This document shows, piece after piece, positions 1 to 64,000 of a stretch of 64,000 bases of DNA. Source of the stretch: Haliotis cracherodii (taxonomy: Eukaryota); contig NW_027266275.1 of assembly GCF_022045235.1 (NCBI RefSeq), forward strand, positions 25,110,001 to 25,174,000. The letters run 5' to 3'. The notes under the pieces are model-generated. The model worked only from the letters and a program-made list of their open reading frames with translations, did not search any database and was not told the origin of the DNA. Every line of letters begins with the position of its first letter. Positions within the stretch are counted from its first letter, which is position 1. A program made the translations under genes and the position numbers.

Positions 1-69
1 CGTGCCCAAGGGACGCAACTCTGCACAGCGAATCGCGGCGCCTTAGACGACTAGGCCACCCGTGCCTCC
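1..69 (-). mobile_element. SINE family C (tRNA-Leu/Ser-like head), 5' part of a copy cut by the window edge
   Basis: Matches 14116-14184 and 57558-57626. Confidence 0.8.
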
Positions 70-934
70 GCATCAGTAAGAGGGACAGGAACTGAATGTA
101 GAAGATTATGTCCCGGTGAGATGTCTCATAAGAACCTACATCCTATAAGAACCTACATCCTACTCTTGTTCTCAAATCACAGTGTCTTTTACTTGATATT
201 GATTAATACACATGTCCCACAAATATACTCACCGATAAAAGAAACGCGAATACCATACATGTTCGTTAATATATGAAGAATTACTCATATTCAAGAGATA
301 TTAGATTGGTTGGTTCGACGCACAACGAACGTACTGGAATGTTGTGTGAATCGACGCTCATGAACGCATCACATTTGACGTCATATATCCATGAATCGAG
401 ACGCACCATTTATCTCGTGCAGAACTAGCGTGTAAAGTTTGGAAATCTCGTGCAGCGTGTCGTGATAAGAATAAAGACACTCTGTGGTAACACTTGACTG
501 ATTGTTAGTTTTGTCATAAAGCGCTACACATTGGAAACATCTCTTCTCAACGTACATTCTTCTTTATGTCTTTCTATGGTTCGCGTTTCTTTTGGCGGTG
601 AGTATACTATCTTTAATAACATATTGTCATGTGTGCCTTTTTTATGCGAGGAGATTTTTCTGCCGATCAGTATATATGTTTTTCGCAAGGAGTATTTTTC
701 CAAATTTTTAGATTTTCATCATAACAATAAACGATTGTTTGGATATGAATGCTATTTTTAAACCTGTTGATTCAGTACATCGTTGCATGACACAGGAAGC
801 AATGCATTGTAGACTAACTACGTTCATATCCTGCAATAAAGTGTACTCTAAACATCTACCAGTTTAACATATGTAATAGGATGCATATGCATGCGTCTTC
901 AGAGATAAGTGACACATGCATGTTCTAATTGTAG

Positions 935-2392
935 TGGGAGAGGACGCAGAAACAACAAGGACCCCCCAGTCATCCTCACGGAGCTCAGTGGTACATGACA
1001 ACAACACGCCATCTGTAAACAAGTACAACTCAACTGAGAAACGGTTACCAAACACACCGGTCAGTAGTCAAGGTATCCTGATGCTACACATAAGCTGGGA
1101 GTCTTTATAAGATACTCTTATTTGGTGCTCCTGATATATGTAACCCTATGCATTAATCCGGGCGATAATCTTCTCAACTATAGCTTATTTGCGGGTAGAA
1201 GAAACAGTAGTTGTCTGGAAAACGGTCTCGACTAACCAGGTGTCACTGTATTTTCATGACCTTCACGTGTCTGCACACATTCTGATTAACATAAACACGA
1301 CATCAACATATGATTAGCAGTTGTGGTTATTCCGTGCATGTGGGTGGCCATCTAGACCAACATTTTGCCCCAGAAATAAGTTCTCCTATTTACATATATT
1401 CATATATAAATCTACAAAATAAAAATAAAATCCAAATGGAGTCCAGAACAATGCATCATTGCAGGCTTGAGCTGAGACATTCTAGACTTGCCAAATCATT
1501 GTAGACTTGAGTTGGATTCATGTTAATTTACTTTCTATGGTCCGGGAGACAGACAGCTGGTCCTTGCAATGGTTGCTGGTAGACTATAGCCCGATGTTAT
1601 ACGCGTAAATTACACTTTCAGCGCTTGCTGACTGGTTATAAACTGCGAACGAACTCGTTATTTTACTTTCCTTTCCAGACAGTAGAGATCTTTAGTCCCA
1701 ATATTGCTGACATACAGCAGCCGTGACATTAAGTTACCCCATTCACTATGTTGGTACACAGAGTGATTGAGCGAGTATTTTGTAAATCAGTACCAATGCA
1801 GTTGTCTTAGTTTCTAAAACAAATAAAAGCAACAAAATCATTTCCACAGTCATAAGACATCTTTGCTATAAGCAGAGTCTATATCGACCTTATCATGAGC
1901 ATGTGTTTTTGAATTACGATCAAATAGTGATGGTACCAGGTGTTCGCGAAAGGTGAGCGCATCCTGCCCGAACTGTGACACCCGTCACAAACACATTCAA
2001 AGACAAGTAAATTGAGCAAGAAGTGTATGCCGATCTTTGAAATCTTAGTACAAAGAGCATTATCGATTGTACCTCAAAAGTTTTGAAATGTAGACACCAA
2101 AGGTTGGAACTACTGGAGTATTGCTCCACATAAAGGGAAAGTGGACTATAAGCAAGTTGAAGTCATCTTTCTTGTCATACAGTCTTGCGGATAGTTTTTG
2201 TCGTTCTAAATCGCAAAGCATACGCTTGTAACATGTTATTGCACATTTGTTTCAGGTGCCATGTACATGGTTTGTACAATACTGTTGATGCTCATCGTGT
2301 GTTCTGTTATGGCAGTACTTACTTGGCGTTGTCCATCTCGTCACTGTAAACATAGACTAGCGTTATATGCGTTCAAAATGCAGAAACTCGAG
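935..2392 (+). CDS. G0: partial single-pass membrane protein gene, 5' part upstream of window; exons 935-1072 (Ser/Thr stalk) and 2256-2392 (TM helix); last exon unresolved
   Basis: ttgtag|935..1072|gtatcc is a phase 1-1 exon (GEDAETTRTPQSSSRSS..YNSTEK..VSSQ). It joins in frame to tttcag|2256..2392|gtacgt (GAMYMVCTILLMLIVCSVMAVLTWRCPSRHCKHR..). The stalk+TM layout matches the downstream cluster, but no CRD exon is in the window. Confidence 0.55.
1921..2210 (-). pseudogene. Penelope-like retroelement remnant (RT C-terminus and 3' end)
   Basis: Minus strand reads LSARLYDKKDDFNLLIVHFPFMWSNTPVVPTFGVYISKLLRYNR*, matching the LYDKRDDFNF..SQLIRY signature of Penelope-like RTs. Homologous to the copies near 40.4 kb and 62.1 kb. 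Confidence 0.7.
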
Positions 2393-4025
2393 GTACGTTC
2401 AATTATCAATCCTGGATAATCTTAGTTTCATAGGTTGCATCCATTAACTCTGTCACTGCATTGAATGATTACACGTTTGGGAATTTGAAGCTAAAGGTTG
2501 AAGTCATAAATATGCCAAATTTATCTATTATATCGAAATACTTTTTTTCCGAAATCTCTTTTGTCTTAAACGTGTTCTTTCAGAATTAGAAGAGTTTGGG
2601 AATTTGAGGCGAAAGGTTGTAGTAATAAATTGTTTGTTTCATATGTTTGCTGAATGTGAAACGTCAACATGAGAGAAAAAACAGTGTCGATTAACCGCCG
2701 AAACCATTATCATTGGGCGTTACAGCAACATAATGGTAAAACAAATGAAGGAATCACCGAAAATCAGTGATAACACCAGGTGTTCGCACAATTAACTTAG
2801 AAAGAAGTGTTTGTTCGCTGAAACAAAGCCAGAAACGTGATTGAATTCCAGCGTCTGAAAGGTATTCAGTTTATCGATGATTCAGATACTATATTTGTGA
2901 CAAAAGTTATGTCTGATGCAATTTCCGATTTTGACTTATACAAGATGTTTTCAGGTGTACAATTGACATCCCTTTGTATGTATTTGTGACTGGTACCGCC
3001 GATGGAGCAGGATACGGTCTTGTTGCGAACACATTGTATCATTACCATTTGAAATAAATTTAGATTTATAAACACGTGTTTATGATGTAGTTCAAATCCT
3101 GCAATGGCGATTTCTTATGATTGGGGAAAAGTGTTTTTTACAATGCATTCGGTAAATGCAAAAAATGTAATCATGGAATTATTTGTTTTTTATAATTCAG
3201 AATTACCAAATAAGTGAAGCTATCTTCGATGATAGTTGCATCAAATATTCAGTATGTATAACATTGTATAACATTTTATAACATTCAAAAATTCATGTTC
3301 CTTATACACATGGTTATATGACTTCTTTCAATTATTTTAGTGATTCAGGAAAACATGTTGTCGTCCTGAACAATCAGTAAATTGAGTTTTAGTTGATCAA
3401 TAGCACTGTTTACATATATGGTCAGACCCACAAAAGTTGCAGACATATATGTTGAAGCCATACTTGTTAAAATTGTCACAGTGTGAAATGTTCACAATTA
3501 AATTTTTCTTTAAAAAATCACAGTTTGATACATTTGTATTGTATACTGTAAGTTAGGTTCGTCTCATCTAAAATCTGTTATATGGCTGCGCTTCCTTGTC
3601 AATCAGACCGATGTTGTTACCTGACGCTTGTTGTATAGAAGGAGTCATTTCCAATTATATGTGGAGTATATCATTTACTGTAGAATCTACATAATGTAAA
3701 TTATGATTGTGATGCCAGTCAGTCACCATTAATGTTAAGAGGCGACTAACGGGATCGGGTGCTCGGGCTCGCTGGCCCAGTTGATGCATGTCATCGTACA
3801 CAGTACGCGATACCGCCGAGGCTATACACCAGCCAGACACCCACACGTCTGTGTATCAGATCAATGCGCCGTACAGCTAGCTACACTGCCGGGTCATGTG
3901 ATCCACTGTTCATTCATACAACGGCCAGAAGTGAGCGCCACACGGAGTCATTCGTCACTCGTGCTATTGATGGCTGTAGTATAACGCACGTAACTCTTTC
4001 CCAAGTGTGACCGGGCAATTAATGT

Positions 4026-7000
4026 ATGGATATAAAAGTTGTTGTACTACTTCTACTGTATGTGGTTGGTCATGTAGTGTCTGTGCCGCCGAGGCAGTGT
4101 CCTGACACGTCTGTGTGGAGGGCTGACCTGCACGGGTGTGTTCCCTGTAAGCACCTGTGTGGACATACGGATAAACGCACCTGTCCAGGGGAATGTTGGA
4201 GTGAGTACAAGTCTTTTAACTTTTCACTTATTTTGGCGTCGTTGTGATATGTTGGACATGTATTACATGATTGGCTAATTGGACATCTGTGAATTAATTG
4301 TTATGATGTTGTCATGAGAACACGTTCATTTCCTTGTGGTATATATTCATACTATGGAAAGGAACAAATAATGTATACATTTTAACTCGACCCATCTATT
4401 TGAATGGATATCTATATGATAGTTTAAGGTTTCTGTTGGTGTATATTCAAATATAAGCCATAAATCCTTTCCATAATCATAAGAAATATGCACGTAGTTA
4501 TTCCTTTTTCCTTTCTTACATTTAAAAAATACCCGTGAAGATCCAGGTTAGAAAAGGTCTTCAGCAACCTTTGCTTGTCGTAAGGGGCGACTAACGGGAT
4601 CGGGTAGTCAGGCTCCCTGACCGAGTTGATCGTATTCATCGTATCCCAAATGCGTCGATCGATGCTCATGGTATCAATCACTGGCTTGTTTACCCCAGAC
4701 TCAATTATTTACAGACCGGGGTCATATAACTGTAATATTGCTTAGTGCAGCGTTAAACAACAAACAAACAAAACATTTTGAAAAACAACCCGTGATGTGT
4801 TATCGTTCCAATAGATTCCCATGTAATGTGACAAAAACCCTACCCATGTCACTGTCAATACACTGGCAACATACAAAACAATGAGTATCGTTCTCACACA
4901 ACATCCTGGGTGTAAAGTACATGGAACTGTACTTGTATAATGATGCGGTATTGCCCTCGGGGTCATAAAACTTCCGCGTCTAATAATAGCGCATACGTGT
5001 CTTCAGTGCGTGTCCAGGTGTTTGCAATGGTAAAGACAGTACACATACATTGTAAGAATGTCTGCAGACTATTGATAAGCTTGTAACTAATTCTCCTCTG
5101 TTTGCCATCTTTACAATTTGTGGTTTGATATATTATGCTTCAATACAGTACAATGAATGTATTGAGAGGGGCCATTGAGAGTACATATTTTGTCAGCGAA
5201 CTGATTCGTGAATCTAAGGGAAAACACGACATCTATTTGACCTTCATATACTCACAGCACTGAATATTCTTCTTAAGCATTCGTTCGTTCCGTCGTTCGT
5301 TCGTTCGTTCGTTAGTTCATTAATTATATTTCCTTTCCAGAGAAAGATGTTGTCGGATCACGCCAGAAGTCCCAGCGCGTACGTCGAAGTGGACGCGGCA
5401 GATATAAACGCGATGATGGCGACTGTGAAGACTTCTACTACTACGACAACGCTATCCACCGATGTACACCGTGTGACCACTTGTGCGATCACCACGACTA
5501 CCAAGGAACTACACAACGTTGCATGGAGAAATGTCCTGGTAGGATTTCGTTATGGCATCTAATATTCCATGTGTATTTTTTTAAGAAAAATTGCATATTA
5601 ATCTTTTTTTTCATAATTCATGGATAATGAGGCTGGGTGTCATTGATGGTGGCTTCATGCGATATACTTGTATTCTATGAAGAGAATATTGGAACTTTAA
5701 TCCACTACTATAGCCGCCTTAGTTTTTATTTCTTTAAATGATTATAAAGTTTATTGCGGGTTGTTTTTAACAGATTACTATGCAAGGATGGAAGCTACGA
5801 CCAGTTCAAAAGAGGAAAGATCAACAACGGATATTAGTTCTGACGATTCCAAAGCAGACGCTACCTTAACTGTAATATTAATCAGTTTGCTGTTAGTGTT
5901 AGCTCTGTCTGTTGGAATAATTGTTTGGAAGCGGAATCAAATTTGGCAGTTCCTGGAGAGTCTGTGTGCCACCGAGGAGGAGAAAACCTCTGTACCCTGC
6001 TCTGAGGAAGAGGGTATCTGCGAGTTCACCAATTCCAAAAGTGAGTAGCACTATTTCTGACACCCTTGGGGGAGGACAGAAACCTATGATCCTGGGTTCG
6101 AATCCCAGATTCGTCATGATTATGTTTCAAGACTTGCCAGCACCAAACCCAGAGCGAGTGTAAGACCAGGGCCCACTTGCACAAAACGATCTTAGCGCTA
6201 AGACTATTGCCTATGTTAAAGTATGGGAGTTAAGATCATCTTAGCGCTAAGATCGATTTGTGCTAGTTATGCTCAAACATGCTTAAGATACAGTCGGAAT
6301 CGTATAACGGGCTCTGCTTTTATCAAAGATTCCTTAGGATTATATAAATGGTTGTGTCGCTTTTGATTAAAGCAAACTCACTCACTGCCTGCCATAATGC
6401 ACCAGCATCCCATGCTTGCCGTAAATGGCGACTATGCTTGTCGTAAGAGGCGATTAACGGAATCGGGTGGTCAGGCTCACTGACTTGGTTGATGCATGTC
6501 AATTGCGTAGATCGATGCTCATGATGTCAATCACTGGATTGTCTGGTCCAGATTATTTACTGACCGCCGTCATATAGCTGGAATATTGCTGAGTGCGGCG
6601 TTAAACAACAAATAAAAAAACAAACAAGCAAAGCAACTCTACAGACATTTGCGATGCGTCACATTTATGAATGATGTGTAGGCCAAATCCTCATAGGTTG
6701 CCTCAGTGATCGTTCAATAAAATTGACAAGGAAATGTAAGTTGCTGCATCTATCGAACGCCCATGGTAATTATCGTACCTCGAATTTTCTACTTTGTTTT
6801 TTCTTCCTGATCTTTGTCATGACAAGAGTATAAACTGCGGGCACAAGAAAGTATACACTTGAAAACTGAATTTGAACAAAACTTACAAACGTTATCAAAA
6901 CGTTACTCGGCTGACCTGCTGTGAGATACTCATTGATGTGATGCATGTAATATCGCCTATGATAACCGTATCAAATCAGCATCGATTTACCATTTCTTGT

Positions 7001-7874
7001 TTGTTTCATGTTTAGCCATCATCAAAAAATGAGTGTGTATAATTTTTGCTCGGCAGTGTAGCTATGTTTGTTTGTTTTGTTTGTTGTTTAACGCCGCACT
7101 CAGCAATATTCCAGCTATATGACGGCGGTCTCTAAATAATCGAGTCTGGACCAGACAATCCAGTGATTGATATCATGAGCATCGATCCACCAATTGGGAT
7201 CGATGATATGCTTAAACCAAGTCAGCGAGCCTGACCACCCGATCCCGTTAGTTGCCTTTTACGACAAGCATAGTCACCTTTTACAGCAAGCATGGGTTGC
7301 TGAAGACCTATTTTACCCCGGAATCTTCACGGGTTCAGTGTAGCTATGTAAAGACAATGGATTCCTATACATGTATTTACTAACTCCGAGGGTGTTTGTT
7401 ATCGAGAGGACCACAGGTCAAACACAAACCATCAAACAAACCTGATACTGATTATTCATAAGCTCATGTTTTAATGGTATTTAAATATACTCGATGTTCA
7501 CATATATAATTAACATTGTTATTGTATTCTCCATCTTGACAACTGTTCCTTTGTTAATTTCAGCCCCTTTAACCCACTCCCTTGGACCAATATGTCAGCC
7601 GGAGACCGAAGCTCATCATGAGAATACAGCAGACAGGTATCCGTACATTGAGAAGTTTGCTGAGATTGACCTACGGTATGCAGTGTTGGATGAACCCCTC
7701 ACAAGCCACGCTACCACCCCCAAGGAAACCTATTCCTCGGATCACACCACTCTGACATCCTTCTCCAACCACTCGACCACCCCCAAGCAAACCTATTCCA
7801 CTGATGACACCAATCTGACAACCTACACCAGTCACTCGACAATCCCCAAAGTTGTTGATGCTGCTGAGCACTGA
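4026..7874 (+). CDS. G1: TACI/BCMA/Grindelwald-type TNFR-like receptor, signal peptide + 2 CRD + TM + ITIM tail (~316 aa); exons 4026-4200, 5341-5538, 5774-6040, 7564-7874
   Basis: Canonical GT/AG sites, all phase 1, with an open frame across the four exons (951 nt). Signal peptide MDIKVVVLLLLYVVGHVVS; CRD1 CPDTSVWRADLHGCVPCKHLCGHTDKRTCPGEC; CRD2 CEDFYYYDNAIHRCTPCDHLCDHHDYQGTTQRCMEKC; TM LTVILISLLLVLALSVGIIVW. Collinear with G2. Confidence 0.85.
4531..4775 (+). mobile_element. SINE-like family A (non-tRNA head), full length
   Basis: Starts ACCCGTGAAGATCC and ends GCGTTAAACAACAAAC; about 20 complete or partial copies in the window. Confidence 0.85.
6405..6630 (+). mobile_element. SINE-like family A, 5' truncated
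   Basis: Clear match to the family A body and (ACAA)n tail. Confidence 0.8.
7068..7335 (-). mobile_element. SINE-like family A, full length, 14-bp target-site duplication
   Basis: TSD cagtgtagctatgt at 7054-7067 and 7336-7349. Confidence 0.9.
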
Positions 7875-7969
7875 TAAAACACACTCGTGGGTGTACCAAG
7901 GAAATCACAGGGCCGTCAGTCATGAAATCTAACGGAAAACGAGTAGCGATCAAAGTACAACTAACACAG

Positions 7970-8200
7970 GACCCGTGAAGATCCGGAGTAGAATAGGTCT
8001 TCAGCAACCCATGCTTGTCGTAAGAGGCGACTAACGGGATTGGGTTTTCAGACTCGCTGACTTGGTTGATGCATGTCATCGTATCCCTATTGCGTGGATC
8101 GATGCTCATGATGTCAATCATGGATTATGTGGTCCAGACTCGATTATTTACCGACCGCCGTCATAAAGCTGGAATATTGCTGAGTGCGGCGTTAAACTAC
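7970..8200 (+). mobile_element. SINE-like family A, just 3' of the G1 stop codon
   Basis: Full 5' end GACCCGTGAAGATCCGG through GCGGCGTTAAAC. Confidence 0.85.
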
Positions 8201-9011
8201 ATGAAACTGAAACGTTTTCTAGACACTTCTTGAATTATTGTTGACAATATACATTTTAGTTAAACAACAAACAAACAACTGCCACAGGAATGATACTCAA
8301 TGGCCAGATATGACACTAAGTCTTTCTTTGAGTGATTTGAAAGATGTCAACCACATGTTTAATGTATATATCTTGAATTGAGTTGAGCTTTCTCATGCGC
8401 ACTTGTAACTTTCCCTTATTTGATAAGCTATGCAATGATCTGCTTGAGATATAGATAGGCATTATGATGTGCAGATGCACACGCTTCAGCGAATGTCATG
8501 TTTGCGAACGAGGTGTTGATGGTTAAATAGATCACGACTTGTTATTTTTAACGTGATGGCATTACATTAAATGTGAAGTTAGTTTTATTCGAAAGCATGC
8601 ATGTAATTAACTCATTACCGTTTATGGATGATAATGTTCTTATAATATTCTACATTCTGTACGTTAGCTAGGACAAGCATATCAGCTGAATAGTGGATAC
8701 TCTCTCATATCTACGTTATACATATCCTATATACCTACACATTGTTTTGTTAAAAATCTATTCATCCTATGTTTGGAGAGTGAGTGAGTGAGTTGGGTGT
8801 TATTCCGCATTAAGTAATATTGCAACCATATCATGGCATATTGTGTGTTATTGTCGCATTAAATAACCTCCTTTGTGGCAATAGTTGTGTGCCAGTGTGC
8901 ATCTCATCACTGCCGATTAATATTTTCTGCCAATACGTGTTCTACGGCTATTTACTTAAGGATCAGTAATCAGTGGCCTGAAACACATCTATAATACAGA
9001 ACGGATTTTAT

Positions 9012-9346
9012 AGCGGTAGAATAAGTCTTCAGCAACCAATACTTGCCGTTAAAGGCGACTGTGCTTGTCGTAAGAGGCGACAAACGGGATCGGGTGGTCA
9101 GGCTCGCTGACTTGGTTGATGCATGTCATCGTATACCAATTGCGTAGATCGATGCTCATGATATCAATCACTGGATTGTCTGGTCCAGTCTCGATTATTA
9201 TCAGAACTCTGTGTTATAGTTGTAACATTGTAAAGTGTGTTTTAAACCAACAAAACATTGAGATTGGTCCAGACTCGATTATTTACAGACAGCCGTCATA
9301 TAGCTGGACTATTGCTGATTGCGGCGTTAAACAACAAACAAACAAA
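9012..9346 (+). mobile_element. SINE-like family A with duplicated 3' part
   Basis: Family A body; the tggtccag..cgattattta segment occurs twice. Confidence 0.75.
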
Positions 9347-9873
9347 CACTACAGCGTCTGTGTGGCTACGTCTGCAATGGCTCTTTGTCTCAGACATTCT
9401 ATTAACAAAGATTCAGTTGACATTTACAAATGTACTTTTTAAATACTCGTGATAACTCTTCTGTATGCTGACTTAAAAAGTACATTTGTGATGTTTGTTC
9501 ATTTGCACAATACAAATATTGACGCATGCATATAGCAATGTACAGTCATTCATTATCATGTTATTCATTATTCTTGTATCGTGCTTACAATTTACACCTG
9601 TTAACATTTTTAATTGAATTCAATACTGTTACAATCATGTAAGACGAACATTTATTAAAAAAATATTTTGTTCATTTCGTTGTTTTTCTTAATTTCATTT
9701 TTGATCAAAACAAGATAAACGTGCCAGAAAAAACTTGCCATCAGTAGTATTTCTGTAAAACAGCGGATTAAGTCAGGGGATCAATATTAACTGCAGGGGA
9801 AAAGAAAGTATACACTTTCTAAAAATGCAACAAATACGAATTGATTATTCGATTGTGATGTGGTATCATTGTA

Positions 9874-10280
9874 GACCCGTGAAGATCCGGGGAAGAATAG
9901 GTCTTCCACTACCCATGCTTGCAGTAAAAGGCGACTATGCTCACAGGGCCACGGATAGCCACACTATACTGACTGTACTGATTACATTAAAAAAAGAGAA
10001 GGGAGGACACCTCCTAATGTAATCAGTACAGTCAGTATAGTGTGGCTATCCGTGGCCCTGTGACTATGCTTGTCGTAAGAGGCGACTAACGGGATCAAGT
10101 GGTCAGGCTCGCTGACTTGGTTGAAGCATATCATCGATCCCAATTGCGTGGATCGATGCTCATGATATCAATCACTGGGATGTCTGGTCCAGGCTCGATT
10201 ATTTACAGACCGCCGTCATATAGCTGGAATATTGCTGAGTGCGGCGTTAAACAACAAACCACCACCACCAACAACAACAA
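9874..10280 (+). mobile_element. SINE-like family A interrupted by a MITE
   Basis: Flanks gtatcattgta / gtatcatagta look like a TSD; the body is split at 9942-10062. Confidence 0.85.
9942..10062. mobile_element. 121-bp palindromic MITE, 48-bp perfect TIRs, 8-bp TSD (hAT- or P-type)
   Basis: Arms 9942-9989 and 10015-10062 are exact reverse complements; TSD actatgct at 9934-9941 and 10063-10070. Confidence 0.9.
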
Positions 10281-10609
10281 GTATCATAGTAGTGTTAAGG
10301 ACCTTAAGTTTGCAGTGTTTCGGCGACTGTTTCCAGACGATTTTATAACGATTTTATAACGTTTGTGATTTTGTTGAAAAAAAAATTCACGTGTATACTA
10401 CCTTTAGTCGGCAGTTTATATCCTGATCAACATAATCAGTTATATCCAAAGATAATTTGAACGGCCCGCCACGATTGAGTGGATGTTTACGTAGTACACC
10501 ACGTGGTTTCAAGCATATGACTCCCATTCAAGTTCAGATCACTCGTGTTTACGTGCTTATCACAACTGTCAAACAGCGTTCGGAACAGAACACAGCGTAT
10601 GTATTGAGC

Positions 10610-13600
10610 ATGGACGTCAGATATCTTCACAGGGTCTGCTTGATCTTGTGTTATCTCATCGTACAACTGTCCTCGGTTATTGCGGAATGTCCAGTTGATA
10701 GTATTTGGAGTAACCATGCACGGAAGTGTGTATCTTGTGTTGATGTCTGCGCCCTCGCACGTGGATCGGATTGTTTCAGTCGGTGTCTGGGTGAGTCAGT
10801 TTGTCATTATTCCCCAATTACTACGCCATTTGACGTTTTATTGTTCACATTCATGATTGACCTTGGCCTGGTGCCATTCCAGTAACACTGGCGAAGGAAG
10901 TTGACCTGTTTAGGTATGTCATACATGACGAAATCCCCGCCATCATCGTCTGGCACGGTGCCAATTTTTTTCGCGACTACGCTGGTGTGTTGGTAATCGA
11001 TTGCTATGGTAACTGGTTATGTTTCGGTAATGTGATTTATAGATTCCATTCAATGACAGCTTTATCGACGATTGTGAGATAATAATTAACCAAACTATTT
11101 TACTCACATTATATGATCAATCGCTTATTCACGATTAAGGGATTGATATTTCATTGAGTGAAAAAATGAAAACACTGTGAAAAAGAATCATTGTGTCAGG
11201 CGAACGTACTGATTGTTTACTGTAGTGGAAATACCAAACATTCCCTGATGTAAACAACTCACATGACTCGACACAAGCCTCGGTATCGAAATGCACCCAA
11301 TGACCTTCGCTACTACAACGTGGCGTGATACGATTTGTCGAAGGTGTTTAGACGGAAGAAAGGCATTAAGCTATTGTTCTAGGTTACGACGCAGTTGCAA
11401 GTGTGATCATGTAAACAAATCATGATAGTGACATCGATACAAAAATAACCTTCAAATCGGAATTTGTATGTTTTCTGCGCTTGTTTTCGTGTATACATTG
11501 AATGTATGGTTTTAATAACTGTTTGTGTGTAAATTATGTTATCGTACATTGCAGGTTAAGGTTGAGTGGGTACATGAACGTTAAGTCTCTTAAAACATAA
11601 TTTTGATTGAAACAAACAACTAATTTTAAACTGAAAAGGAGCCCCTGTGAGATGGTCGATTGAATCTGTGGAAAATTTAGACTTGCTTCATTCACACAAT
11701 ATCATTACAGTAATGGATGGGCGGAAGGGAAACTAATATGGTTCAGGGACAGCGAGACAGACTAGCCACGTTGGTTGCGATGCTTATTACGTCACTGTGG
11801 ATTATCACAGAGAAAACAGCAAGGGCGGGCATTCAATTTGGGGAGAGAGTTAGTATGTTTTTGCGCAGATTTCAGCAATATTCCAGCGATATCAAACCAG
11901 AAATGGGCTTCACACATTGTACCCATGTGGGGAATCGAACCCGGGCCTTCGGCGTGACAAGCGAACGCTTTAACCACTAGGCTACCCCACCGCCCATTTG
12001 GGAAGAGAACCGAGGTCTGCGGCTTAGTACAACCACCCGTTCAAGTTGAGGGCGGTCGGGTAGCCTAGTGGTTGAAGCGTTGGCTCGTCACGCCGAAGAC
12101 CCGGGTTCGATTCCCCACATGGGTACAATGTGTGAAGCCCATTTTCCGGTGTCCCCCGCCGTGATATTGTTGGAATACTGCTAAAAGCGGCGTAAAACCA
12201 TACTCACTCACTCACTCGCTCACCTTTAACTTGAATGCAGACGTGATCATAAGTGAAGTTGGAAAATTGAATACACTTGTTTGTGTTTATTTGTATCAAA
12301 TAACAGATTATTTAGAGTATTAGCTTGATCTCTGTTGAAGTATATGTGTTATATAAGTTCAGGGATGTGGTAATAGGTGTCAGTGAGGACTATTTTAAGT
12401 GACCACAGGTTTACATCATGACACTTTAAATCCCGCTTACGTGTAAACGAAGTTAGCAGGCATTAAACAGAAGGGCAAATCAGATGAGGATATGGCCTAC
12501 ACATCATTCATAAATGTGACGCATCGCAAATGTCTGCAGACAAGAGTTGCTTAGCTTGTTTATTATTTTATTTGTTGTGAAACGCCGCACTCAGCAATAC
12601 ACCAGCTTTTTGACGGCGTTCTGTAAATAATCGAGTCTGGACCAGACAATCCAGTGATTGACATCATGAGCGTTAATCTACGCCATTGGGATAAGATGAC
12701 ATGAATCAACCAAATCAGCGAGCATGACCACCCGATCCCGTTAGTCGCCTCTTACGACAAGCATGGGTTGCTGAAGAACAATTCTAACCCGGAATCTTCA
12801 CGGGATGAGTATTTTTGCGCCCCTGACATATTCATGGCACTCTCGGTAAATAAAGGAATATATTGTGCGCATGCCTGTTTTCAGTAACTGCGTGTTGCGC
12901 TAGGAAAATAAGGGAACCGTCAATCTGAGTACACAATTATTTTATTTTCAGGGACATCATCGGCGTCTGATACCTCGGGATTGACTAGGGTTCGTCTTGA
13001 TGTTTTCGGTCAGAAATGCATCAACGTCGTATGCCTGGACTTCTCCTACTGCGACCCCGGGGTAGGGGAGTGCACGCCCTGCGACCAGCTGTGCGACCAC
13101 CACCGCATCCAGGGTACAACGGAACAATGTCGACACAAGTGCCCAAGTAAACTCATCTAACATGTATTTGAATAGCAACAAATAATGTTTTCGAGAAAAC
13201 TCAATAATCTTAAAATAGATATTTTCTAAATCGATTTTCGTTTCATTTACTTAGTCTCTTTTAGATCGTGTTCAAAATGTTTCCTGATATATGGATACTT
13301 TAGGAGATGATATGATGTGACGTCATTGTGATCAGTTATCAGAAGTCAAATAAAATAGATCATATGATCATGGAAATAATTAAAACGAAACTTTCAGAGT
13401 ACTTCAACCGTATGGAACGTGTGACAACAGAAGCTCCACGCACTGATGTTCTACGTCGCAGCACCTCCGTGGAGCCTAGAGACACCAGCACGCTTCCTGA
13501 TGCCCGGCAACAGGACCACAGTGTGGCTTCAAGCGACGAGTTCAAATTTAGCGTCGTGACGATTGTAATTGTGATCATTCTGGCGGGTATTGCGGTACTG

Positions 13601-15175
13601 CTGTGGAAGACAAAGTATCTGGCCAAGATGTGTCGCCCCACCCCACAGCCAGAAGAACAGAAGTCATCTCTACCTTGCTCGCAGGAAGGGGAAGGCGATC
13701 TCATCAATTCTCGAAGTAGGTCTGCGTATGAATATTAGCAGTGGTTGCAGAAGTCTTAGTAGCAGTCGTAGCAATAATTGTATTTCTAGTAGCAGTAGCA
13801 GTAGCAGTAGCAGTAGTCGAATCACTAGTAGTAGTAGTAGTAGTAGTAGTATAGTAGTAGTAGTAGTAGTAGTAGTAGCAGTGGTCAATGCAGTTATTAT
13901 CCCCCGGTTTGAGTGAGTGAGTGAGTGAGTTGGTTTTAACATTATTCCAGTTATATCACGGCGTGTCAGCTTAATGTGGGAGGAAAGCCCGAAGTAATGC
14001 AGGTCTCAGACGTTTACCACTTCGGTGAAACCCACGAGCACGGGTATGGTGCTGACAAACCTAGAAACATAATCTGGGCGAACCGGGATTCGAACCCACA
14101 ATCATAGGTTTCTGGCGTGCCCAAGGGACGCAACTCTGCACAGCGAATCGCGGCGTCTTAGACGACTGGGCCACCCGTGCCCCCTCCCCCCGGTTTGAAA
14201 AACGAGGGAATATCGCGATCAACATATCCGTCAGTCCGTTTTTCGTTTACAGAGCAGAACTAAAGAAAACGTTAAATATTTCTTTTTGAAACTATATGGA
14301 TCATTCAGTGATGGCTTTTGATGATTTGGGATCATTTTTTATTAGATAATTTTTTTCATGATGGCAGGTTGGACATGAAACGAGGTAGTGCTCGTTTCCG
14401 GAGCAGACATCCAAAACTGTTGAATATTGCTGGATGAAACTTGCTATGCAGCTCAGTCTGGTGGTAAACTGGGGCCTTTTAATGATTTGGGATTTTTGAA
14501 GAGTACTGAACAGCATTTTTTTTTCTTCACTGAACTGAAGGTATCCAATGGCAAAGAACCAACACTAGTCATAGCAATAGTCGCTGCAGTTGTAGTTTAA
14601 TCAGCAGTAGTAGATAGTGTAATAGTTAAAGTAGTGAAAGAAGTAAGAGTAATAGTCGTAGAGTAGTAGAAGTATTGATAGGAGTTGAAACAGCCCTAAG
14701 AGTTGTACTAAGAGTGTAGTTTTCATAGTGGTAGATACTGTAGTGGGGTTACTGTAGTCCGGTCAATAGTATTTACAAAACTCTGTCCATAAGCGTTAAT
14801 ATATCTTTTGTAAAAGCAGAAGGGTTGAACCTCCGAAAGTTGTCTCCCTTGAATGTTATCACATGAAGACCAACTGTTCTGCTTCTATTCAAAACAGTAA
14901 GTTTGAACAGACCGTATTATCAATTTGCAAAACTAACAATTACTGACGCTTTATATATCCATTGTCCTTCAGCTCCACTAACTGCACCACGTGGTCCCAT
15001 TGCCCAGGAAAAGAACTTCCCGAGTGCAGAAAGTGGACATCAATCAGACCACACCGTAGACCTGGGGGTGGAGATGGGCCACCCCGAGATATGCATCCCT
15101 TATACCGAGGTGGACGGCCCCGGCACACAATCTACTGCACCAAAACGCTGTGTTGATGATCGGCTTGTGTTTTAG
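10610..15175 (+). CDS. G2: TNFR-like receptor, signal peptide + 2 CRD + TM + ITIM tail (~298 aa); exons 10610-10790, 12952-13146, 13398-13715, 14973-15175
   Basis: Phase-1 GT/AG junctions, 897 nt open frame. CRD1 CPVDSIWSNHARKCVSCVDVCALARGSDCFSRC; CRD2 CINVVCLDFSYCDPGVGECTPCDQLCDHHRIQGTTEQCRHKC; TM FSVVTIVIVIILAGIAVLLW. Exon boundaries are homologous to G1 (NSK|TPLT vs NSR|TPLT). Confidence 0.85.
11850..11996 (-). mobile_element. SINE family B (tRNA-Asp-like head)
   Basis: Reverse complement of the 12049-12222 copy; A box TAGCCTAGTGG, B box GGTTCGATTCC. Confidence 0.85.
12049..12222 (+). mobile_element. SINE family B (tRNA-Asp-like head)
   Basis: Pol III A/B boxes; GCTCGTCACGCCGAAGACCCGGGTTCGATTCCCC resembles tRNA-Asp(GTC); (CTCA)n tail. 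Confidence 0.88.
12556..12804 (-). mobile_element. SINE-like family A, full length
   Basis: Reverse complement of the family A consensus. Confidence 0.85.
13758..13880. repeat. (AGT/AGC)n trinucleotide microsatellite in G2 intron 3
   Basis: Seen directly; it produces the poly-S/V/L/T ORFs in the track. Confidence 0.95.
13913..14184 (-). mobile_element. SINE family C (tRNA-Leu/Ser-like head with long A-B box spacing), full length
   Basis: A box TGGCCCAGTCGTCTAAG, B box GGTTCGAATCC, (CTCA)n tail; TSD cccccggtttga on both sides. Confidence 0.88.
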
Positions 15176-15702
15176 CTTCAATGTGTCATGTAGCTATATG
15201 GTCAGAAACATCCTTGTATCATGTCAAACGTGCTGTCAACTACACACAAGGTATGCATGGTTACCCCCTAGAGATTTGATCATTCCACAATCTCCAAAAT
15301 TTATTCGCCGATCTATTAGTTATTTTTTCAGGCTAATTTGGGGTAAAATTGATTTTTGGATTCACAGAGAAAAGGGGTCCAACTTCTAAAATAAATTCAC
15401 TTTTAGAAGTCACATTTTATGATTCAAATCAATGTAATTTCATTTTCTATCTTCGAGAATGGCCCAGTGAAGATCGGTTGCCACCGACAGGTCGGGTAGG
15501 GTCCTGACTTGGTTGATGCATGTCATCGTTTCCCATTTGCGTAGATCAATGCTCATTATGTCAGTCACTGGATTGTCTGGTCCAGACTCAATTATTAACA
15601 GAACGCTGTGTTATAGTTGTAATATTGTAAAGTGTGTTTTAAACCAACAAAACATTGAGATTGGTATTGAGATTATATTATTAATGTGAGAAGTTATAGA
15701 GA

Positions 15703-15841
15703 GTGAGTAGCAATATTCCAGCAACATCACGGCGGGGGACACCAGAAAAGGGCTTCACACATTGCACCCATGTCGGGAATCGAACCCGGGACTTCGGCGT
15801 GACGAGCGAACGCTTTAACCACTAGGCTACCCGACGGCCCC
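15703..15841 (-). mobile_element. SINE family B
   Basis: Matches family B; TSD gtgagaagtta on both sides. Confidence 0.85.
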
Positions 15842-16861
15842 GTGAGAAGTTACACATAGTTAGATATATGTATATAGGTCAGTCTGTTTGTTGTTCTTTT
15901 ACCCTACTTTCATTTGGACGTCTTCACCAAATACCGTATTAACCAATATTTTTGTGAAAACCTAGCTTATCTTTTTAACAAATGTGGTATATTTGTCCCA
16001 TCACTTGAATGTTTGCTGTCTCTAAAATATATGTACCTATATGTATATGTTGCATATTTTACCTTTTTAGCTTATTGCCATTGAATATTTGTATTTGTGT
16101 ATTGTATGGTCGAAGTACTTATTGTACAACTATAATCATTTTTGCAAATGTGTTTCATTATATATAGGGCAGTCAGAAGCTACCTGTTTGTCTGTTTTAA
16201 GAGTACCCCAACCGTCATATCGACATTTTTACCAAAAACGAAACGCATGTTTTTTTTAAAGTTTTGAGTTTTGTTAAAACACTTAAAACATCCATCTGGC
16301 ATATTTCGTTTACCCCCTACGGTGTATACCAGTATGTCCCTTCACTCATTTGTTTGCTGTCTACACGAACAGTTCTGTATAGTTGTTTTTTATATAAAGT
16401 TGTATTTTTAGCTTAATTAGCTAAATGCTATGGATATTTATTCAATAAGATTTAGTTAGATTTAGATTAATGTGCATTGTCATACATTATGTTGGAGCTT
16501 TGTATCTAGTATTTCGAGAAAACGTCGCTCTTGACTGACATTCAAAATGCTCAATTTTAGACTTTTTCCACTGTTTAAATGAATGAATAGGGCATTTGAG
16601 TGTACCCTCCACGGAATCATATCGATTACTTTCCTCGTTGTTTTTTACATAAACCACAGCATTATTTGTGAACATCATGTTCGAATTTGCACAGGAACAA
16701 GTCATGCCTGTATCAAAAGATTGAACGTTAAGCGATACTAGAGATAGGAGATCGAAGAAATCGTATTTTGTGGTGTACTGAATTGTGATGTTCTTCTCAT
16801 ATCAGGGTTATTCAGAAAAAAAACATGTAGGATGTCCCTTAATGACACGGTGATACCCATA

Positions 16862-16974
16862 CTGGGCCCCGTTCCTCAAAGTGATCTTAGCGCTACGATG
16901 ATCGTAAACCTATGTTAAAGTATGGGACTTACGATCACCTTAGTGCTAAGATTGCTTTGGGGAACGGGGCCCAG
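16862..16974. mobile_element. Short palindromic MITE (TIR ctgggccccgttcc); degenerate second copy at ~6168-6262
   Basis: Terminal inverted repeats ctgggccccgttcc / ggaacggggcccag and internal gatcttagcgcta / tagtgctaagat symmetry. Confidence 0.8.
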
Positions 16975-17141
16975 GGCATTAAGATGGCATGACCCGACAC
17001 GTAAAAGGAAGATATACAGTGGTTCAAGGATACTGGAGTATCATTACGGAGGTTAATGACAGTAGAGTATTGTCTATAGAAGTAGCCCGACAAGACGGGC
17101 GATGTTAGTATTGCAGCACCCAGGGGTATACAGTTTACATC

Positions 17142-17315
17142 TCTGATGCCCCTTCTACCACTGCCACGAGCTTGAACCTTATACCTATACATCTCATATG
17201 TATACCTATACATCTCTCATGCCCCTTCTACCACTGCCACGAGCTTGAACCTTATACCTATACATCTCATATGTACACCTATACATCTCATATGTATACC
17301 TATACATCTCATATG
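17142..17315. repeat. Short local tandem repeats (21-bp unit atacctatacatctcatatgt plus a larger duplication)
   Basis: Seen directly. Confidence 0.8.
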
Positions 17316-18264
17316 GTGCTGATGCAATGTTTCTACTCTGCTTACATATTTATTTATTTTTTATTTTTGTAGACCGTTTGTATTTGCGTGTTTCAGCGTT
17401 TACCGTTTGCTACAAAGTAAATAGAACAATAGCAGTGAAATGATTAACAGGATGCGTGCGCGCGCGTGTGTGTTGGTGTGGACGTGGGTGTGTTAGTGAG
17501 GTATGTGTTGTGCGCGCGTGTGATTGCGTGTGCGTTGGTATGGACGTTGATCGGGATCATTGTCAAAGACACATCACTAAGAATATGAAATAGCACACTG
17601 AATATATTAAGGGACATTAGCCCGATTATGTATATTGTTAAAGATGGCTGTTCAGTTTTGCCATGTGTCTGGTATATTGTATGTCATTGGCGTTGTATTT
17701 ATTAATTGTTCTCAAAGCACTGTGATTTTAGTAGCCAAATAGTTTCTCCACTGAGTATAACTTAGGATTGAGAAAGCGATGTCTGTTACCACCTGGCTGT
17801 TACAAAGGTGACGCTATTATGACAAATGTCACAACACCGTTATCACAATATTGGAAGCATCCCATCAGATGACATAGCCTCGTCCATCATATAACATCAT
17901 TGAGGCGTTATTGGGAGATACGGTCGATAACATTACTACATGTCACTTACATTCCTTGTTTGAAAAATCAAATTCCTGGTTATACAGTATTATTATTATA
18001 ACCATGTGCAAGTTTTTTATGGGGGCGTGCGTGTCAAGGCGGCACGGCACCAGGTGCAATTGTCAGATCTGAAGATCAACTTAACATTTTATTAAATGAT
18101 TAAGTGTAAAGTGTAATTGCTGTGTATAGATTAAACCCGAAGCCAGATATTATATTATATAATAACCGTTCAAAACTATTTTGTCAGTGCACGTGTAATA
18201 TCAAGTAATAAACTGTTCACTCGGTATGTAAGCTTGTTTGTCTCAATCATGTTTACAATCTACT

Positions 18265-20980
18265 TGTCGACATGAGGGTGTCGTGATTTAACACAGACAT
18301 AGTTGATTTTACACTGTCGTGATATTACTGAGACACAGATAATATAATAGAGTCGTGATATAACCGTGACACAGCTGACATTACGGTGTCGTGCTATAAC
18401 AGAGATACAGTTAACATGACAGTGTCATGATATAACCGAAACACAGTTGACACGAAAGTGTCGTGATATAACAGAAACAGTTGACATTAAAGAGTCGTGA
18501 TATAACAGAGACACAGTTGACATGAAAGTGTCGTGATATAACCGAGAGACAGTTGAGATGAAAGTGTCAGATATAACCGAGACACAGTTGACATGAAAGT
18601 GTCGTGATATTACCAAGTGACAGTTGAGATGAAAGTGTGAGATATAACCGAGACACAGTTGACATTAAAGTGTCGTGATTTAACCGAGACACAGTTGAGA
18701 TGAAAGTGTCAGATATAACTGAGAGACAGCTGACATTAAAGTGTCGTGATATAACTGAGATACAGTTAACATTACAGTGTCATGATATAACCGAGAGACA
18801 GTTGAGATGAAAGTGTCAGATATAACCGAGACACAGTTGACATGAAAGTGTCGTGATGTAACCAAGAGACAGTTGAGATGAAAGTGTCAGATATAACCGA
18901 GACACAGTTGACATGAAAGTGTCGTGATATAACCGAGACACAGTTGACAAGAAAGTGTCGCGATATAACCGAGACACAGTTGAGATGAAAGTGTCAGATA
19001 TAACCGAGACACAGTTGACATGAAAGTGTCGTGATATAACCGAGACACAGTTGACATGAAAATGTCGTGATATAACCGAGACACAGTTGACATGGAAGTG
19101 TCGTGATATAACCGAGAGACAGTTGACATGAAAGTGTCTCGATATAACCGAGAGACAGTTGACATGAAAGTGTCGTGATATAACCGAGAGACAGTTGACA
19201 TGAAAGTGTCGCGATGTAACCGAGACACAGTTGACATGAAAGTGTCGTGATATTACCAAGTGACAGTTGAGATGAAAGTGTCAGATATAACCGAGACACA
19301 GTTGACATGAAAGTGTCGTGATATAACCAAGAGACAGTTGAGATGAAAGTGTCAGATATAACCGAGACACAGTTGACATGAAAGTGTCGTGATATAACCG
19401 AGACACAGTTGACAAGAAAGTGTCGCGATATAACCGAGACACAGTTGAGATGAAAGTGTCAGATATAACCGAGACACAGTTGACATGAAAGTGTCGTGAT
19501 ATAACCGAGAGACAGTTGACATGAAAGTGTCGTGATATAACCGAGACACAGTTGACATGGAAGTGTCGTGATATAACCGAGAGACAGTTGACATGAAAGT
19601 GTCTCGATATAACCGAGAGACAGTTGACATGAAAGTGTCGTGATATAACTGAGAGACAGTTGACATGAAAGTGTCGCGATGTAACCGAGACACAGTTGAC
19701 ATTAAAGTGTCGTGATTTAACCGAGACACAGTTGAGATAAAAGTGTCAGATATAACCGAGACACAGTTGACATGAAAGTGTCGTGATATAACCGAGACAC
19801 AGTTGACATGAAAGTGTCGTGCTATAACTGAGAGACAGTTGACATGAACGTGTCGTAATATAACCGAGAGACAGTTGACATGAAAGTGTCGCAATGTAAC
19901 CGAGACACAGTTGACATTAAAGTGTCGTGATTTAACCGAGACACAGTTGAGATGAAAGTGTCAGATACAACCGAGACACAGTTGACATGAAAGTGTCGTG
20001 ATATAACCGAGACACAGTTGACATGAAAGTGTCAGATAGAACCGAGACACAGTTGACATGAAAGTGTCGTGATATAACCAAGAGACAGTTGACATGAAAG
20101 TGTCGTGATATAACCGAGAGACAGTTGACATTAAAGTGTCGTGATATAACCGAGAGACAGTTGACATGAAAGTGTCGTGATATAACCGAGAGACAGTTGA
20201 CATGAAAGTGACGTGATATAACCGAGAGACAGTTGACATGAAAGTGTCGTGATATAACCGAGAGACATTTGATATGAAAGTGTCGCGATGTAACCGAGAC
20301 ACAGTTGACATTAAAGTGTCGTCATTTAACCGAGACACAACTGGGATGAAAGAGTCAGATATAACCGAGACACAGTTGAGATGAAAGTGTCGTGATATAA
20401 CCGAGACACAGTTGACATGAAAGTGTCGTGCTATAACTGAGAGACAGTTGACATGAAAGTGTCGTGATATAACCGAGAGACAGTTGACATGAAAGTGTCG
20501 CGATGTAACCGAGACACAGTTGACATGAAAGTGTCATGATATAACCGAGACACAGTTGACATGAAAGTGTCGTGATATAACAGAGACACAGTTGACATTA
20601 AAGTGTCAGATACAACCGAGACACAGTTGACATGAAAGTGTTGTGATATAACCGAGACACAGTTAACATGAAAGTGTCAGATATAACCGAGACATAGTTG
20701 ACATGAAAGTGTCGTGCTATAACAGAGATACAGTTAACATTACAGTGTCGTGATATAACCGAGAGACAGTTGAGAAGAAAGTTTCAGATATAACCGAGAC
20801 ACAGTTGACATGAAACTTTCGTGATATAACCGAGACACAGTTTACATGAAAGTGACTTGATATAACCGAGAGACAGTTGACATGAAACTGTCGTGATATA
20901 ACCGAGACACAGTTGACATGAAAGTGTCAGATATAACCGAGACACAGTTGACATGAAAGTGTCGTGATATAACCGAGACA
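18265..20980. repeat. Minisatellite, 36-bp unit gatataaccgagacacagttgacatgaaagtgtcgt (35-bp variant), about 75 copies
   Basis: Head-to-tail units without unique spacers; gives 12-aa periodic spurious ORFs. Confidence 0.97.
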
Positions 20981-21132
20981 CACACACACCCACACCCAGC
21001 AGCGACACTTCGACATAAAGATGTGTTACATAACCACCTACACAGATACAATACATTGGTACTGACACTATAATGTCAAACAAAAGTTGAACACAGGTGG
21101 CATGACATTGGGTTCGAATCCCATTTCCGCCA

Positions 21133-21440
21133 GACTGCCTCCGTGGTCTAGTGGTAGGGCGTCCGCCCGGAGAGCGGAAGGTCCGGGGTTCGACCCCGGC
21201 CGCGTCTACCAAAAGACGTTGAAAAAAAAGACGCTCGGCATTAAAGGCCTTAAACGAGGACTGGTCGGCTCAGTATACCGTGTCTGAATGGGGTATTCAT
21301 GTTAAACTAAGGCATGGTATCTCAGTGTTGTAGCATCAGTCCTGACGAGTACAAGAAGCCACACACACGCGCGCGCGCGTCGCAAAGTAAGTGCAATAAT
21401 CTTGGACGCGACGTTAAACACCATTTCACCTCACCTCACC
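21133..21440 (+). mobile_element. SINE family D (tRNA-derived head, Meta/MESC-like central domain)
   Basis: A box TGGTCTAGTGG, B box GGTTCGACCCC, body GACTGGTCGGCTC..GTGTCTGA, tail GCGACGTTAAAC..TCACCTCACC; TSD-like flanks ccatttccgcca / ccattttcgcca. The Meta assignment is from recalled similarity. Confidence 0.82.
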
Positions 21441-24007
21441 ATTTTCGCCATGACTGTGATTCTTGGTTTGTCAGAGCCTTTTCCCGGCGAACGTCAAAGG
21501 CTTGCAACACTTTTGGCGCCCCCCACCTGTAAACTGGCACTCCGTGATATTAGTAACATCCTGAGTATAACCCTTCTCATTCGTTCACACCTCAATATTA
21601 TGTTTTGTATTACTTATCTCCTTTCTTATACCGCCGTCATATAGCTGGAATATTGCTGAGTGCGGCGTTAAACAACCAACCAACCAACCAACCTTTCTTA
21701 TACGCAGAGGGAGCGATCGGTCTGAATCAAATAATATAATCAAAAAAGAAAACGACATGCCTGTGGTTGAGAACACAAACGACAAGCTGTCTGTTGTAAG
21801 TAATTTACTATATGTACACACATGGTGTCGGTGTCATCTGACCTGGACAATATTTTGGATCAATATATGCAGAATCCCGCTTGAGAAGAGGAGCAAGGTA
21901 TGGATTTATCTTGGACTATTTCCCCAGCTCAAAATAAATTCAAAAATGTAATTTTAAGTCGGAATTTTGTATACTTTATAATAAAACTGTGTAAGCAATT
22001 ATCGTATAGGTGTGGGATTTATTTGAAATGAATGTCGCATTTTCAAACCCGGATCCTATTCATGCTGTGATGAACCGGTAGAAACCAAAGCTCTATACAA
22101 ATAAGGGCATTGTGATTCCGAGATGACGTTGTAGGGCGTGTCGGCTAACACACTGACCCGGTGACACACTGACACACTGATACCTTGTCTGACCCGGGTC
22201 ACCATGACCTGCCGGGTATGTCGTGCCATACGTTTATCCATACACCAACAGTATGTGTATCAGAGCCATAAATAGATAGGAACTATTACGAAAGATCATG
22301 TGATGACACAGTGACACACTAACACGCTTCTGGCCTGGGTCAACGTGCCCTATTAAATTCTAATGCTAGAAATATCGGCTAGCGGTTACAGTGCATATAC
22401 GTAGGAACGTGAACATATGAAACAATATGAATATTCTCGTTTTGAAACAATCTCAATGACAAGACGTTCCGTGAAAGGACAAAAGAAAGATAACGCATGA
22501 ATTTGGAATTATATATGTTTTTAACAATTTCAAAGGTAATTTCAACGGTTATGGGCCGGGAACACCATATTTGAATAGCTGATAGTCCCTGGAACAGATG
22601 TATAAACGATCGTAGAAGGTTATCATTGTGATGAAGTCGAGGGTAGGGGGGGTGATGCTGACTGACCAAGGTTCATAATCGAGGTCAGACTTTGGGTCTA
22701 AACCGACCATAGAGGTGTCTGACGTTTCTAGGTCAGTGGGTCAGTCGTGTCCGCCCTCAAACCCTCGGTTTCATGTTTTTAGCGGTGATACTTGTGTCAG
22801 TATGGGGTGCCTTTGTTGGGTGCCTTTGTGTCCTATTAGAAGAAATCTCCCCGTTATACCACTTCGAACACGTCATCATTGAAACAGTTTCGGCTGTTAT
22901 GGTATTTGCCTTTACAATTTTGAAAAATACATTTCGTGGAATATTGAAATGTGTAAAATACATAATGCTGCATAACTTTAATAATCATGGTTAAACGTTA
23001 TATGACTTCATACCACAGCCAGTTCCATGTATAGACCGGGTTATGTATTGACTTTGTGTTGACCTCAGGGCATGATGCACAATACATGGCGACCACCATG
23101 TACTCCAATGAAACTATCGTTACAGTGGACGTACTTTTATAATAATACATACACGTCCCTGTGTGGTATTTCTAAAAATCTGAGAAAGAAACACACGATT
23201 GCCCTTTGAACTAACATGTCTTTGAGAAACCTGTTTAATGAATGTGAAAACCCTGTGTGGGGGCGGGATGTAACCTGAACGGCGTACGTAACACTGGTAC
23301 ACAACACCCACGTGGCGATAGTGCTGACTGTTCATCGCTGGTTAATCAAGTGCGCATGTTTTTCAACCTACATTAAGCTAGAGTTTGGCTTTCTACTGGC
23401 TGAGCCTTCATACCGATTGATTTCAGAGCGCAGAGAAACGGAGAAGGGCTTTACGCAGGTAATGATTTATATTTTGCGTTTAAAGACGAAAGACAAGACG
23501 AATTGTCTATTTGTTGGGATACGATGACATGCATCAACCAAGTAAGCAAACCTGACCACCCGATCCCGTTAGTCGCTTCTTACGACAAACATAGTCGCCT
23601 TTGACGGCAAGCATGGGTTGCTGAAGACCTATTCTACTCCGTATTTTAAATGAATTGTGAACATGACACGTATTGTAATGCGTACTTTTGGAGTGAGAAT
23701 TAGGTGAGTGAGCGCATGTTAATTTACGATAAAGTAAAAAATATTCCAGTTATATCACAGCCATTAATCGAGCCCGGGTGAAGCAACAGGTGGTTGCTAC
23801 ACGTCACATACATCTCCCACCCTATGGTCATCAGCATCTGACCGGAATCCATGCAGCCCGATTTTTCCTGTCGTACGTCTCAATACCGGACATTGATGTA
23901 TATTCCCAAACGTTAATACTGAGCATACTGAAAATGCAAACGTCTACAAACATGATGTTTGCAACAGGACTAGCTATCAGATGTAATTGTGTCGAATTCC
24001 ATTTGCA

Positions 24008-24950
24008 CACAGACACTGACACACAGAGAGACTGACACACACACACACTGACACACACCGACACTGACACATACAGACACTGACACACAGACACTGACAC
24101 ACATACACTGGCACACACATTCACTGACACAGAGACACTGGCACACACATACACTGACACACAGACACGGGCACACACATTCACTGACACAGAGACACTG
24201 GCACACACATACACTGACACATACAGACACTGACATATACAGACACTGACACACATAGACACTGACACATACAGACACTGGCACACACATACACTGACAC
24301 ACTGACACACACATACACTGGCACAGAGACACTGACACACACATACACTGACACACAGACACTGACACACACATACACTGACACACACAGACACTGACAC
24401 ATACAGGCACTGACACGTACAGACACTGACACATAGAGACACTGACACACATAGACACTGACCATACAGACATTGACACACATACACTGACACACACATA
24501 CATTGACACACAGACACTGACACACACATACACTGACACACACAGACACTGACACATACAGGCACTGACACGTACAGACACTGACACATAGAGACACTGA
24601 CACACATAGACACTGACCATACAGACACTGACACACACATACATTGACACACAGACACTGGCACACACATACACTGACACACACATACACTGACACACAG
24701 ACACTGGCACACACATATTCACTGACACAGAGACACTGACACATACAGACACTGACACGTACAGACGCTGACACATACAGACACTGACACACACACACAG
24801 GCACTGAAAGAGACAGACACAGACACTGACACACACAGACACTGAAACACACTGACACAGACACACACTGACACACACACTGAAAGAGACAGCTAGTGAC
24901 ACACACACTCACACACACAGACACTGTCACACAAAGACTGTGACACATAC
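24008..24950. repeat. Compound (AC)-derived satellite (acacagacactgacac..)
   Basis: Low complexity; source of the Cys/Val-rich minus-strand ORFs. Confidence 0.95.
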
Positions 24951-26554
24951 AAACACATTGAAGCACACGAAACATATCCTCCATATATATGATGCATGTT
25001 ACCTCTTTATCAAGTCAAAACAGGCCACAATAGATCACGAAGATCCATTTCTCCTAACATGGGTGGTATATTCATCCTAATAAACATATTGCCATCATAA
25101 TACCAGTATTATGGCAGAGTGATTTGTTTGTTCACATGGACAGGTATCTGTGTGATCAAATGCCAATTCTAAAGCACATATTGCGTAAAAGGCAAACCGC
25201 CCATATGGTACATACAGTACTTTTACTTCCTGGTAATAGAGAGCAATACGAGTGCATGACACTGGCACACACATACACTCTGTCATGTTTGCCTCCTGCT
25301 TGCATGAGATGCGCTCTGAGAGCCGCTCGTAATTTACATAAAGGGAACACGTGAACCTAACACTGACACTATTGCCGAACACTGACATCATTACATTTCT
25401 ATAGGGCTGTCTCAATATAGATACCCATTCAGATTTAGTCATGATCACAAAACATGACCTTTTCATGCGACAGAAATTTGGTTACTTGTTAGCATGACTG
25501 TATCTTTCGACGTGGGGATTTCTTGAGGGGTGTCAGTTAACCGTATTTACCAACATCGTTACCATTTGGATGAATAGTCCTGGTCCTCATCAATGTTTAT
25601 TTGACGTCAAACTCTTTTCAGTCATTACTGTATGTTCCATCTTCCCGAGGCAAGGGAATGATCATAAAAGTCCACTTTTCACCCTTGCCAAAGTAGGCTG
25701 CAATTATGGAGTTATATTTTGGCTGGACTAAAGAGTCCATGCATAATCCAATCAAAAACGCGTAACGAACTAGACATCCGGTTGGTAAACATCATGGATT
25801 TCAACGTGCAAATTACGGTCGGCTGCAGGATTTGCCATGCATTTGTACCGCCAACTGGGCGACGACAGATATTTTGCAAATCTATTCATGTTTTTAATCA
25901 AAGTGCTTAAGTGATTTGATGCACTTCGCGTGGTAAGACCCGTTTCATTATAATATAGATAATTATTAATCGATCAGATCGTCGTCACTGGGCGCCGCCA
26001 TTTTCTTTGAAGGTGTTGTATGTTCCTGGGTGGTGCAACTGCACGTGGACGTCTGACAATATCCGGAAGGAAGTGATGTAGCAATATTTGAGTATAGTGT
26101 TCATCTAGTGACAACTTGACAAAATCTTCTAACCCTGACACAGCCGAAGCCACATGGCGGTAGTTTGTAATCTGGCGTCGCGTTCAGGGTAAGCTGCCAA
26201 TAGGTGTAGAGATAGACATGTGACACAGAAAGTCAAGGACTGACATATTGGCACATTGACAAGCAGAAACGTTTGTACGCCTACTGACAACACAACATCA
26301 AGGAACTTTATACAACCAGCATTGTCAAAGTTCAGATCCTACACTCTATTGGTCTGTATAACCTCTTGTAAACCACATAGTTGCAACAAGAACGTTCCAC
26401 GATACAGGACAAAACTAATGACACACAGGAACAGTCTCGTCAATGCCTCGTCTTGGCTCGGTGACCTTGCTACATTTATTATATCTCGAAACGATTTCCG
26501 CCGGAAAGCTTAGTTCGTTCAAGCCTTTTATCATAATTGTACTAAATGGAAATT

Positions 26555-26870
26555 TTTCGTTATTTCAATTACTTGTTTATTTTCTTGAAATTTGGAGTTC
26601 TTTACTCATTATTTGAAATATTTTCGCATACACTGCGTGTATTTTCTCGTTACTTATTTTTGTGTTATTTCAAGTTTATTTTAAAAACTCGAAATTTCGA
26701 GAAAATAATTGAAATGACGAGAACAAAAATTGAAATTTCGAGTTTTGAAATAACGAGAAAATAATCGAAATTCTGCCAAAATATCAAAGTGACGAGAGAA
26801 AAAAATCGAAGCAACGAGAAAATAATTGAAATAACGAGAGAATAATCATTAGTAACGATAAAGAAATCGA
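26555..26870. repeat. AT-rich imperfect inverted repeat region with reiterated aacgagaaaataat motifs (possible MITE)
   Basis: Left side ttttc(t)cgtta motifs mirror right side taacgagaaaa motifs; termini not defined. Confidence 0.5.
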
Positions 26871-27789
26871 CATTTCGCATGCATGTACTTGTGCTGTCTC
26901 GAGATTTTCCAACAATTATGAGACCTAATGCATGTTACAAACATAATGTTATTTTGTATAGTATTTAAGTTGTATTGAGTTATTGGCATGATACAAAATG
27001 CATAGCTTGCTTGCGTATATAGTCTGTACTGAGGCAAAGTACAGATATATTTTTATGTTTTATAATATTGAAGTAATATGGAGTTATTGATATGAAGCAA
27101 AGTGCATGGCTTGCTTGTGTATATAGTCCGACTAATGTAAAAGTGTACGTGCAATATTCACGACAATAAGATGCATACATTTCGCAATGTTACGGTCACT
27201 GCTGGGATTGGACCATCACTGCGCGGGTGGGACGGTAACTGCGGCGGAAAGACGGTGCACTACGTGCGCCCTGGTGTACGGATGACATTGCAATACATAT
27301 GGAGTTCAATCATTATTTCTTCTAAACATGGACTCATCATAAGAACTGCCTGACAACACATATGTTGTACAGGACCTTGTTTGGCGCATGTCGTTACGTC
27401 ATCACCATGTGACATTTCACTCTACGTACATCCGGGGCCTGTGAGAGGTGACAAATCGTTGGTTTGAATACTCTTGATTTCGGATCGCAACCAGGATTTT
27501 TTTGCAACCAGGAAGAATAGCACTTGGTTATTATTCTTACTCAGAAAAATGAATTCAAAGGTAAAAGTTTTACATTGGAAGTGGAATGTAGACGCACACG
27601 TTACTTGGTATACCTATATTTCACGTGGGGGGATTTTTTGTAAAGAACTTTCTTTCTTCATCCGTAACAGAAACAATGTCTCGAGTTCGGTTTCCTTCCG
27701 TCCACAAGATCATACTGCTTGTAACAGATCGACTAAAGGGGCTGATTGTTGCGGTTATATAAGCGCGTACGTGTTGTATCCCTCAATGC

Positions 27790-28115
27790 CGAGGTGAGGA
27801 GAAATGGGGTTGACGTGACGTACATGCACGTTTGTCTGTGTGTGTGGCCGCTTGTACAAGTCCGGACTAATGTCAGTTTTAAAGTCCTCGCCTACTGAGA
27901 TACCATGCCGCAGTTTAACATGAATACCCCACTCAGACACAGTATACTGACTCCGAGCCGACCAGTCCTTGTTTTAGCCCCTTAATGCCGAGCGTCAGGC
28001 AGGGTAACAACAAGTACCATGTTATAACGTCTTTTGTATGACCCAGTCGGGGATAGAACCCCGACCTTCCCCGCTCTCCGGACGGACGCTCTACCACTAG
28101 ACCACGGAGGCGGTC
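27790..28115 (-). mobile_element. SINE family D, followed by a degenerate second head to ~28230
   Basis: Reverse complement of 31674-32028. Confidence 0.82.
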
Positions 28116-29969
28116 TCGCTTAATGCCGACCACAAGGCAGGGAAAACACAAGTACCATATTTGAAGTCTTGACGCGGTGAGGTATCGAACCACAAACCTT
28201 CCTCTCTCGGACGCTCTATTCACTAGACGGATCTGGTCCCCGACTAATGAGGATCGGTTTGATGGCAATATGTGAATTGTGTGTGATCAACATCCTGTGG
28301 TATGCTGACAGCCAATGACTGTAGTATGGCCACCAATTGTTTACAAAGTCCAGAAATAAAGGCTTGCAAATCACACAGCTACATTACATTGCCATAGAAC
28401 TATCTTGAGAACGTGCTTACGACCAACTGGTTTTAGCTCACCTGGACAGCCAAAGTAGTATATATTTGGTGCCTTCATTGAAGGCGGGATGCACATAGTG
28501 ATACATTAATGTCTACAGTTGGAGCTGTGGGTTAGCTTTGAGAAACAAGCGTTGACTCTTCACATCAAGGAGCCAGGTCATAATATGTAAGCTCTGTTGA
28601 TCCGTTTCTTGGTGGAACTAACATCGGCATTACGGCAAACTACTCACTGACTATGGAAAACGACGTCAGACTCATAATGCACGACACGGGCACAAAAACA
28701 AAATTAATACTGGTTTTATTCTAACAGATCTCGATTTTTGTAAGAAAATATTAATCTTGTATGTCTACCGTTAAGGAAGGGCATGCTTACCCTTATCGCG
28801 AACACCTGGTGTCATCACCAATTTTCAGTTATCCATTCATATACTTTTCACCTCTATTTTGCATTTTACCCCCAAAGGAATCTGTTTCGACGATAATCGA
28901 GACCGGCTTTTCTCTGATGTTGACGTTTTATTTCTAATCTATGCAGATTAAAGTACTGCGTTAAACTGGATGAAAATGAAGTTAAAGATTTTAAATCTTG
29001 GAACGCTAAAATTTTAAATGTAGTTTCTGCTGGCACATATTATTTGTATTTTCACAAGTTGGGGCGAAATGTTTGGTTATTCACCTTCTCAATCAGAGAA
29101 GTACGACAGTATTGGAGATGTGACTTTCTGTTTTTCACCCCATTATGCATTTGAACGACATGTCTTTGTGTCTATAAGAACATTAAGTAAAATATCAGTT
29201 TTCTGATTTTTTTACTTCACCCCATTCTAAAACTTAGTAACATAGGGTAGACCAGTCAGGGCATTCAGACATGACCTATGTTGTTTTAAGGTGTGTGATA
29301 AATATGACGTGTAACTAATGGGAGGATAACCCCCCACCCCCCCCCCACCCCAACCCCCACCCCCCCCATCCCCCCGCCCCCCACCCCCAACACACACACC
29401 CACCCCCACACTCCCCGGCCTGTCTTGATAAATGGATTGTTGTGCACAGTCAAAGACTGATCAACATGGAAAGTCCTCTAGTCCCTACCACCATCAATAT
29501 TATTTGTTTCAGTTATCAATAAATTAATATGAATACATATATTTTGTTTTTGAATTTAGTCCAGCTCTGCTGAAAGAGTCCTTTGGTGTACCCGGAACGC
29601 ACAAAGTACATGATACACACAGACAGATACATGTATCAAGTCCTAGATAGTTCGGGTTTTCCACAACGGATGTGCGTCAGAGGATCGGCCAATCCTTCAT
29701 TTTTCTATATCAGTATATCACCTCAATGCTATTACTCTAACTGACACTCTTAGTTTGCTTGTAGTTACATACATAGTGCTGCATTTACGGGGGTCATGTT
29801 TAGTATATGTAATCGGGATCCCATACAGTACACTGTAACGGTAACTACCTCACTCTGTCCCTTTCAGCTGTATAGCTGGGCAAAGGCGAGTCTTATCGGG
29901 CACTTCTCCCAGGAAAGCTGAACTCGCTCACAGGCCGACACAGTTACAACTGGGAACAAAGCTATCGAG

Positions 29970-32900
29970 ATGGGAGACACGGGCTGTGAACAATATATGT
30001 ACTATGATAAACCTACCAGGAGCTGTACCCATTGTTCGGTTCTCTGTGACAATATGGATATTCAGGCAACTCGAGACCAGTGCATGAAGTACTGCTTTGG
30101 TAAGTATATGAATATTTGAGTGAATTTAGATACAATTGAATTAATACAGAAATATATGCAACAACTCGGAGAAACTACAGCACGCACTTTTCTGCTTGTA
30201 TGGCAAATAATGTTCACAGTCGTCCTTACATTTAAGTGCTTGGTTAATGCTTGATTTATTTCAGGGTATTTATGTGTAAGTATTATGTTAAATAATGTAA
30301 AACGGAATGTAATCAAATTCAAAGGAAAACACGGGATGCACTGTTTGGTATATACATCGTAGATGCCGTTTAAAGTGATGCTTGTATCGCATTTTAACAT
30401 GTTTTAAATAGGATCATTTGTGATATTTACAATATTTATTTGACTTTTCAAACATATGTATCTAGCAACATGAATAAGTATAAGTAACTTGTACATTGAT
30501 CTAGTAACATCCTCAACAGGATATTTTCTCACACTCTTTATATATATATTTTCATTTCGCCTCCATATCTGTTGACAAATTGGTCTGTTACCAGGCTAAG
30601 GGGCGGTCGGGTAGCCTAGTGGTTAAAGCGTTCGCTCGTCACGCCGAAGACCCGGGTTCGATTCCCGACATGGGTACAATGTGTGAAGCCCATTTCTGGT
30701 GCTCCCGCCATGATATTGGTGGAATACTACCAAACGCGGCGTAAAACCGTATTCACTCACACCAGGCCTTTATCATGATCTTGTTCTTTCAATACCATAA
30801 TCTACGTGGAAATCATTTCCATTACTCTATCACTTGCTAAATAACTTTCAGTTCGAATCTCATGCCAACTATATCATTAACTAGTATATTTTCTGGCCAT
30901 TAGTTTATTTGAGGTTTCTGGAAGCGACACGGGGATTTGGTCGGTCAGGTTCGGTGTCAATTTGAGTGTCATCGAACCTCAAGGGAGCGTGGATCGTAGC
31001 AAACAGTTTGAATCTCTAGTTTGCCTGAGGCCATTATTTACAGGCAACCGTCATAAATAGCTCGAGGTAAACAACAAACAGGAAATGTTTTTATTCCCGC
31101 TGCGTTATCCTGTGTGACTTTGTGTCAAAAACGCCAGTCGAGCAGAATTTCAAGTTTACGAATCACGTGACTTTGAGAAAGGTTATCGGGGTGGATACCC
31201 CGTCATTATATTTATATAGATCTCACTAAATATAGAAAGTCATTCAAGGCGAGTCACGAAATGGGGACTTCGTGATTGTACCTGCATCGGCTTGTGAAGA
31301 AATACATTGACTATGTGGTTCTTGCTTTTGAGGTTTATCAGTGCTAGGGTGATCCAGTGGACAGCGCGTTACACATGTGGTCTGAGTTCGAGTCCAGTTT
31401 GTACTTATTCGCGGTTCGAATCCCTGTTCGCCCCAATAATGTTTCTAGGTCAGCACCATGCCCGTGTTCCTGGGTTTCACCGAATTGGTAAACGTCTGAG
31501 ACCTGCATCACTTCGCTTTTCCTCCCACATCAAGCTGACACGCCGTGATACAACTGGAATACTATTCAAAGCGGCGTTAAACCAAACTCACTCACTCATT
31601 TAGCCCCTTTGTTCCGTGTCTATATGTATGTACTCTACTCACTTATAGGGATAGTGACATATTTATAATATTTCCGACAGCCTCAGTGGTCCAGTGGTAG
31701 AGCGTCCGCCCGGAGAGCGGAAGGTCGTGGGTTCGATCCCCGGCCGCGCCATACCAAAAGATGGTACCTGTTGTTACCCTGTCTGGCGCTCGGCATTAAG
31801 GGGCTAAACAAGGACTGGTCGGCTCGGAGTCAGTATACTGTGTCTGAGTCGGGTATTCATGTTTAACTGCAGTATGGTATCTCAGTGGGCTAGCACTATA
31901 AATCGGCATCAGTCCGAACAAGTACAAGAAGAGCCCCCCCCCACACACACACACACACACGTGCATGCACGTCGCTATATAAGTGCAATAATCTTGGACG
32001 CGACGTTAAACCCCATTTCACCTCACCTATACTATTTCCATTTTCTTATGATAAGGGGCAGTCGGGTAGCCTAGTGGTTAAAGCGTTCGCTCGTCACGCC
32101 GAAGACCCGGGTTCGATTCCCGACATGGGTACAATGTGTGAAGCCCATTTCTGGTGTCCCCCGCCGTGATATTGCTGGAATATTGCTAAAAAGCGGGGTA
32201 AAACCATACTCACTCATTCCCATTTTTATGATAACCGCATGGTGAAGCATGGAAAAATAGGAAACAGAGCGTCCCGTCCCTCACCTTTGTATAGTGTATG
32301 CCCCACGTATTATGTCAGCTGATCGCCATAGCCCGGAATTGCATCCAGGTTGTGCAATACATATGCGCACCGTACGTAACCCGTGGGCGTCACTGGGATG
32401 GGTTCAAGTCAACAGACACAATACAAAAGCCAGTCGTGACTAACTCACTGACGCTCGTGTATTAATAACCTTATACGCCAACCACAGCCGCCGCAGTAAA
32501 GTCTGATTGTTAACCGCAACTAAGGGCGATATAGCTATGCGGTCCTGGTCGACACTATGCTAATGCAAATCTACACGCAGCTTCCTTGTCATGACTTCCT
32601 TTTCACGACGACACGTAATAAACGTATGCAGCGTCTTATAAAGAGGACTCTTTTGTTCAAATTATACAGAAATTGAATGTGTATTATATGCTTTAGTTGT
32701 TTGTTTGTTGTTTAACGCCACACACCGATATTCCGGCTGTATGCCCGCGGTCTGAAAAGAATCGAGTCTAGACCAGACAATCTAGTGATTGACGACATGC
32801 AGTTTGGACATGCATCAACTAAGTCAGCGAGCTTGACAACCCGACCCCGTTAGTAGTCTCTTACAAGCATATTCGCCTCTTACGACAAAAGAGTATCTTT

Positions 32901-35900
32901 CCTGTGTTAGTTGTTGTTTGTTTGTGTTTTGTTTGTTGTTTAACGCTCTCAGCAACTCAGCAATTTTCCAGCTATATGACGGCGGTCTGTAAATAACCGA
33001 GTGCATACTGATTGCTGTGTCTTGTTTATTAATTATATTAACTACATGTACCATATATATTAGAACACCTTTGTCCCCATTTCACATACAGTGAACTCGC
33101 GTCATTCCATACTCCGTAAATCCGGAAATCCCATTAATGCTGAGATCGCTGCCGTTCGTGTGGCATGTCTTGCTGGATAAGACTTTACCCACCAAACAAA
33201 CATGTGTAAGTGCAAATTGTGTGAGTGGCGGGTGCTACCGATGGAACATTCCTCCCCCTTTCCGAACACCTGGTGTCGTCTCTTTTTTGATTGATCCATT
33301 CATTTAATGTTCTTCACCAGTTTGCCTTTAGCACCAAATGGAATCCGTTTGGGCTGATAAGCGAGATTTGTTATTCTCTGGCGTTGTCGTTNNNNNNNNN
33401 NNNNNNNNNNNNNNNNNNNNNNNNNNNNNNNNNNNNNNNNNNNNNNNNNNNNNNNNNNNNNNNNNNNNNNNNNNNNNNNNNNNNNNNNNNNNNNNNNNNN
33501 NNNNNNNNNNNNNNNNNNNNNNNNNNNNNNNNNNNNNNNNNNNNNNNNNNNNNNNNNNNNNNNNNNNNNNNNNNNNNNNNNNNNNNNNNNNNNNNNNNNN
33601 NNNNNNNNNNNNNNNNNNNNNNNNNNNNNNNNNNNNNNNNNNNNNNNNNNNNNNNNNNNNNNNNNNNNNNNNNNNNNNNNNNNNNNNNNNNNNNNNNNNN
33701 NNNNNNNNTGGGTGTCTGTCTGTCTTTCTCTCTGAATGTCTCTCTGAATGTATGCTAAGAGAGCCTTTGTGATGAGAAAGGCGTTTGATATACTTATTAC
33801 ATATAAGTATAATGGCACTTTTGAAAATATTACTGCACAGTTTCAAATACTATTCATAAATAGTTCCATAAATTATGCATCGCCAGTATCAATAGTGTCA
33901 CACTTTTATGTTTAACACTGACTGTATTCGGCATCTTTGTTTTACATCTAAACAGACTACATGCAGACTACCTCAACCACGACAGTTGAGACATCGACAC
34001 ATCCAGTGATGAAAGCCCAAGTGCCAGTGATAGCCATATGTGTGTTGCTGTTTCTGATCACCTTCCTGATCTTGGGGAGCCTCATCTTCTACCACAGGAA
34101 AATGTTGGTAGACAGGCTGAAGAGACAGGACTGCTGCAGAGACGGATCCCAGCATCATGCGCAGGAATCTGGGCGAGAGATGGACCACTTCCGGTATGCA
34201 CAGGAAACCAGACAGGACTCCGCCAAACCCGAAGCTCACAGTACGTATATGACCTGAACGTGTTTATAGTCGTATCTCACGTTGATGAGAGTCTGTTAAT
34301 ATAGCATCTGAACCCATATACTGTGTATACTATACTGAGGACACCAGGTGTCGGCGATATCACCCGTTGTTCAGGAACGTCGACGTGACGTTGTATGTCT
34401 TGCAATTTGAAAACAAACGTTTCATGAATAACGTGATATTTATTTTTACATACTTTACATTTTTATTCATGTTGTGTCAGTGTGAAAGCTAAAATATAGT
34501 TATCTATTTAAAACTAAACGCTCCGGGGTAGATCCTAACCACCACATCGGGCGAGATTCAAATTAGCATGAACGACTCCCTGTTTGTATAATACAAGGTT
34601 GCACGTTTTTAGAATAATGGTATAGTTTGTGCTTTATAGACGAACAGTTGGTTTCATCACTTTTTAGTTTATTACCCATGCATATAATTTTCATCACTAT
34701 TTTGTCTTTACGCCTGATACAACCTGTTTCGGCACATAATCGAAACGCCGACGTTGACGTTTTGAATTATCAATCGACTTGGGTTGTAGTCTTTATTTCT
34801 TGCAATCTATGCTCCCTCTGCCCTTGTACAAGCATAACAAACCAAAATTCGTTAAACGCTTTGAACTGATCATGTCAATCCAAATTGTAGGTCTACTTCC
34901 AAGCGGACACCAAGCTTTCCCAGAGATGCCACAACCAAGGTGAGGTCGAACGATTTGCGGTGTTGCCCAAACAACGACAGTGATTCTCTGCTCATTTTGC
35001 CATGGGACCATGGCCCATCAACGACTGCTTTATCCTACATCATCACAGCTAACACCTCATGACAGCTCAACATTGCCCTGACAATACTGCAGGTATACTG
35101 TAACTGGTTCTGAAACATTTTTTCCACCTCGAGTGATAGGACAAGTGGCTTTTATAACCTGATTGTGAGTTCTCATGAACATGAGTGTTGTTGGTAGACT
35201 TGTAATCTGTCACGCTAAAACGTGGTGGATCAACACGAAGAAGCAGCATCACAGCTTTAAGACACAGTGGGAGCTATTAAATATGATCTATTGAGTTGAT
35301 GCTGGTCACCGATTCAGACTTCAATGTGAGGGACATTGCCAGGACTGATGTCTCCACGTGATGCTCTCTGTACGTCAGTCTTGTACAAGGGTATACGTTT
35401 TACGTTTTGTATCGCTTCTTGCAGCTGCTGCAAAAAAATCAATGACAGCGCATAGAGAGGACACTGAAGAAGTGTTTTTAACATTTTGTGCTTAAGAACG
35501 ATATTTTGTAGAAGCAAGTTCAAGTGGTTATTATGTGTGTGCTGCTTTTAACGACTTTGTGTCACAAAAGTGTCAGTGAACACATTAACTTCGAAAACAA
35601 GGCCACCCACATAGTTTCCACACCTGGATAGTTTACTCATGCTGGTAGATGTGTGGCTACACAGGGTGCGCGTCGCGTTCAGCTCGTGTTTCGATATGTC
35701 TTTCTCCATAACTGCCATTTTAAACTTACGAAGTTGACTGACGAAGGTTAACTTTCTTGAGGTGTTCTATCGTAACTGACGGTGACGTGACTGTGTGTTT
35801 TTAACTTGTCGTCACCCAGGCCACGAGGGTTCGCCACAGACGTCAGTGTCGACGACCGAATCCACCATATCCCTACATCTAACTGACAGGCAAGGATATG

Positions 35901-36031
35901 AGCTAGCTTCAGTTACAAGCTTAATCAAAACCACAACTACGTTTGATAGAATGTTATCATTTGATGTTATCTATTTTTATATGTTTCATTGCATATTTTG
36001 TATGATTCATCAACATTCATGTACAAAATAA
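29970..36031 (+). CDS. G3: TNFR-like receptor without signal peptide, 1 CRD + TM; exons 29970-30099, 33956-34240 and a tentative last exon 35820-36031 (alternative: read-through to stop at 34257)
   Basis: MGDTGCEQYMYYDKPTRSCTHCSVLCDNMDIQATRDQCMKYCF|gtaagt, with an in-frame TGA at 29919 upstream of the ATG. aacag|DYMQTTSTTT..VPVIAICVLLFLITFLILGSLIFY. Intron 1 spans the N gap. The first two exons are well supported; the third is uncertain. Confidence 0.72.
30600..30761 (+). mobile_element. SINE family B
   Basis: A/B boxes and family B body and tail. Confidence 0.87.
31345..31600 (+). mobile_element. SINE family C, diverged
   Basis: GGTTCGAATCC B box and family C body and tail. Confidence 0.75.
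31674..32028 (+). mobile_element. SINE family D, full length
   Basis: A/B boxes, Meta-like body, TCACCTCACC tail. Confidence 0.85.
32055..32218 (+). mobile_element. SINE family B
   Basis: A/B boxes; flanks share ttatgataa (TSD-like). Confidence 0.87.
32695..33002 (-). mobile_element. Two degenerate family A copies
   Basis: Reverse-complement tails tgtttgttgtttaacg and body fragments. Confidence 0.7.
33392..33708. other. Assembly gap (317 N) in G3 intron 1
   Basis: Run of N. Confidence 1.
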
Positions 36032-36584
36032 AAGGACTAATGTCTCTAGTTTTTCTCTTTTGAATTCCTTAGAATTGCTCCTCTCATGACACACCAAGCC
36101 ACTGACAAATAATACCCCATGTCATATTTTTACTTAAACGCGAACACGTACATAATTTCGCCTGTGTACATTTCATCAAAATTAACGGCACATTATACAG
36201 AAAGATATATCTAAGTCAGATTCCCGTGGGGATTTTGGGTCATTATAGGTCAACAGTACCCTTTTCAACAAACGAGGTTGGTTGGTAAGGATGTTTGACT
36301 TTGCTGATTGTGTCTGGTTGTACTCCGACAAAGTTCCTTGTCTAGATTCAAGTAGGTGCAGACCCCGGTGATCGAGCCAAACACGGTAGTACATCGTACG
36401 TGCCATACTTACAATGTGGAAAACATCCAGGAAGCGTTTTGACATAAACAACATGCACACCAATGATATATGATCCTCGTATTGCGTCAGTGTTAACTTC
36501 CTCTTTATACAACACTTACCTTCATTTACAGTTTATCACGTCATATGTCAACTGTTATCTTGGTTATTGATGTATCGTGTCATA

Positions 36585-36725
36585 CAGTAAACTAACGAAC
36601 TGCCGGATAAATCGAAATCGTTTTTTGGTCCCGGCCATTTGCTGTATATATGCTTATAACGAACTACGGTTATAACGAACTAAAATTTGTGGTCCCTTTC
36701 AGTTTGTTTGTTTAATAGTTTACTG
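36585..36725. mobile_element. Tc1/mariner-pogo type MITE (TA-flanked cagtaaa..tttactg); related copy at ~52318-52473
   Basis: ta|cagtaaac ... gtttactg|ta with internal ataacgaac repeats; the shared core tatgcttataacgaactacggttataac recurs at 52.4 kb. Confidence 0.7.
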
Positions 36726-36994
36726 TATGTGGTTACGCAGCCAAACAATGTTTTGTACCCTATCGCTTCAAACCTGACTCACGTTGACCTACTTATACAT
36801 GTGCAAGTTATATATATATCCTTGAAAACACGGGACTCTTCCTGGTGAGATAGCACCAGGATGTCATACATTTTCTGACAAATGGGATTATGTTTTCAAA
36901 ACACGGACTGAAATTCTTAAGTTGCCCTCCAACAAGAATAACTGTACCGGTATGCAAGCTGTTTCAGTCTTCGATAGTCAGATACTATCTGCTT

Positions 36995-37006
36995 GGGGAT
37001 TTCCCC
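36995..37006. promoter_or_regulatory. Candidate NF-kB site GGGGATTTCCCC ~125 bp upstream of the G4 ATG
   Basis: Fits the GGGRNWYYCC consensus; a second kB-like site GGGACTCTTCC lies at 36832-36842. Confidence 0.55.
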
Positions 37007-37130
37007 AAATACGCGTAGGATGGCGTGTGGGTGAGGTATGATCACCACATGTTGCAAAGGGAGTGTTCAAGCATATACCAAGTTAGCGTCTCTTCTAATC
37101 GGACCCTTCTTGACGTTGGGGAAAACCAAG

Positions 37131-39071
37131 ATGTTCGGATGTACCCGGTTCCTTGGGGTGTTAACCTTCATGTCCGTCGTGACCCCTGGGACATCAGGCG
37201 GACTCGTCAGATGTAACCCTGGAATGTATTATGACACTGCCATTGGACGCTGTGACGTTTGTGATGTCATATGCGACTATGCTGAGATTCAAGGCACTGT
37301 ACATGAGTGTAGTGAAAAGTGTCCTGGTGAGTTACATTTCTCTACACGTGATTAACATCAAGAACCATAATGACTTGTATTGAATAGAAGCGTATGAAGC
37401 CACCTGTCTGTAACAAATATCGACTTCACAAAACACATTATTTAAATTCTTATCACTTTTTTCCCGTAGTTTATACTATATATTTTTTATTACGTTCATA
37501 AAATCATAACATTATCATCTAAAATAAGTGTTAACTTCAAATGTCTATTTTTCAGAATATAAAACTACGACCACTAGCAAGCCTTTCATATCAACAAACC
37601 CCTCAACAAGTAAGTCGAACTATAGTCTTTTATACTGATATATTGTACCTAGTCACTGATTTAATTCTCCCAACCAACAGCAGAACCACATGTAAAGATT
37701 GGACCACTCTCCAGATATCGATTCGTGAATATTCTGGTTTAGAATTACAGGTCATCAGCAACCTGCGAGACAACTTAATGGATTGCGTGTCATCGTATCA
37801 CCGGTTTGTCTGATCCAGATTCGATATAGACAGACCACTGTCATGTAGCTAGAATAGTGCTCAGTTGGCGTGAAAACAACAAATATGATGAGACGTGTCA
37901 TAGTATACCCGTATGTAGGGAGGGGGGGTTCGAATGGTTAGAAGACAGATCTCTTTTCGACACAATTCGCCAGTCTTGGTTTACAATGGTTCAGGGTCAT
38001 GTTCACAATGCGGGGGTGTCATAAGGAACAGCTGACAGAGTAAACATGTTTGTGTTATAGGGTTCAGTGCGCGGCACAGGTTCAGTGACGTATTGGCTCC
38101 TACGCATTAATCGACTACGTTATTTAAGTGTTAGGAGACCTGTTTGGAATGTTATGTTTTTAGGTGTAGAAGCGTATCATTGGGACTTCGCATAAGAGCG
38201 AATAATATTTTCGATTAGTTGGTTGGTTTGTTGTTTAACGCCGCACTCAGCAATATTCCAGCTGTATGTCTGCGGTCTGTAAATAATCGAGTCTGGACCA
38301 GACAATCCACTGATTGACATCATGAGCATCGATCCACGCTTCGGAAACGATGACATGCATCAATCAAGTCAGCGAACCTGACCACCCGATCCCGTTAGTC
38401 GCTTCTTACGACAACCATAGACGCCTGAAGATCTGTTCTACCCCGGATCTTCACGGGTCAGACAGATCTATGACTTCTCTTTAGGTAGAAGTAACCTATT
38501 CCAGAGTAGAGGTCATCCTAATACAGTACCAGTATTCAACTCTACATTCATAGCCCTCCCTCGCATAACAGTGATACAGTGGACTTGGTGGGTCATCACT
38601 GCAATGGGAGTGTCCCTGACAATGAAACGCCGACTCACAATAGCCTGCTATCGGATGTCAAGTTCCACAGCGTTGTAAACTTTTCTAAGTTGTCATACAT
38701 GTCAACAAACATATTTCTTCTGCTCTGTTGAACATTAGATTATCTCATTTTCAGGTTCGCCATCGGGGGACAGGCACGGCGGCTTTACGATGTCAACACA
38801 GGCATCTATAGCTTCATTGGGGGTGATATATGACCAACCAAGACTTATACTCCTCCTTGTGATGGCCTTGTGCACTGTGACTATCCTGATGTCGACAGTG
38901 ATAATCCTTCTGGTTGTATGGAAGCTCAGAGGGGACACATCGCATAGGAAGACAATCTATAATAAAATAAATAGGGCACCATCTCCAATATACGCGAATG
39001 GACAAAAGAAGAGGATAAACGGAGACTACGTTATAAATGGACTATTGGCACGGGACAGTGTGGATGTGTGA
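37131..39071 (+). CDS. G4: TNFR-like receptor, signal peptide + 1 CRD + TM + tyrosine-motif tail (~188 aa); exons 37131-37326, 37556-37609, 38755-39071
   Basis: MFGCTRFLGVLTFMSVVTPGTSG..CNPGMYYDTAIGRCDVCDVICDYAEIQGTVHECSEKCP|gtgagt; 54-nt phase 1-1 stalk exon (EYKTTTTSKPFISTNPST); TM LILLLVMALCTVTILMSTVIILLVVW. An upstream in-frame ATG at 37038 is possible but gives a poorer signal peptide. Confidence 0.85.
38218..38459 (-). mobile_element. SINE-like family A, full length
   Basis: Ends in cttcacgggtc, the reverse complement of the family 5' end. Confidence 0.85.
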
Positions 39072-39387
39072 ATCATTTTGGTGAATGTTTATGTACTTGG
39101 TGAAATTTGAACGCTTCCATTGGCATAAAAATCAACCAAATGATATTATGATCGTGATGATATATTTTTTGCGAAATAGATCATATCTCCGTATATCTAT
39201 TGGTCATGTTAATGCTAAGTGAGTATTTTCGAAGACAATTTATACATTGCTGACAATTTATATGTAAGTAAGTATCGACCCAGATAGAGGACCATTTATG
39301 CTTTAGATTGATTTTTCAATCATTTAGTACATATTGCACAAAGTCATATACTTTATGCAAGGGAGTTTTATCCTTGGTCTTGGTTTT

Positions 39388-39555
39388 AGTGAGTGAGTGA
39401 GTTGGGTTTAACGCCGCTTTTAACAGTATTCCAGTTATATCACGGCGTGTCAGCTTAATGTGGGAGGAAAGCCCGAAGTAATGCAGTTCTCAAAAGTTTA
39501 CCACTTCAACTCTGAAATGGGAATTGCGGCGCCTTAGACGTCTGAGCCACTCGTT
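39388..39555 (-). mobile_element. SINE family C, internally deleted
   Basis: Tail and head segments match 13913-14184. Confidence 0.75.
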
Positions 39556-39886
39556 ACCATGTTTTTACATATTGGGGATGTTACATATATTGTTGTCATG
39601 TGTTTCTTTTATGACGTTAATGTTTGGTGTCACGCTGCTGATATATACATACATGAATTATTGTTATGATTATCTGTGTCTGTGCATTGATCCGAGAGTT
39701 TAGCACGTTGTTTCTATGTTTAAAGTTTATGTTTTTTTATTATTTAACGTTGTATAAAAAATATATTAATATAACAAACATGATTGGTGTTTGACTTTGC
39801 ATATGCCCCAGTGTAGATGACGACATCAATCCAACATCAGATCTCAATATGTCCTGTGTTTATGCCATTGTGTTACCTGTTATATA

Positions 39887-40125
39887 GATCCGTGAAGATC
39901 CGGGTTAGAATTGGTCTTCAGGAACCTGTGCTTGTCGTAAGAGGCGAATATGCTTGTAAGAGACGACTAACGGGATCGGGTTGTCAAGCACGCTGACTTA
40001 GTTGATGCATGTCCAAACTGCATGTCGCCAATCACTAGATTGTCTGGTCCAGACTCGATTCTTTTCAGACCGCCGTCATACAGCCGGTATATTGGTGTGT
40101 GGCGTTAAACAACAAACAAACAAAA
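39887..40125 (+). mobile_element. SINE-like family A
   Basis: gatccgtgaagatccgggttagaa..ggcgttaaacaacaaac. Confidence 0.8.
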
Positions 40126-40429
40126 CGTGTTATATACGATGTGAAATTAATGTGTATTTTCAGAAACATGTTAATTCAGTTCACAAGTGCCAATATTATT
40201 TAGAAGTTAACTTGAATAAGATCAGAACACAATTCAAGACCAACTCTATTATTGTCACCGCGAACCGTTGAAAAGGGGGCATTATCCATAAGTTAGATTG
40301 TCAGATGATAATGGAGATGTATTGAGTTATATAAAAGCGTTTCCATATTCATAAGAAATCTTTGTTAAGAGCAGAGGGGTTGCGACTACAGCTCTAACAT
40401 AAGCCTCTGTTTAAGAATCACTATCAATG

Positions 40430-41030
40430 AATGATGACACCAGGTACTCGCAAAATGGTAAGCGTATCCTGCCCACCTGTGGCACCCGTCACAAACACAT
40501 GCAAAGGCATATAAATGTTCACCAGACCAAAATGGGAAAATATGGGCCAAGCCAAAATTGCATTATTTGTCACTGATGCCTAACATTTGGACATGGCCTT
40601 AGCTTTACTAAGGCCTTGATAGTTATGACCCTCAAGTTATGGCCTTGATAGTAAGGATCCTGATCAACAACTTTTGAGCGAGAGTCGTGTGACGCTCTTT
40701 GAAATCTCCATGGAAAGAGCATGCCCGATTGTACCTCAAAAGTTGTGAAAGGTTAACACCAAGGGCTGGAGCTGCACCTACATTGCTCCACATGAAGTGG
40801 ACGGTGACTCCTGGAAAGTTGAAGTAATCCCTCTTGTCATACAGTCTTGTGGAGAGTGTCTTGTCACTCTGAATCTTTACGCACAGATTTTAAGATGAAC
40901 AGGTAGGTAAATCGATGGAGGGGTTACTGGACGATACCAGATCATCAATATACCTGAAGCTTACTAATAGTTAAACGTCTTGGCCAAATTATCCAGTTTT
41001 GACTTTGCCAATCCAATCAGAAGTTCCTAT
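40430..41030 (-). pseudogene. Penelope-like retroelement remnant
   Basis: Minus strand reads DKTLSTRLYDKRDYFNFPGVTVHFMWSNVGAAPALGVNLSQLLRYNRACS; same 3' end motif as 1921-1990. Confidence 0.72.
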
Positions 41031-41054
41031 TCAAATGCGGATCAGCAAGAAGAT

Positions 41055-41055
<1 letters not shown>

Positions 41056-41130
<75 letters not shown>
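41056..41130. repeat. (GT)n microsatellite
   Basis: Seen directly. Confidence 0.99.
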
Positions 41131-41131
<1 letters not shown>

Positions 41132-42138
41132 AATTGGTACCCACGGGAATGCCTACATCTTGCCTGAATGTCACCCCCCAACTCTTACATAGATGTTACC
41201 AATGAGGAAGTGCAGCATTTCACATAGTGTTATCTCAGTAAACTTTCATTTTTTATATATTGCCCTGAACCCATGAAGATATTGTCACCACGTTTGAAAC
41301 AAAATCCCCATGGTGTTTGTCATGTGGGATAGTGGTTTACCAAGGTGAAAACTCAACTGTTATGATAGAAACAAGTAAAGTTGAAGCCAATCCTCTTGTC
41401 GTACAGTCCTGGGGAGAGTGTGTCGTCACTCCGAATCTTTATGCATACATCTTAATGTGAAACAAATCTAGCGGTTTAAAGCAGAAGCAATAATTTACAG
41501 CACCATATACAATCTATGTCTCTTTAATTTAAATAGTCAACATGAATATACACATGTATAATTGACAAATATAATCTGCAATGATTGGTTGAAGGCCGCA
41601 TTACATCACAGCCAGTGTTCAAATATAGTGATAAGTCAATGAACCCCGGCCATCATATTCATGATATGGCACATGGGCCGCACTTTAATATTTACAAGTA
41701 TGCATTCACAAATCAAAACTCGTATCAATACGTCCTACGCAATACCACCTCCCCCAACTGGGTTAACAAAAAACGGTAACCTATTATGCGATATATCTCA
41801 ACTTGTAGTTCACAGAGAGGCTTATGGAGGTTTCGGGAGTGAAAATACATTATTACTGTTTAGTTTCTATGTACTTGCCCTTATATTCGCAATGAAACAT
41901 TACGATCATTGTTTGTGAGATGATTGGGAGTATATTTTTGTGATTTGACAAAATTAGCGTTGATTAGGTCATTCATAGCGCACCCCACATCGAATATCAG
42001 CCCGATTTGGGGCCGATCTCTGATATTCTGGTGGAGGAGGGTGATGGCGTAAGGGGTGTGTGTGTGTGTGTGTGTGTGGGGGGGGGGGGGATATCAAATG
42101 GATGGTTCCGTACAAAAAGGACATAATTAGAGCAATGA

Positions 42139-42333
42139 CCTCGACGCTGATTACATGTTTACGTGTTTCTAAATCGGACTTGTGACACCGTTCTTTCAGC
42201 CGGCGTTTTTTTTACTGCTCTCTTCACTAACAGCCGTGAATCACAGCCCATCCCATATTGTGCAACACAATAAAACGCGCTGTATATTTTTCAAGCTAGC
42301 ATTATCGCGGCCCTACGTGGTAGTATTTCAGTT

Positions 42334-42378
<45 letters not shown>

Positions 42379-42564
42379 CCTCGACGCTGATAACATGTTC
42401 TAAATCGGACTTGTGACACCGTTCTTTCAGCCGGCGTTTTTTTTACTGCTCTCTTCACTAACAGCCGTGAATCACAGCCCATCCCATATTGTGCAACACA
42501 ATAAAACGCGCTGTATATTTTTCAAGCTAGCATTATCGCGGCCCTACGTGGTAGTATTTCAGTT

Positions 42565-42599
<35 letters not shown>

Positions 42600-42757
42600 C
42601 TTCGACGCTGATAATATGTTCTAAATCGGACTTGTGACACCTTTCTTTCAGCCGGCGTTTATATTTACTGCTCCCTTCACAGCCCATCCCATATTGTGCA
42701 ACACAATAAAACGCGCTGTACATCTTTCAAGCTAGCATTATCGCGGCTCTACGTGGT
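42139..42757. repeat. Near-identical tandem triplication (~220-240 bp units, third truncated) with (GA)n tracts, directly upstream of G5
   Basis: Units at ~42139-42377, 42378-42597 and 42598-42757; duplicate ORFs 42182 and 42413 in the track. Confidence 0.92.
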
Positions 42758-42871
42758 GTTTATCGGGTTCATGTCGGGGGTTTAATCAGGGGTATCCACT
42801 GTAGATGTCAGTTGACCCATCACATAGGGAACCCTGGTACACATGCTGGCAACTGTGTACGTCATCTGATC

Positions 42872-45859
42872 ATGGACTGCGACAAGGGGCTGTACTACGA
42901 CCACGGCACCAACAGCTGCGCCTACTGCTCACAACTCTGCTCCTATGTTGATATCCAGGGAACGAGAGCCGAGTGTGAGGGAAACTGCCCGGGTAGGTTG
43001 GAAACGTTACTTGAACCAAACTGAATTCTTCTCACAAAATATATAATCATCGCTGTCTCAACGTGTCCGTATGTATACCGTCAATCAAAGGTTTTCTAAC
43101 GTGACTTCTGTATCTTAACTTACTCGCAGAATGGAGTGTGGTTCAGAATGGACAGTTATGGTTCAGAATTCAACCCACTCAAATACAATGTCCACCCGTC
43201 AATGCTTACAACCCCATCCACACACGAGCGCCTACAACAGTCTGAATACAACAGCAGAATTACACATACATCTATGTTACAATTCGCCAGCCATAGTTTC
43301 CAATGGTTCAGGGTCATGTTCACAATGCGGGGGTGTCAGAAGGAACAGCTGACAGAGTAAACATGTTTGTGTTGTAGGGTTCAGTGCGCGGTACAGGTTC
43401 AATGACGTATTGGCTCCTACGCATAATCTTCTACGTTATTTAAGTGTCAGGTAACCGGCGTGGAATGTTTATGTTTTTAAGTGTAGAAGCGTGTCAGAGA
43501 GAGAGAGAGAGAGAAAATATTTATGTCGCGTGTAAATAACATATACAATATAAACAATTATCATCGGTATTGGACCCAGCCTTTACAGGCTTATGAGACA
43601 TCGTATGTACATTAAAACATGTATAAAAGTATCCAAGTAAAACATTGTAAGCTTTTTTCTTACATTGTACCATCATATTTTCTTATTCCAGCAGCCAAGG
43701 AACTTTTGTTGGACACCATATTTTAACGTTACATGTGCATATTGAGATCGCAAGTTACCAAATGGCTAACTATTTGTAGTACAAAATAATAAGAAAAATA
43801 ACCATCAAAACACCTATTTATGTGTATGTTAACACCAGTATGATTAAACCACTTGATTAGTACATACGTGCAATTTTTAAATGTTAGGGAATATCTTCTA
43901 GTGAGAATACCAAATAATAATTTCAAAAGACATAGTTTCAGACTGTTGTAGATGTGTAACCTCATTAGACTTTAATTTCCCATCTGAGAAAATACTGTAA
44001 GCAAGAATAACAAGTGATAACTCCACCAAATACTTCTTCAAACTATTTCCTGTGGGATCACAGTTGACTAGATTTTTTGATACAATATAACAAGTAGTGT
44101 AACCGACAAAACACCTCTTTACCTGCAAGTTAACAACGACAGTGTTTAACCCTTTGATTAGCATATACTTGCCAGCTTGTGATGGAAGTGCAAGCCGTTT
44201 CCCACTTTGGTTAGCCCTACGAGCACGGGAATAGTGCTGGCAAACCAAGAAATATAATCATAACAGAATGGTTGATATTTTTTAATCACTGTTTTCATTA
44301 TATACACGCAAAGTGCGTTGTGAACACTGCTATTACAAAACTGCTGTTGAAAGTATACCCAATACACCTTACGTATAATCAGTTCAGGTTAAAACTGAGT
44401 CAGGACCAGACAATCCAGTGATTGACATCATGAGCATCGATCCACGCAAATGACATACACTGACATGCATCAACCAAGTCAGCGAATCTGACCACCCGTT
44501 CTCGTTAGTCGCCTCTTACAAGCATGGTCTCTGAAAACCAATGAGGCTGAATGTAGCTTATCAGGATCAGTTGGATAGGAAGCAAACATAATATGTTAAT
44601 GTGTCACAATCCTGTCGTTAAAGGTAAATGGGACAAAATATTTTATTTTTTATATTTTAGTATCAAGACAATGTTCACAGTGTGACTAAAGATTATCTGT
44701 TATGTTCTAGGTTTCCTCCAGTCCACGACGCAGTCCGTAGTCACAGCCACGACGTCAGTCCTACAAGACAACCCGTGGTCTATAGTCGCTATTGTCCTCT
44801 CGTGTTTGGTAGCGTTCGTCGCTCTGGGTGTCATCATCCATATGTACATCATACCAGCTGCAATGAGAAGACTGAAGAAACAGGACTGTTGTGGGGATGG
44901 AGAGTCCAGGCAACCCCACACCCAGGAGACAGGATCGCCGGGGGTGCGGACAGAGGCGATGGGTACGGTTATACTTTTATACACGACAAATGGAGGATGT
45001 AACACCCTTTATGATACAGTTAGATATTTCCCACAAGGACGTGGATAGAAATGAAATTATTTTAAATTTTCGCTGAGCTTTATAACAATTGTTATATTGT
45101 CTCATTGTTTACGAAGAGACCCATAGCAAGGTTTGTCACAAATAATTCAAGATGACGTAATCCATTGTTCATGACGCCATGGGGATTATTTGTGACGTCG
45201 TTCAAAGAATAGAGAAACTGAGCCGATGTCTCAACTTGAGATCACAAACCAACAATTTTCTACATTTTCTCAGAAAGTTTACTTTGGAGAATATGGAGAA
45301 TAATAAAAGAGCAACGAAGATTTTACGGATCAGCCACCACATCTTGTGAATTAAAGTTGAAAGTTACAAAATGTATTCACCCGGGAAGGTAATACGTAGT
45401 TCCTCGCTGGTCAATGTTCAATAAACTTATTTTGTTATATTTTATGTTACCACATCATAACGTAAAATCTCAGTGAAGAAATATATATAATATGCTATAC
45501 ACTCAATAGGGATCTTGAACGATTTTGATTTGTGAATAATTAAATTTCATTAAAATGGACTTTGGAAAAAATATCAATGATGGACTAGATATTTCTCTAT
45601 ATACCAGAAGGCCCACACGCCTGTAACTAATGTGAATGTGCACAATGTATAATTAGAAGAAAATGTTCAAACTACTCCGAATTCCTTTCCTTTCGATGAC
45701 ATTTCTTAACAACAATATATACCCGGTAACATTGAATACAATTTGTTTTAAGATTCGAATTATATCTATCAAAATGGCATCAGTATTGGTGTTTACATGT
45801 GTTTTTTATTGTTGTCATCAGTAGATTTGCTGGGCAACAACAACGGACAACAGCAATGA
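42872..45859 (+). CDS. G5: TNFR-like receptor without signal peptide, 1 CRD + TM; exons 42872-42992, 44711-44962 and a tentative last exon 45825-45859 (alternative: read-through to stop at 45048)
   Basis: MDCDKGLYYDHGTNSCAYCSQLCSYVDIQGTRAECEGNCP|gtaggt; ttctag|GFLQSTTQSVVTATTS..WSIVAIVLSCLVAFVALGVIIHMYII..RLKKQDCCGDG. The phase-1 donor gtacgg lies at the same position as in G3. The last exon is uncertain. Confidence 0.75.
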
Positions 45860-47069
45860 AAATCAACATCATCACTGTCAACGACATCATGCCAAGACTC
45901 ACCCAGACCACGCATTGATGACATCAGTATCGCCTTGGGCATTATTCCAAGTCTCACTCAGATCATCTCTTAATCACCGTTACAGTGTGATGACCATGAG
46001 TCCCCGGATTCATCTAGACCATGGCGTTTAATACCATCATATTGCATGAACATTGGTCAATGGCACCCTCAGGGTCAACACTCGTCGAGAAGACCATCAC
46101 CTTAATGCGACTGGCATTATTCCAAGACACATCTAAAGAAAAAGCTGGACCACGTGTTTAATACCATCCTACTGCGATGGATATTATTCCAAGACACATC
46201 TATACCACTTTAATATGATCCTATTGTCATGGACATTTTAAATAAAAAGCTGGACCACATGTTTAATACAATCCTACTGCCATGGACATTTTTCCAAGAC
46301 ACATCTAGAGCAAGGTGATAAACCTTACACCCAAGAGCCTGAGTCACATACCAAACTTTCATTTTCAGCATTCTGTCCCAAGGGCATTATTTTGTACTTA
46401 ATAGCCTCATCATTCCCATAACATGCTGTAAATAAATGAATTGTTTAATAATAGATTATTATTGGGTTTTGTTATTTTCATTTGTGTTATCTATCTATAC
46501 CCCCAGACAATGTTTTGTATTTCAGGAAATGTGATGTAAATATAGTTTACATTCATCTCTTTACATCGGACATATTGTGATGTATTTTCTCAAGTCTCTG
46601 AAATAATGGTTAAATATAATTTGATATCAAATGAGTATGAGTCATTGCACGAAACGATAAGGTAAAATGGAGTTTAAAGTCGCGTTAAAAAATAGTATGT
46701 GTGTGCGTGTGTGTGTGTGTGCGTGCATGCGTGCGTGCGTGCGTGTGTGTGTATGAGTGTGGCTGTGTGTGTGTGGCTGTGGCTGTGGCTGCCTGTACTA
46801 GTCCAAACTAGTCGGTTGTTCTTTATGATATACCACAGTTACACAAATTCTTTTTTATACCTCATGTGCCAGTAATTAATAAACGTCTTTTGATATGACG
46901 CGACTAGGGAATTGAACCAGCGACCATCCACTGCGCCAACCAAACCCCCAGGACATGGACATGGTTTGTTCGTCACATCTACTCTGTGATAATCTAGTCC
47001 ACCTAGTCAATCTACTATACTGTCGATCGTTGACAGGTTTAGAAATATTATTTCTGTTCAACTTGTGAC

Positions 47070-47661
47070 CAATCTCATTAAAATCCGATCGAAGTTGTTG
47101 CTGCCGCTAAACAAAGATCTGAGGACATCCCATTACGATTCACGTCAGAACGACCTTTCGCGAACTTTGACCGACCACTGAAACGACTAACAAGAAGTCG
47201 ACATCAGGCAATTAGAAAGCAGCTTTCTCGAGCTTTATGGCACTCGTTTCAACCTAGCGACTTCCATTTCAGACTACGCTTGAAAAATATGTTGACAGAG
47301 TTCTCGCTTAAAATTTTGAAAACTGAACAAACGAATATTCCGGAATGTCTAATATATGGTTGCGATTACATGGCAGTGCTTCCAACGTACTGTGCAACGC
47401 CTCCTCCGTTCAAATGTTTCTCCCATGGGACAATTTTGACGGAATCAGTGGTACGGGCCGTAACTGTCGTTCGGAATACCCCGTGTCAACGTTTATAAGG
47501 TTGCATGATCAGAAATGACATCCCGACTGTCTCTTTAATGATCTGGTAAGCGACGCTTTGATTGGTCGGATGAAAGGTCGTTCTGACGTGACCCGTAATG
47601 GGATGTCCTCAGATCTTTGTTTAGCGATAGCGAGAAGTAAGATCTGATTTTAATGAGATTG
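47070..47661. mobile_element. ~590-bp non-autonomous DNA transposon with ~100-bp TIRs (Mutator-like)
   Basis: caatctcattaaaatc..ctaaacaaagatctgaggacatcccattacg..acgacctttc mirrored at 47560-47661; flanks acttgtgac / acatgagac match at 7 of 9 positions, suggesting a 9-bp TSD. Confidence 0.78.
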
Positions 47662-48288
47662 ACATGAGACAGTCACGATATAGATATATGGTATATAGGG
47701 CAGATACACTCATCATTGCGCAAACACCTGGTATCATGACAAGACGATGGTGATTCATGAACACATGGTCGTAAAAAGTCGGACTCTACAATGGACACTG
47801 CTTTAGCAAAAGTTTCTAATGATCATGGACATGTTGTCGCTTTTATTTATTCTAATCACACTGTTCTGGATAGAAATATGTCGTCGACAGTTGTAATACT
47901 TGAACAAAGCATGTTTCCTGTCTGTGATAGCGTGTAACGTAAACCCGCCTATGATGCTACTTCTAAAAATAGCGCTGGTTCTGACAGGTTGTAACACAAT
48001 ATCCTGCGCAACAACATTTTTATGCCTGAAAAGATTACCCGATCTTGTGAAATGGTCATAGTTCATTGATGTAACACAGAAAATGTATGTACTGGCACTA
48101 ACAGACGTGCTTTGTGTTCATGAAAATTATCAAACCTGGAATACCCAGATTGTTTTTGCAATGCCTTATGTAATAGTGACGATGTGGATTTCCCAGTGTG
48201 CTAATTTTAGATATCAGTCACGTAAATGCAAGTTTTGAAGCAATCAAGTCAAATATACCGAAACCTCTGCTTTTGGTAGTCTTGAAAA

Positions 48289-62100: not shown

Positions 62101-63712
62101 ATTGGTGCAATGAGTGCACTATCAAATAGTGATGATACAATGTTCGCGGGAAGGTTAGCGTATCCTGCCCCACCGGTGGCACCCGTCACAAACAGCAAAA
62201 GCAAGTCAGTTGTTCACCTGAACAAACACGGGGACACACGGTACAAGTCAAATTAGGGAATCGCCACATATCTACCGTAAAACGTTTTGAAAGCTTTGAA
62301 AGCATTTAATGGTTTAGCCTTGATGAAACCACTTTTGAGCAAGAGTAGTTTGACGCTCTCTGCAGTCTTCACAAAGAGTAAGCATGTTTATACCTCAAAA
62401 GGTGCTGGAATATGGCTCTACATAAAGGGAAAAAGTTGACTATTGGAAAGTTGAAGTCATCCCTCTTGTTTTAGTCTTAATGTGAAACAGACGAGGTGGT
62501 TTCACTGGTATCCTGTTTGGCTATTGGCCGTTATTGAACGATATCAGATCATCCACAGACCTGAAGGTTTAGGTTAAACATCATGGCAAAAGTCCCGTGT
62601 TTTGATTTTGCACATTCCGTTTATATATTCCAATTCATAACTACATGTTTATCTATGGTCACCATGCTTAGAAACACATACCCCATGGATCAAGGCAAGG
62701 AGTTTTCCCTTAAGTGTGCCACGTGGGAGTACACAGCTGCAATGTTGTAACAAATACAGAATTACACTTGGTTCTGTTCAGAGATTGCAAGAATTTAAGC
62801 CAATCGTTTGAGTTTTTGAGAATCCACTTGGTATTAATCCCACTTGTCTCAAATACTTCATGTTGATATACAAGTCCTCCTTGAGACCCGTGAAGATTCC
62901 GGGGTAGAATAGGTCTTCAGCAACCCATGCTTGCCGTAAAAGGTGACTCTGCTTGTCGTAAAAGGCGACTAATGAGATCGGGTTGTCAGGCTCACTGACT
63001 TGGTTGATGTATGTCATCGATCCCAATTGCGTGGATCGATGCTCATGATATCAATCACTGGATTGTCTGGTCCAGACTTGATTATTTACAGACTGCCGTC
63101 ATATAGCTGGAATATTGCTGAGTGCGGCGTTAAACAACAAAGCAACCAAGCAACCAACCTTCCTATATTTTGTTAAGGAGTATGGTCAGGGATTTGGTGG
63201 TACATTTGCTCGACCCAGCAACATATATGTCTCTTGTACAAATTGTTATCGAGCTTTGGGTTCATGCAAAGTTGTTATGGGAAATATTATATTACTGGCT
63301 CATTGTTGTGTGCTCATTAATGTTCTTGCCAGTGAAGGTTCGGGGTAGAATAGGTCTTTAGCAACCGATTCTTGCTGTAAAAGGCGACTTCCTTGCCGTA
63401 AGAGGCGACTAACGGGATCGGGTGGTCAGACTCCCTGGCTTGGTTGATGCATTTTATCGTATCCCAATTGCGTGGATCGATGCTCATGATGTCAGTCACT
63501 GGATTGTCTGCTCTAGACTCGATTATTTACAGACCACCGTCATATAGCTGGAATATTGCTGAGTGTGGAGTTGAACTACAAACAAACAAACTAACATTAA
63601 GTTTCTCTCTGTGTTCCCAGATGACCTGGCACCGTTGGAAGAAGAAGATCACAAGAACCCTATGGGATTCTCAGATTTGAATCTTACCATACAGAACAAC
63701 CCAGTGACGTAG
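53160..63712 (+). CDS. G7: TNFR-like receptor, signal peptide + 2 CRD + TM + TRAF-motif tail (~212-225 aa); exons 53160-53358, 55546-55671, 59853-60074 (or -60113), 63621-63712
   Basis: Signal MAPIEWFLPVQVLVTLGLWAGALWA; CRD1 CARGTYKDPIAGSCRECSSLCDRAEEQKTEPLCASYC; CRD2 CHPGSYFSVSLNACASCTVLCSQETKASECREHC; TM MVVLIVFIVIVVFILGIFGAVHLL; last exon ttcccag|DDLAPLEEEDHKNPMGFSDLNLTIQNNPVT*. All junctions phase 1. Confidence 0.8.
54985..55142. repeat. Long imperfect palindrome (probable hairpin MITE) in G7 intron 1
   Basis: aatctcacc..gtgtcttttgatatcaaatatatcaacac is mirrored by gtgttgatatatttgatatcaaaagacac..ggtgagatt. Confidence 0.85.
56160..56620 (-). pseudogene. Tc1-family transposase remnant
   Basis: Minus strand reads QARVTTPNEDRYLRTLHLRKRFLTV (N-terminal DNA-binding region) and WLRAVFTGESRFCLFTADGRLRDFGRRGE (degenerate W..VLFSDESRF..DGR motif). 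Confidence 0.85.
57331..57626 (-). mobile_element. SINE family C, full length
   Basis: Matches 13913-14184; TSD-like flanks gaaaagcacaacga / ggaaagcacaatga. Confidence 0.88.
57690..58600 (+). pseudogene. Second Tc1-family remnant, interrupted by a family A SINE (58067-58290)
   Basis: Reads KSVISRQCDKYRQTGGVAMRPVRGRPKK (GRPR-like linker) and DRPAKSSDMPP (degenerate WPAxSPDLNPIE). Confidence 0.65.
60265..61105. repeat. Minisatellite, ~23-bp unit gacgtaatacagacaccattgtt, in G7 intron 3
   Basis: Seen directly. Confidence 0.95.
62124..62590 (-). pseudogene. Penelope-like retroelement remnant, degenerate
   Basis: Collinear with 40430-41030 and 1921-2210 (ggaaagttgaagtcatccctcttgt; gcgtatcctgccc..ggcacccgtcacaaac). 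Confidence 0.65.
62885..63160 (+). mobile_element. SINE-like family A, full length
   Basis: GACCCGTGAAGATTCCGGGGTAGAATAGGTCTTCAG..GCGGCGTTAAACAAC. Confidence 0.87.
63329..63592 (+). mobile_element. SINE-like family A, ending ~30 nt before the last G7 acceptor
   Basis: Family A body and tail. Confidence 0.8.
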
Positions 63713-64000
63713 GCTCTATAGCTATGGTGTGAATACATACAAACTTGGGCACGGGCCATGGGCCGTAACTTAGCCGTGAAGATCGATAACATCGTGATAC
63801 CTTGCACTGAAGAAATGTTCACATGTGAGCAGGGGTTGCCTGAACGTTATACCATTACTCTATTAGCGGCACCATTTCGTGAGTCACCTAGTGTCAACTA
63901 GATATATACACCATTGAGAAGAGACTGTTGATATGTGAATCAGTACTATGTTTTATAGTGGCACTACATCGTGAGAACCTTATATGTCCCTGATGGTCGT

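Follow-up and report, generated by a model that had tools for sequence, protein, structure and literature searches.

The 64-kb stretch of Haliotis cracherodii DNA analysed here (the window) probably contains seven functional genes that belong to a family of compact mollusc proteins of the TNF-receptor superfamily, whose cysteine-rich domain (CRD) is homologous to the module of BCMA, TACI, BAFF-R, Fn14 and Grindelwald. Each protein would comprise one or two CRDs of about 40 residues, a Ser/Thr-rich stalk, a single transmembrane (TM) helix and, on the cytoplasmic side, a divergent tail, and the CRD is predicted to form a beta-hairpin and a helix-loop-helix held by three disulfides. Observed here were the gene structures, the splicing of the first gene, the homology and fold of the CRD, the size of the array to which the genes belong, and purifying selection on a CRD.

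Seven co-oriented genes with ten CRDs

A six-frame pattern scan of the window detected ten six-cysteine modules with the spacing C-x12-C-x2-C-x3-C-x7..11-C-x3-C, all on the + strand, while none was found on the - strand, in the reversed sequence or in 50 shuffles. The modules are distributed over seven co-oriented + strand genes (G1 to G7), in whose models all introns are GT..AG and of phase 1, in agreement with the preliminary description of seven spliced genes carrying ten CRDs of this spacing. Nine of the ten CRDs have six cysteines and only the second CRD of G2 has eight. All seven proteins have a single TM helix, and their tails measure 45-138 aa; of the earlier wording, the single TM helix and, in the tails scanned, the lack of a death domain held, whereas the tails are not all short.

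G1 (4026..7874; exons 4026-4200, 5341-5538, 5774-6040 and 7564-7874) encodes 316 aa in the order signal peptide, CRD1 (4098..4196, with a short C4-C5 loop and without the YYD hairpin), basic linker (RVRR, RYKR), CRD2 (5424..5534, from the pattern scan), stalk, TM helix (about residues 155-177) and a tail of about 138 aa. The model is 100% identical to RefSeq XP_071107094.1 of H. cracherodii. Splicing was seen directly, as one 1179-nt contig aligned to 3919-4200, 5343-5537, 5773-6040 and 7564-7998. The joint 6040->7564 (GT..AG) occurs in three RNA-like runs from three studies but not in the DNA-like run X19.

For G2 (10610..15175; exons 10610-10790, 12952-13146, 13359-13715 and 14973-15175) a 311-aa model with GT/AG, phase-1 introns was predicted from exon blocks that match the H. 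asinina ortholog P0009 at 54-81%. It has a signal peptide, two CRDs, a TM helix and a tail of about 97 aa. The first CRD (10688..10786, pattern scan) lacks the YYD hairpin, and the second (13032..13142) reaches eight cysteines through an extra one in the hairpin and another five residues upstream.

G3 (29970..34943; exons 29970-30099, 33956-34240 and 34891-34943) encodes 155 aa without a signal peptide, with the CRD (29985..30095, pattern scan) starting at residue 6 (type III topology), a TM helix and a tail of about 64 aa, and is 100% identical to XP_071107095.1. Its first intron (30100-33955) contains an assembly gap, a run of N at 33392..33708. Residues 1-43 correspond to 29970-30098 and residue 44 resumes at 33956; since the orthologs H. 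rufescens P0158 and H. asinina P0178, from two independent assemblies, read through this junction without insertion, the gap hides no coding sequence.

In G4 (37038..39071; exons 37038-37326, 37556-37609 and 38755-39071) the 219-aa RefSeq model, XP_071107097.1, was reproduced with 100% identity; it has one CRD (37212..37322, pattern scan), a TM helix and a tail of about 45 aa, and a start at Met 37131 instead would yield a normal signal peptide. The 152-aa model of G5 (42872..45048; exons 42872-42992 and 44711-45048), with blocks matching P0016 at 66-85%, lacks a signal peptide and has its CRD (42878..42988, pattern scan) at residue 3 (type III), followed by a TM helix and a tail of about 60 aa. 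G3 and G5 have in common a juxtamembrane RLK[RK]QDCC box, and this membrane-proximal QDCC sequence could be palmitoylated.

G6 (48289..49532; exons 48289-48484, 48914-48949 and 49198 or 49225-49532) encodes about 180-188 aa, as its last acceptor is ambiguous between 49198 and 49225, the latter having the better polypyrimidine tract. A signal peptide, one CRD (48370..48480), a TM helix and a tail of about 49 aa were recognised, and the blocks match P0019 at 71-74%. G7 (53160..63712; exons 53160-53358, 55546-55671, 59853-60113 and 63621-63712) encodes 225 aa with a signal peptide, two CRDs (53244..53354, pattern scan, and 55563..55664), a TM helix and a tail of about 74 aa; the model is 100% identical to XP_071105496.1 (P0154), and a 212-aa isoform (P0152) results when another donor in exon 3, located 39 nt upstream, is used. 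The models differ in predicted topology: G3 and G5 are leaderless, a signal peptide is found in G1, G2, G6 and G7, and whether G4 has one hinges on the start codon chosen. Leaderless members were found again in other species.

The four RefSeq matches (G1, G3, G4 and G7) are labelled "uncharacterized proteins" of H. cracherodii, just as had been anticipated, and orthologs of these genes occur in as many as three further Haliotis species. It is exceedingly improbable that only one or two of the copies are real genes and the others decaying duplicates, whether pseudogenes or artefacts of annotation: although the RNA check covered G1 alone and one CRD of the array, outside the window, has an in-frame TGA, open frames, the full set of six cysteines, canonical splice sites and the TM helix are intact in every one of the seven window genes, and the four RefSeq models and their orthologs argue likewise. 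A further point against decay comes from the CRDs of G4 and G6, which share 31 of 37 residues (84% protein identity), whereas identity falls to 46% at third codon positions and does not exceed background in the flanks. This likeness in protein, but not in third positions or flanks, indicates purifying selection and not recent conversion.

Sequence and predicted fold of the CRD

The identity of the module was approached by five lines of evidence, which differ in their independence. With a profile of the ten CRDs, the only matches among PDB sequences were TACI, BCMA and Fn14, and a 35-member family profile retrieved BCMA (E 4.6e-5), TACI (0.0037) and Grindelwald (0.37). Searched against 1.84 billion proteins, the ten-CRD profile returned 14 mammalian TNFRSF13B clusters (E 3.8e-7 to 3.5e-4), with matches spanning the full domain in both TACI CRDs. 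When 131 family CRDs were compared with 26 TACI CRDs by HHalign, the probability was 97.7% (E 2e-12). When 103 profile hits, 14 of which are vertebrate TACI itself, were tallied by Pfam family, the only recurrent CRD families were BCMA-Tall_bind (27), TACI-CRD2 (23), BaffR-Tall_bind (12), TNFR_c6 (6, all weak) and Fn14 (2). In a protein language model the neighbours of G3 were TACI (0.93), BCMA (0.91) and BAFF-R (0.90), with Wengen the most distant (0.81).

None of the window proteins reached the Pfam gathering cut-off for TACI-CRD2 (PF09305) or BCMA-Tall_bind (PF09257). Seven of the ten window exons matched these models at E 0.007-2 only, the best exon scoring 17.1 bits versus a cut-off of 27 (BCMA) and 16.8 versus 22.9 (TACI); the best single-sequence match was that of the second CRD of G7 (E 0.006-0.007, sub-cut-off). 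Full-length mollusc proteins were likewise below the thresholds, and no Pfam domain was assigned to the four scanned at full length (G1, G3, G4 and a 98%-identical H. rufescens ortholog of G7). Because single proteins score below the cut-off, the abalone genes carry no annotation.

The proteins did not score as classical TNFRs or death receptors: TNFR_c6 (PF00020) matched none of the ten CRD exons even at E<=10, nor any of the four proteins scanned at full length at the thresholds used, and the tails scanned (G1, G3, G4 and the H. rufescens G7 ortholog) yielded no death domain. Genuine TNFR_c6 genes are present elsewhere in the genome.

AlphaFold (AF2) models built without any TACI sequence had a CRD pLDDT of 92-95, and all of the top 20 Foldseek matches were BCMA, TACI, Fn14, Grindelwald or BAFF-R. 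In an unbiased VIA search of 48,161 chains only seven reached Z>=2, namely Grindelwald (5.0), BCMA (3.5 and 2.8), TACI (2.6), Fn14 (2.4), BAFF-R (2.2) and a conotoxin (2.0); these Z values, all <=5.0, are weak in absolute terms, which is inevitable for 40 residues. Above the conotoxin only compact TNFR CRDs were matched. Profile searches, HHalign, fold and language model together support the earlier proposal of a BCMA/TACI-type module related to Grindelwald, and its structural part was borne out by the AlphaFold and Foldseek comparison.

The x12 loop is present in 105 of the 131 family CRDs, and the C-terminal x3/x11/x3 spacing in 111 of them and in seven of the ten in the window. The hairpin Y/[YFW]/D aligns in register with that of TACI, its Asp being kept in 88% of the 131 CRDs and in six of the ten window CRDs, and this Asp and the aromatics are the most conserved non-cysteine positions. 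In BCMA, TACI and BAFF-R an Asp-x-Leu at the hairpin tip contacts the ligand (PMC8024323). At the Leu position the 131 CRDs have V (25%), G (24%) or A (7%), with Leu outside the five commonest residues, and V/T/I follows. Judged from sequence, the ligand-contact motif of BCMA/TACI is half conserved in the abalone family.

It might be argued that an unrelated small disulfide-rich mollusc module arrived at the TACI/BCMA spacing by convergence. Individual Pfam scores are indeed sub-threshold, positions 2-18, which make up the first half of the profile, hit numerous large repeat proteins as well, and spurious matches are common for short Cys-rich domains. The full-domain matches in both TACI CRDs, significant against 1.84 billion proteins, the HHalign probability, the TACI-free fold prediction and the hairpin residues shared in register beyond the cysteines nevertheless largely refute this, and we consider convergence very improbable.

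A tandem array and its possible ligands

Genome-wide, 41 CRD matches were detected, 39 of which lie within C12:25,048,832-25,360,567. This array of ~312 kb on one contig holds roughly 30 genes, about a quarter of them in the window, and all six cysteines are invariant in 29 array CRDs read across 264 kb. The array would have been produced by repeated local duplication; as each CRD lies on its own phase-1 exon, duplication of CRDs inside genes is also possible. The same genome has 60 TNF-ligand (THD) matches, about 50 of them near-complete, in tandem clusters. The preliminary description of an expanded receptor family beside expanded ligands was therefore correct and understated.

By analogy with BCMA, TACI and Grindelwald, we infer that the abalone receptors bind TNF ligands. 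The aromatic-aromatic-Asp hairpin and the first helix would dock into the groove between the protomers of a trimeric ligand of the TNF family, for which the 60 THD matches are the candidates, and the trimer would cluster three receptors, whose unrelated tails may use adaptors to turn binding of identical or similar ligands into different outputs. No BAFF/APRIL ortholog was identified.

G1 and G2 have ITIM-like [ILV]xYxx[ILV] motifs. The tails are mutually unrelated and divergent, and those scanned are without a recognised signalling domain. Such tails, together with replacement of the Leu of the contact motif and the fast divergence of some members among Haliotis species (54-81% for the G2 ortholog), which recalls immune recognition families, could also suit a diversified recognition family that re-uses the TNFR-type fold without TNF-trimer signalling, with microbial or cell-surface partners or as decoys or co-receptors. 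This appears improbable, as BCMA, TACI, BAFF-R, Fn14 and Grindelwald, that is all characterised compact-CRD proteins, bind a THD trimer (PMC8024323), the contact Asp and aromatics are the most conserved positions apart from cysteine, and a very large THD ligand family is encoded in the same genome.

A further and rather unlikely extension is that the receptor array and the THD clusters form a combinatorial, co-diversifying cytokine or recognition network, including paired receptors in which one ligand-binding CRD, kept by purifying selection, is joined to tails that are unrelated (G4/G6, or G1/G2 with ITIM-like motifs as against others). If true, it would be an invertebrate analogue of the vertebrate paired activating and inhibitory immune receptors, built on a BCMA/TACI scaffold.

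Comparison with known compact receptors

The best sequence matches of the abalone CRDs are BCMA (TNFRSF17) and TACI (TNFRSF13B). They share the six-cysteine spacing (x12, x2, x3, variable loop, x3), the beta-hairpin plus helix-loop-helix, and an aromatic-aromatic-Asp hairpin that aligns in register, as well as an architecture in which a short stalk and a single TM follow one or two CRDs and a death domain is lacking. BCMA and TACI are type III proteins without a signal peptide, like G3 and G5, whereas most abalone members carry one. The C4-C5 loop has 11 residues with a Q-G-T motif in abalone versus 6-8 in BCMA/TACI, the hairpin Asp is followed by V/G/A then V/T/I instead of Leu-Leu, and the tails are unrelated. 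Vertebrate BCMA/TACI genes are not known to form an array comparable to the ~30 genes of abalone. In the C-terminal module, the disulfides of BCMA/TACI (A1-D2) and Fn14/Grindelwald (C2) differ, 3-5/4-6 interleaved versus nested.

Grindelwald (PDB 6ZSY/6ZT0), an invertebrate protein with a single compact CRD, is the best structural match (Z 5.0 over 40/41 residues at 2.6 A; Z 4.6 in another comparison) and has the identical C-terminal C-x3-C-x11-C-x3-C spacing and the CxxCxxxC signature. Its CRD consists of an X2 hairpin with two disulfides and a C2 module of that spacing, with eight cysteines (PMC8024323) versus six in nine of the ten window CRDs; in sequence the two are not significantly similar (E 0.37), and the hairpin Asp motif kept by the abalone family is absent. 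Fn14 (TNFRSF12A), BAFF-R (TNFRSF13C) and Wengen, also compact single-CRD receptors, appear in the sequence, fold and language-model lists, but score below BCMA, TACI and Grindelwald, and the CRD of BAFF-R is partial.

A 2026 preprint describes 'grnd-like receptors', defined by a compact CRD with CXXCXXXC, from several phyla that include Mollusca, Annelida and Cnidaria; in some lineages they have expanded, as have the Eiger/TNF ligands (bioRxiv 10.1101/2024.07.27.603686). The abalone genes fit this definition. That this receptor class predates B cells, as proposed earlier, was already known from this preprint and from fly Grindelwald and Wengen. In the preprint Haliotis is a citation mention only, a genomic array, multi-CRD members and a mix of type I and type III topology are undescribed, and the largest reported expansion is 12 paralogs (Capitella) versus ~30 genes in abalone (bioRxiv 10.1101/2024.07.27.603686). 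The abalone array is an unusually large example of an already described invertebrate receptor type.

Gene models of the window and their modules

In a six-frame scan of the window, ten modules with the pattern C-x12-C-x2-C-x3-C-x7..11-C-x3-C were found, every one on the + strand, and the pattern was absent from the - strand of the window, from the reversed sequence and from 50 shuffles. The aligned cysteine-rich domains (CRDs) have six Cys throughout, a Y-Y-D hairpin, Q-G-T ahead of the fifth Cys and a final C-P-G; only CRD2 of G2 has eight Cys. Proteins returned by profile searches were mapped back onto the window, and after splice-site refinement all seven genes (G1-G7) showed GT..AG introns of phase 1. 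The module scan together with these models confirms the seven-gene cluster with BCMA/TACI/Grindelwald-type CRDs that had been proposed in the preliminary description.

For transcript evidence, public contigs were placed on window positions 3001-9000 (6,000 nt). A single 1179-nt contig covered G1 in four blocks (3919-4200, 5343-5537, 5773-6040 and 7564-7998), and the G1 junctions are canonical with every intron in phase 1. Three RNA-like runs, each from a different study, contain the GT..AG joint 6040->7564, and the DNA-like run X19, which was continuous across the G1 introns, lacks it, demonstrating that G1 is transcribed and spliced. G1 encodes a type I protein of 316 aa, in which a signal peptide is followed by CRD1, a basic linker, CRD2, a stalk, the transmembrane (TM) helix and a tail of 138 aa. 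The linker between CRD1 and CRD2 (window 5341-5420) carries two dibasic furin-type sites (RVRR and RYKR), via which CRD1 might be shed; the G2 linker carries no dibasic furin-type site.

G1, G3, G4 and G7 are 100% identical to H. cracherodii RefSeq proteins, each titled 'uncharacterized protein', and orthologs are present in H. rufescens (LOC124152005, -07, -08, -12) and H. asinina. Full-length scans of G1, G3, G4 and an ortholog of G7 (98% identity) detected no Pfam domain. Leaders are present in G1, G2, G6 and G7, and in G4 only with a translation start at 37131; G3 and G5 have the CRD at their start and lack a signal peptide. Exon 3 of G7 harbors a duplicated AATGGTATG (window 60074-60113) with two alternative donors 39 nt apart, which lead to RefSeq isoforms of 225 aa (P0154) and 212 aa (P0152). 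A run of N (33392-33708) lies within intron 1 of G3, where residue 43 ends at 30098/9 and residue 44 begins at 33956. Since orthologs from H. rufescens and H. asinina, taken from other assemblies, cross this junction without insertion, the N run hides no coding sequence. Searches were performed with exon references or the identical database proteins P0002, P0018, P0014 and P0154, and joined spliced models were used for frame and topology only.

Much of the 15-kb region between G2 and G3 consists of a 36-bp satellite (18269-20982, about 76 copies, 87% matches); a 16-bp CACACAGACACTGACA microsatellite occupies 24006-24956 and a 41/102-bp satellite block 50518-51474. The latter two repeats account for GC-skew spikes and for long ORFs on the - strand (23831-24984 and 50487-51527). 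These were rejected as genes along with the - strand ORF 19352-19894, as all three lie within satellite arrays. A 231-bp unit, present 2.7 times at 42167-42757 (~90% identical according to Tandem Repeats Finder, in parts identical), stops ~115 bp before the start codon of G5 and could be a duplication of promoter or 5' sequence. Intron 3 of G7 contains 38 copies of a 23-bp tandem repeat (60267-61118). SINE-like interspersed repeats are found in introns and intergenic regions (4530-4800, 6400-6640, 7000-7340, 7970-8220, 9010-9370, 10060-10300, 15500-15680, 39890-40150, 58050-58300 and 62890-63610); their summed depth in RNA-like contigs reaches about 2e5, and many contigs stop abruptly at 6612 and 7970. 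At 64-120, a 16-aa match (94%) to the family protein P0052 adjoins a repeat with further copies at 14118-14180 and 57563-57628. As no CRD was found downstream of this fragment, the match probably stems from the repeat or is a remnant.

Sequence and fold relationship to BCMA, TACI and Grindelwald

When single CRD exons were compared with Pfam, seven of the ten matched TACI-CRD2 and the tenth matched BCMA-Tall_bind as well, all sub-threshold, and mollusc proteins scanned singly likewise stayed sub-threshold. In a search of PDB sequences with a profile of the ten CRDs, the first 13 matches were TACI, BCMA or Fn14, and unrelated proteins came only after them. Against 1.84 billion proteins the same profile gave 158 matches (E<=0.001); among the matches listed, 89 were non-TACI carriers of the pattern, every one with a named source being molluscan, and 14 were TNFRSF13B clusters from mammals (E 3.8e-7 to 3.5e-4). 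Named relatives comprise gastropods (Haliotis, Gigantopelta, Nucella, Babylonia, Littorina) and bivalves (Mercenaria, Potamilus). A Pfam tally of the 103 pattern-bearing matches, which takes in the 14 TACI proteins themselves, yielded as recurrent families BCMA-Tall_bind 27, TACI-CRD2 23, BaffR-Tall_bind 12, TNFR_c6 6 and Fn14 2. HHalign of 131 family CRDs versus 26 TACI CRDs covered the full domain (probability 97.7%, E 2e-12), and a 35-member two-CRD profile matched BCMA at 4.6e-5, TACI at 0.0037 and Grindelwald (Grnd) at 0.37. In a language-model search TACI scored 0.93, a mollusc 'TNFR-Cys domain-containing' cluster 0.91, BCMA 0.91, BAFF-R 0.90, Fn14 0.89 and Wengen 0.81. A protein search with a loose full-length family alignment returned 3 matches and was uninformative because the profile was too gappy.

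A G3 model built from an alignment of the 89 non-TACI relatives has a predicted CRD of hairpin and short helices (pLDDT ~95). Foldseek with this 155-aa model returned nothing at E<=0.001 and was therefore used for ranking alone; its best 20 were BCMA, TACI, Fn14, Grindelwald or BAFF-R throughout. With VIA-align, the G3 model gave Z 4.6 for Grnd and Z 4.0 for BCMA (39/39 residues, 1.9 A). A CRD-only model from 29 abalone CRDs (pLDDT 92.1) was aligned, with no pre-filter, against 48,161 PDB representatives, and only seven chains attained Z>=2: Grnd (5.0), BCMA (3.5 and 2.8), TACI (2.6), Fn14 (2.4), BAFF-R (2.2) and a conotoxin (2.0). The predicted fold thus ranks with the receptors ahead of the conotoxin.

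Taken together, profile, HHalign and fold searches support the earlier assignment to the TACI/BCMA/Grindelwald class, Grindelwald being the best fold match and not significant in sequence (E 0.37). A close likeness of G1 CRD1 to TACI CRD1 had also been claimed; the TACI string cited for it does occur in a database TACI (P0085), but G1 CRD1 has no more than 4-5 of its 15 non-Cys residues in common with it.

Extent of the array and conservation of a shared CRD

In the whole genome, 41 CRD matches were detected by HMM, 39 of which lie inside C12:25,048,832-25,360,567 (C12 being the contig of the window, which occupies 25,110,001-25,174,000) and one ~2.1 Mb downstream. The array is oriented on the + strand as far as 25.267 Mb and mainly on the - strand thereafter. 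The 264 kb that were read contain 29 CRDs with six invariant Cys and mostly C-P-G at the end, the position of a phase-1 intron. One copy in the array has an in-frame TGA. For the right-hand ~56 kb (25,304,001-25,360,567) HMM coordinates only were used. Grouping by spacing suggests 22-24 genes in the 264 kb and about 30 across the array. Classical TNFR_c6 gave 17 matches in the same genome, so that compact CRDs (41) outnumber classical TNFR repeats.

The CRDs of G4 and G6 are identical in 31 of 37 residues, and the remaining protein is 19% identical. In the DNA of the CRD, identity is 81-86% at codon positions 1 and 2 and 46% at position 3, with introns and flanks at background. The pattern reflects an old duplication with the CRD under purifying selection and not recent gene conversion. 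It speaks for a functional CRD and for recognition of one common partner, or of similar ones, by G4 and G6, whose tails differ.

Candidate ligands, tails and comparison with known receptors

The same genome contains 60 matches to the TNF-homology domain (THD), about 50 of them near-complete, arranged in tandem clusters on other contigs. Two dense tandem clusters, with about 17 exons (G000:C7:33.86-34.07 Mb) and about 12 exons (C67:38.12-38.26 Mb), are candidate ligands co-diversifying with the receptor array. A highly conserved THD exon on fragment L001 (G000:C67:34391830-34395237, - strand) is 60-79% identical across gastropods and bivalves; its strand A (PAAHLMGY in orthologs) is interrupted by an intron, the first ~four residues being in an upstream exon. 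When this exon was used as a protein query, no full-length Haliotis ligand came up, such a ligand exceeding the length band of the search. Co-folding of three THD copies (L001:1501-1968:-) with the G7 ectodomain (P0154 26-110) scored 0.00, in a run without controls and with a ligand picked almost blindly from the 60 THD matches, and so weighs neither for nor against binding. If the CRD behaves as in the solved complexes of BCMA, TACI and Grnd, its hairpin and first helix would dock in the inter-protomer groove of a THD trimer, which would bring three receptors together, and the divergent tails would engage different adaptors.

ITIM-like motifs are present in the tails of G1 (LRYAVL, window 7690-7710) and G2 (IPYTEV, about 15100-15120), which are otherwise divergent apart from a common membrane-proximal box (…LPCS.E…NS[KR]TPLT…) split by the last intron. 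G3 (34060-34100) and G5 (44830-44870) share a juxtamembrane motif, RLK[RK]QDCC, ~10 residues past the TM helix, the Cys-Cys of which is a possible palmitoylation site. Short acidic 4-mers (e.g. TEEE and SEEE in G1) were discounted as TRAF-type motifs, being too frequent by chance.

With the array, ~30 abalone genes uncharacterised in RefSeq can be named and assigned a function open to testing; it also represents a compact system for diversification of TNF ligand-receptor specificity. It also supplies candidate immune genes for the black abalone, an endangered and disease-afflicted species.

The Asp-x-Leu hairpin is the ligand contact of BCMA, TACI and BAFF-R, and Grnd has 8 Cys in an X2 module and a C2 module (C-x3-C-x11-C-x3-C) without this motif (PMC8024323). 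Among the 131 family CRDs the hairpin is in the register of TACI (Y 85%, Y/F/W 89%, D 88%), with the Leu-Leu after the Asp replaced by V/G/A and V/T/I, and in 111 of them the C4-C5 loop has 11 residues, a spacing common to Grnd. By sequence and hairpin, BCMA/TACI are therefore the nearest relatives of the family; by the length of the helical half, Grnd is. Expanded TNF and TNFR families have been described in molluscs (Zhang et al. 2015, PMC4346834; Quistad & Traylor-Knowles 2016, PMC4979521), and 'grnd-like receptors', compact CRDs with a CXXCXXXC signature, are reported from taxa including Mollusca (10.1101/2024.07.27.603686). Because of that survey the receptor class and its pre-vertebrate age were already known, and the accepted age is left unchanged by the abalone array. 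New is a very large unannotated tandem array with multi-CRD members, leaderless members and CRD-sharing pairs; with about 30 genes, it exceeds the survey's largest expansion of 12 paralogs, found in an annelid.

What the first reader, a model, noticed from the sequence alone, without database searches (positions are those of the whole stretch)
7662..15121. Conserved ITIM in the tails of G1 and G2: inhibitory-type TNF receptors
Seen: the otherwise poorly alignable last exons share EIDLRYAVLDEP (G1, LRYAVL at 7671-7688) and EICIPYTEVDGP (G2, IPYTEV at 15095-15112), i.e. E-I-x-(L/I)-x-Y-x-x-(L/V)-D-x-P. Known: both fit the ITIM consensus (I/V/L/S)xYxx(L/V) that recruits SHP/SHIP phosphatases; TNFR-superfamily tails normally use TRAF motifs or death domains. 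Inference: retention of the consensus positions despite divergence around them suggests selection for a phosphotyrosine inhibitory module on a TNFR-type ectodomain.
Basis: partly seen in the sequence, partly recalled or inferred. Interest (0 to 1): 0.85.

Follow-up and report, generated by a model that had tools for sequence, protein, structure and literature searches.

The report
Conserved tyrosine motif in abalone TNFR tails
Two neighbouring black-abalone genes for small TNF-receptor-like membrane proteins carry the same short tyrosine motif in their floppy cytoplasmic tails, unchanged in four abalone species, so it is very likely functional; whether it is an inhibitory (ITIM) docking site or an uptake signal cannot be told from sequence.

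Summary
EIDLRYAVLDEP (G1, 7662-7697) and EICIPYTEVDGP (G2, 15086-15121) are there, in frame, in the last exons of two tandem four-exon genes of Haliotis cracherodii.

- **Splicing:** Spliced RNA contigs from three coded organisms join exon 3 to exon 4 of G1 exactly at 6040>7564. The NCBI protein models for both genes equal my exon models.
- **Receptor type:** Both proteins have a signal peptide, two BCMA/TACI/Grindelwald-type cysteine-rich domains, one membrane helix and a disordered tail.
- **Conservation:** In all nine orthologue sequences from four abalone species the block is invariant within each gene. It is the longest invariant run of G2 and ties for the longest in G1. E, I, Y, D and P are invariant across both genes.
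- **Specificity:** The variable positions between G1 and G2 are exactly the x positions of the ITIM consensus. The extended motif occurs in no other real gene of the genome, and ITIM-like strings are not enriched in the wider gastropod family.
- **Limits:** The G1-versus-G2 similarity alone is not above chance, so the orthologue conservation carries the case.
- **Open points:** "Inhibitory" is not shown. The motif equally fits a YxxPhi endocytosis signal, and tyrosine motifs are already known in Fas and TNFR1 tails.

Verdict: a real, selected short linear motif whose mechanism is open. This is moderately interesting.

The parts
4026..4200 (+). G1 exon 1: start codon, signal peptide and CRD1 (C-x12-C-x2-C-x3-C-x8-C-x3-C)
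   Evidence: RNA contig X1 record 1 ends this piece at 4200. It equals residues 1-58 of P0001.
5341..5538 (+). G1 exon 2: basic linker and CRD2 (5424-5534), BCMA/TACI/Grindelwald-like
   Evidence: AF2 pLDDT is 93-97.
5774..6040 (+). G1 exon 3: stalk, membrane helix (about 5869-5925), and the juxtamembrane block EE-x-K-T-S-V-P-C
   Evidence: The donor at 6041 is used in RNA.
7564..7874 (+). G1 exon 4: disordered tail, stop TGA at 7872-7874, and a 63-bp x 2.3 coding repeat at 7706-7849
7662..7697 (+). G1 motif EIDLRYAVLDEP (ITIM-type core LRYAVL at 7671-7688; Tyr 252, 77 residues after the membrane helix)
   Evidence: Invariant in H. cracherodii, rufescens, rubra and asinina.
10610..10790 (+). 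G2 exon 1: start codon, signal peptide, CRD1
12952..13146 (+). G2 exon 2: linker and CRD2 (13032-13145)
13398..13715 (+). G2 exon 3: stalk, membrane helix (about 13547-13603), juxtamembrane block
14973..15175 (+). G2 exon 4: tail, stop TAG at 15173-15175
   Evidence: Supported by NCBI model P0035 only; no reads were laid here.
15086..15121 (+). G2 motif EICIPYTEVDGP (core IPYTEV at 15095-15112; Tyr 275, the only Tyr of the exon)
   Evidence: It lies inside the 16-residue run GHPEICIPYTEVDGPG, the longest invariant run of the whole protein across three species, and is also intact in both H. rufescens isoforms.

Best explanation
G1 and G2 are tandem paralogues that encode small type I receptors of the TNFR superfamily, with two BCMA/TACI/Grindelwald-type cysteine-rich domains. 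Their intrinsically disordered cytoplasmic tails carry a selected short linear motif, E-I-x-(L/I)-x-Y-x-x-(L/V)-D-x-P. The most likely mechanism has four steps, all inferred. (1) A trimeric TNF-type ligand clusters the receptor. (2) A Src-family kinase phosphorylates the single conserved tyrosine. (3) The phosphotyrosine docks an SH2 protein of the class that needs a hydrophobic residue at -2 and +3 and A/T at +1, such as the SHP-2/corkscrew orthologue, or Csk or SHIP. Three tails brought together by the ligand would give the multivalency that a tandem-SH2 phosphatase needs. (4) The bound protein modulates signalling. When unphosphorylated, the same YxxPhi core could also bind AP-2, as in CTLA-4 (my own knowledge) and as proposed for Fas YDTL (PMC4778973). 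Shown here: gene models, splicing of G1, topology, disorder, receptor type, conservation, and presence of the SH2 machinery. Not shown: phosphorylation, binding partner, and the sign (inhibitory or activating) of the signal.
For: - The motif is present and in frame, and the exon 3-4 joint of G1 is seen in RNA contigs of three coded organisms.
- The tail is disordered (pLDDT below 50 from residue 206, apart from residue 258) behind a confident membrane helix, the usual setting of linear motifs.
- The block is invariant in all nine orthologue sequences of four Haliotis species, although whole-protein identity falls to 65-67%.
- It is the longest invariant run in G2 and ties for the longest in the three-species G1 set.
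- Between the paralogues, positions -2, 0 and +3 are kept conservatively, while -3, -1, +1, +2 and +5 all differ. I and D are kept through synonymous codon changes.
- The +1 residue is A or T and +3 is L or V, as in many SHP-binding ITIMs (my own knowledge; for example PECAM-1 VQYTEV and KIR IVYTEL, recalled and not tested).
- The genome holds an SH2-SH2-PTP gene at C15:9.894-9.908 Mb on the minus strand, with SHP-2-like peptide stretches, and Csk-like SH2 exons on C1.
- No Pfam death domain was found, and by eye no canonical TRAF motif is conserved in both genes.
- Precedent: SHP-1 binds the phosphorylated YxxL motif of death receptors (PMC4778973).
Against: - No data on phosphorylation or binding exist.
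- The ITIM regex is short and common. It occurs by composition alone in 16% (G1) and 3% (G2) of shuffled tails.
- In 23 other family tails it occurs as often as chance predicts: 2 observed against 1.6 expected.
- A chance DFRYAVL sits in the signal peptide of a Nucella family member.
- There is only one such tyrosine per tail, whereas SHP phosphatases usually need two.
- The invariant E(-5), I(-4), D(+4) and P(+6) are not part of any SH2 consensus I know and may point to another partner.
- The core equally fits YxxPhi.
Confidence: 0.42

Rival explanations
1. The block is purely a tyrosine-based YxxPhi sorting signal. Unphosphorylated YAVL/YTEV binds the mu2 subunit of AP-2 and drives clathrin-mediated uptake or endosomal routing of the receptor, as the YQRW motif does for TNFR1.
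For: Both cores fit Y-x-x-[LIMFV]. TNFR1 needs its YQRW motif for internalisation and death signalling (PMC3742255). Fas YDTL was proposed as such a signal (PMC4778973). Conservation fits any functional motif.
Against: A mu2 signal needs only Y and Phi. It does not explain the conservative retention of a hydrophobic residue at -2, nor the invariant E-I at -5/-4 and D and P at +4/+6. The tyrosine lies 77-81 residues from the membrane, further than most endocytic signals (my own knowledge). In Fas the YDTL tyrosine turned out not to act as a classical sorting signal.
Confidence: 0.3
2. The conserved unit is a longer docking peptide of about 16-20 residues for a partner that is neither an SH2 domain nor AP-2, for instance a lineage-specific adaptor. 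The tyrosine would serve only as a hydrophobic anchor. A caspase site (x-x-[LV]-D, as in TEVD/G of G2) is a sub-variant of this idea.
For: Invariant positions extend well beyond the ITIM core: GHPEICIPYTEVDGPG in G2, and E, I, D, P plus a downstream T-x-P-K across both genes. Caenogastropod family members carry a different conserved tail motif, E-Phi-D-P-x-A-P-S-S, in which the aromatic residue is Y, F or absent. That shows this family uses acidic-proline tail motifs without a fixed tyrosine.
Against: An HMM of the abalone block finds no significant match in the other family tails, so homology to that motif is unproven. The caspase reading fails in G1, which has A at P4 and E at P1'. The tyrosine is invariant in all nine sequences.
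Confidence: 0.22
3. The similarity is chance plus slow drift, and the block has no function.
For: The G1-versus-G2 12-mer score is not above the best chance 12-mer in shuffled tails. The four species belong to one genus.
Against: The block is invariant in nine sequences while its flanks change. It is the longest or joint-longest invariant run, comparable with the cysteine-rich domain core, in proteins that are only 65-78% identical overall. The two paralogues predate the split of the four species and still share it.
Confidence: 0.06

Closest known systems
Human BCMA/TACI (TNFRSF17/13B) and Drosophila Grindelwald
   Same: These are small type I receptors whose ligand-binding unit is a roughly 40-residue cysteine-rich domain with a Y-(Y/F)-D hairpin and C-x2-C-x3-C. 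The family profile hits BCMA at E 0.004-0.008 and TACI at 0.026-0.058 with all six Cys aligned. The AF2 CRDs superpose on BCMA (rmsd 1.5-2.3 A, TM 0.64-0.75; Z 3.6-4.0) and on Grindelwald 6zt0 (Z 4.0, 45 of 51 residues). NCBI names the H. rufescens G2 orthologue 'TNFRSF13B-like'.
   Different: G1 and G2 have two such domains in tandem. Pfam gathering scores are not reached. The tails are unrelated to BCMA, TACI or Grindelwald, with no conserved canonical TRAF motif (by eye). No ligand is known.
ITIM-bearing inhibitory receptors (KIR, LILRB, PECAM-1, FcgRIIB)
   Same: They carry a cytoplasmic (I/V/L/S)-x-Y-x-x-(I/V/L) with A/T at +1, in a disordered tail of a type I receptor, conserved in orthologues. 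G2's YTEV equals the core recalled for PECAM-1 (my own knowledge).
   Different: The ectodomain is a TNFR-type CRD, not Ig or a C-type lectin. There is a single motif per chain. Extra invariant residues sit at -5, -4, +4 and +6. Phosphorylation, phosphatase recruitment and inhibition are untested.
Tyrosine motifs of vertebrate death receptors (Fas YDTL, the death-receptor YxxL motif, TNFR1 YQRW)
   Same: These are TNFR-superfamily tails that use a tyrosine motif read either by SHP-1 after phosphorylation or by the endocytic machinery (PMC4778973, PMC3742255).
   Different: The Fas tyrosine motif lies inside the folded death domain and the TNFR1 motif lies just under the membrane. Here there is no death domain, and the motif lies in a long disordered tail about 80 residues from the membrane.

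Membership tests
ITIM-bearing receptor | Sequence (I/V/L/S)-x-Y-x-x-(I/V/L) in the cytoplasmic part | tested here: met
   LRYAVL and IPYTEV, downstream of the membrane helix.
ITIM-bearing receptor | Motif kept in orthologues, with variation confined to the x positions | tested here: met
   Invariant in nine sequences of four Haliotis species. The G1/G2 differences fall on -3, -1, +1, +2 and +5.
ITIM-bearing receptor | Tyrosine phosphorylated on receptor engagement | not testable with these tools
   No phosphoproteome is available. AlphaFold-type tools do not model phosphate.
ITIM-bearing receptor | Phosphomotif recruits SHP-1/SHP-2 or SHIP through their SH2 domains | not testable with these tools
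   Only the machinery was checked: an SH2-SH2-PTP gene at G000 C15:9894498-9908301 on the minus strand. SHIP was not looked for.
ITIM-bearing receptor | Dampens an activating pathway | not testable with these tools
   There are no functional data, so the word 'inhibitory' rests on the motif name alone.
TNFR superfamily, BCMA/TACI/Grindelwald-type CRD | Six-cysteine module C-x12-C-x2-C-x3-C-x8/11-C-x3-C with an aromatic-D hairpin | tested here: met
   Read directly from the translations. Cys, Y and D are invariant or nearly so in 33 family sequences.
TNFR superfamily, BCMA/TACI/Grindelwald-type CRD | Significant sequence match to curated family models | tested here: inconclusive
   Pfam gives only sub-threshold hits: stn_TNFRSF12A at E 0.059 on G1, and BCMA-Tall_bind at E 7e-4 on relative P0004. 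The family profile against PDB hits BCMA at E 0.004.
TNFR superfamily, BCMA/TACI/Grindelwald-type CRD | Fold of the CRD | tested here: met
   Foldseek puts BCMA on top (prob 0.98). VIA gives Z 4.0 for both Grindelwald and BCMA over nearly the whole target domain. These scores are modest because the domain is tiny.
TNFR superfamily, BCMA/TACI/Grindelwald-type CRD | Binds a TNF-family trimer | not tested
   No ligand candidate was examined. TNF homologues are known in abalone (cited in 10.1101/2024.07.27.603686).
YxxPhi sorting signal | Y-x-x-[LIMFV] in a cytosolic, unstructured segment | tested here: met
   YAVL and YTEV, in a disordered tail.
YxxPhi sorting signal | Binds AP-2 mu2 and drives uptake | not testable with these tools
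   Needs a cell-based uptake assay or a mu2 binding assay.

The most novel reading that the evidence does not exclude
G1 and G2 are the first invertebrate TNF-receptor-type proteins that signal through phosphotyrosine rather than TRAF or death-domain adaptors. On this reading, a single ITIM per chain becomes multivalent when the ligand trimerises the receptor. It would then recruit the SHP-2/corkscrew orthologue (or SHIP or Csk) to restrain signalling by other members of the same gene cluster, giving a mollusc TNFR 'checkpoint'.
Probability: 0.18. Interest if true: 0.65.

Novelty: new variant of a known kind. Interest (0 to 1): 0.4.

Why it matters
Gastropods have an expanded, unstudied family of BCMA/TACI/Grindelwald-type receptors, and how they signal is unknown. 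A tail motif frozen across four abalone species gives a precise, cheap experimental handle: one tyrosine in two genes. If it proves to be a phosphotyrosine docking site, it would link TNFR-type receptors to SH2-phosphatase signalling outside vertebrates. That would be relevant to abalone immunity; the black abalone is an endangered species hit by withering syndrome (my own knowledge). If it is an uptake signal, it would extend the TNFR1-type internalisation requirement to molluscs.

Tried and rejected
- **Tail searches:** Exon-only protein search with the G1 tail found nothing, which is a length-window limit. Neither tail has a paralogue elsewhere in the 1.18-Gb genome.
- **Extended motif genome-wide:** The motif as a degenerate DNA pattern gives 8 matches against 5 for the reversed control. 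Two are G1 and G2. Of the other six, one holds stop codons inside the match itself. I fetched four of the remaining five, and all four sit in short open frames of 14-67 aa. The C3 match was not fetched. I read the six as chance, so the motif is not a common abalone docking module.
- **ITAM reading of G1** (YPYI-x9-YAVL): rejected, because the first half is YPYT or YLYT in H. asinina and H. rubra.
- **Gigantopelta protein P0015** ends in LLRYALVEV and Nucella P0009 has LKYPEV. These are tempting, but the block HMM gives no significant hit, and an equally good DFRYAVL lies in a signal peptide. I treat them as unproven.
- **Pfam 'SIT, SHP2-interacting adaptor'** at E 0.095 on the H. asinina G1 is not significant.
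- **TRAF2, TRAF6 and PDZ motifs** were checked by eye; none is conserved in both genes.
- **Cross-species letters in G1 exon 4:** X5 and X6 contigs differ at 15 of 398 bases, but the table was cut before that exon. I therefore could not place the differences.
- **Complex prediction** was not used. Phosphate cannot be modelled. The SHP-2 SH2 domains are split over exons, so they would have needed a joined sequence. The one-exon Csk SH2 appears to lack the part after helix B that shapes the +3 pocket.
- **Spliced models** were searched exon by exon by reference. I made and sent no joined sequence. Full-length work used database proteins returned by the tools.
Full report
**What is there**

The window is Haliotis cracherodii, genome G000 C12:25110001-25174000 (1.18 Gb). 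The species comes from the source names.

The finding spans two tandem genes on the + strand. From three-frame translations and splice sites the exons are:
- G1: 4026-4200, 5341-5538, 5774-6040, 7564-7874.
- G2: 10610-10790, 12952-13146, 13398-13715, 14973-15175.

Every intron is phase 1 with GT..AG ends.

**Is the last exon spliced in this frame?**

Yes for G1, directly. I laid contigs of four public runs on 3900-8399.
- One 1179-nt contig of run X1 lies on exon 1 | exon 2 | exon 3 | exon 4 with no difference in exon 4.
- The joint 6040>7564 (GT..AG) is present in X1, X5 and X6, which are three coded organisms. It is absent from the genome-sized run X19 (kind not on record).

For G2 I had no second reads call. 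Its support is the NCBI model P0035, which contains all four of my exon translations exactly, as P0001 does for G1. The G1/G2 conservation of the first residues of exon 4 (T-P-L-T-x3-G-P-I-x-Q) also fixes the frame.

**What kind of protein**

No exon or full protein reaches a Pfam gathering score. Several weaker lines nevertheless agree:
- Both cysteine-rich domains have the BCMA spacing C-x12-C-x2-C-x3-C-x8/11-C-x3-C with a Y-Y-D hairpin.
- A two-sequence profile of exon 2, searched against 1.84 billion representatives, found 31 proteins at E up to 0.001. Those I looked up are gastropod proteins (Haliotis, Gigantopelta, Nucella, Babylonia, Littorina), apart from one unnamed Logan contig and one EukProt entry filed under a protist.
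- The 33-sequence family profile hits BCMA at E 0.004-0.008 and TACI at 0.026-0.058 in the PDB, with the cysteines in register.
- The AlphaFold model has CRD2 at pLDDT 93-97, CRD1 at 77-87, and a helix at 153-189 that contains the membrane span. The tail from residue 206 is below 50, apart from residue 258.
- Foldseek ranks BCMA first (prob 0.98, rmsd 1.5-2.3 A). VIA-align gives Z 4.0 for both Grindelwald (6zt0) and BCMA over nearly the whole target.
- NCBI names the H. rufescens G2 orthologue 'TNFRSF13B-like'.

I accept 'TNFR-type ectodomain, BCMA/TACI/Grindelwald class'. Each single score is modest because the domain is tiny.

**Is the motif more than chance?**

Paralogue similarity alone is not. 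I summed the BLOSUM62 score of the shared 12-mer by hand as 23. That lies within about one SD of the best 12-mer in shuffled tails (mean 19.4, SD 3.8). The actual best 12-mer lies elsewhere in the tails, scores 24, and is reached in 300 of 2000 shuffles.

By composition, an ITIM regex appears in 16% of shuffled G1 tails, 3% of G2 tails and 0.64% of both.

The decisive evidence is orthologues. Full-length searches with P0001 and P0002, plus cluster look-ups, gave G1 and G2 from H. cracherodii, H. rufescens, H. rubra and H. asinina, nine sequences in all.
- EIDLRYAVLDEP is invariant in all four G1 sequences.
- GHPEICIPYTEVDGPG is invariant in all five G2 sequences, including both H. rufescens isoforms.
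- Whole-protein identity falls to 65-67%. Even so, the G2 block is the longest invariant run of the protein across three species, longer than the CRD2 core. The G1 block ties for the longest across three species.
- Across all nine sequences, E, I, Y, D and P of the motif are invariant.
- At the DNA level the shared I and D use different codons in G1 and G2. That fits old paralogues under purifying selection.

**How specific is it?**
- Neither tail has a paralogue elsewhere in the genome.
- The extended motif as a DNA pattern has 8 genome matches against 5 for the reversed control. Two are G1 and G2. One other match holds stop codons within it, and the four I fetched lie in short open frames of 14-67 aa.
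- In 23 other family tails the ITIM regex is at chance level, 2 observed against 1.6 expected.
- An HMM of the block finds nothing significant in those tails.

So this is a trait of the abalone G1/G2 pair, older than the split of the four species, and not a family trait.

**Mechanism**

The pattern of variation between the paralogues is the best argument for an ITIM-type, SH2-read motif.
- Position -2 (L/I), the tyrosine, and +3 (L/V) are kept.
- Positions -3, -1, +1, +2 and +5 all differ.
- Position +1 is A or T, as in many SHP-binding ITIMs (my own knowledge).

A mu2-read YxxPhi signal would not need the -2 residue.

Two SH2 hits and a PTP hit lie in order on the minus strand of C15 (9908176, 9905875, 9894498). 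ORFs there carry SHP-2-like stretches, which I recognised from memory of human SHP-2. Csk-like SH2 exons lie on C1.

Four points weigh against a confident ITIM call:
- Nothing shows phosphorylation or binding.
- There is one tyrosine motif per tail.
- The invariant E-I at -5/-4 and D, P at +4/+6 belong to no SH2 consensus I know.
- The core fits YxxPhi just as well.

Published TNFR precedents exist for both readings. SHP-1 associates with the phosphorylated YxxL of death receptors, and Fas YDTL was proposed as a sorting signal (PMC4778973). TNFR1 needs YQRW for internalisation (PMC3742255). The two readings are not exclusive.

'Inhibitory' is an over-reading. Where there is a single SHP-2/csw-type phosphatase, recruiting it often transmits a positive signal (my own knowledge).

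My odds:

| Reading | Probability |
|---|---|
| SH2-docking phosphotyrosine motif, possibly doubling as YxxPhi | 0.42 |
| Sorting signal only | 0.30 |
| Other docking peptide | 0.22 |
| No function | 0.06 |

**Novelty and score**

The receptors are annotated only as 'uncharacterized'. The papers I searched do not mention such a motif in invertebrate TNFRs.

I file it as a new variant of a known kind: a TNFR-type receptor with a conserved ITIM-type tyrosine motif, in a tail that has no death domain and no evident TRAF motif. It is a clean, testable lead rather than a surprise. Interest is 0.4.

**Limits**
- The positions of the 15 differences in the X5/X6 exon 4 contigs were not listed.
- I built no joined spliced sequence.
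- Complex prediction was not run, for the reasons given under Tried and rejected.

Noticed in passing
window 7706-7849: The G1 tail ends in a 63-bp x 2.3 tandem coding repeat that gives Thr/Ser-rich 21-residue units. The H. rubra model P0033 reads this part in another frame straight after the motif and also lacks exons 1-2. That points to a frameshifted or badly modelled copy whose motif is nevertheless intact.
   Followed up: partly
window 7962-8059: Transcript contigs of runs X5 and X6 skip 98 bases of the G1 3' UTR that are present in this genome (joint 7961>8060). The skipped piece covers the retroposon fragment that another first-stage note flags at 7970-8046, so it looks like a lineage-specific insertion.
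   Followed up: no
window 5974-5976: The X1 transcript lacks 3 bases. By my reading of the frame this is one Glu codon of the juxtamembrane acidic run T-E-E-E-K of G1, an in-frame length polymorphism.
   Followed up: no
window about 4500-4800, 6000-6750, 7050-7350, 7950-8250: Retroposon copies in the G1 introns and 3' UTR draw depths thousands of times above the exons in every run, so this is a very abundant family.
   Followed up: no
window 37212-37325 (protein P0020): Another cluster member has a different tyrosine-rich tail with TIYNKI (ITSM-like, T-x-Y-x-x-I) and IYANG (Y-x-N, Grb2-type). It has an H. rufescens orthologue in the same 90% cluster. Phosphotyrosine signalling may therefore be used by several genes of this cluster.
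   Followed up: no
proteins P0011, P0014, P0017, P0026, P0004 (mostly caenogastropods): Mostly caenogastropod members of the family (one is an unnamed Logan contig) share a different C-terminal tail motif, roughly (Y)-x-x-x-E-Phi-D-P-x-A-P-S-S-A, whose aromatic residue is not fixed. It is an uncharacterised conserved docking motif.
   Followed up: partly
G000 C15:9894498-9908301 (-) and C1:59019477-59023527 (+); loci L014, L015, L018: There is an SHP-2/corkscrew-type SH2-SH2-PTP gene on C15. On C1 there are two Csk-like SH2 exons 3.6 kb apart, either a duplicated exon or tandem genes.
   Followed up: partly
protein P0010: A gastropod-type member of this receptor family is filed in EukProt under the protist Piridium sociabile. 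It is probably carry-over from a gastropod (a guess, not checked).
   Followed up: no

Follow-up and report, generated by a model that had tools for sequence, protein, structure and literature searches.

An abalone TNF-receptor domain with a likely fourth disulfide, probably gained after gene duplication and convergent with Grindelwald

The ectodomain of Drosophila Grindelwald (PDB IDs: 6ZSY, 6ZT0) has an X2-C2 fold, presented as the first to be described in a TNF receptor (PMC8024323). According to the text of that paper, it carries eight cysteines in four bonds. Its X2 hairpin module (residues 35–54) holds two intercalated disulfide bonds, and its helical module reads C57-x3-C61-x11-C73-x3-C77. 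F46 packs between the modules, the residues in contact with the ligand Eiger are Y48, T51, E52, H66, N67, and D69, and rigidity of the hairpin is named as key to affinity. We located C35, C40, and C47 by translating two primers in the primer table of the same paper, and the resulting spacing is x4,x6,x6,x2,x3,x11,x3. From the wording "intercalated" we infer the pairs C35–C47 and C40–C54.

The receptors TACI (TNFRSF13B; PF09305) and BCMA (TNFRSF17; PF09257) share a C-x12-C-x2-C-x3-C core and an aromatic-x-Asp hairpin, and TACI has two tandem cysteine-rich domains (CRDs). One preprint derives Grindelwald from Wengen within insects and crustaceans, as far as its available text goes (10.1101/2021.12.26.474206). 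Another counts 115 grnd-like homologues across invertebrates, molluscs included; these are single-pass, single-CRD receptors with a CXXCXXXC signature and occur in molluscs and annelids (10.1101/2024.07.27.603686). The main text of the latter mentions neither TACI/BCMA, nor an abalone receptor, nor a distinction between six- and eight-cysteine forms (its supplements may differ), and the accessible part of PMC9646898 holds nothing on cysteine number. We found no paper on the cluster described below or on an eight-cysteine mollusc domain, in a search whose scope excluded most subscription journals and bioRxiv supplements.

The G2 gene

The window, a stretch of 64,000 nucleotides of contig NW_027266275.1 of Haliotis cracherodii, contains G2, a four-exon TACI/BCMA-like TNF-receptor gene of abalone (Table 1). 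Our main reading is that the second domain (CRD2) of this receptor has two extra cysteines, likely joined in a fourth disulfide, and that this pair probably arose only after the duplication that separated G2 from its sister paralogue G1 and so is convergent with Grindelwald. We give this reading a probability of about 0.74.

The G2 exons agree letter for letter with a public 298-residue H. cracherodii protein (P0002), which has the layout of a type I membrane receptor: signal peptide, CRD1, linker, CRD2 (encoded entirely within exon 2), stalk, one transmembrane helix, and tail. The H. rufescens orthologue is already labelled TNFRSF13B-like at NCBI. Splicing was followed in contigs of sequencing runs that we presume to be RNA; none is recorded as such, and the contigs skip GT..AG introns. 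The join of exon 1 to 12951/2 is present in contigs from 4/4 runs, and an acceptor at 13013 was rejected because the contigs use 12951/2. The GT..AG joint 13146>13398, which skips intron 13147–13397, appears in all three presumed-RNA runs of a second comparison, and loose contig ends past 13715 fit the start of exon 4. The differences listed among runs in exon 2 are Leu>Arg (12997), Val>Ala (13030), Leu>Pro (13036), one linker residue, or silent, and none of these touches a cysteine codon.

Table 1. Positions of the G1 and G2 features within the window.
Feature	Position	Strand	Basis or remark
G1, sister paralogue, same four-exon layout; six-Cys CRD2 at 5424-5534	4026..7871	+	alignment, tail search, exon layout
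G2 exon 1: signal peptide and CRD1 (six Cys, without hairpin Asp)	10610..10790	+	P0002 residues 1-61
G2 exon 2: linker and eight-Cys CRD2	12952..13146	+	translation, spliced contigs, P0002 match
Basic linker motif, candidate convertase (furin-type) site	12987..12998	+	RVRL in window; KVRR or RRRR in orthologues
Extra Cys C1	13017..13019	+	TGC; CGC Arg in G1 (5409); aligns with Grindelwald C35
Six-Cys core, common to all intact paralogues	13032..13142	+	hairpin module C2-C4, helical C2 module C5..C8 (x3-x11-x3)
Extra Cys C3	13050..13052	+	TGC; TAC Tyr in G1 (5442); register of Grindelwald C47 and BCMA pre-Asp Phe
G2 exon 3: Ser/Thr stalk, transmembrane helix, tail start	13398..13715	+	spliced contigs, P0002 match
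G2 exon 4 (matched coding part): cytoplasmic tail	14975..15172	+	P0002 match

By its domain, G2 is TACI/BCMA-like; we do not claim orthology to TACI. Pfam returned no TNFR-type family for CRD2, and the curated cut-offs of TACI-CRD2 and BCMA were not reached. CRD2 contains the C-x12-C-x2-C-x3-C..C-x3-C core of a hairpin plus helical CRD together with the aromatic-x-Asp hairpin, and G2, like TACI, has two tandem CRDs. TACI and BCMA lack the two extra cysteines and the longer helical loop (x11) of G2, and their hairpin carries the ligand motif Asp-x-Leu, whereas the hairpin-tip Asp of G2 is followed by Pro-Gly. With Grindelwald, G2 shares an aromatic residue before C3 (Phe46 in Grindelwald, Tyr in G2) and the C-x3-C-x11-C-x3-C helical module. 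In contrast, Grindelwald has Tyr48 where G2 has Asp, G2 adds an N-terminal CRD and a basic linker, and no sequence-profile match connects the two. None of the six Eiger-contact residues given in the text of PMC8024323 is identical in G2, where the cysteine register places D, V, G, I, Q, and T instead. Together with a tip Asp as in BCMA, this suggests that ligand recognition by G2 is probably not Eiger-like.

The spliced form of G2 has two CRDs and in this differs from the single-CRD Grindelwald family. A one-CRD product is possible, either by cleavage or through a predicted short isoform. Such an isoform is predicted in H. rufescens (P0006); missing exon 1 and with it CRD1, it resembles the short form of TACI, and no signal peptide is evident in it. 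CRD1 of both G1 (4095–4196) and G2 (10688–10786) has a short x7 loop and Val/Ile-Trp-Arg/Ser in place of the aromatic-x-Asp motif. Among the four Haliotis species, 16/33 columns of G2 CRD1 are invariant against 32/37 in the CRD2 core, and CRD1 is the faster-evolving of the two. Without the hairpin motif and evolving faster, CRD1 may not bind ligand in either paralogue.

The basic motif in the linker is likely a convertase cleavage site between CRD1 and CRD2. All seven different runs compared carry T>G at 12997, which restores the last Arg where the window has Leu (12996–12998); this Leu is an allele of low frequency or else a mistake in the assembly. The motif is RRRR in two orthologous species and KVRR in one. 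Linkers of the RxxR pattern are present in 6 of the 66 inter-CRD linkers surveyed, and four of these six belong to the G1/G2 lineage. The G1 linker (5373–5411) has similar basic sites, and the Arg that is replaced by C1 in G2 ends the proximal site of G1.

Eight cysteines and their likely pairing

Translation of 13017–13146 confirmed the cysteine pattern that the earlier note on this DNA had described. Positions 13017–13142 (+) encode C-x4-C-x5-C-x6-C-x2-C-x3-C-x11-C-x3-C, with cysteine codons starting at 13017, 13032, 13050, 13071, 13080, 13092, 13128, and 13140. Relative to G1 CRD2, the two extra cysteines lie where the note had placed them, C1 five residues before the first core cysteine and C3 just before the hairpin Asp. 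The note had also stated, correctly, that Grindelwald has eight cysteines at nearly the same spacing. As given by the text and primer table of PMC8024323, six of the seven intervals are as in G2, and only that between C2 and C3 is one residue longer (x6 against x5). C1 and C3 fall in the register of Grindelwald C35 and C47; the spacing shows this, and so do the end points of the structural alignment described below.

The extra cysteines occur as a pair, and both are kept in all four Haliotis G2 records (H. cracherodii, H. rufescens, H. rubra, and H. asinina). Whole-protein identity of the orthologues is 91% for H. rufescens, 71% for H. rubra, and 67% for H. asinina, and just one of the four residues between C1 and C2 is invariant across them. 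Non-core cysteines occupy 8 of 1118 positions in 26 paralogues. One domain among the 41 with cysteine in each of the two registered columns would accordingly be expected 0.0002 to 0.006 times, a rough figure that ignores relatedness and the post-hoc choice of columns. Neutral, unbonded substitutions or an assembly artefact could in principle give such a pair: Tyr>Cys is an easy change at the hairpin site, and a lone cysteine stands there in a broken copy within the cluster that has an in-frame stop. However, that dead copy is the only one with a lone cysteine, and both cysteines of G2 are read in every run covering them. Since the two are conserved across species whose whole proteins are 67–91% identical, this explanation is largely refuted, and we regard it as very improbable.

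The 49-residue G2 CRD2 was modeled with AlphaFold from a 27-row alignment of domains of its own genome. The model (mean pLDDT 78.8) has a hairpin with strands 16–19 and 24–27 and three short helices. In a VIA-align comparison with 48,161 representative chains, three chains reached Z 2 and Grindelwald was the first of them. The match to 6zsy has Z 3.2 and an rmsd of 2.5 Å (model residues 6..49 on chain residues 34..78), and that to the Eiger-bound form 6zt0 has Z 4.0 and an rmsd of 2.4 Å over 42 residues (3..49 on 31..78). Sequence identity over the structural alignment is 21–23%. The alignment ends set C7 of the model on C35 and C48 on C77, with a one-residue offset between them that matches the spacing. 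BCMA gave Z 2.0–2.4 and aligned only from model residue 10–11. The structural scores are low throughout (Foldseek E > 4, Z at most 4), as is expected for 49 residues. Memorization is unlikely, because the release of the Grindelwald structures (2021) postdates the AlphaFold2 training cut-off.

A control model of the six-cysteine G1 CRD2 shows the same hairpin and helices with a disordered N-terminus. Over the first ten residues, the mean pLDDT is 63 in G2, which forms two beta-bridges there, and 50 in G1, which forms none. Foldseek ranks BCMA first for the G1 control, and its TM-scores to Grindelwald are 0.55 and 0.56 for G1 and 0.49 and 0.35 for G2. The G1 scores being no lower, these models suggest that a Grindelwald-like shape is a property of the whole family, to which the extra pair would add only an N-terminal staple. 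The structural alignment with Grindelwald and BCMA that the earlier note had called for thus answers in two parts: Grindelwald is indeed the best match of G2, with C1 on C35, but in Foldseek the six-cysteine G1 resembles it to no lesser degree.

The invariant cysteines of the family would form C2–C4, C5–C8, and C6–C7, which by elimination makes C1–C3 the likely fourth disulfide of the modeled domain. The alignment ranges of G2 and its ordered N-terminus in the predicted model are consistent with two intercalated disulfides in the hairpin. The derived pair could also be bonded otherwise, as C1–C2 with C3–C4 within the chain or between chains in a covalent receptor dimer. In the predicted hairpin, C3 and C4 are cross-strand neighbors, and the bridges of the model at 5–6 and 11–12 flank C1-x4-C2; covalent dimers of TNF receptors do exist. 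We nevertheless consider such bonding improbable. C2–C4 is the invariant bond of the family, in agreement with the BCMA register, and the N-terminus of the G2 model superposes on Grindelwald from residue 3. Grindelwald itself has the same cross-strand arrangement, and its bonds are intercalated according to the text of PMC8024323.

In the mechanism that we propose around a C1–C3 bond, two point transitions (Arg CGC>TGC and Tyr TAC>TGC) would be enough for the gain. The three family bonds would be kept, and the new one would fasten the short N-terminal segment to the first hairpin strand. The Tyr that precedes C3 would face the helical module and pack on it, like F46 of Grindelwald, whereas C3 would point the other way, so that the N-terminal segment would be attached on the opposite face of the strand. 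Six-cysteine relatives mostly put a bulky side chain at the C3 site, and the bond may replace the cover of the lost aromatic residue. A one-bond hairpin of the BCMA/TACI type would in this manner become a two-bond, intercalated hairpin of the Grindelwald type (X2). The bond would stiffen the ligand-contacting hairpin, and it would hold the new N-terminus if cleavage at the basic linker removes CRD1. Such a cut would leave a one-domain receptor beginning six residues before C1, a plausible reason for selection of the staple. A role of the extra cysteines as a tether to the cleaved CRD1 was rejected, because CRD1 has an even six cysteines. We predict that CRD2 binds one of the many TNF trimers encoded in this genome through a hairpin tip with a vertebrate-type Asp, and that the receptor signals through a tail with no recognized death domain.

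BAFF-R offers a further comparison. It has no C2 module, and its extra cysteine lies one position earlier and is paired with the second cysteine of the CxxC. Being placed and paired otherwise, it represents a separate solution. Its X2 module resembles the hairpin proposed for G2 in having two intercalated disulfides, a topology that the text of PMC8024323 gives for Grindelwald too.

The paralogue cluster and the direction of change

Of the 29 matches found in the H. cracherodii genome, 28 lie in a single cluster. When 464 kb surrounding the window were scanned with a profile, 41 domain exons were located at 25.049–25.360 Mb of the contig (C12). This tandem cluster (G000:C12:25,048,814-25,360,560, including window positions 4026–55667) extends over about 310 kb on both strands. 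Its genes are one- and two-domain receptors, and nearly all are "uncharacterized" in public records. The full helical module is present in 40/41 exons, the x11 loop in 33/40, and the hairpin Asp in 32/40. Only the exon of G2 CRD2 (1/41) has a cysteine at both extra sites. The broken copy (L048:4866-4970) has an in-frame TGA, a short deletion, and a lone, unpaired cysteine at the site of G2 C3 (4884–4886). Another domain (L022:1501-1632, − strand) has a seventh, unpaired-looking cysteine in its last helix (C-x-C-x-C), which is kept in H. rufescens (P0021, P0092). TNF domains are also numerous in this genome, with 60 matches above the Pfam cut-off among 68 candidates, in tandem arrays on contigs C67, C7, C48, and C31; this ligand expansion parallels the receptor cluster.

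In the PDB, a family profile of 36 domains (35 with six cysteines and one with eight) matched TACI (E 0.003), BCMA (E 0.005), and Fn14 (E 0.16); Grindelwald was absent from its matches up to E 10. PF09305 matched 14/36 paralogue domains weakly, with a best E of 0.0044. A single-sequence PDB search with G2 CRD2 gave nothing relevant (1 match, E 3). In the ESM Atlas, G2 CRD2 lies near the TACI-CRD2 and BCMA clusters at 0.82–0.88, values that serve as leads only, and no usable match appeared when these two families were skipped. Word-index protein searches returned Haliotis proteins only (3, 3, and 23 matches).

A search of a 50%-identity protein library with the profile gave 352 matches, and among the best 150 of these the hairpin cysteine is present only in the H. 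asinina orthologue of G2. We surveyed 163 distinct domains in all; five have a cysteine at the hairpin site, and all five are G2 or its orthologues. Domains of Nucella, Babylonia, Batillaria, Littorina, Gigantopelta, Ruditapes, Potamilus, Solemya, and TACI are without the pair. The 20 of the best 150 that were looked up by name are abalone, the mollusc genera just listed, human and bichir TACI, one Piridium transcriptome entry, and six unnamed entries; on this basis, none of the best 150 of the 352 was assigned to an arthropod, annelid, or brachiopod. Over these 163 domains, the survey of six- and eight-cysteine forms proposed in the earlier note gave the pair only in the Haliotis G2 lineage. 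Its identified sequences include no arthropod or annelid, and it may have overlooked eight-cysteine forms in other Lophotrochozoa. Two bivalve members, from Ruditapes and a relative (P0024, P0028), extend the N-terminus in another way: a C-x-C directly precedes the core, and upstream there appears to be an additional hairpin. The Piridium sociabile entry (P0054) is a member of the family. Piridium is a parasite of snails, and the entry is probably host contamination.

In a tree of 176 rows, the eight-cysteine domains form one clade (support 100/83) that is sister to G1 CRD2 (100/85) and nested among six-cysteine domains of snails, bivalves, and vertebrates. With the trait column masked, G1 CRD2 and the eight-cysteine clade still group together (99/88; 84 rows), also after seven long or divergent rows were dropped (99/92; 58 rows); the upstream extra cysteine lies outside the aligned core of the masked trees. 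All trees rest on 36–37 columns with bootstraps that had not settled. They contain no arthropod row, and no Grindelwald sequence stands in any alignment or tree. Comparison outside the cysteines points to the same sister. G1 is identical to G2 at 16/30 non-cysteine core positions (13 for the next domain of equal length), and in a search of 177 proteins with the transmembrane segment and tail of G2, the nearest non-orthologue is G1 (E 1e-8; next 0.02). In the DNA alignment with G1, a single transition separates either extra TGC from the G1 codon opposite it (CGC for Arg, TAC for Tyr). Such one-step changes run equally in either direction, gain or loss. G1 orthologues were obtained for H. rufescens only, so the G1/G2 duplication is dated just as older than the split of G2 among the four species.

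We also considered that the protostome ancestor had eight cysteines, that Grindelwald and G2 kept them, and that the six-cysteine mollusc forms lost the pair. The spacing of G2, one residue off that of Grindelwald, and the rank of Grindelwald as best structural match of the model speak for such retention. An AU test with the eight-cysteine clade forced next to TACI, below all mollusc domains with six cysteines, did not reject that basal placement (delta lnL 16.6, p 0.22). By the CXXCXXXC signature, grnd-like receptors occur in molluscs, annelids, and a coral, according to the main text of 10.1101/2024.07.27.603686. However, retention requires separate losses in G1, in adjacent caenogastropod domains, and in other abalone and bivalve lineages. 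CRD, tail, and exon layout all mark G1 as the sister of G2. The reach of the family profile to TACI and BCMA but not to Grindelwald, and the lack of all six Eiger contacts in G2, also count against it, as does one BLAST survey in which Grnd is confined to insects and crustaceans, in the available text of 10.1101/2021.12.26.474206. We judge retention unlikely. Because a single gain on the way to G2 is much the simpler history compared with losses in several lineages, an independent gain of the pair, convergent with Grindelwald, is favored, and we hold it to be likely.

The earlier note had read the six- and eight-cysteine sister pair as a bridge by descent between insect and vertebrate receptor types. 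This reading is weak: one exon in 41 has the pair, its sister has six cysteines, two transitions separate them, and the six-cysteine control is equally Grindelwald-like in overall shape.

Implications

The best reading is that the whole mollusc family, and not the G1/G2 pair, combines features of the BCMA and Grindelwald types. This family of short TNF receptors is large and mostly unannotated, and it joins an Asp hairpin (32/40 intact cluster domains) with an x11 helical module (33/40). It could descend, with TACI, BCMA, Fn14, and Grindelwald, from one bilaterian ancestor, G2 replaying the fourth-disulfide step and becoming a mimic of Grindelwald after cleavage; we hold this wider proposal tentatively, at somewhat short of even odds. 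On the origin of Grindelwald and its link to the vertebrate receptors, two preprints disagree in the text available (10.1101/2021.12.26.474206 and 10.1101/2024.07.27.603686), and the mollusc family as an intermediate of TACI/BCMA and Grindelwald is the more durable lead.

The eight-cysteine state of G2 warns that, within the TNFR superfamily, a disulfide pattern taken by itself is a poor guide to descent. With a probable second X2-C2 domain two transitions from a six-cysteine sister, the path between the module types is likely short. Under the wider proposal, G1 and G2 would offer a natural before-and-after test of the fourth bond. The two sisters lend themselves directly to experiments on what an extra bond does for folding and ligand binding. 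A cluster of 41 TACI/BCMA-like exons facing about 60 TNF-domain matches is relevant to the immunity of molluscs.
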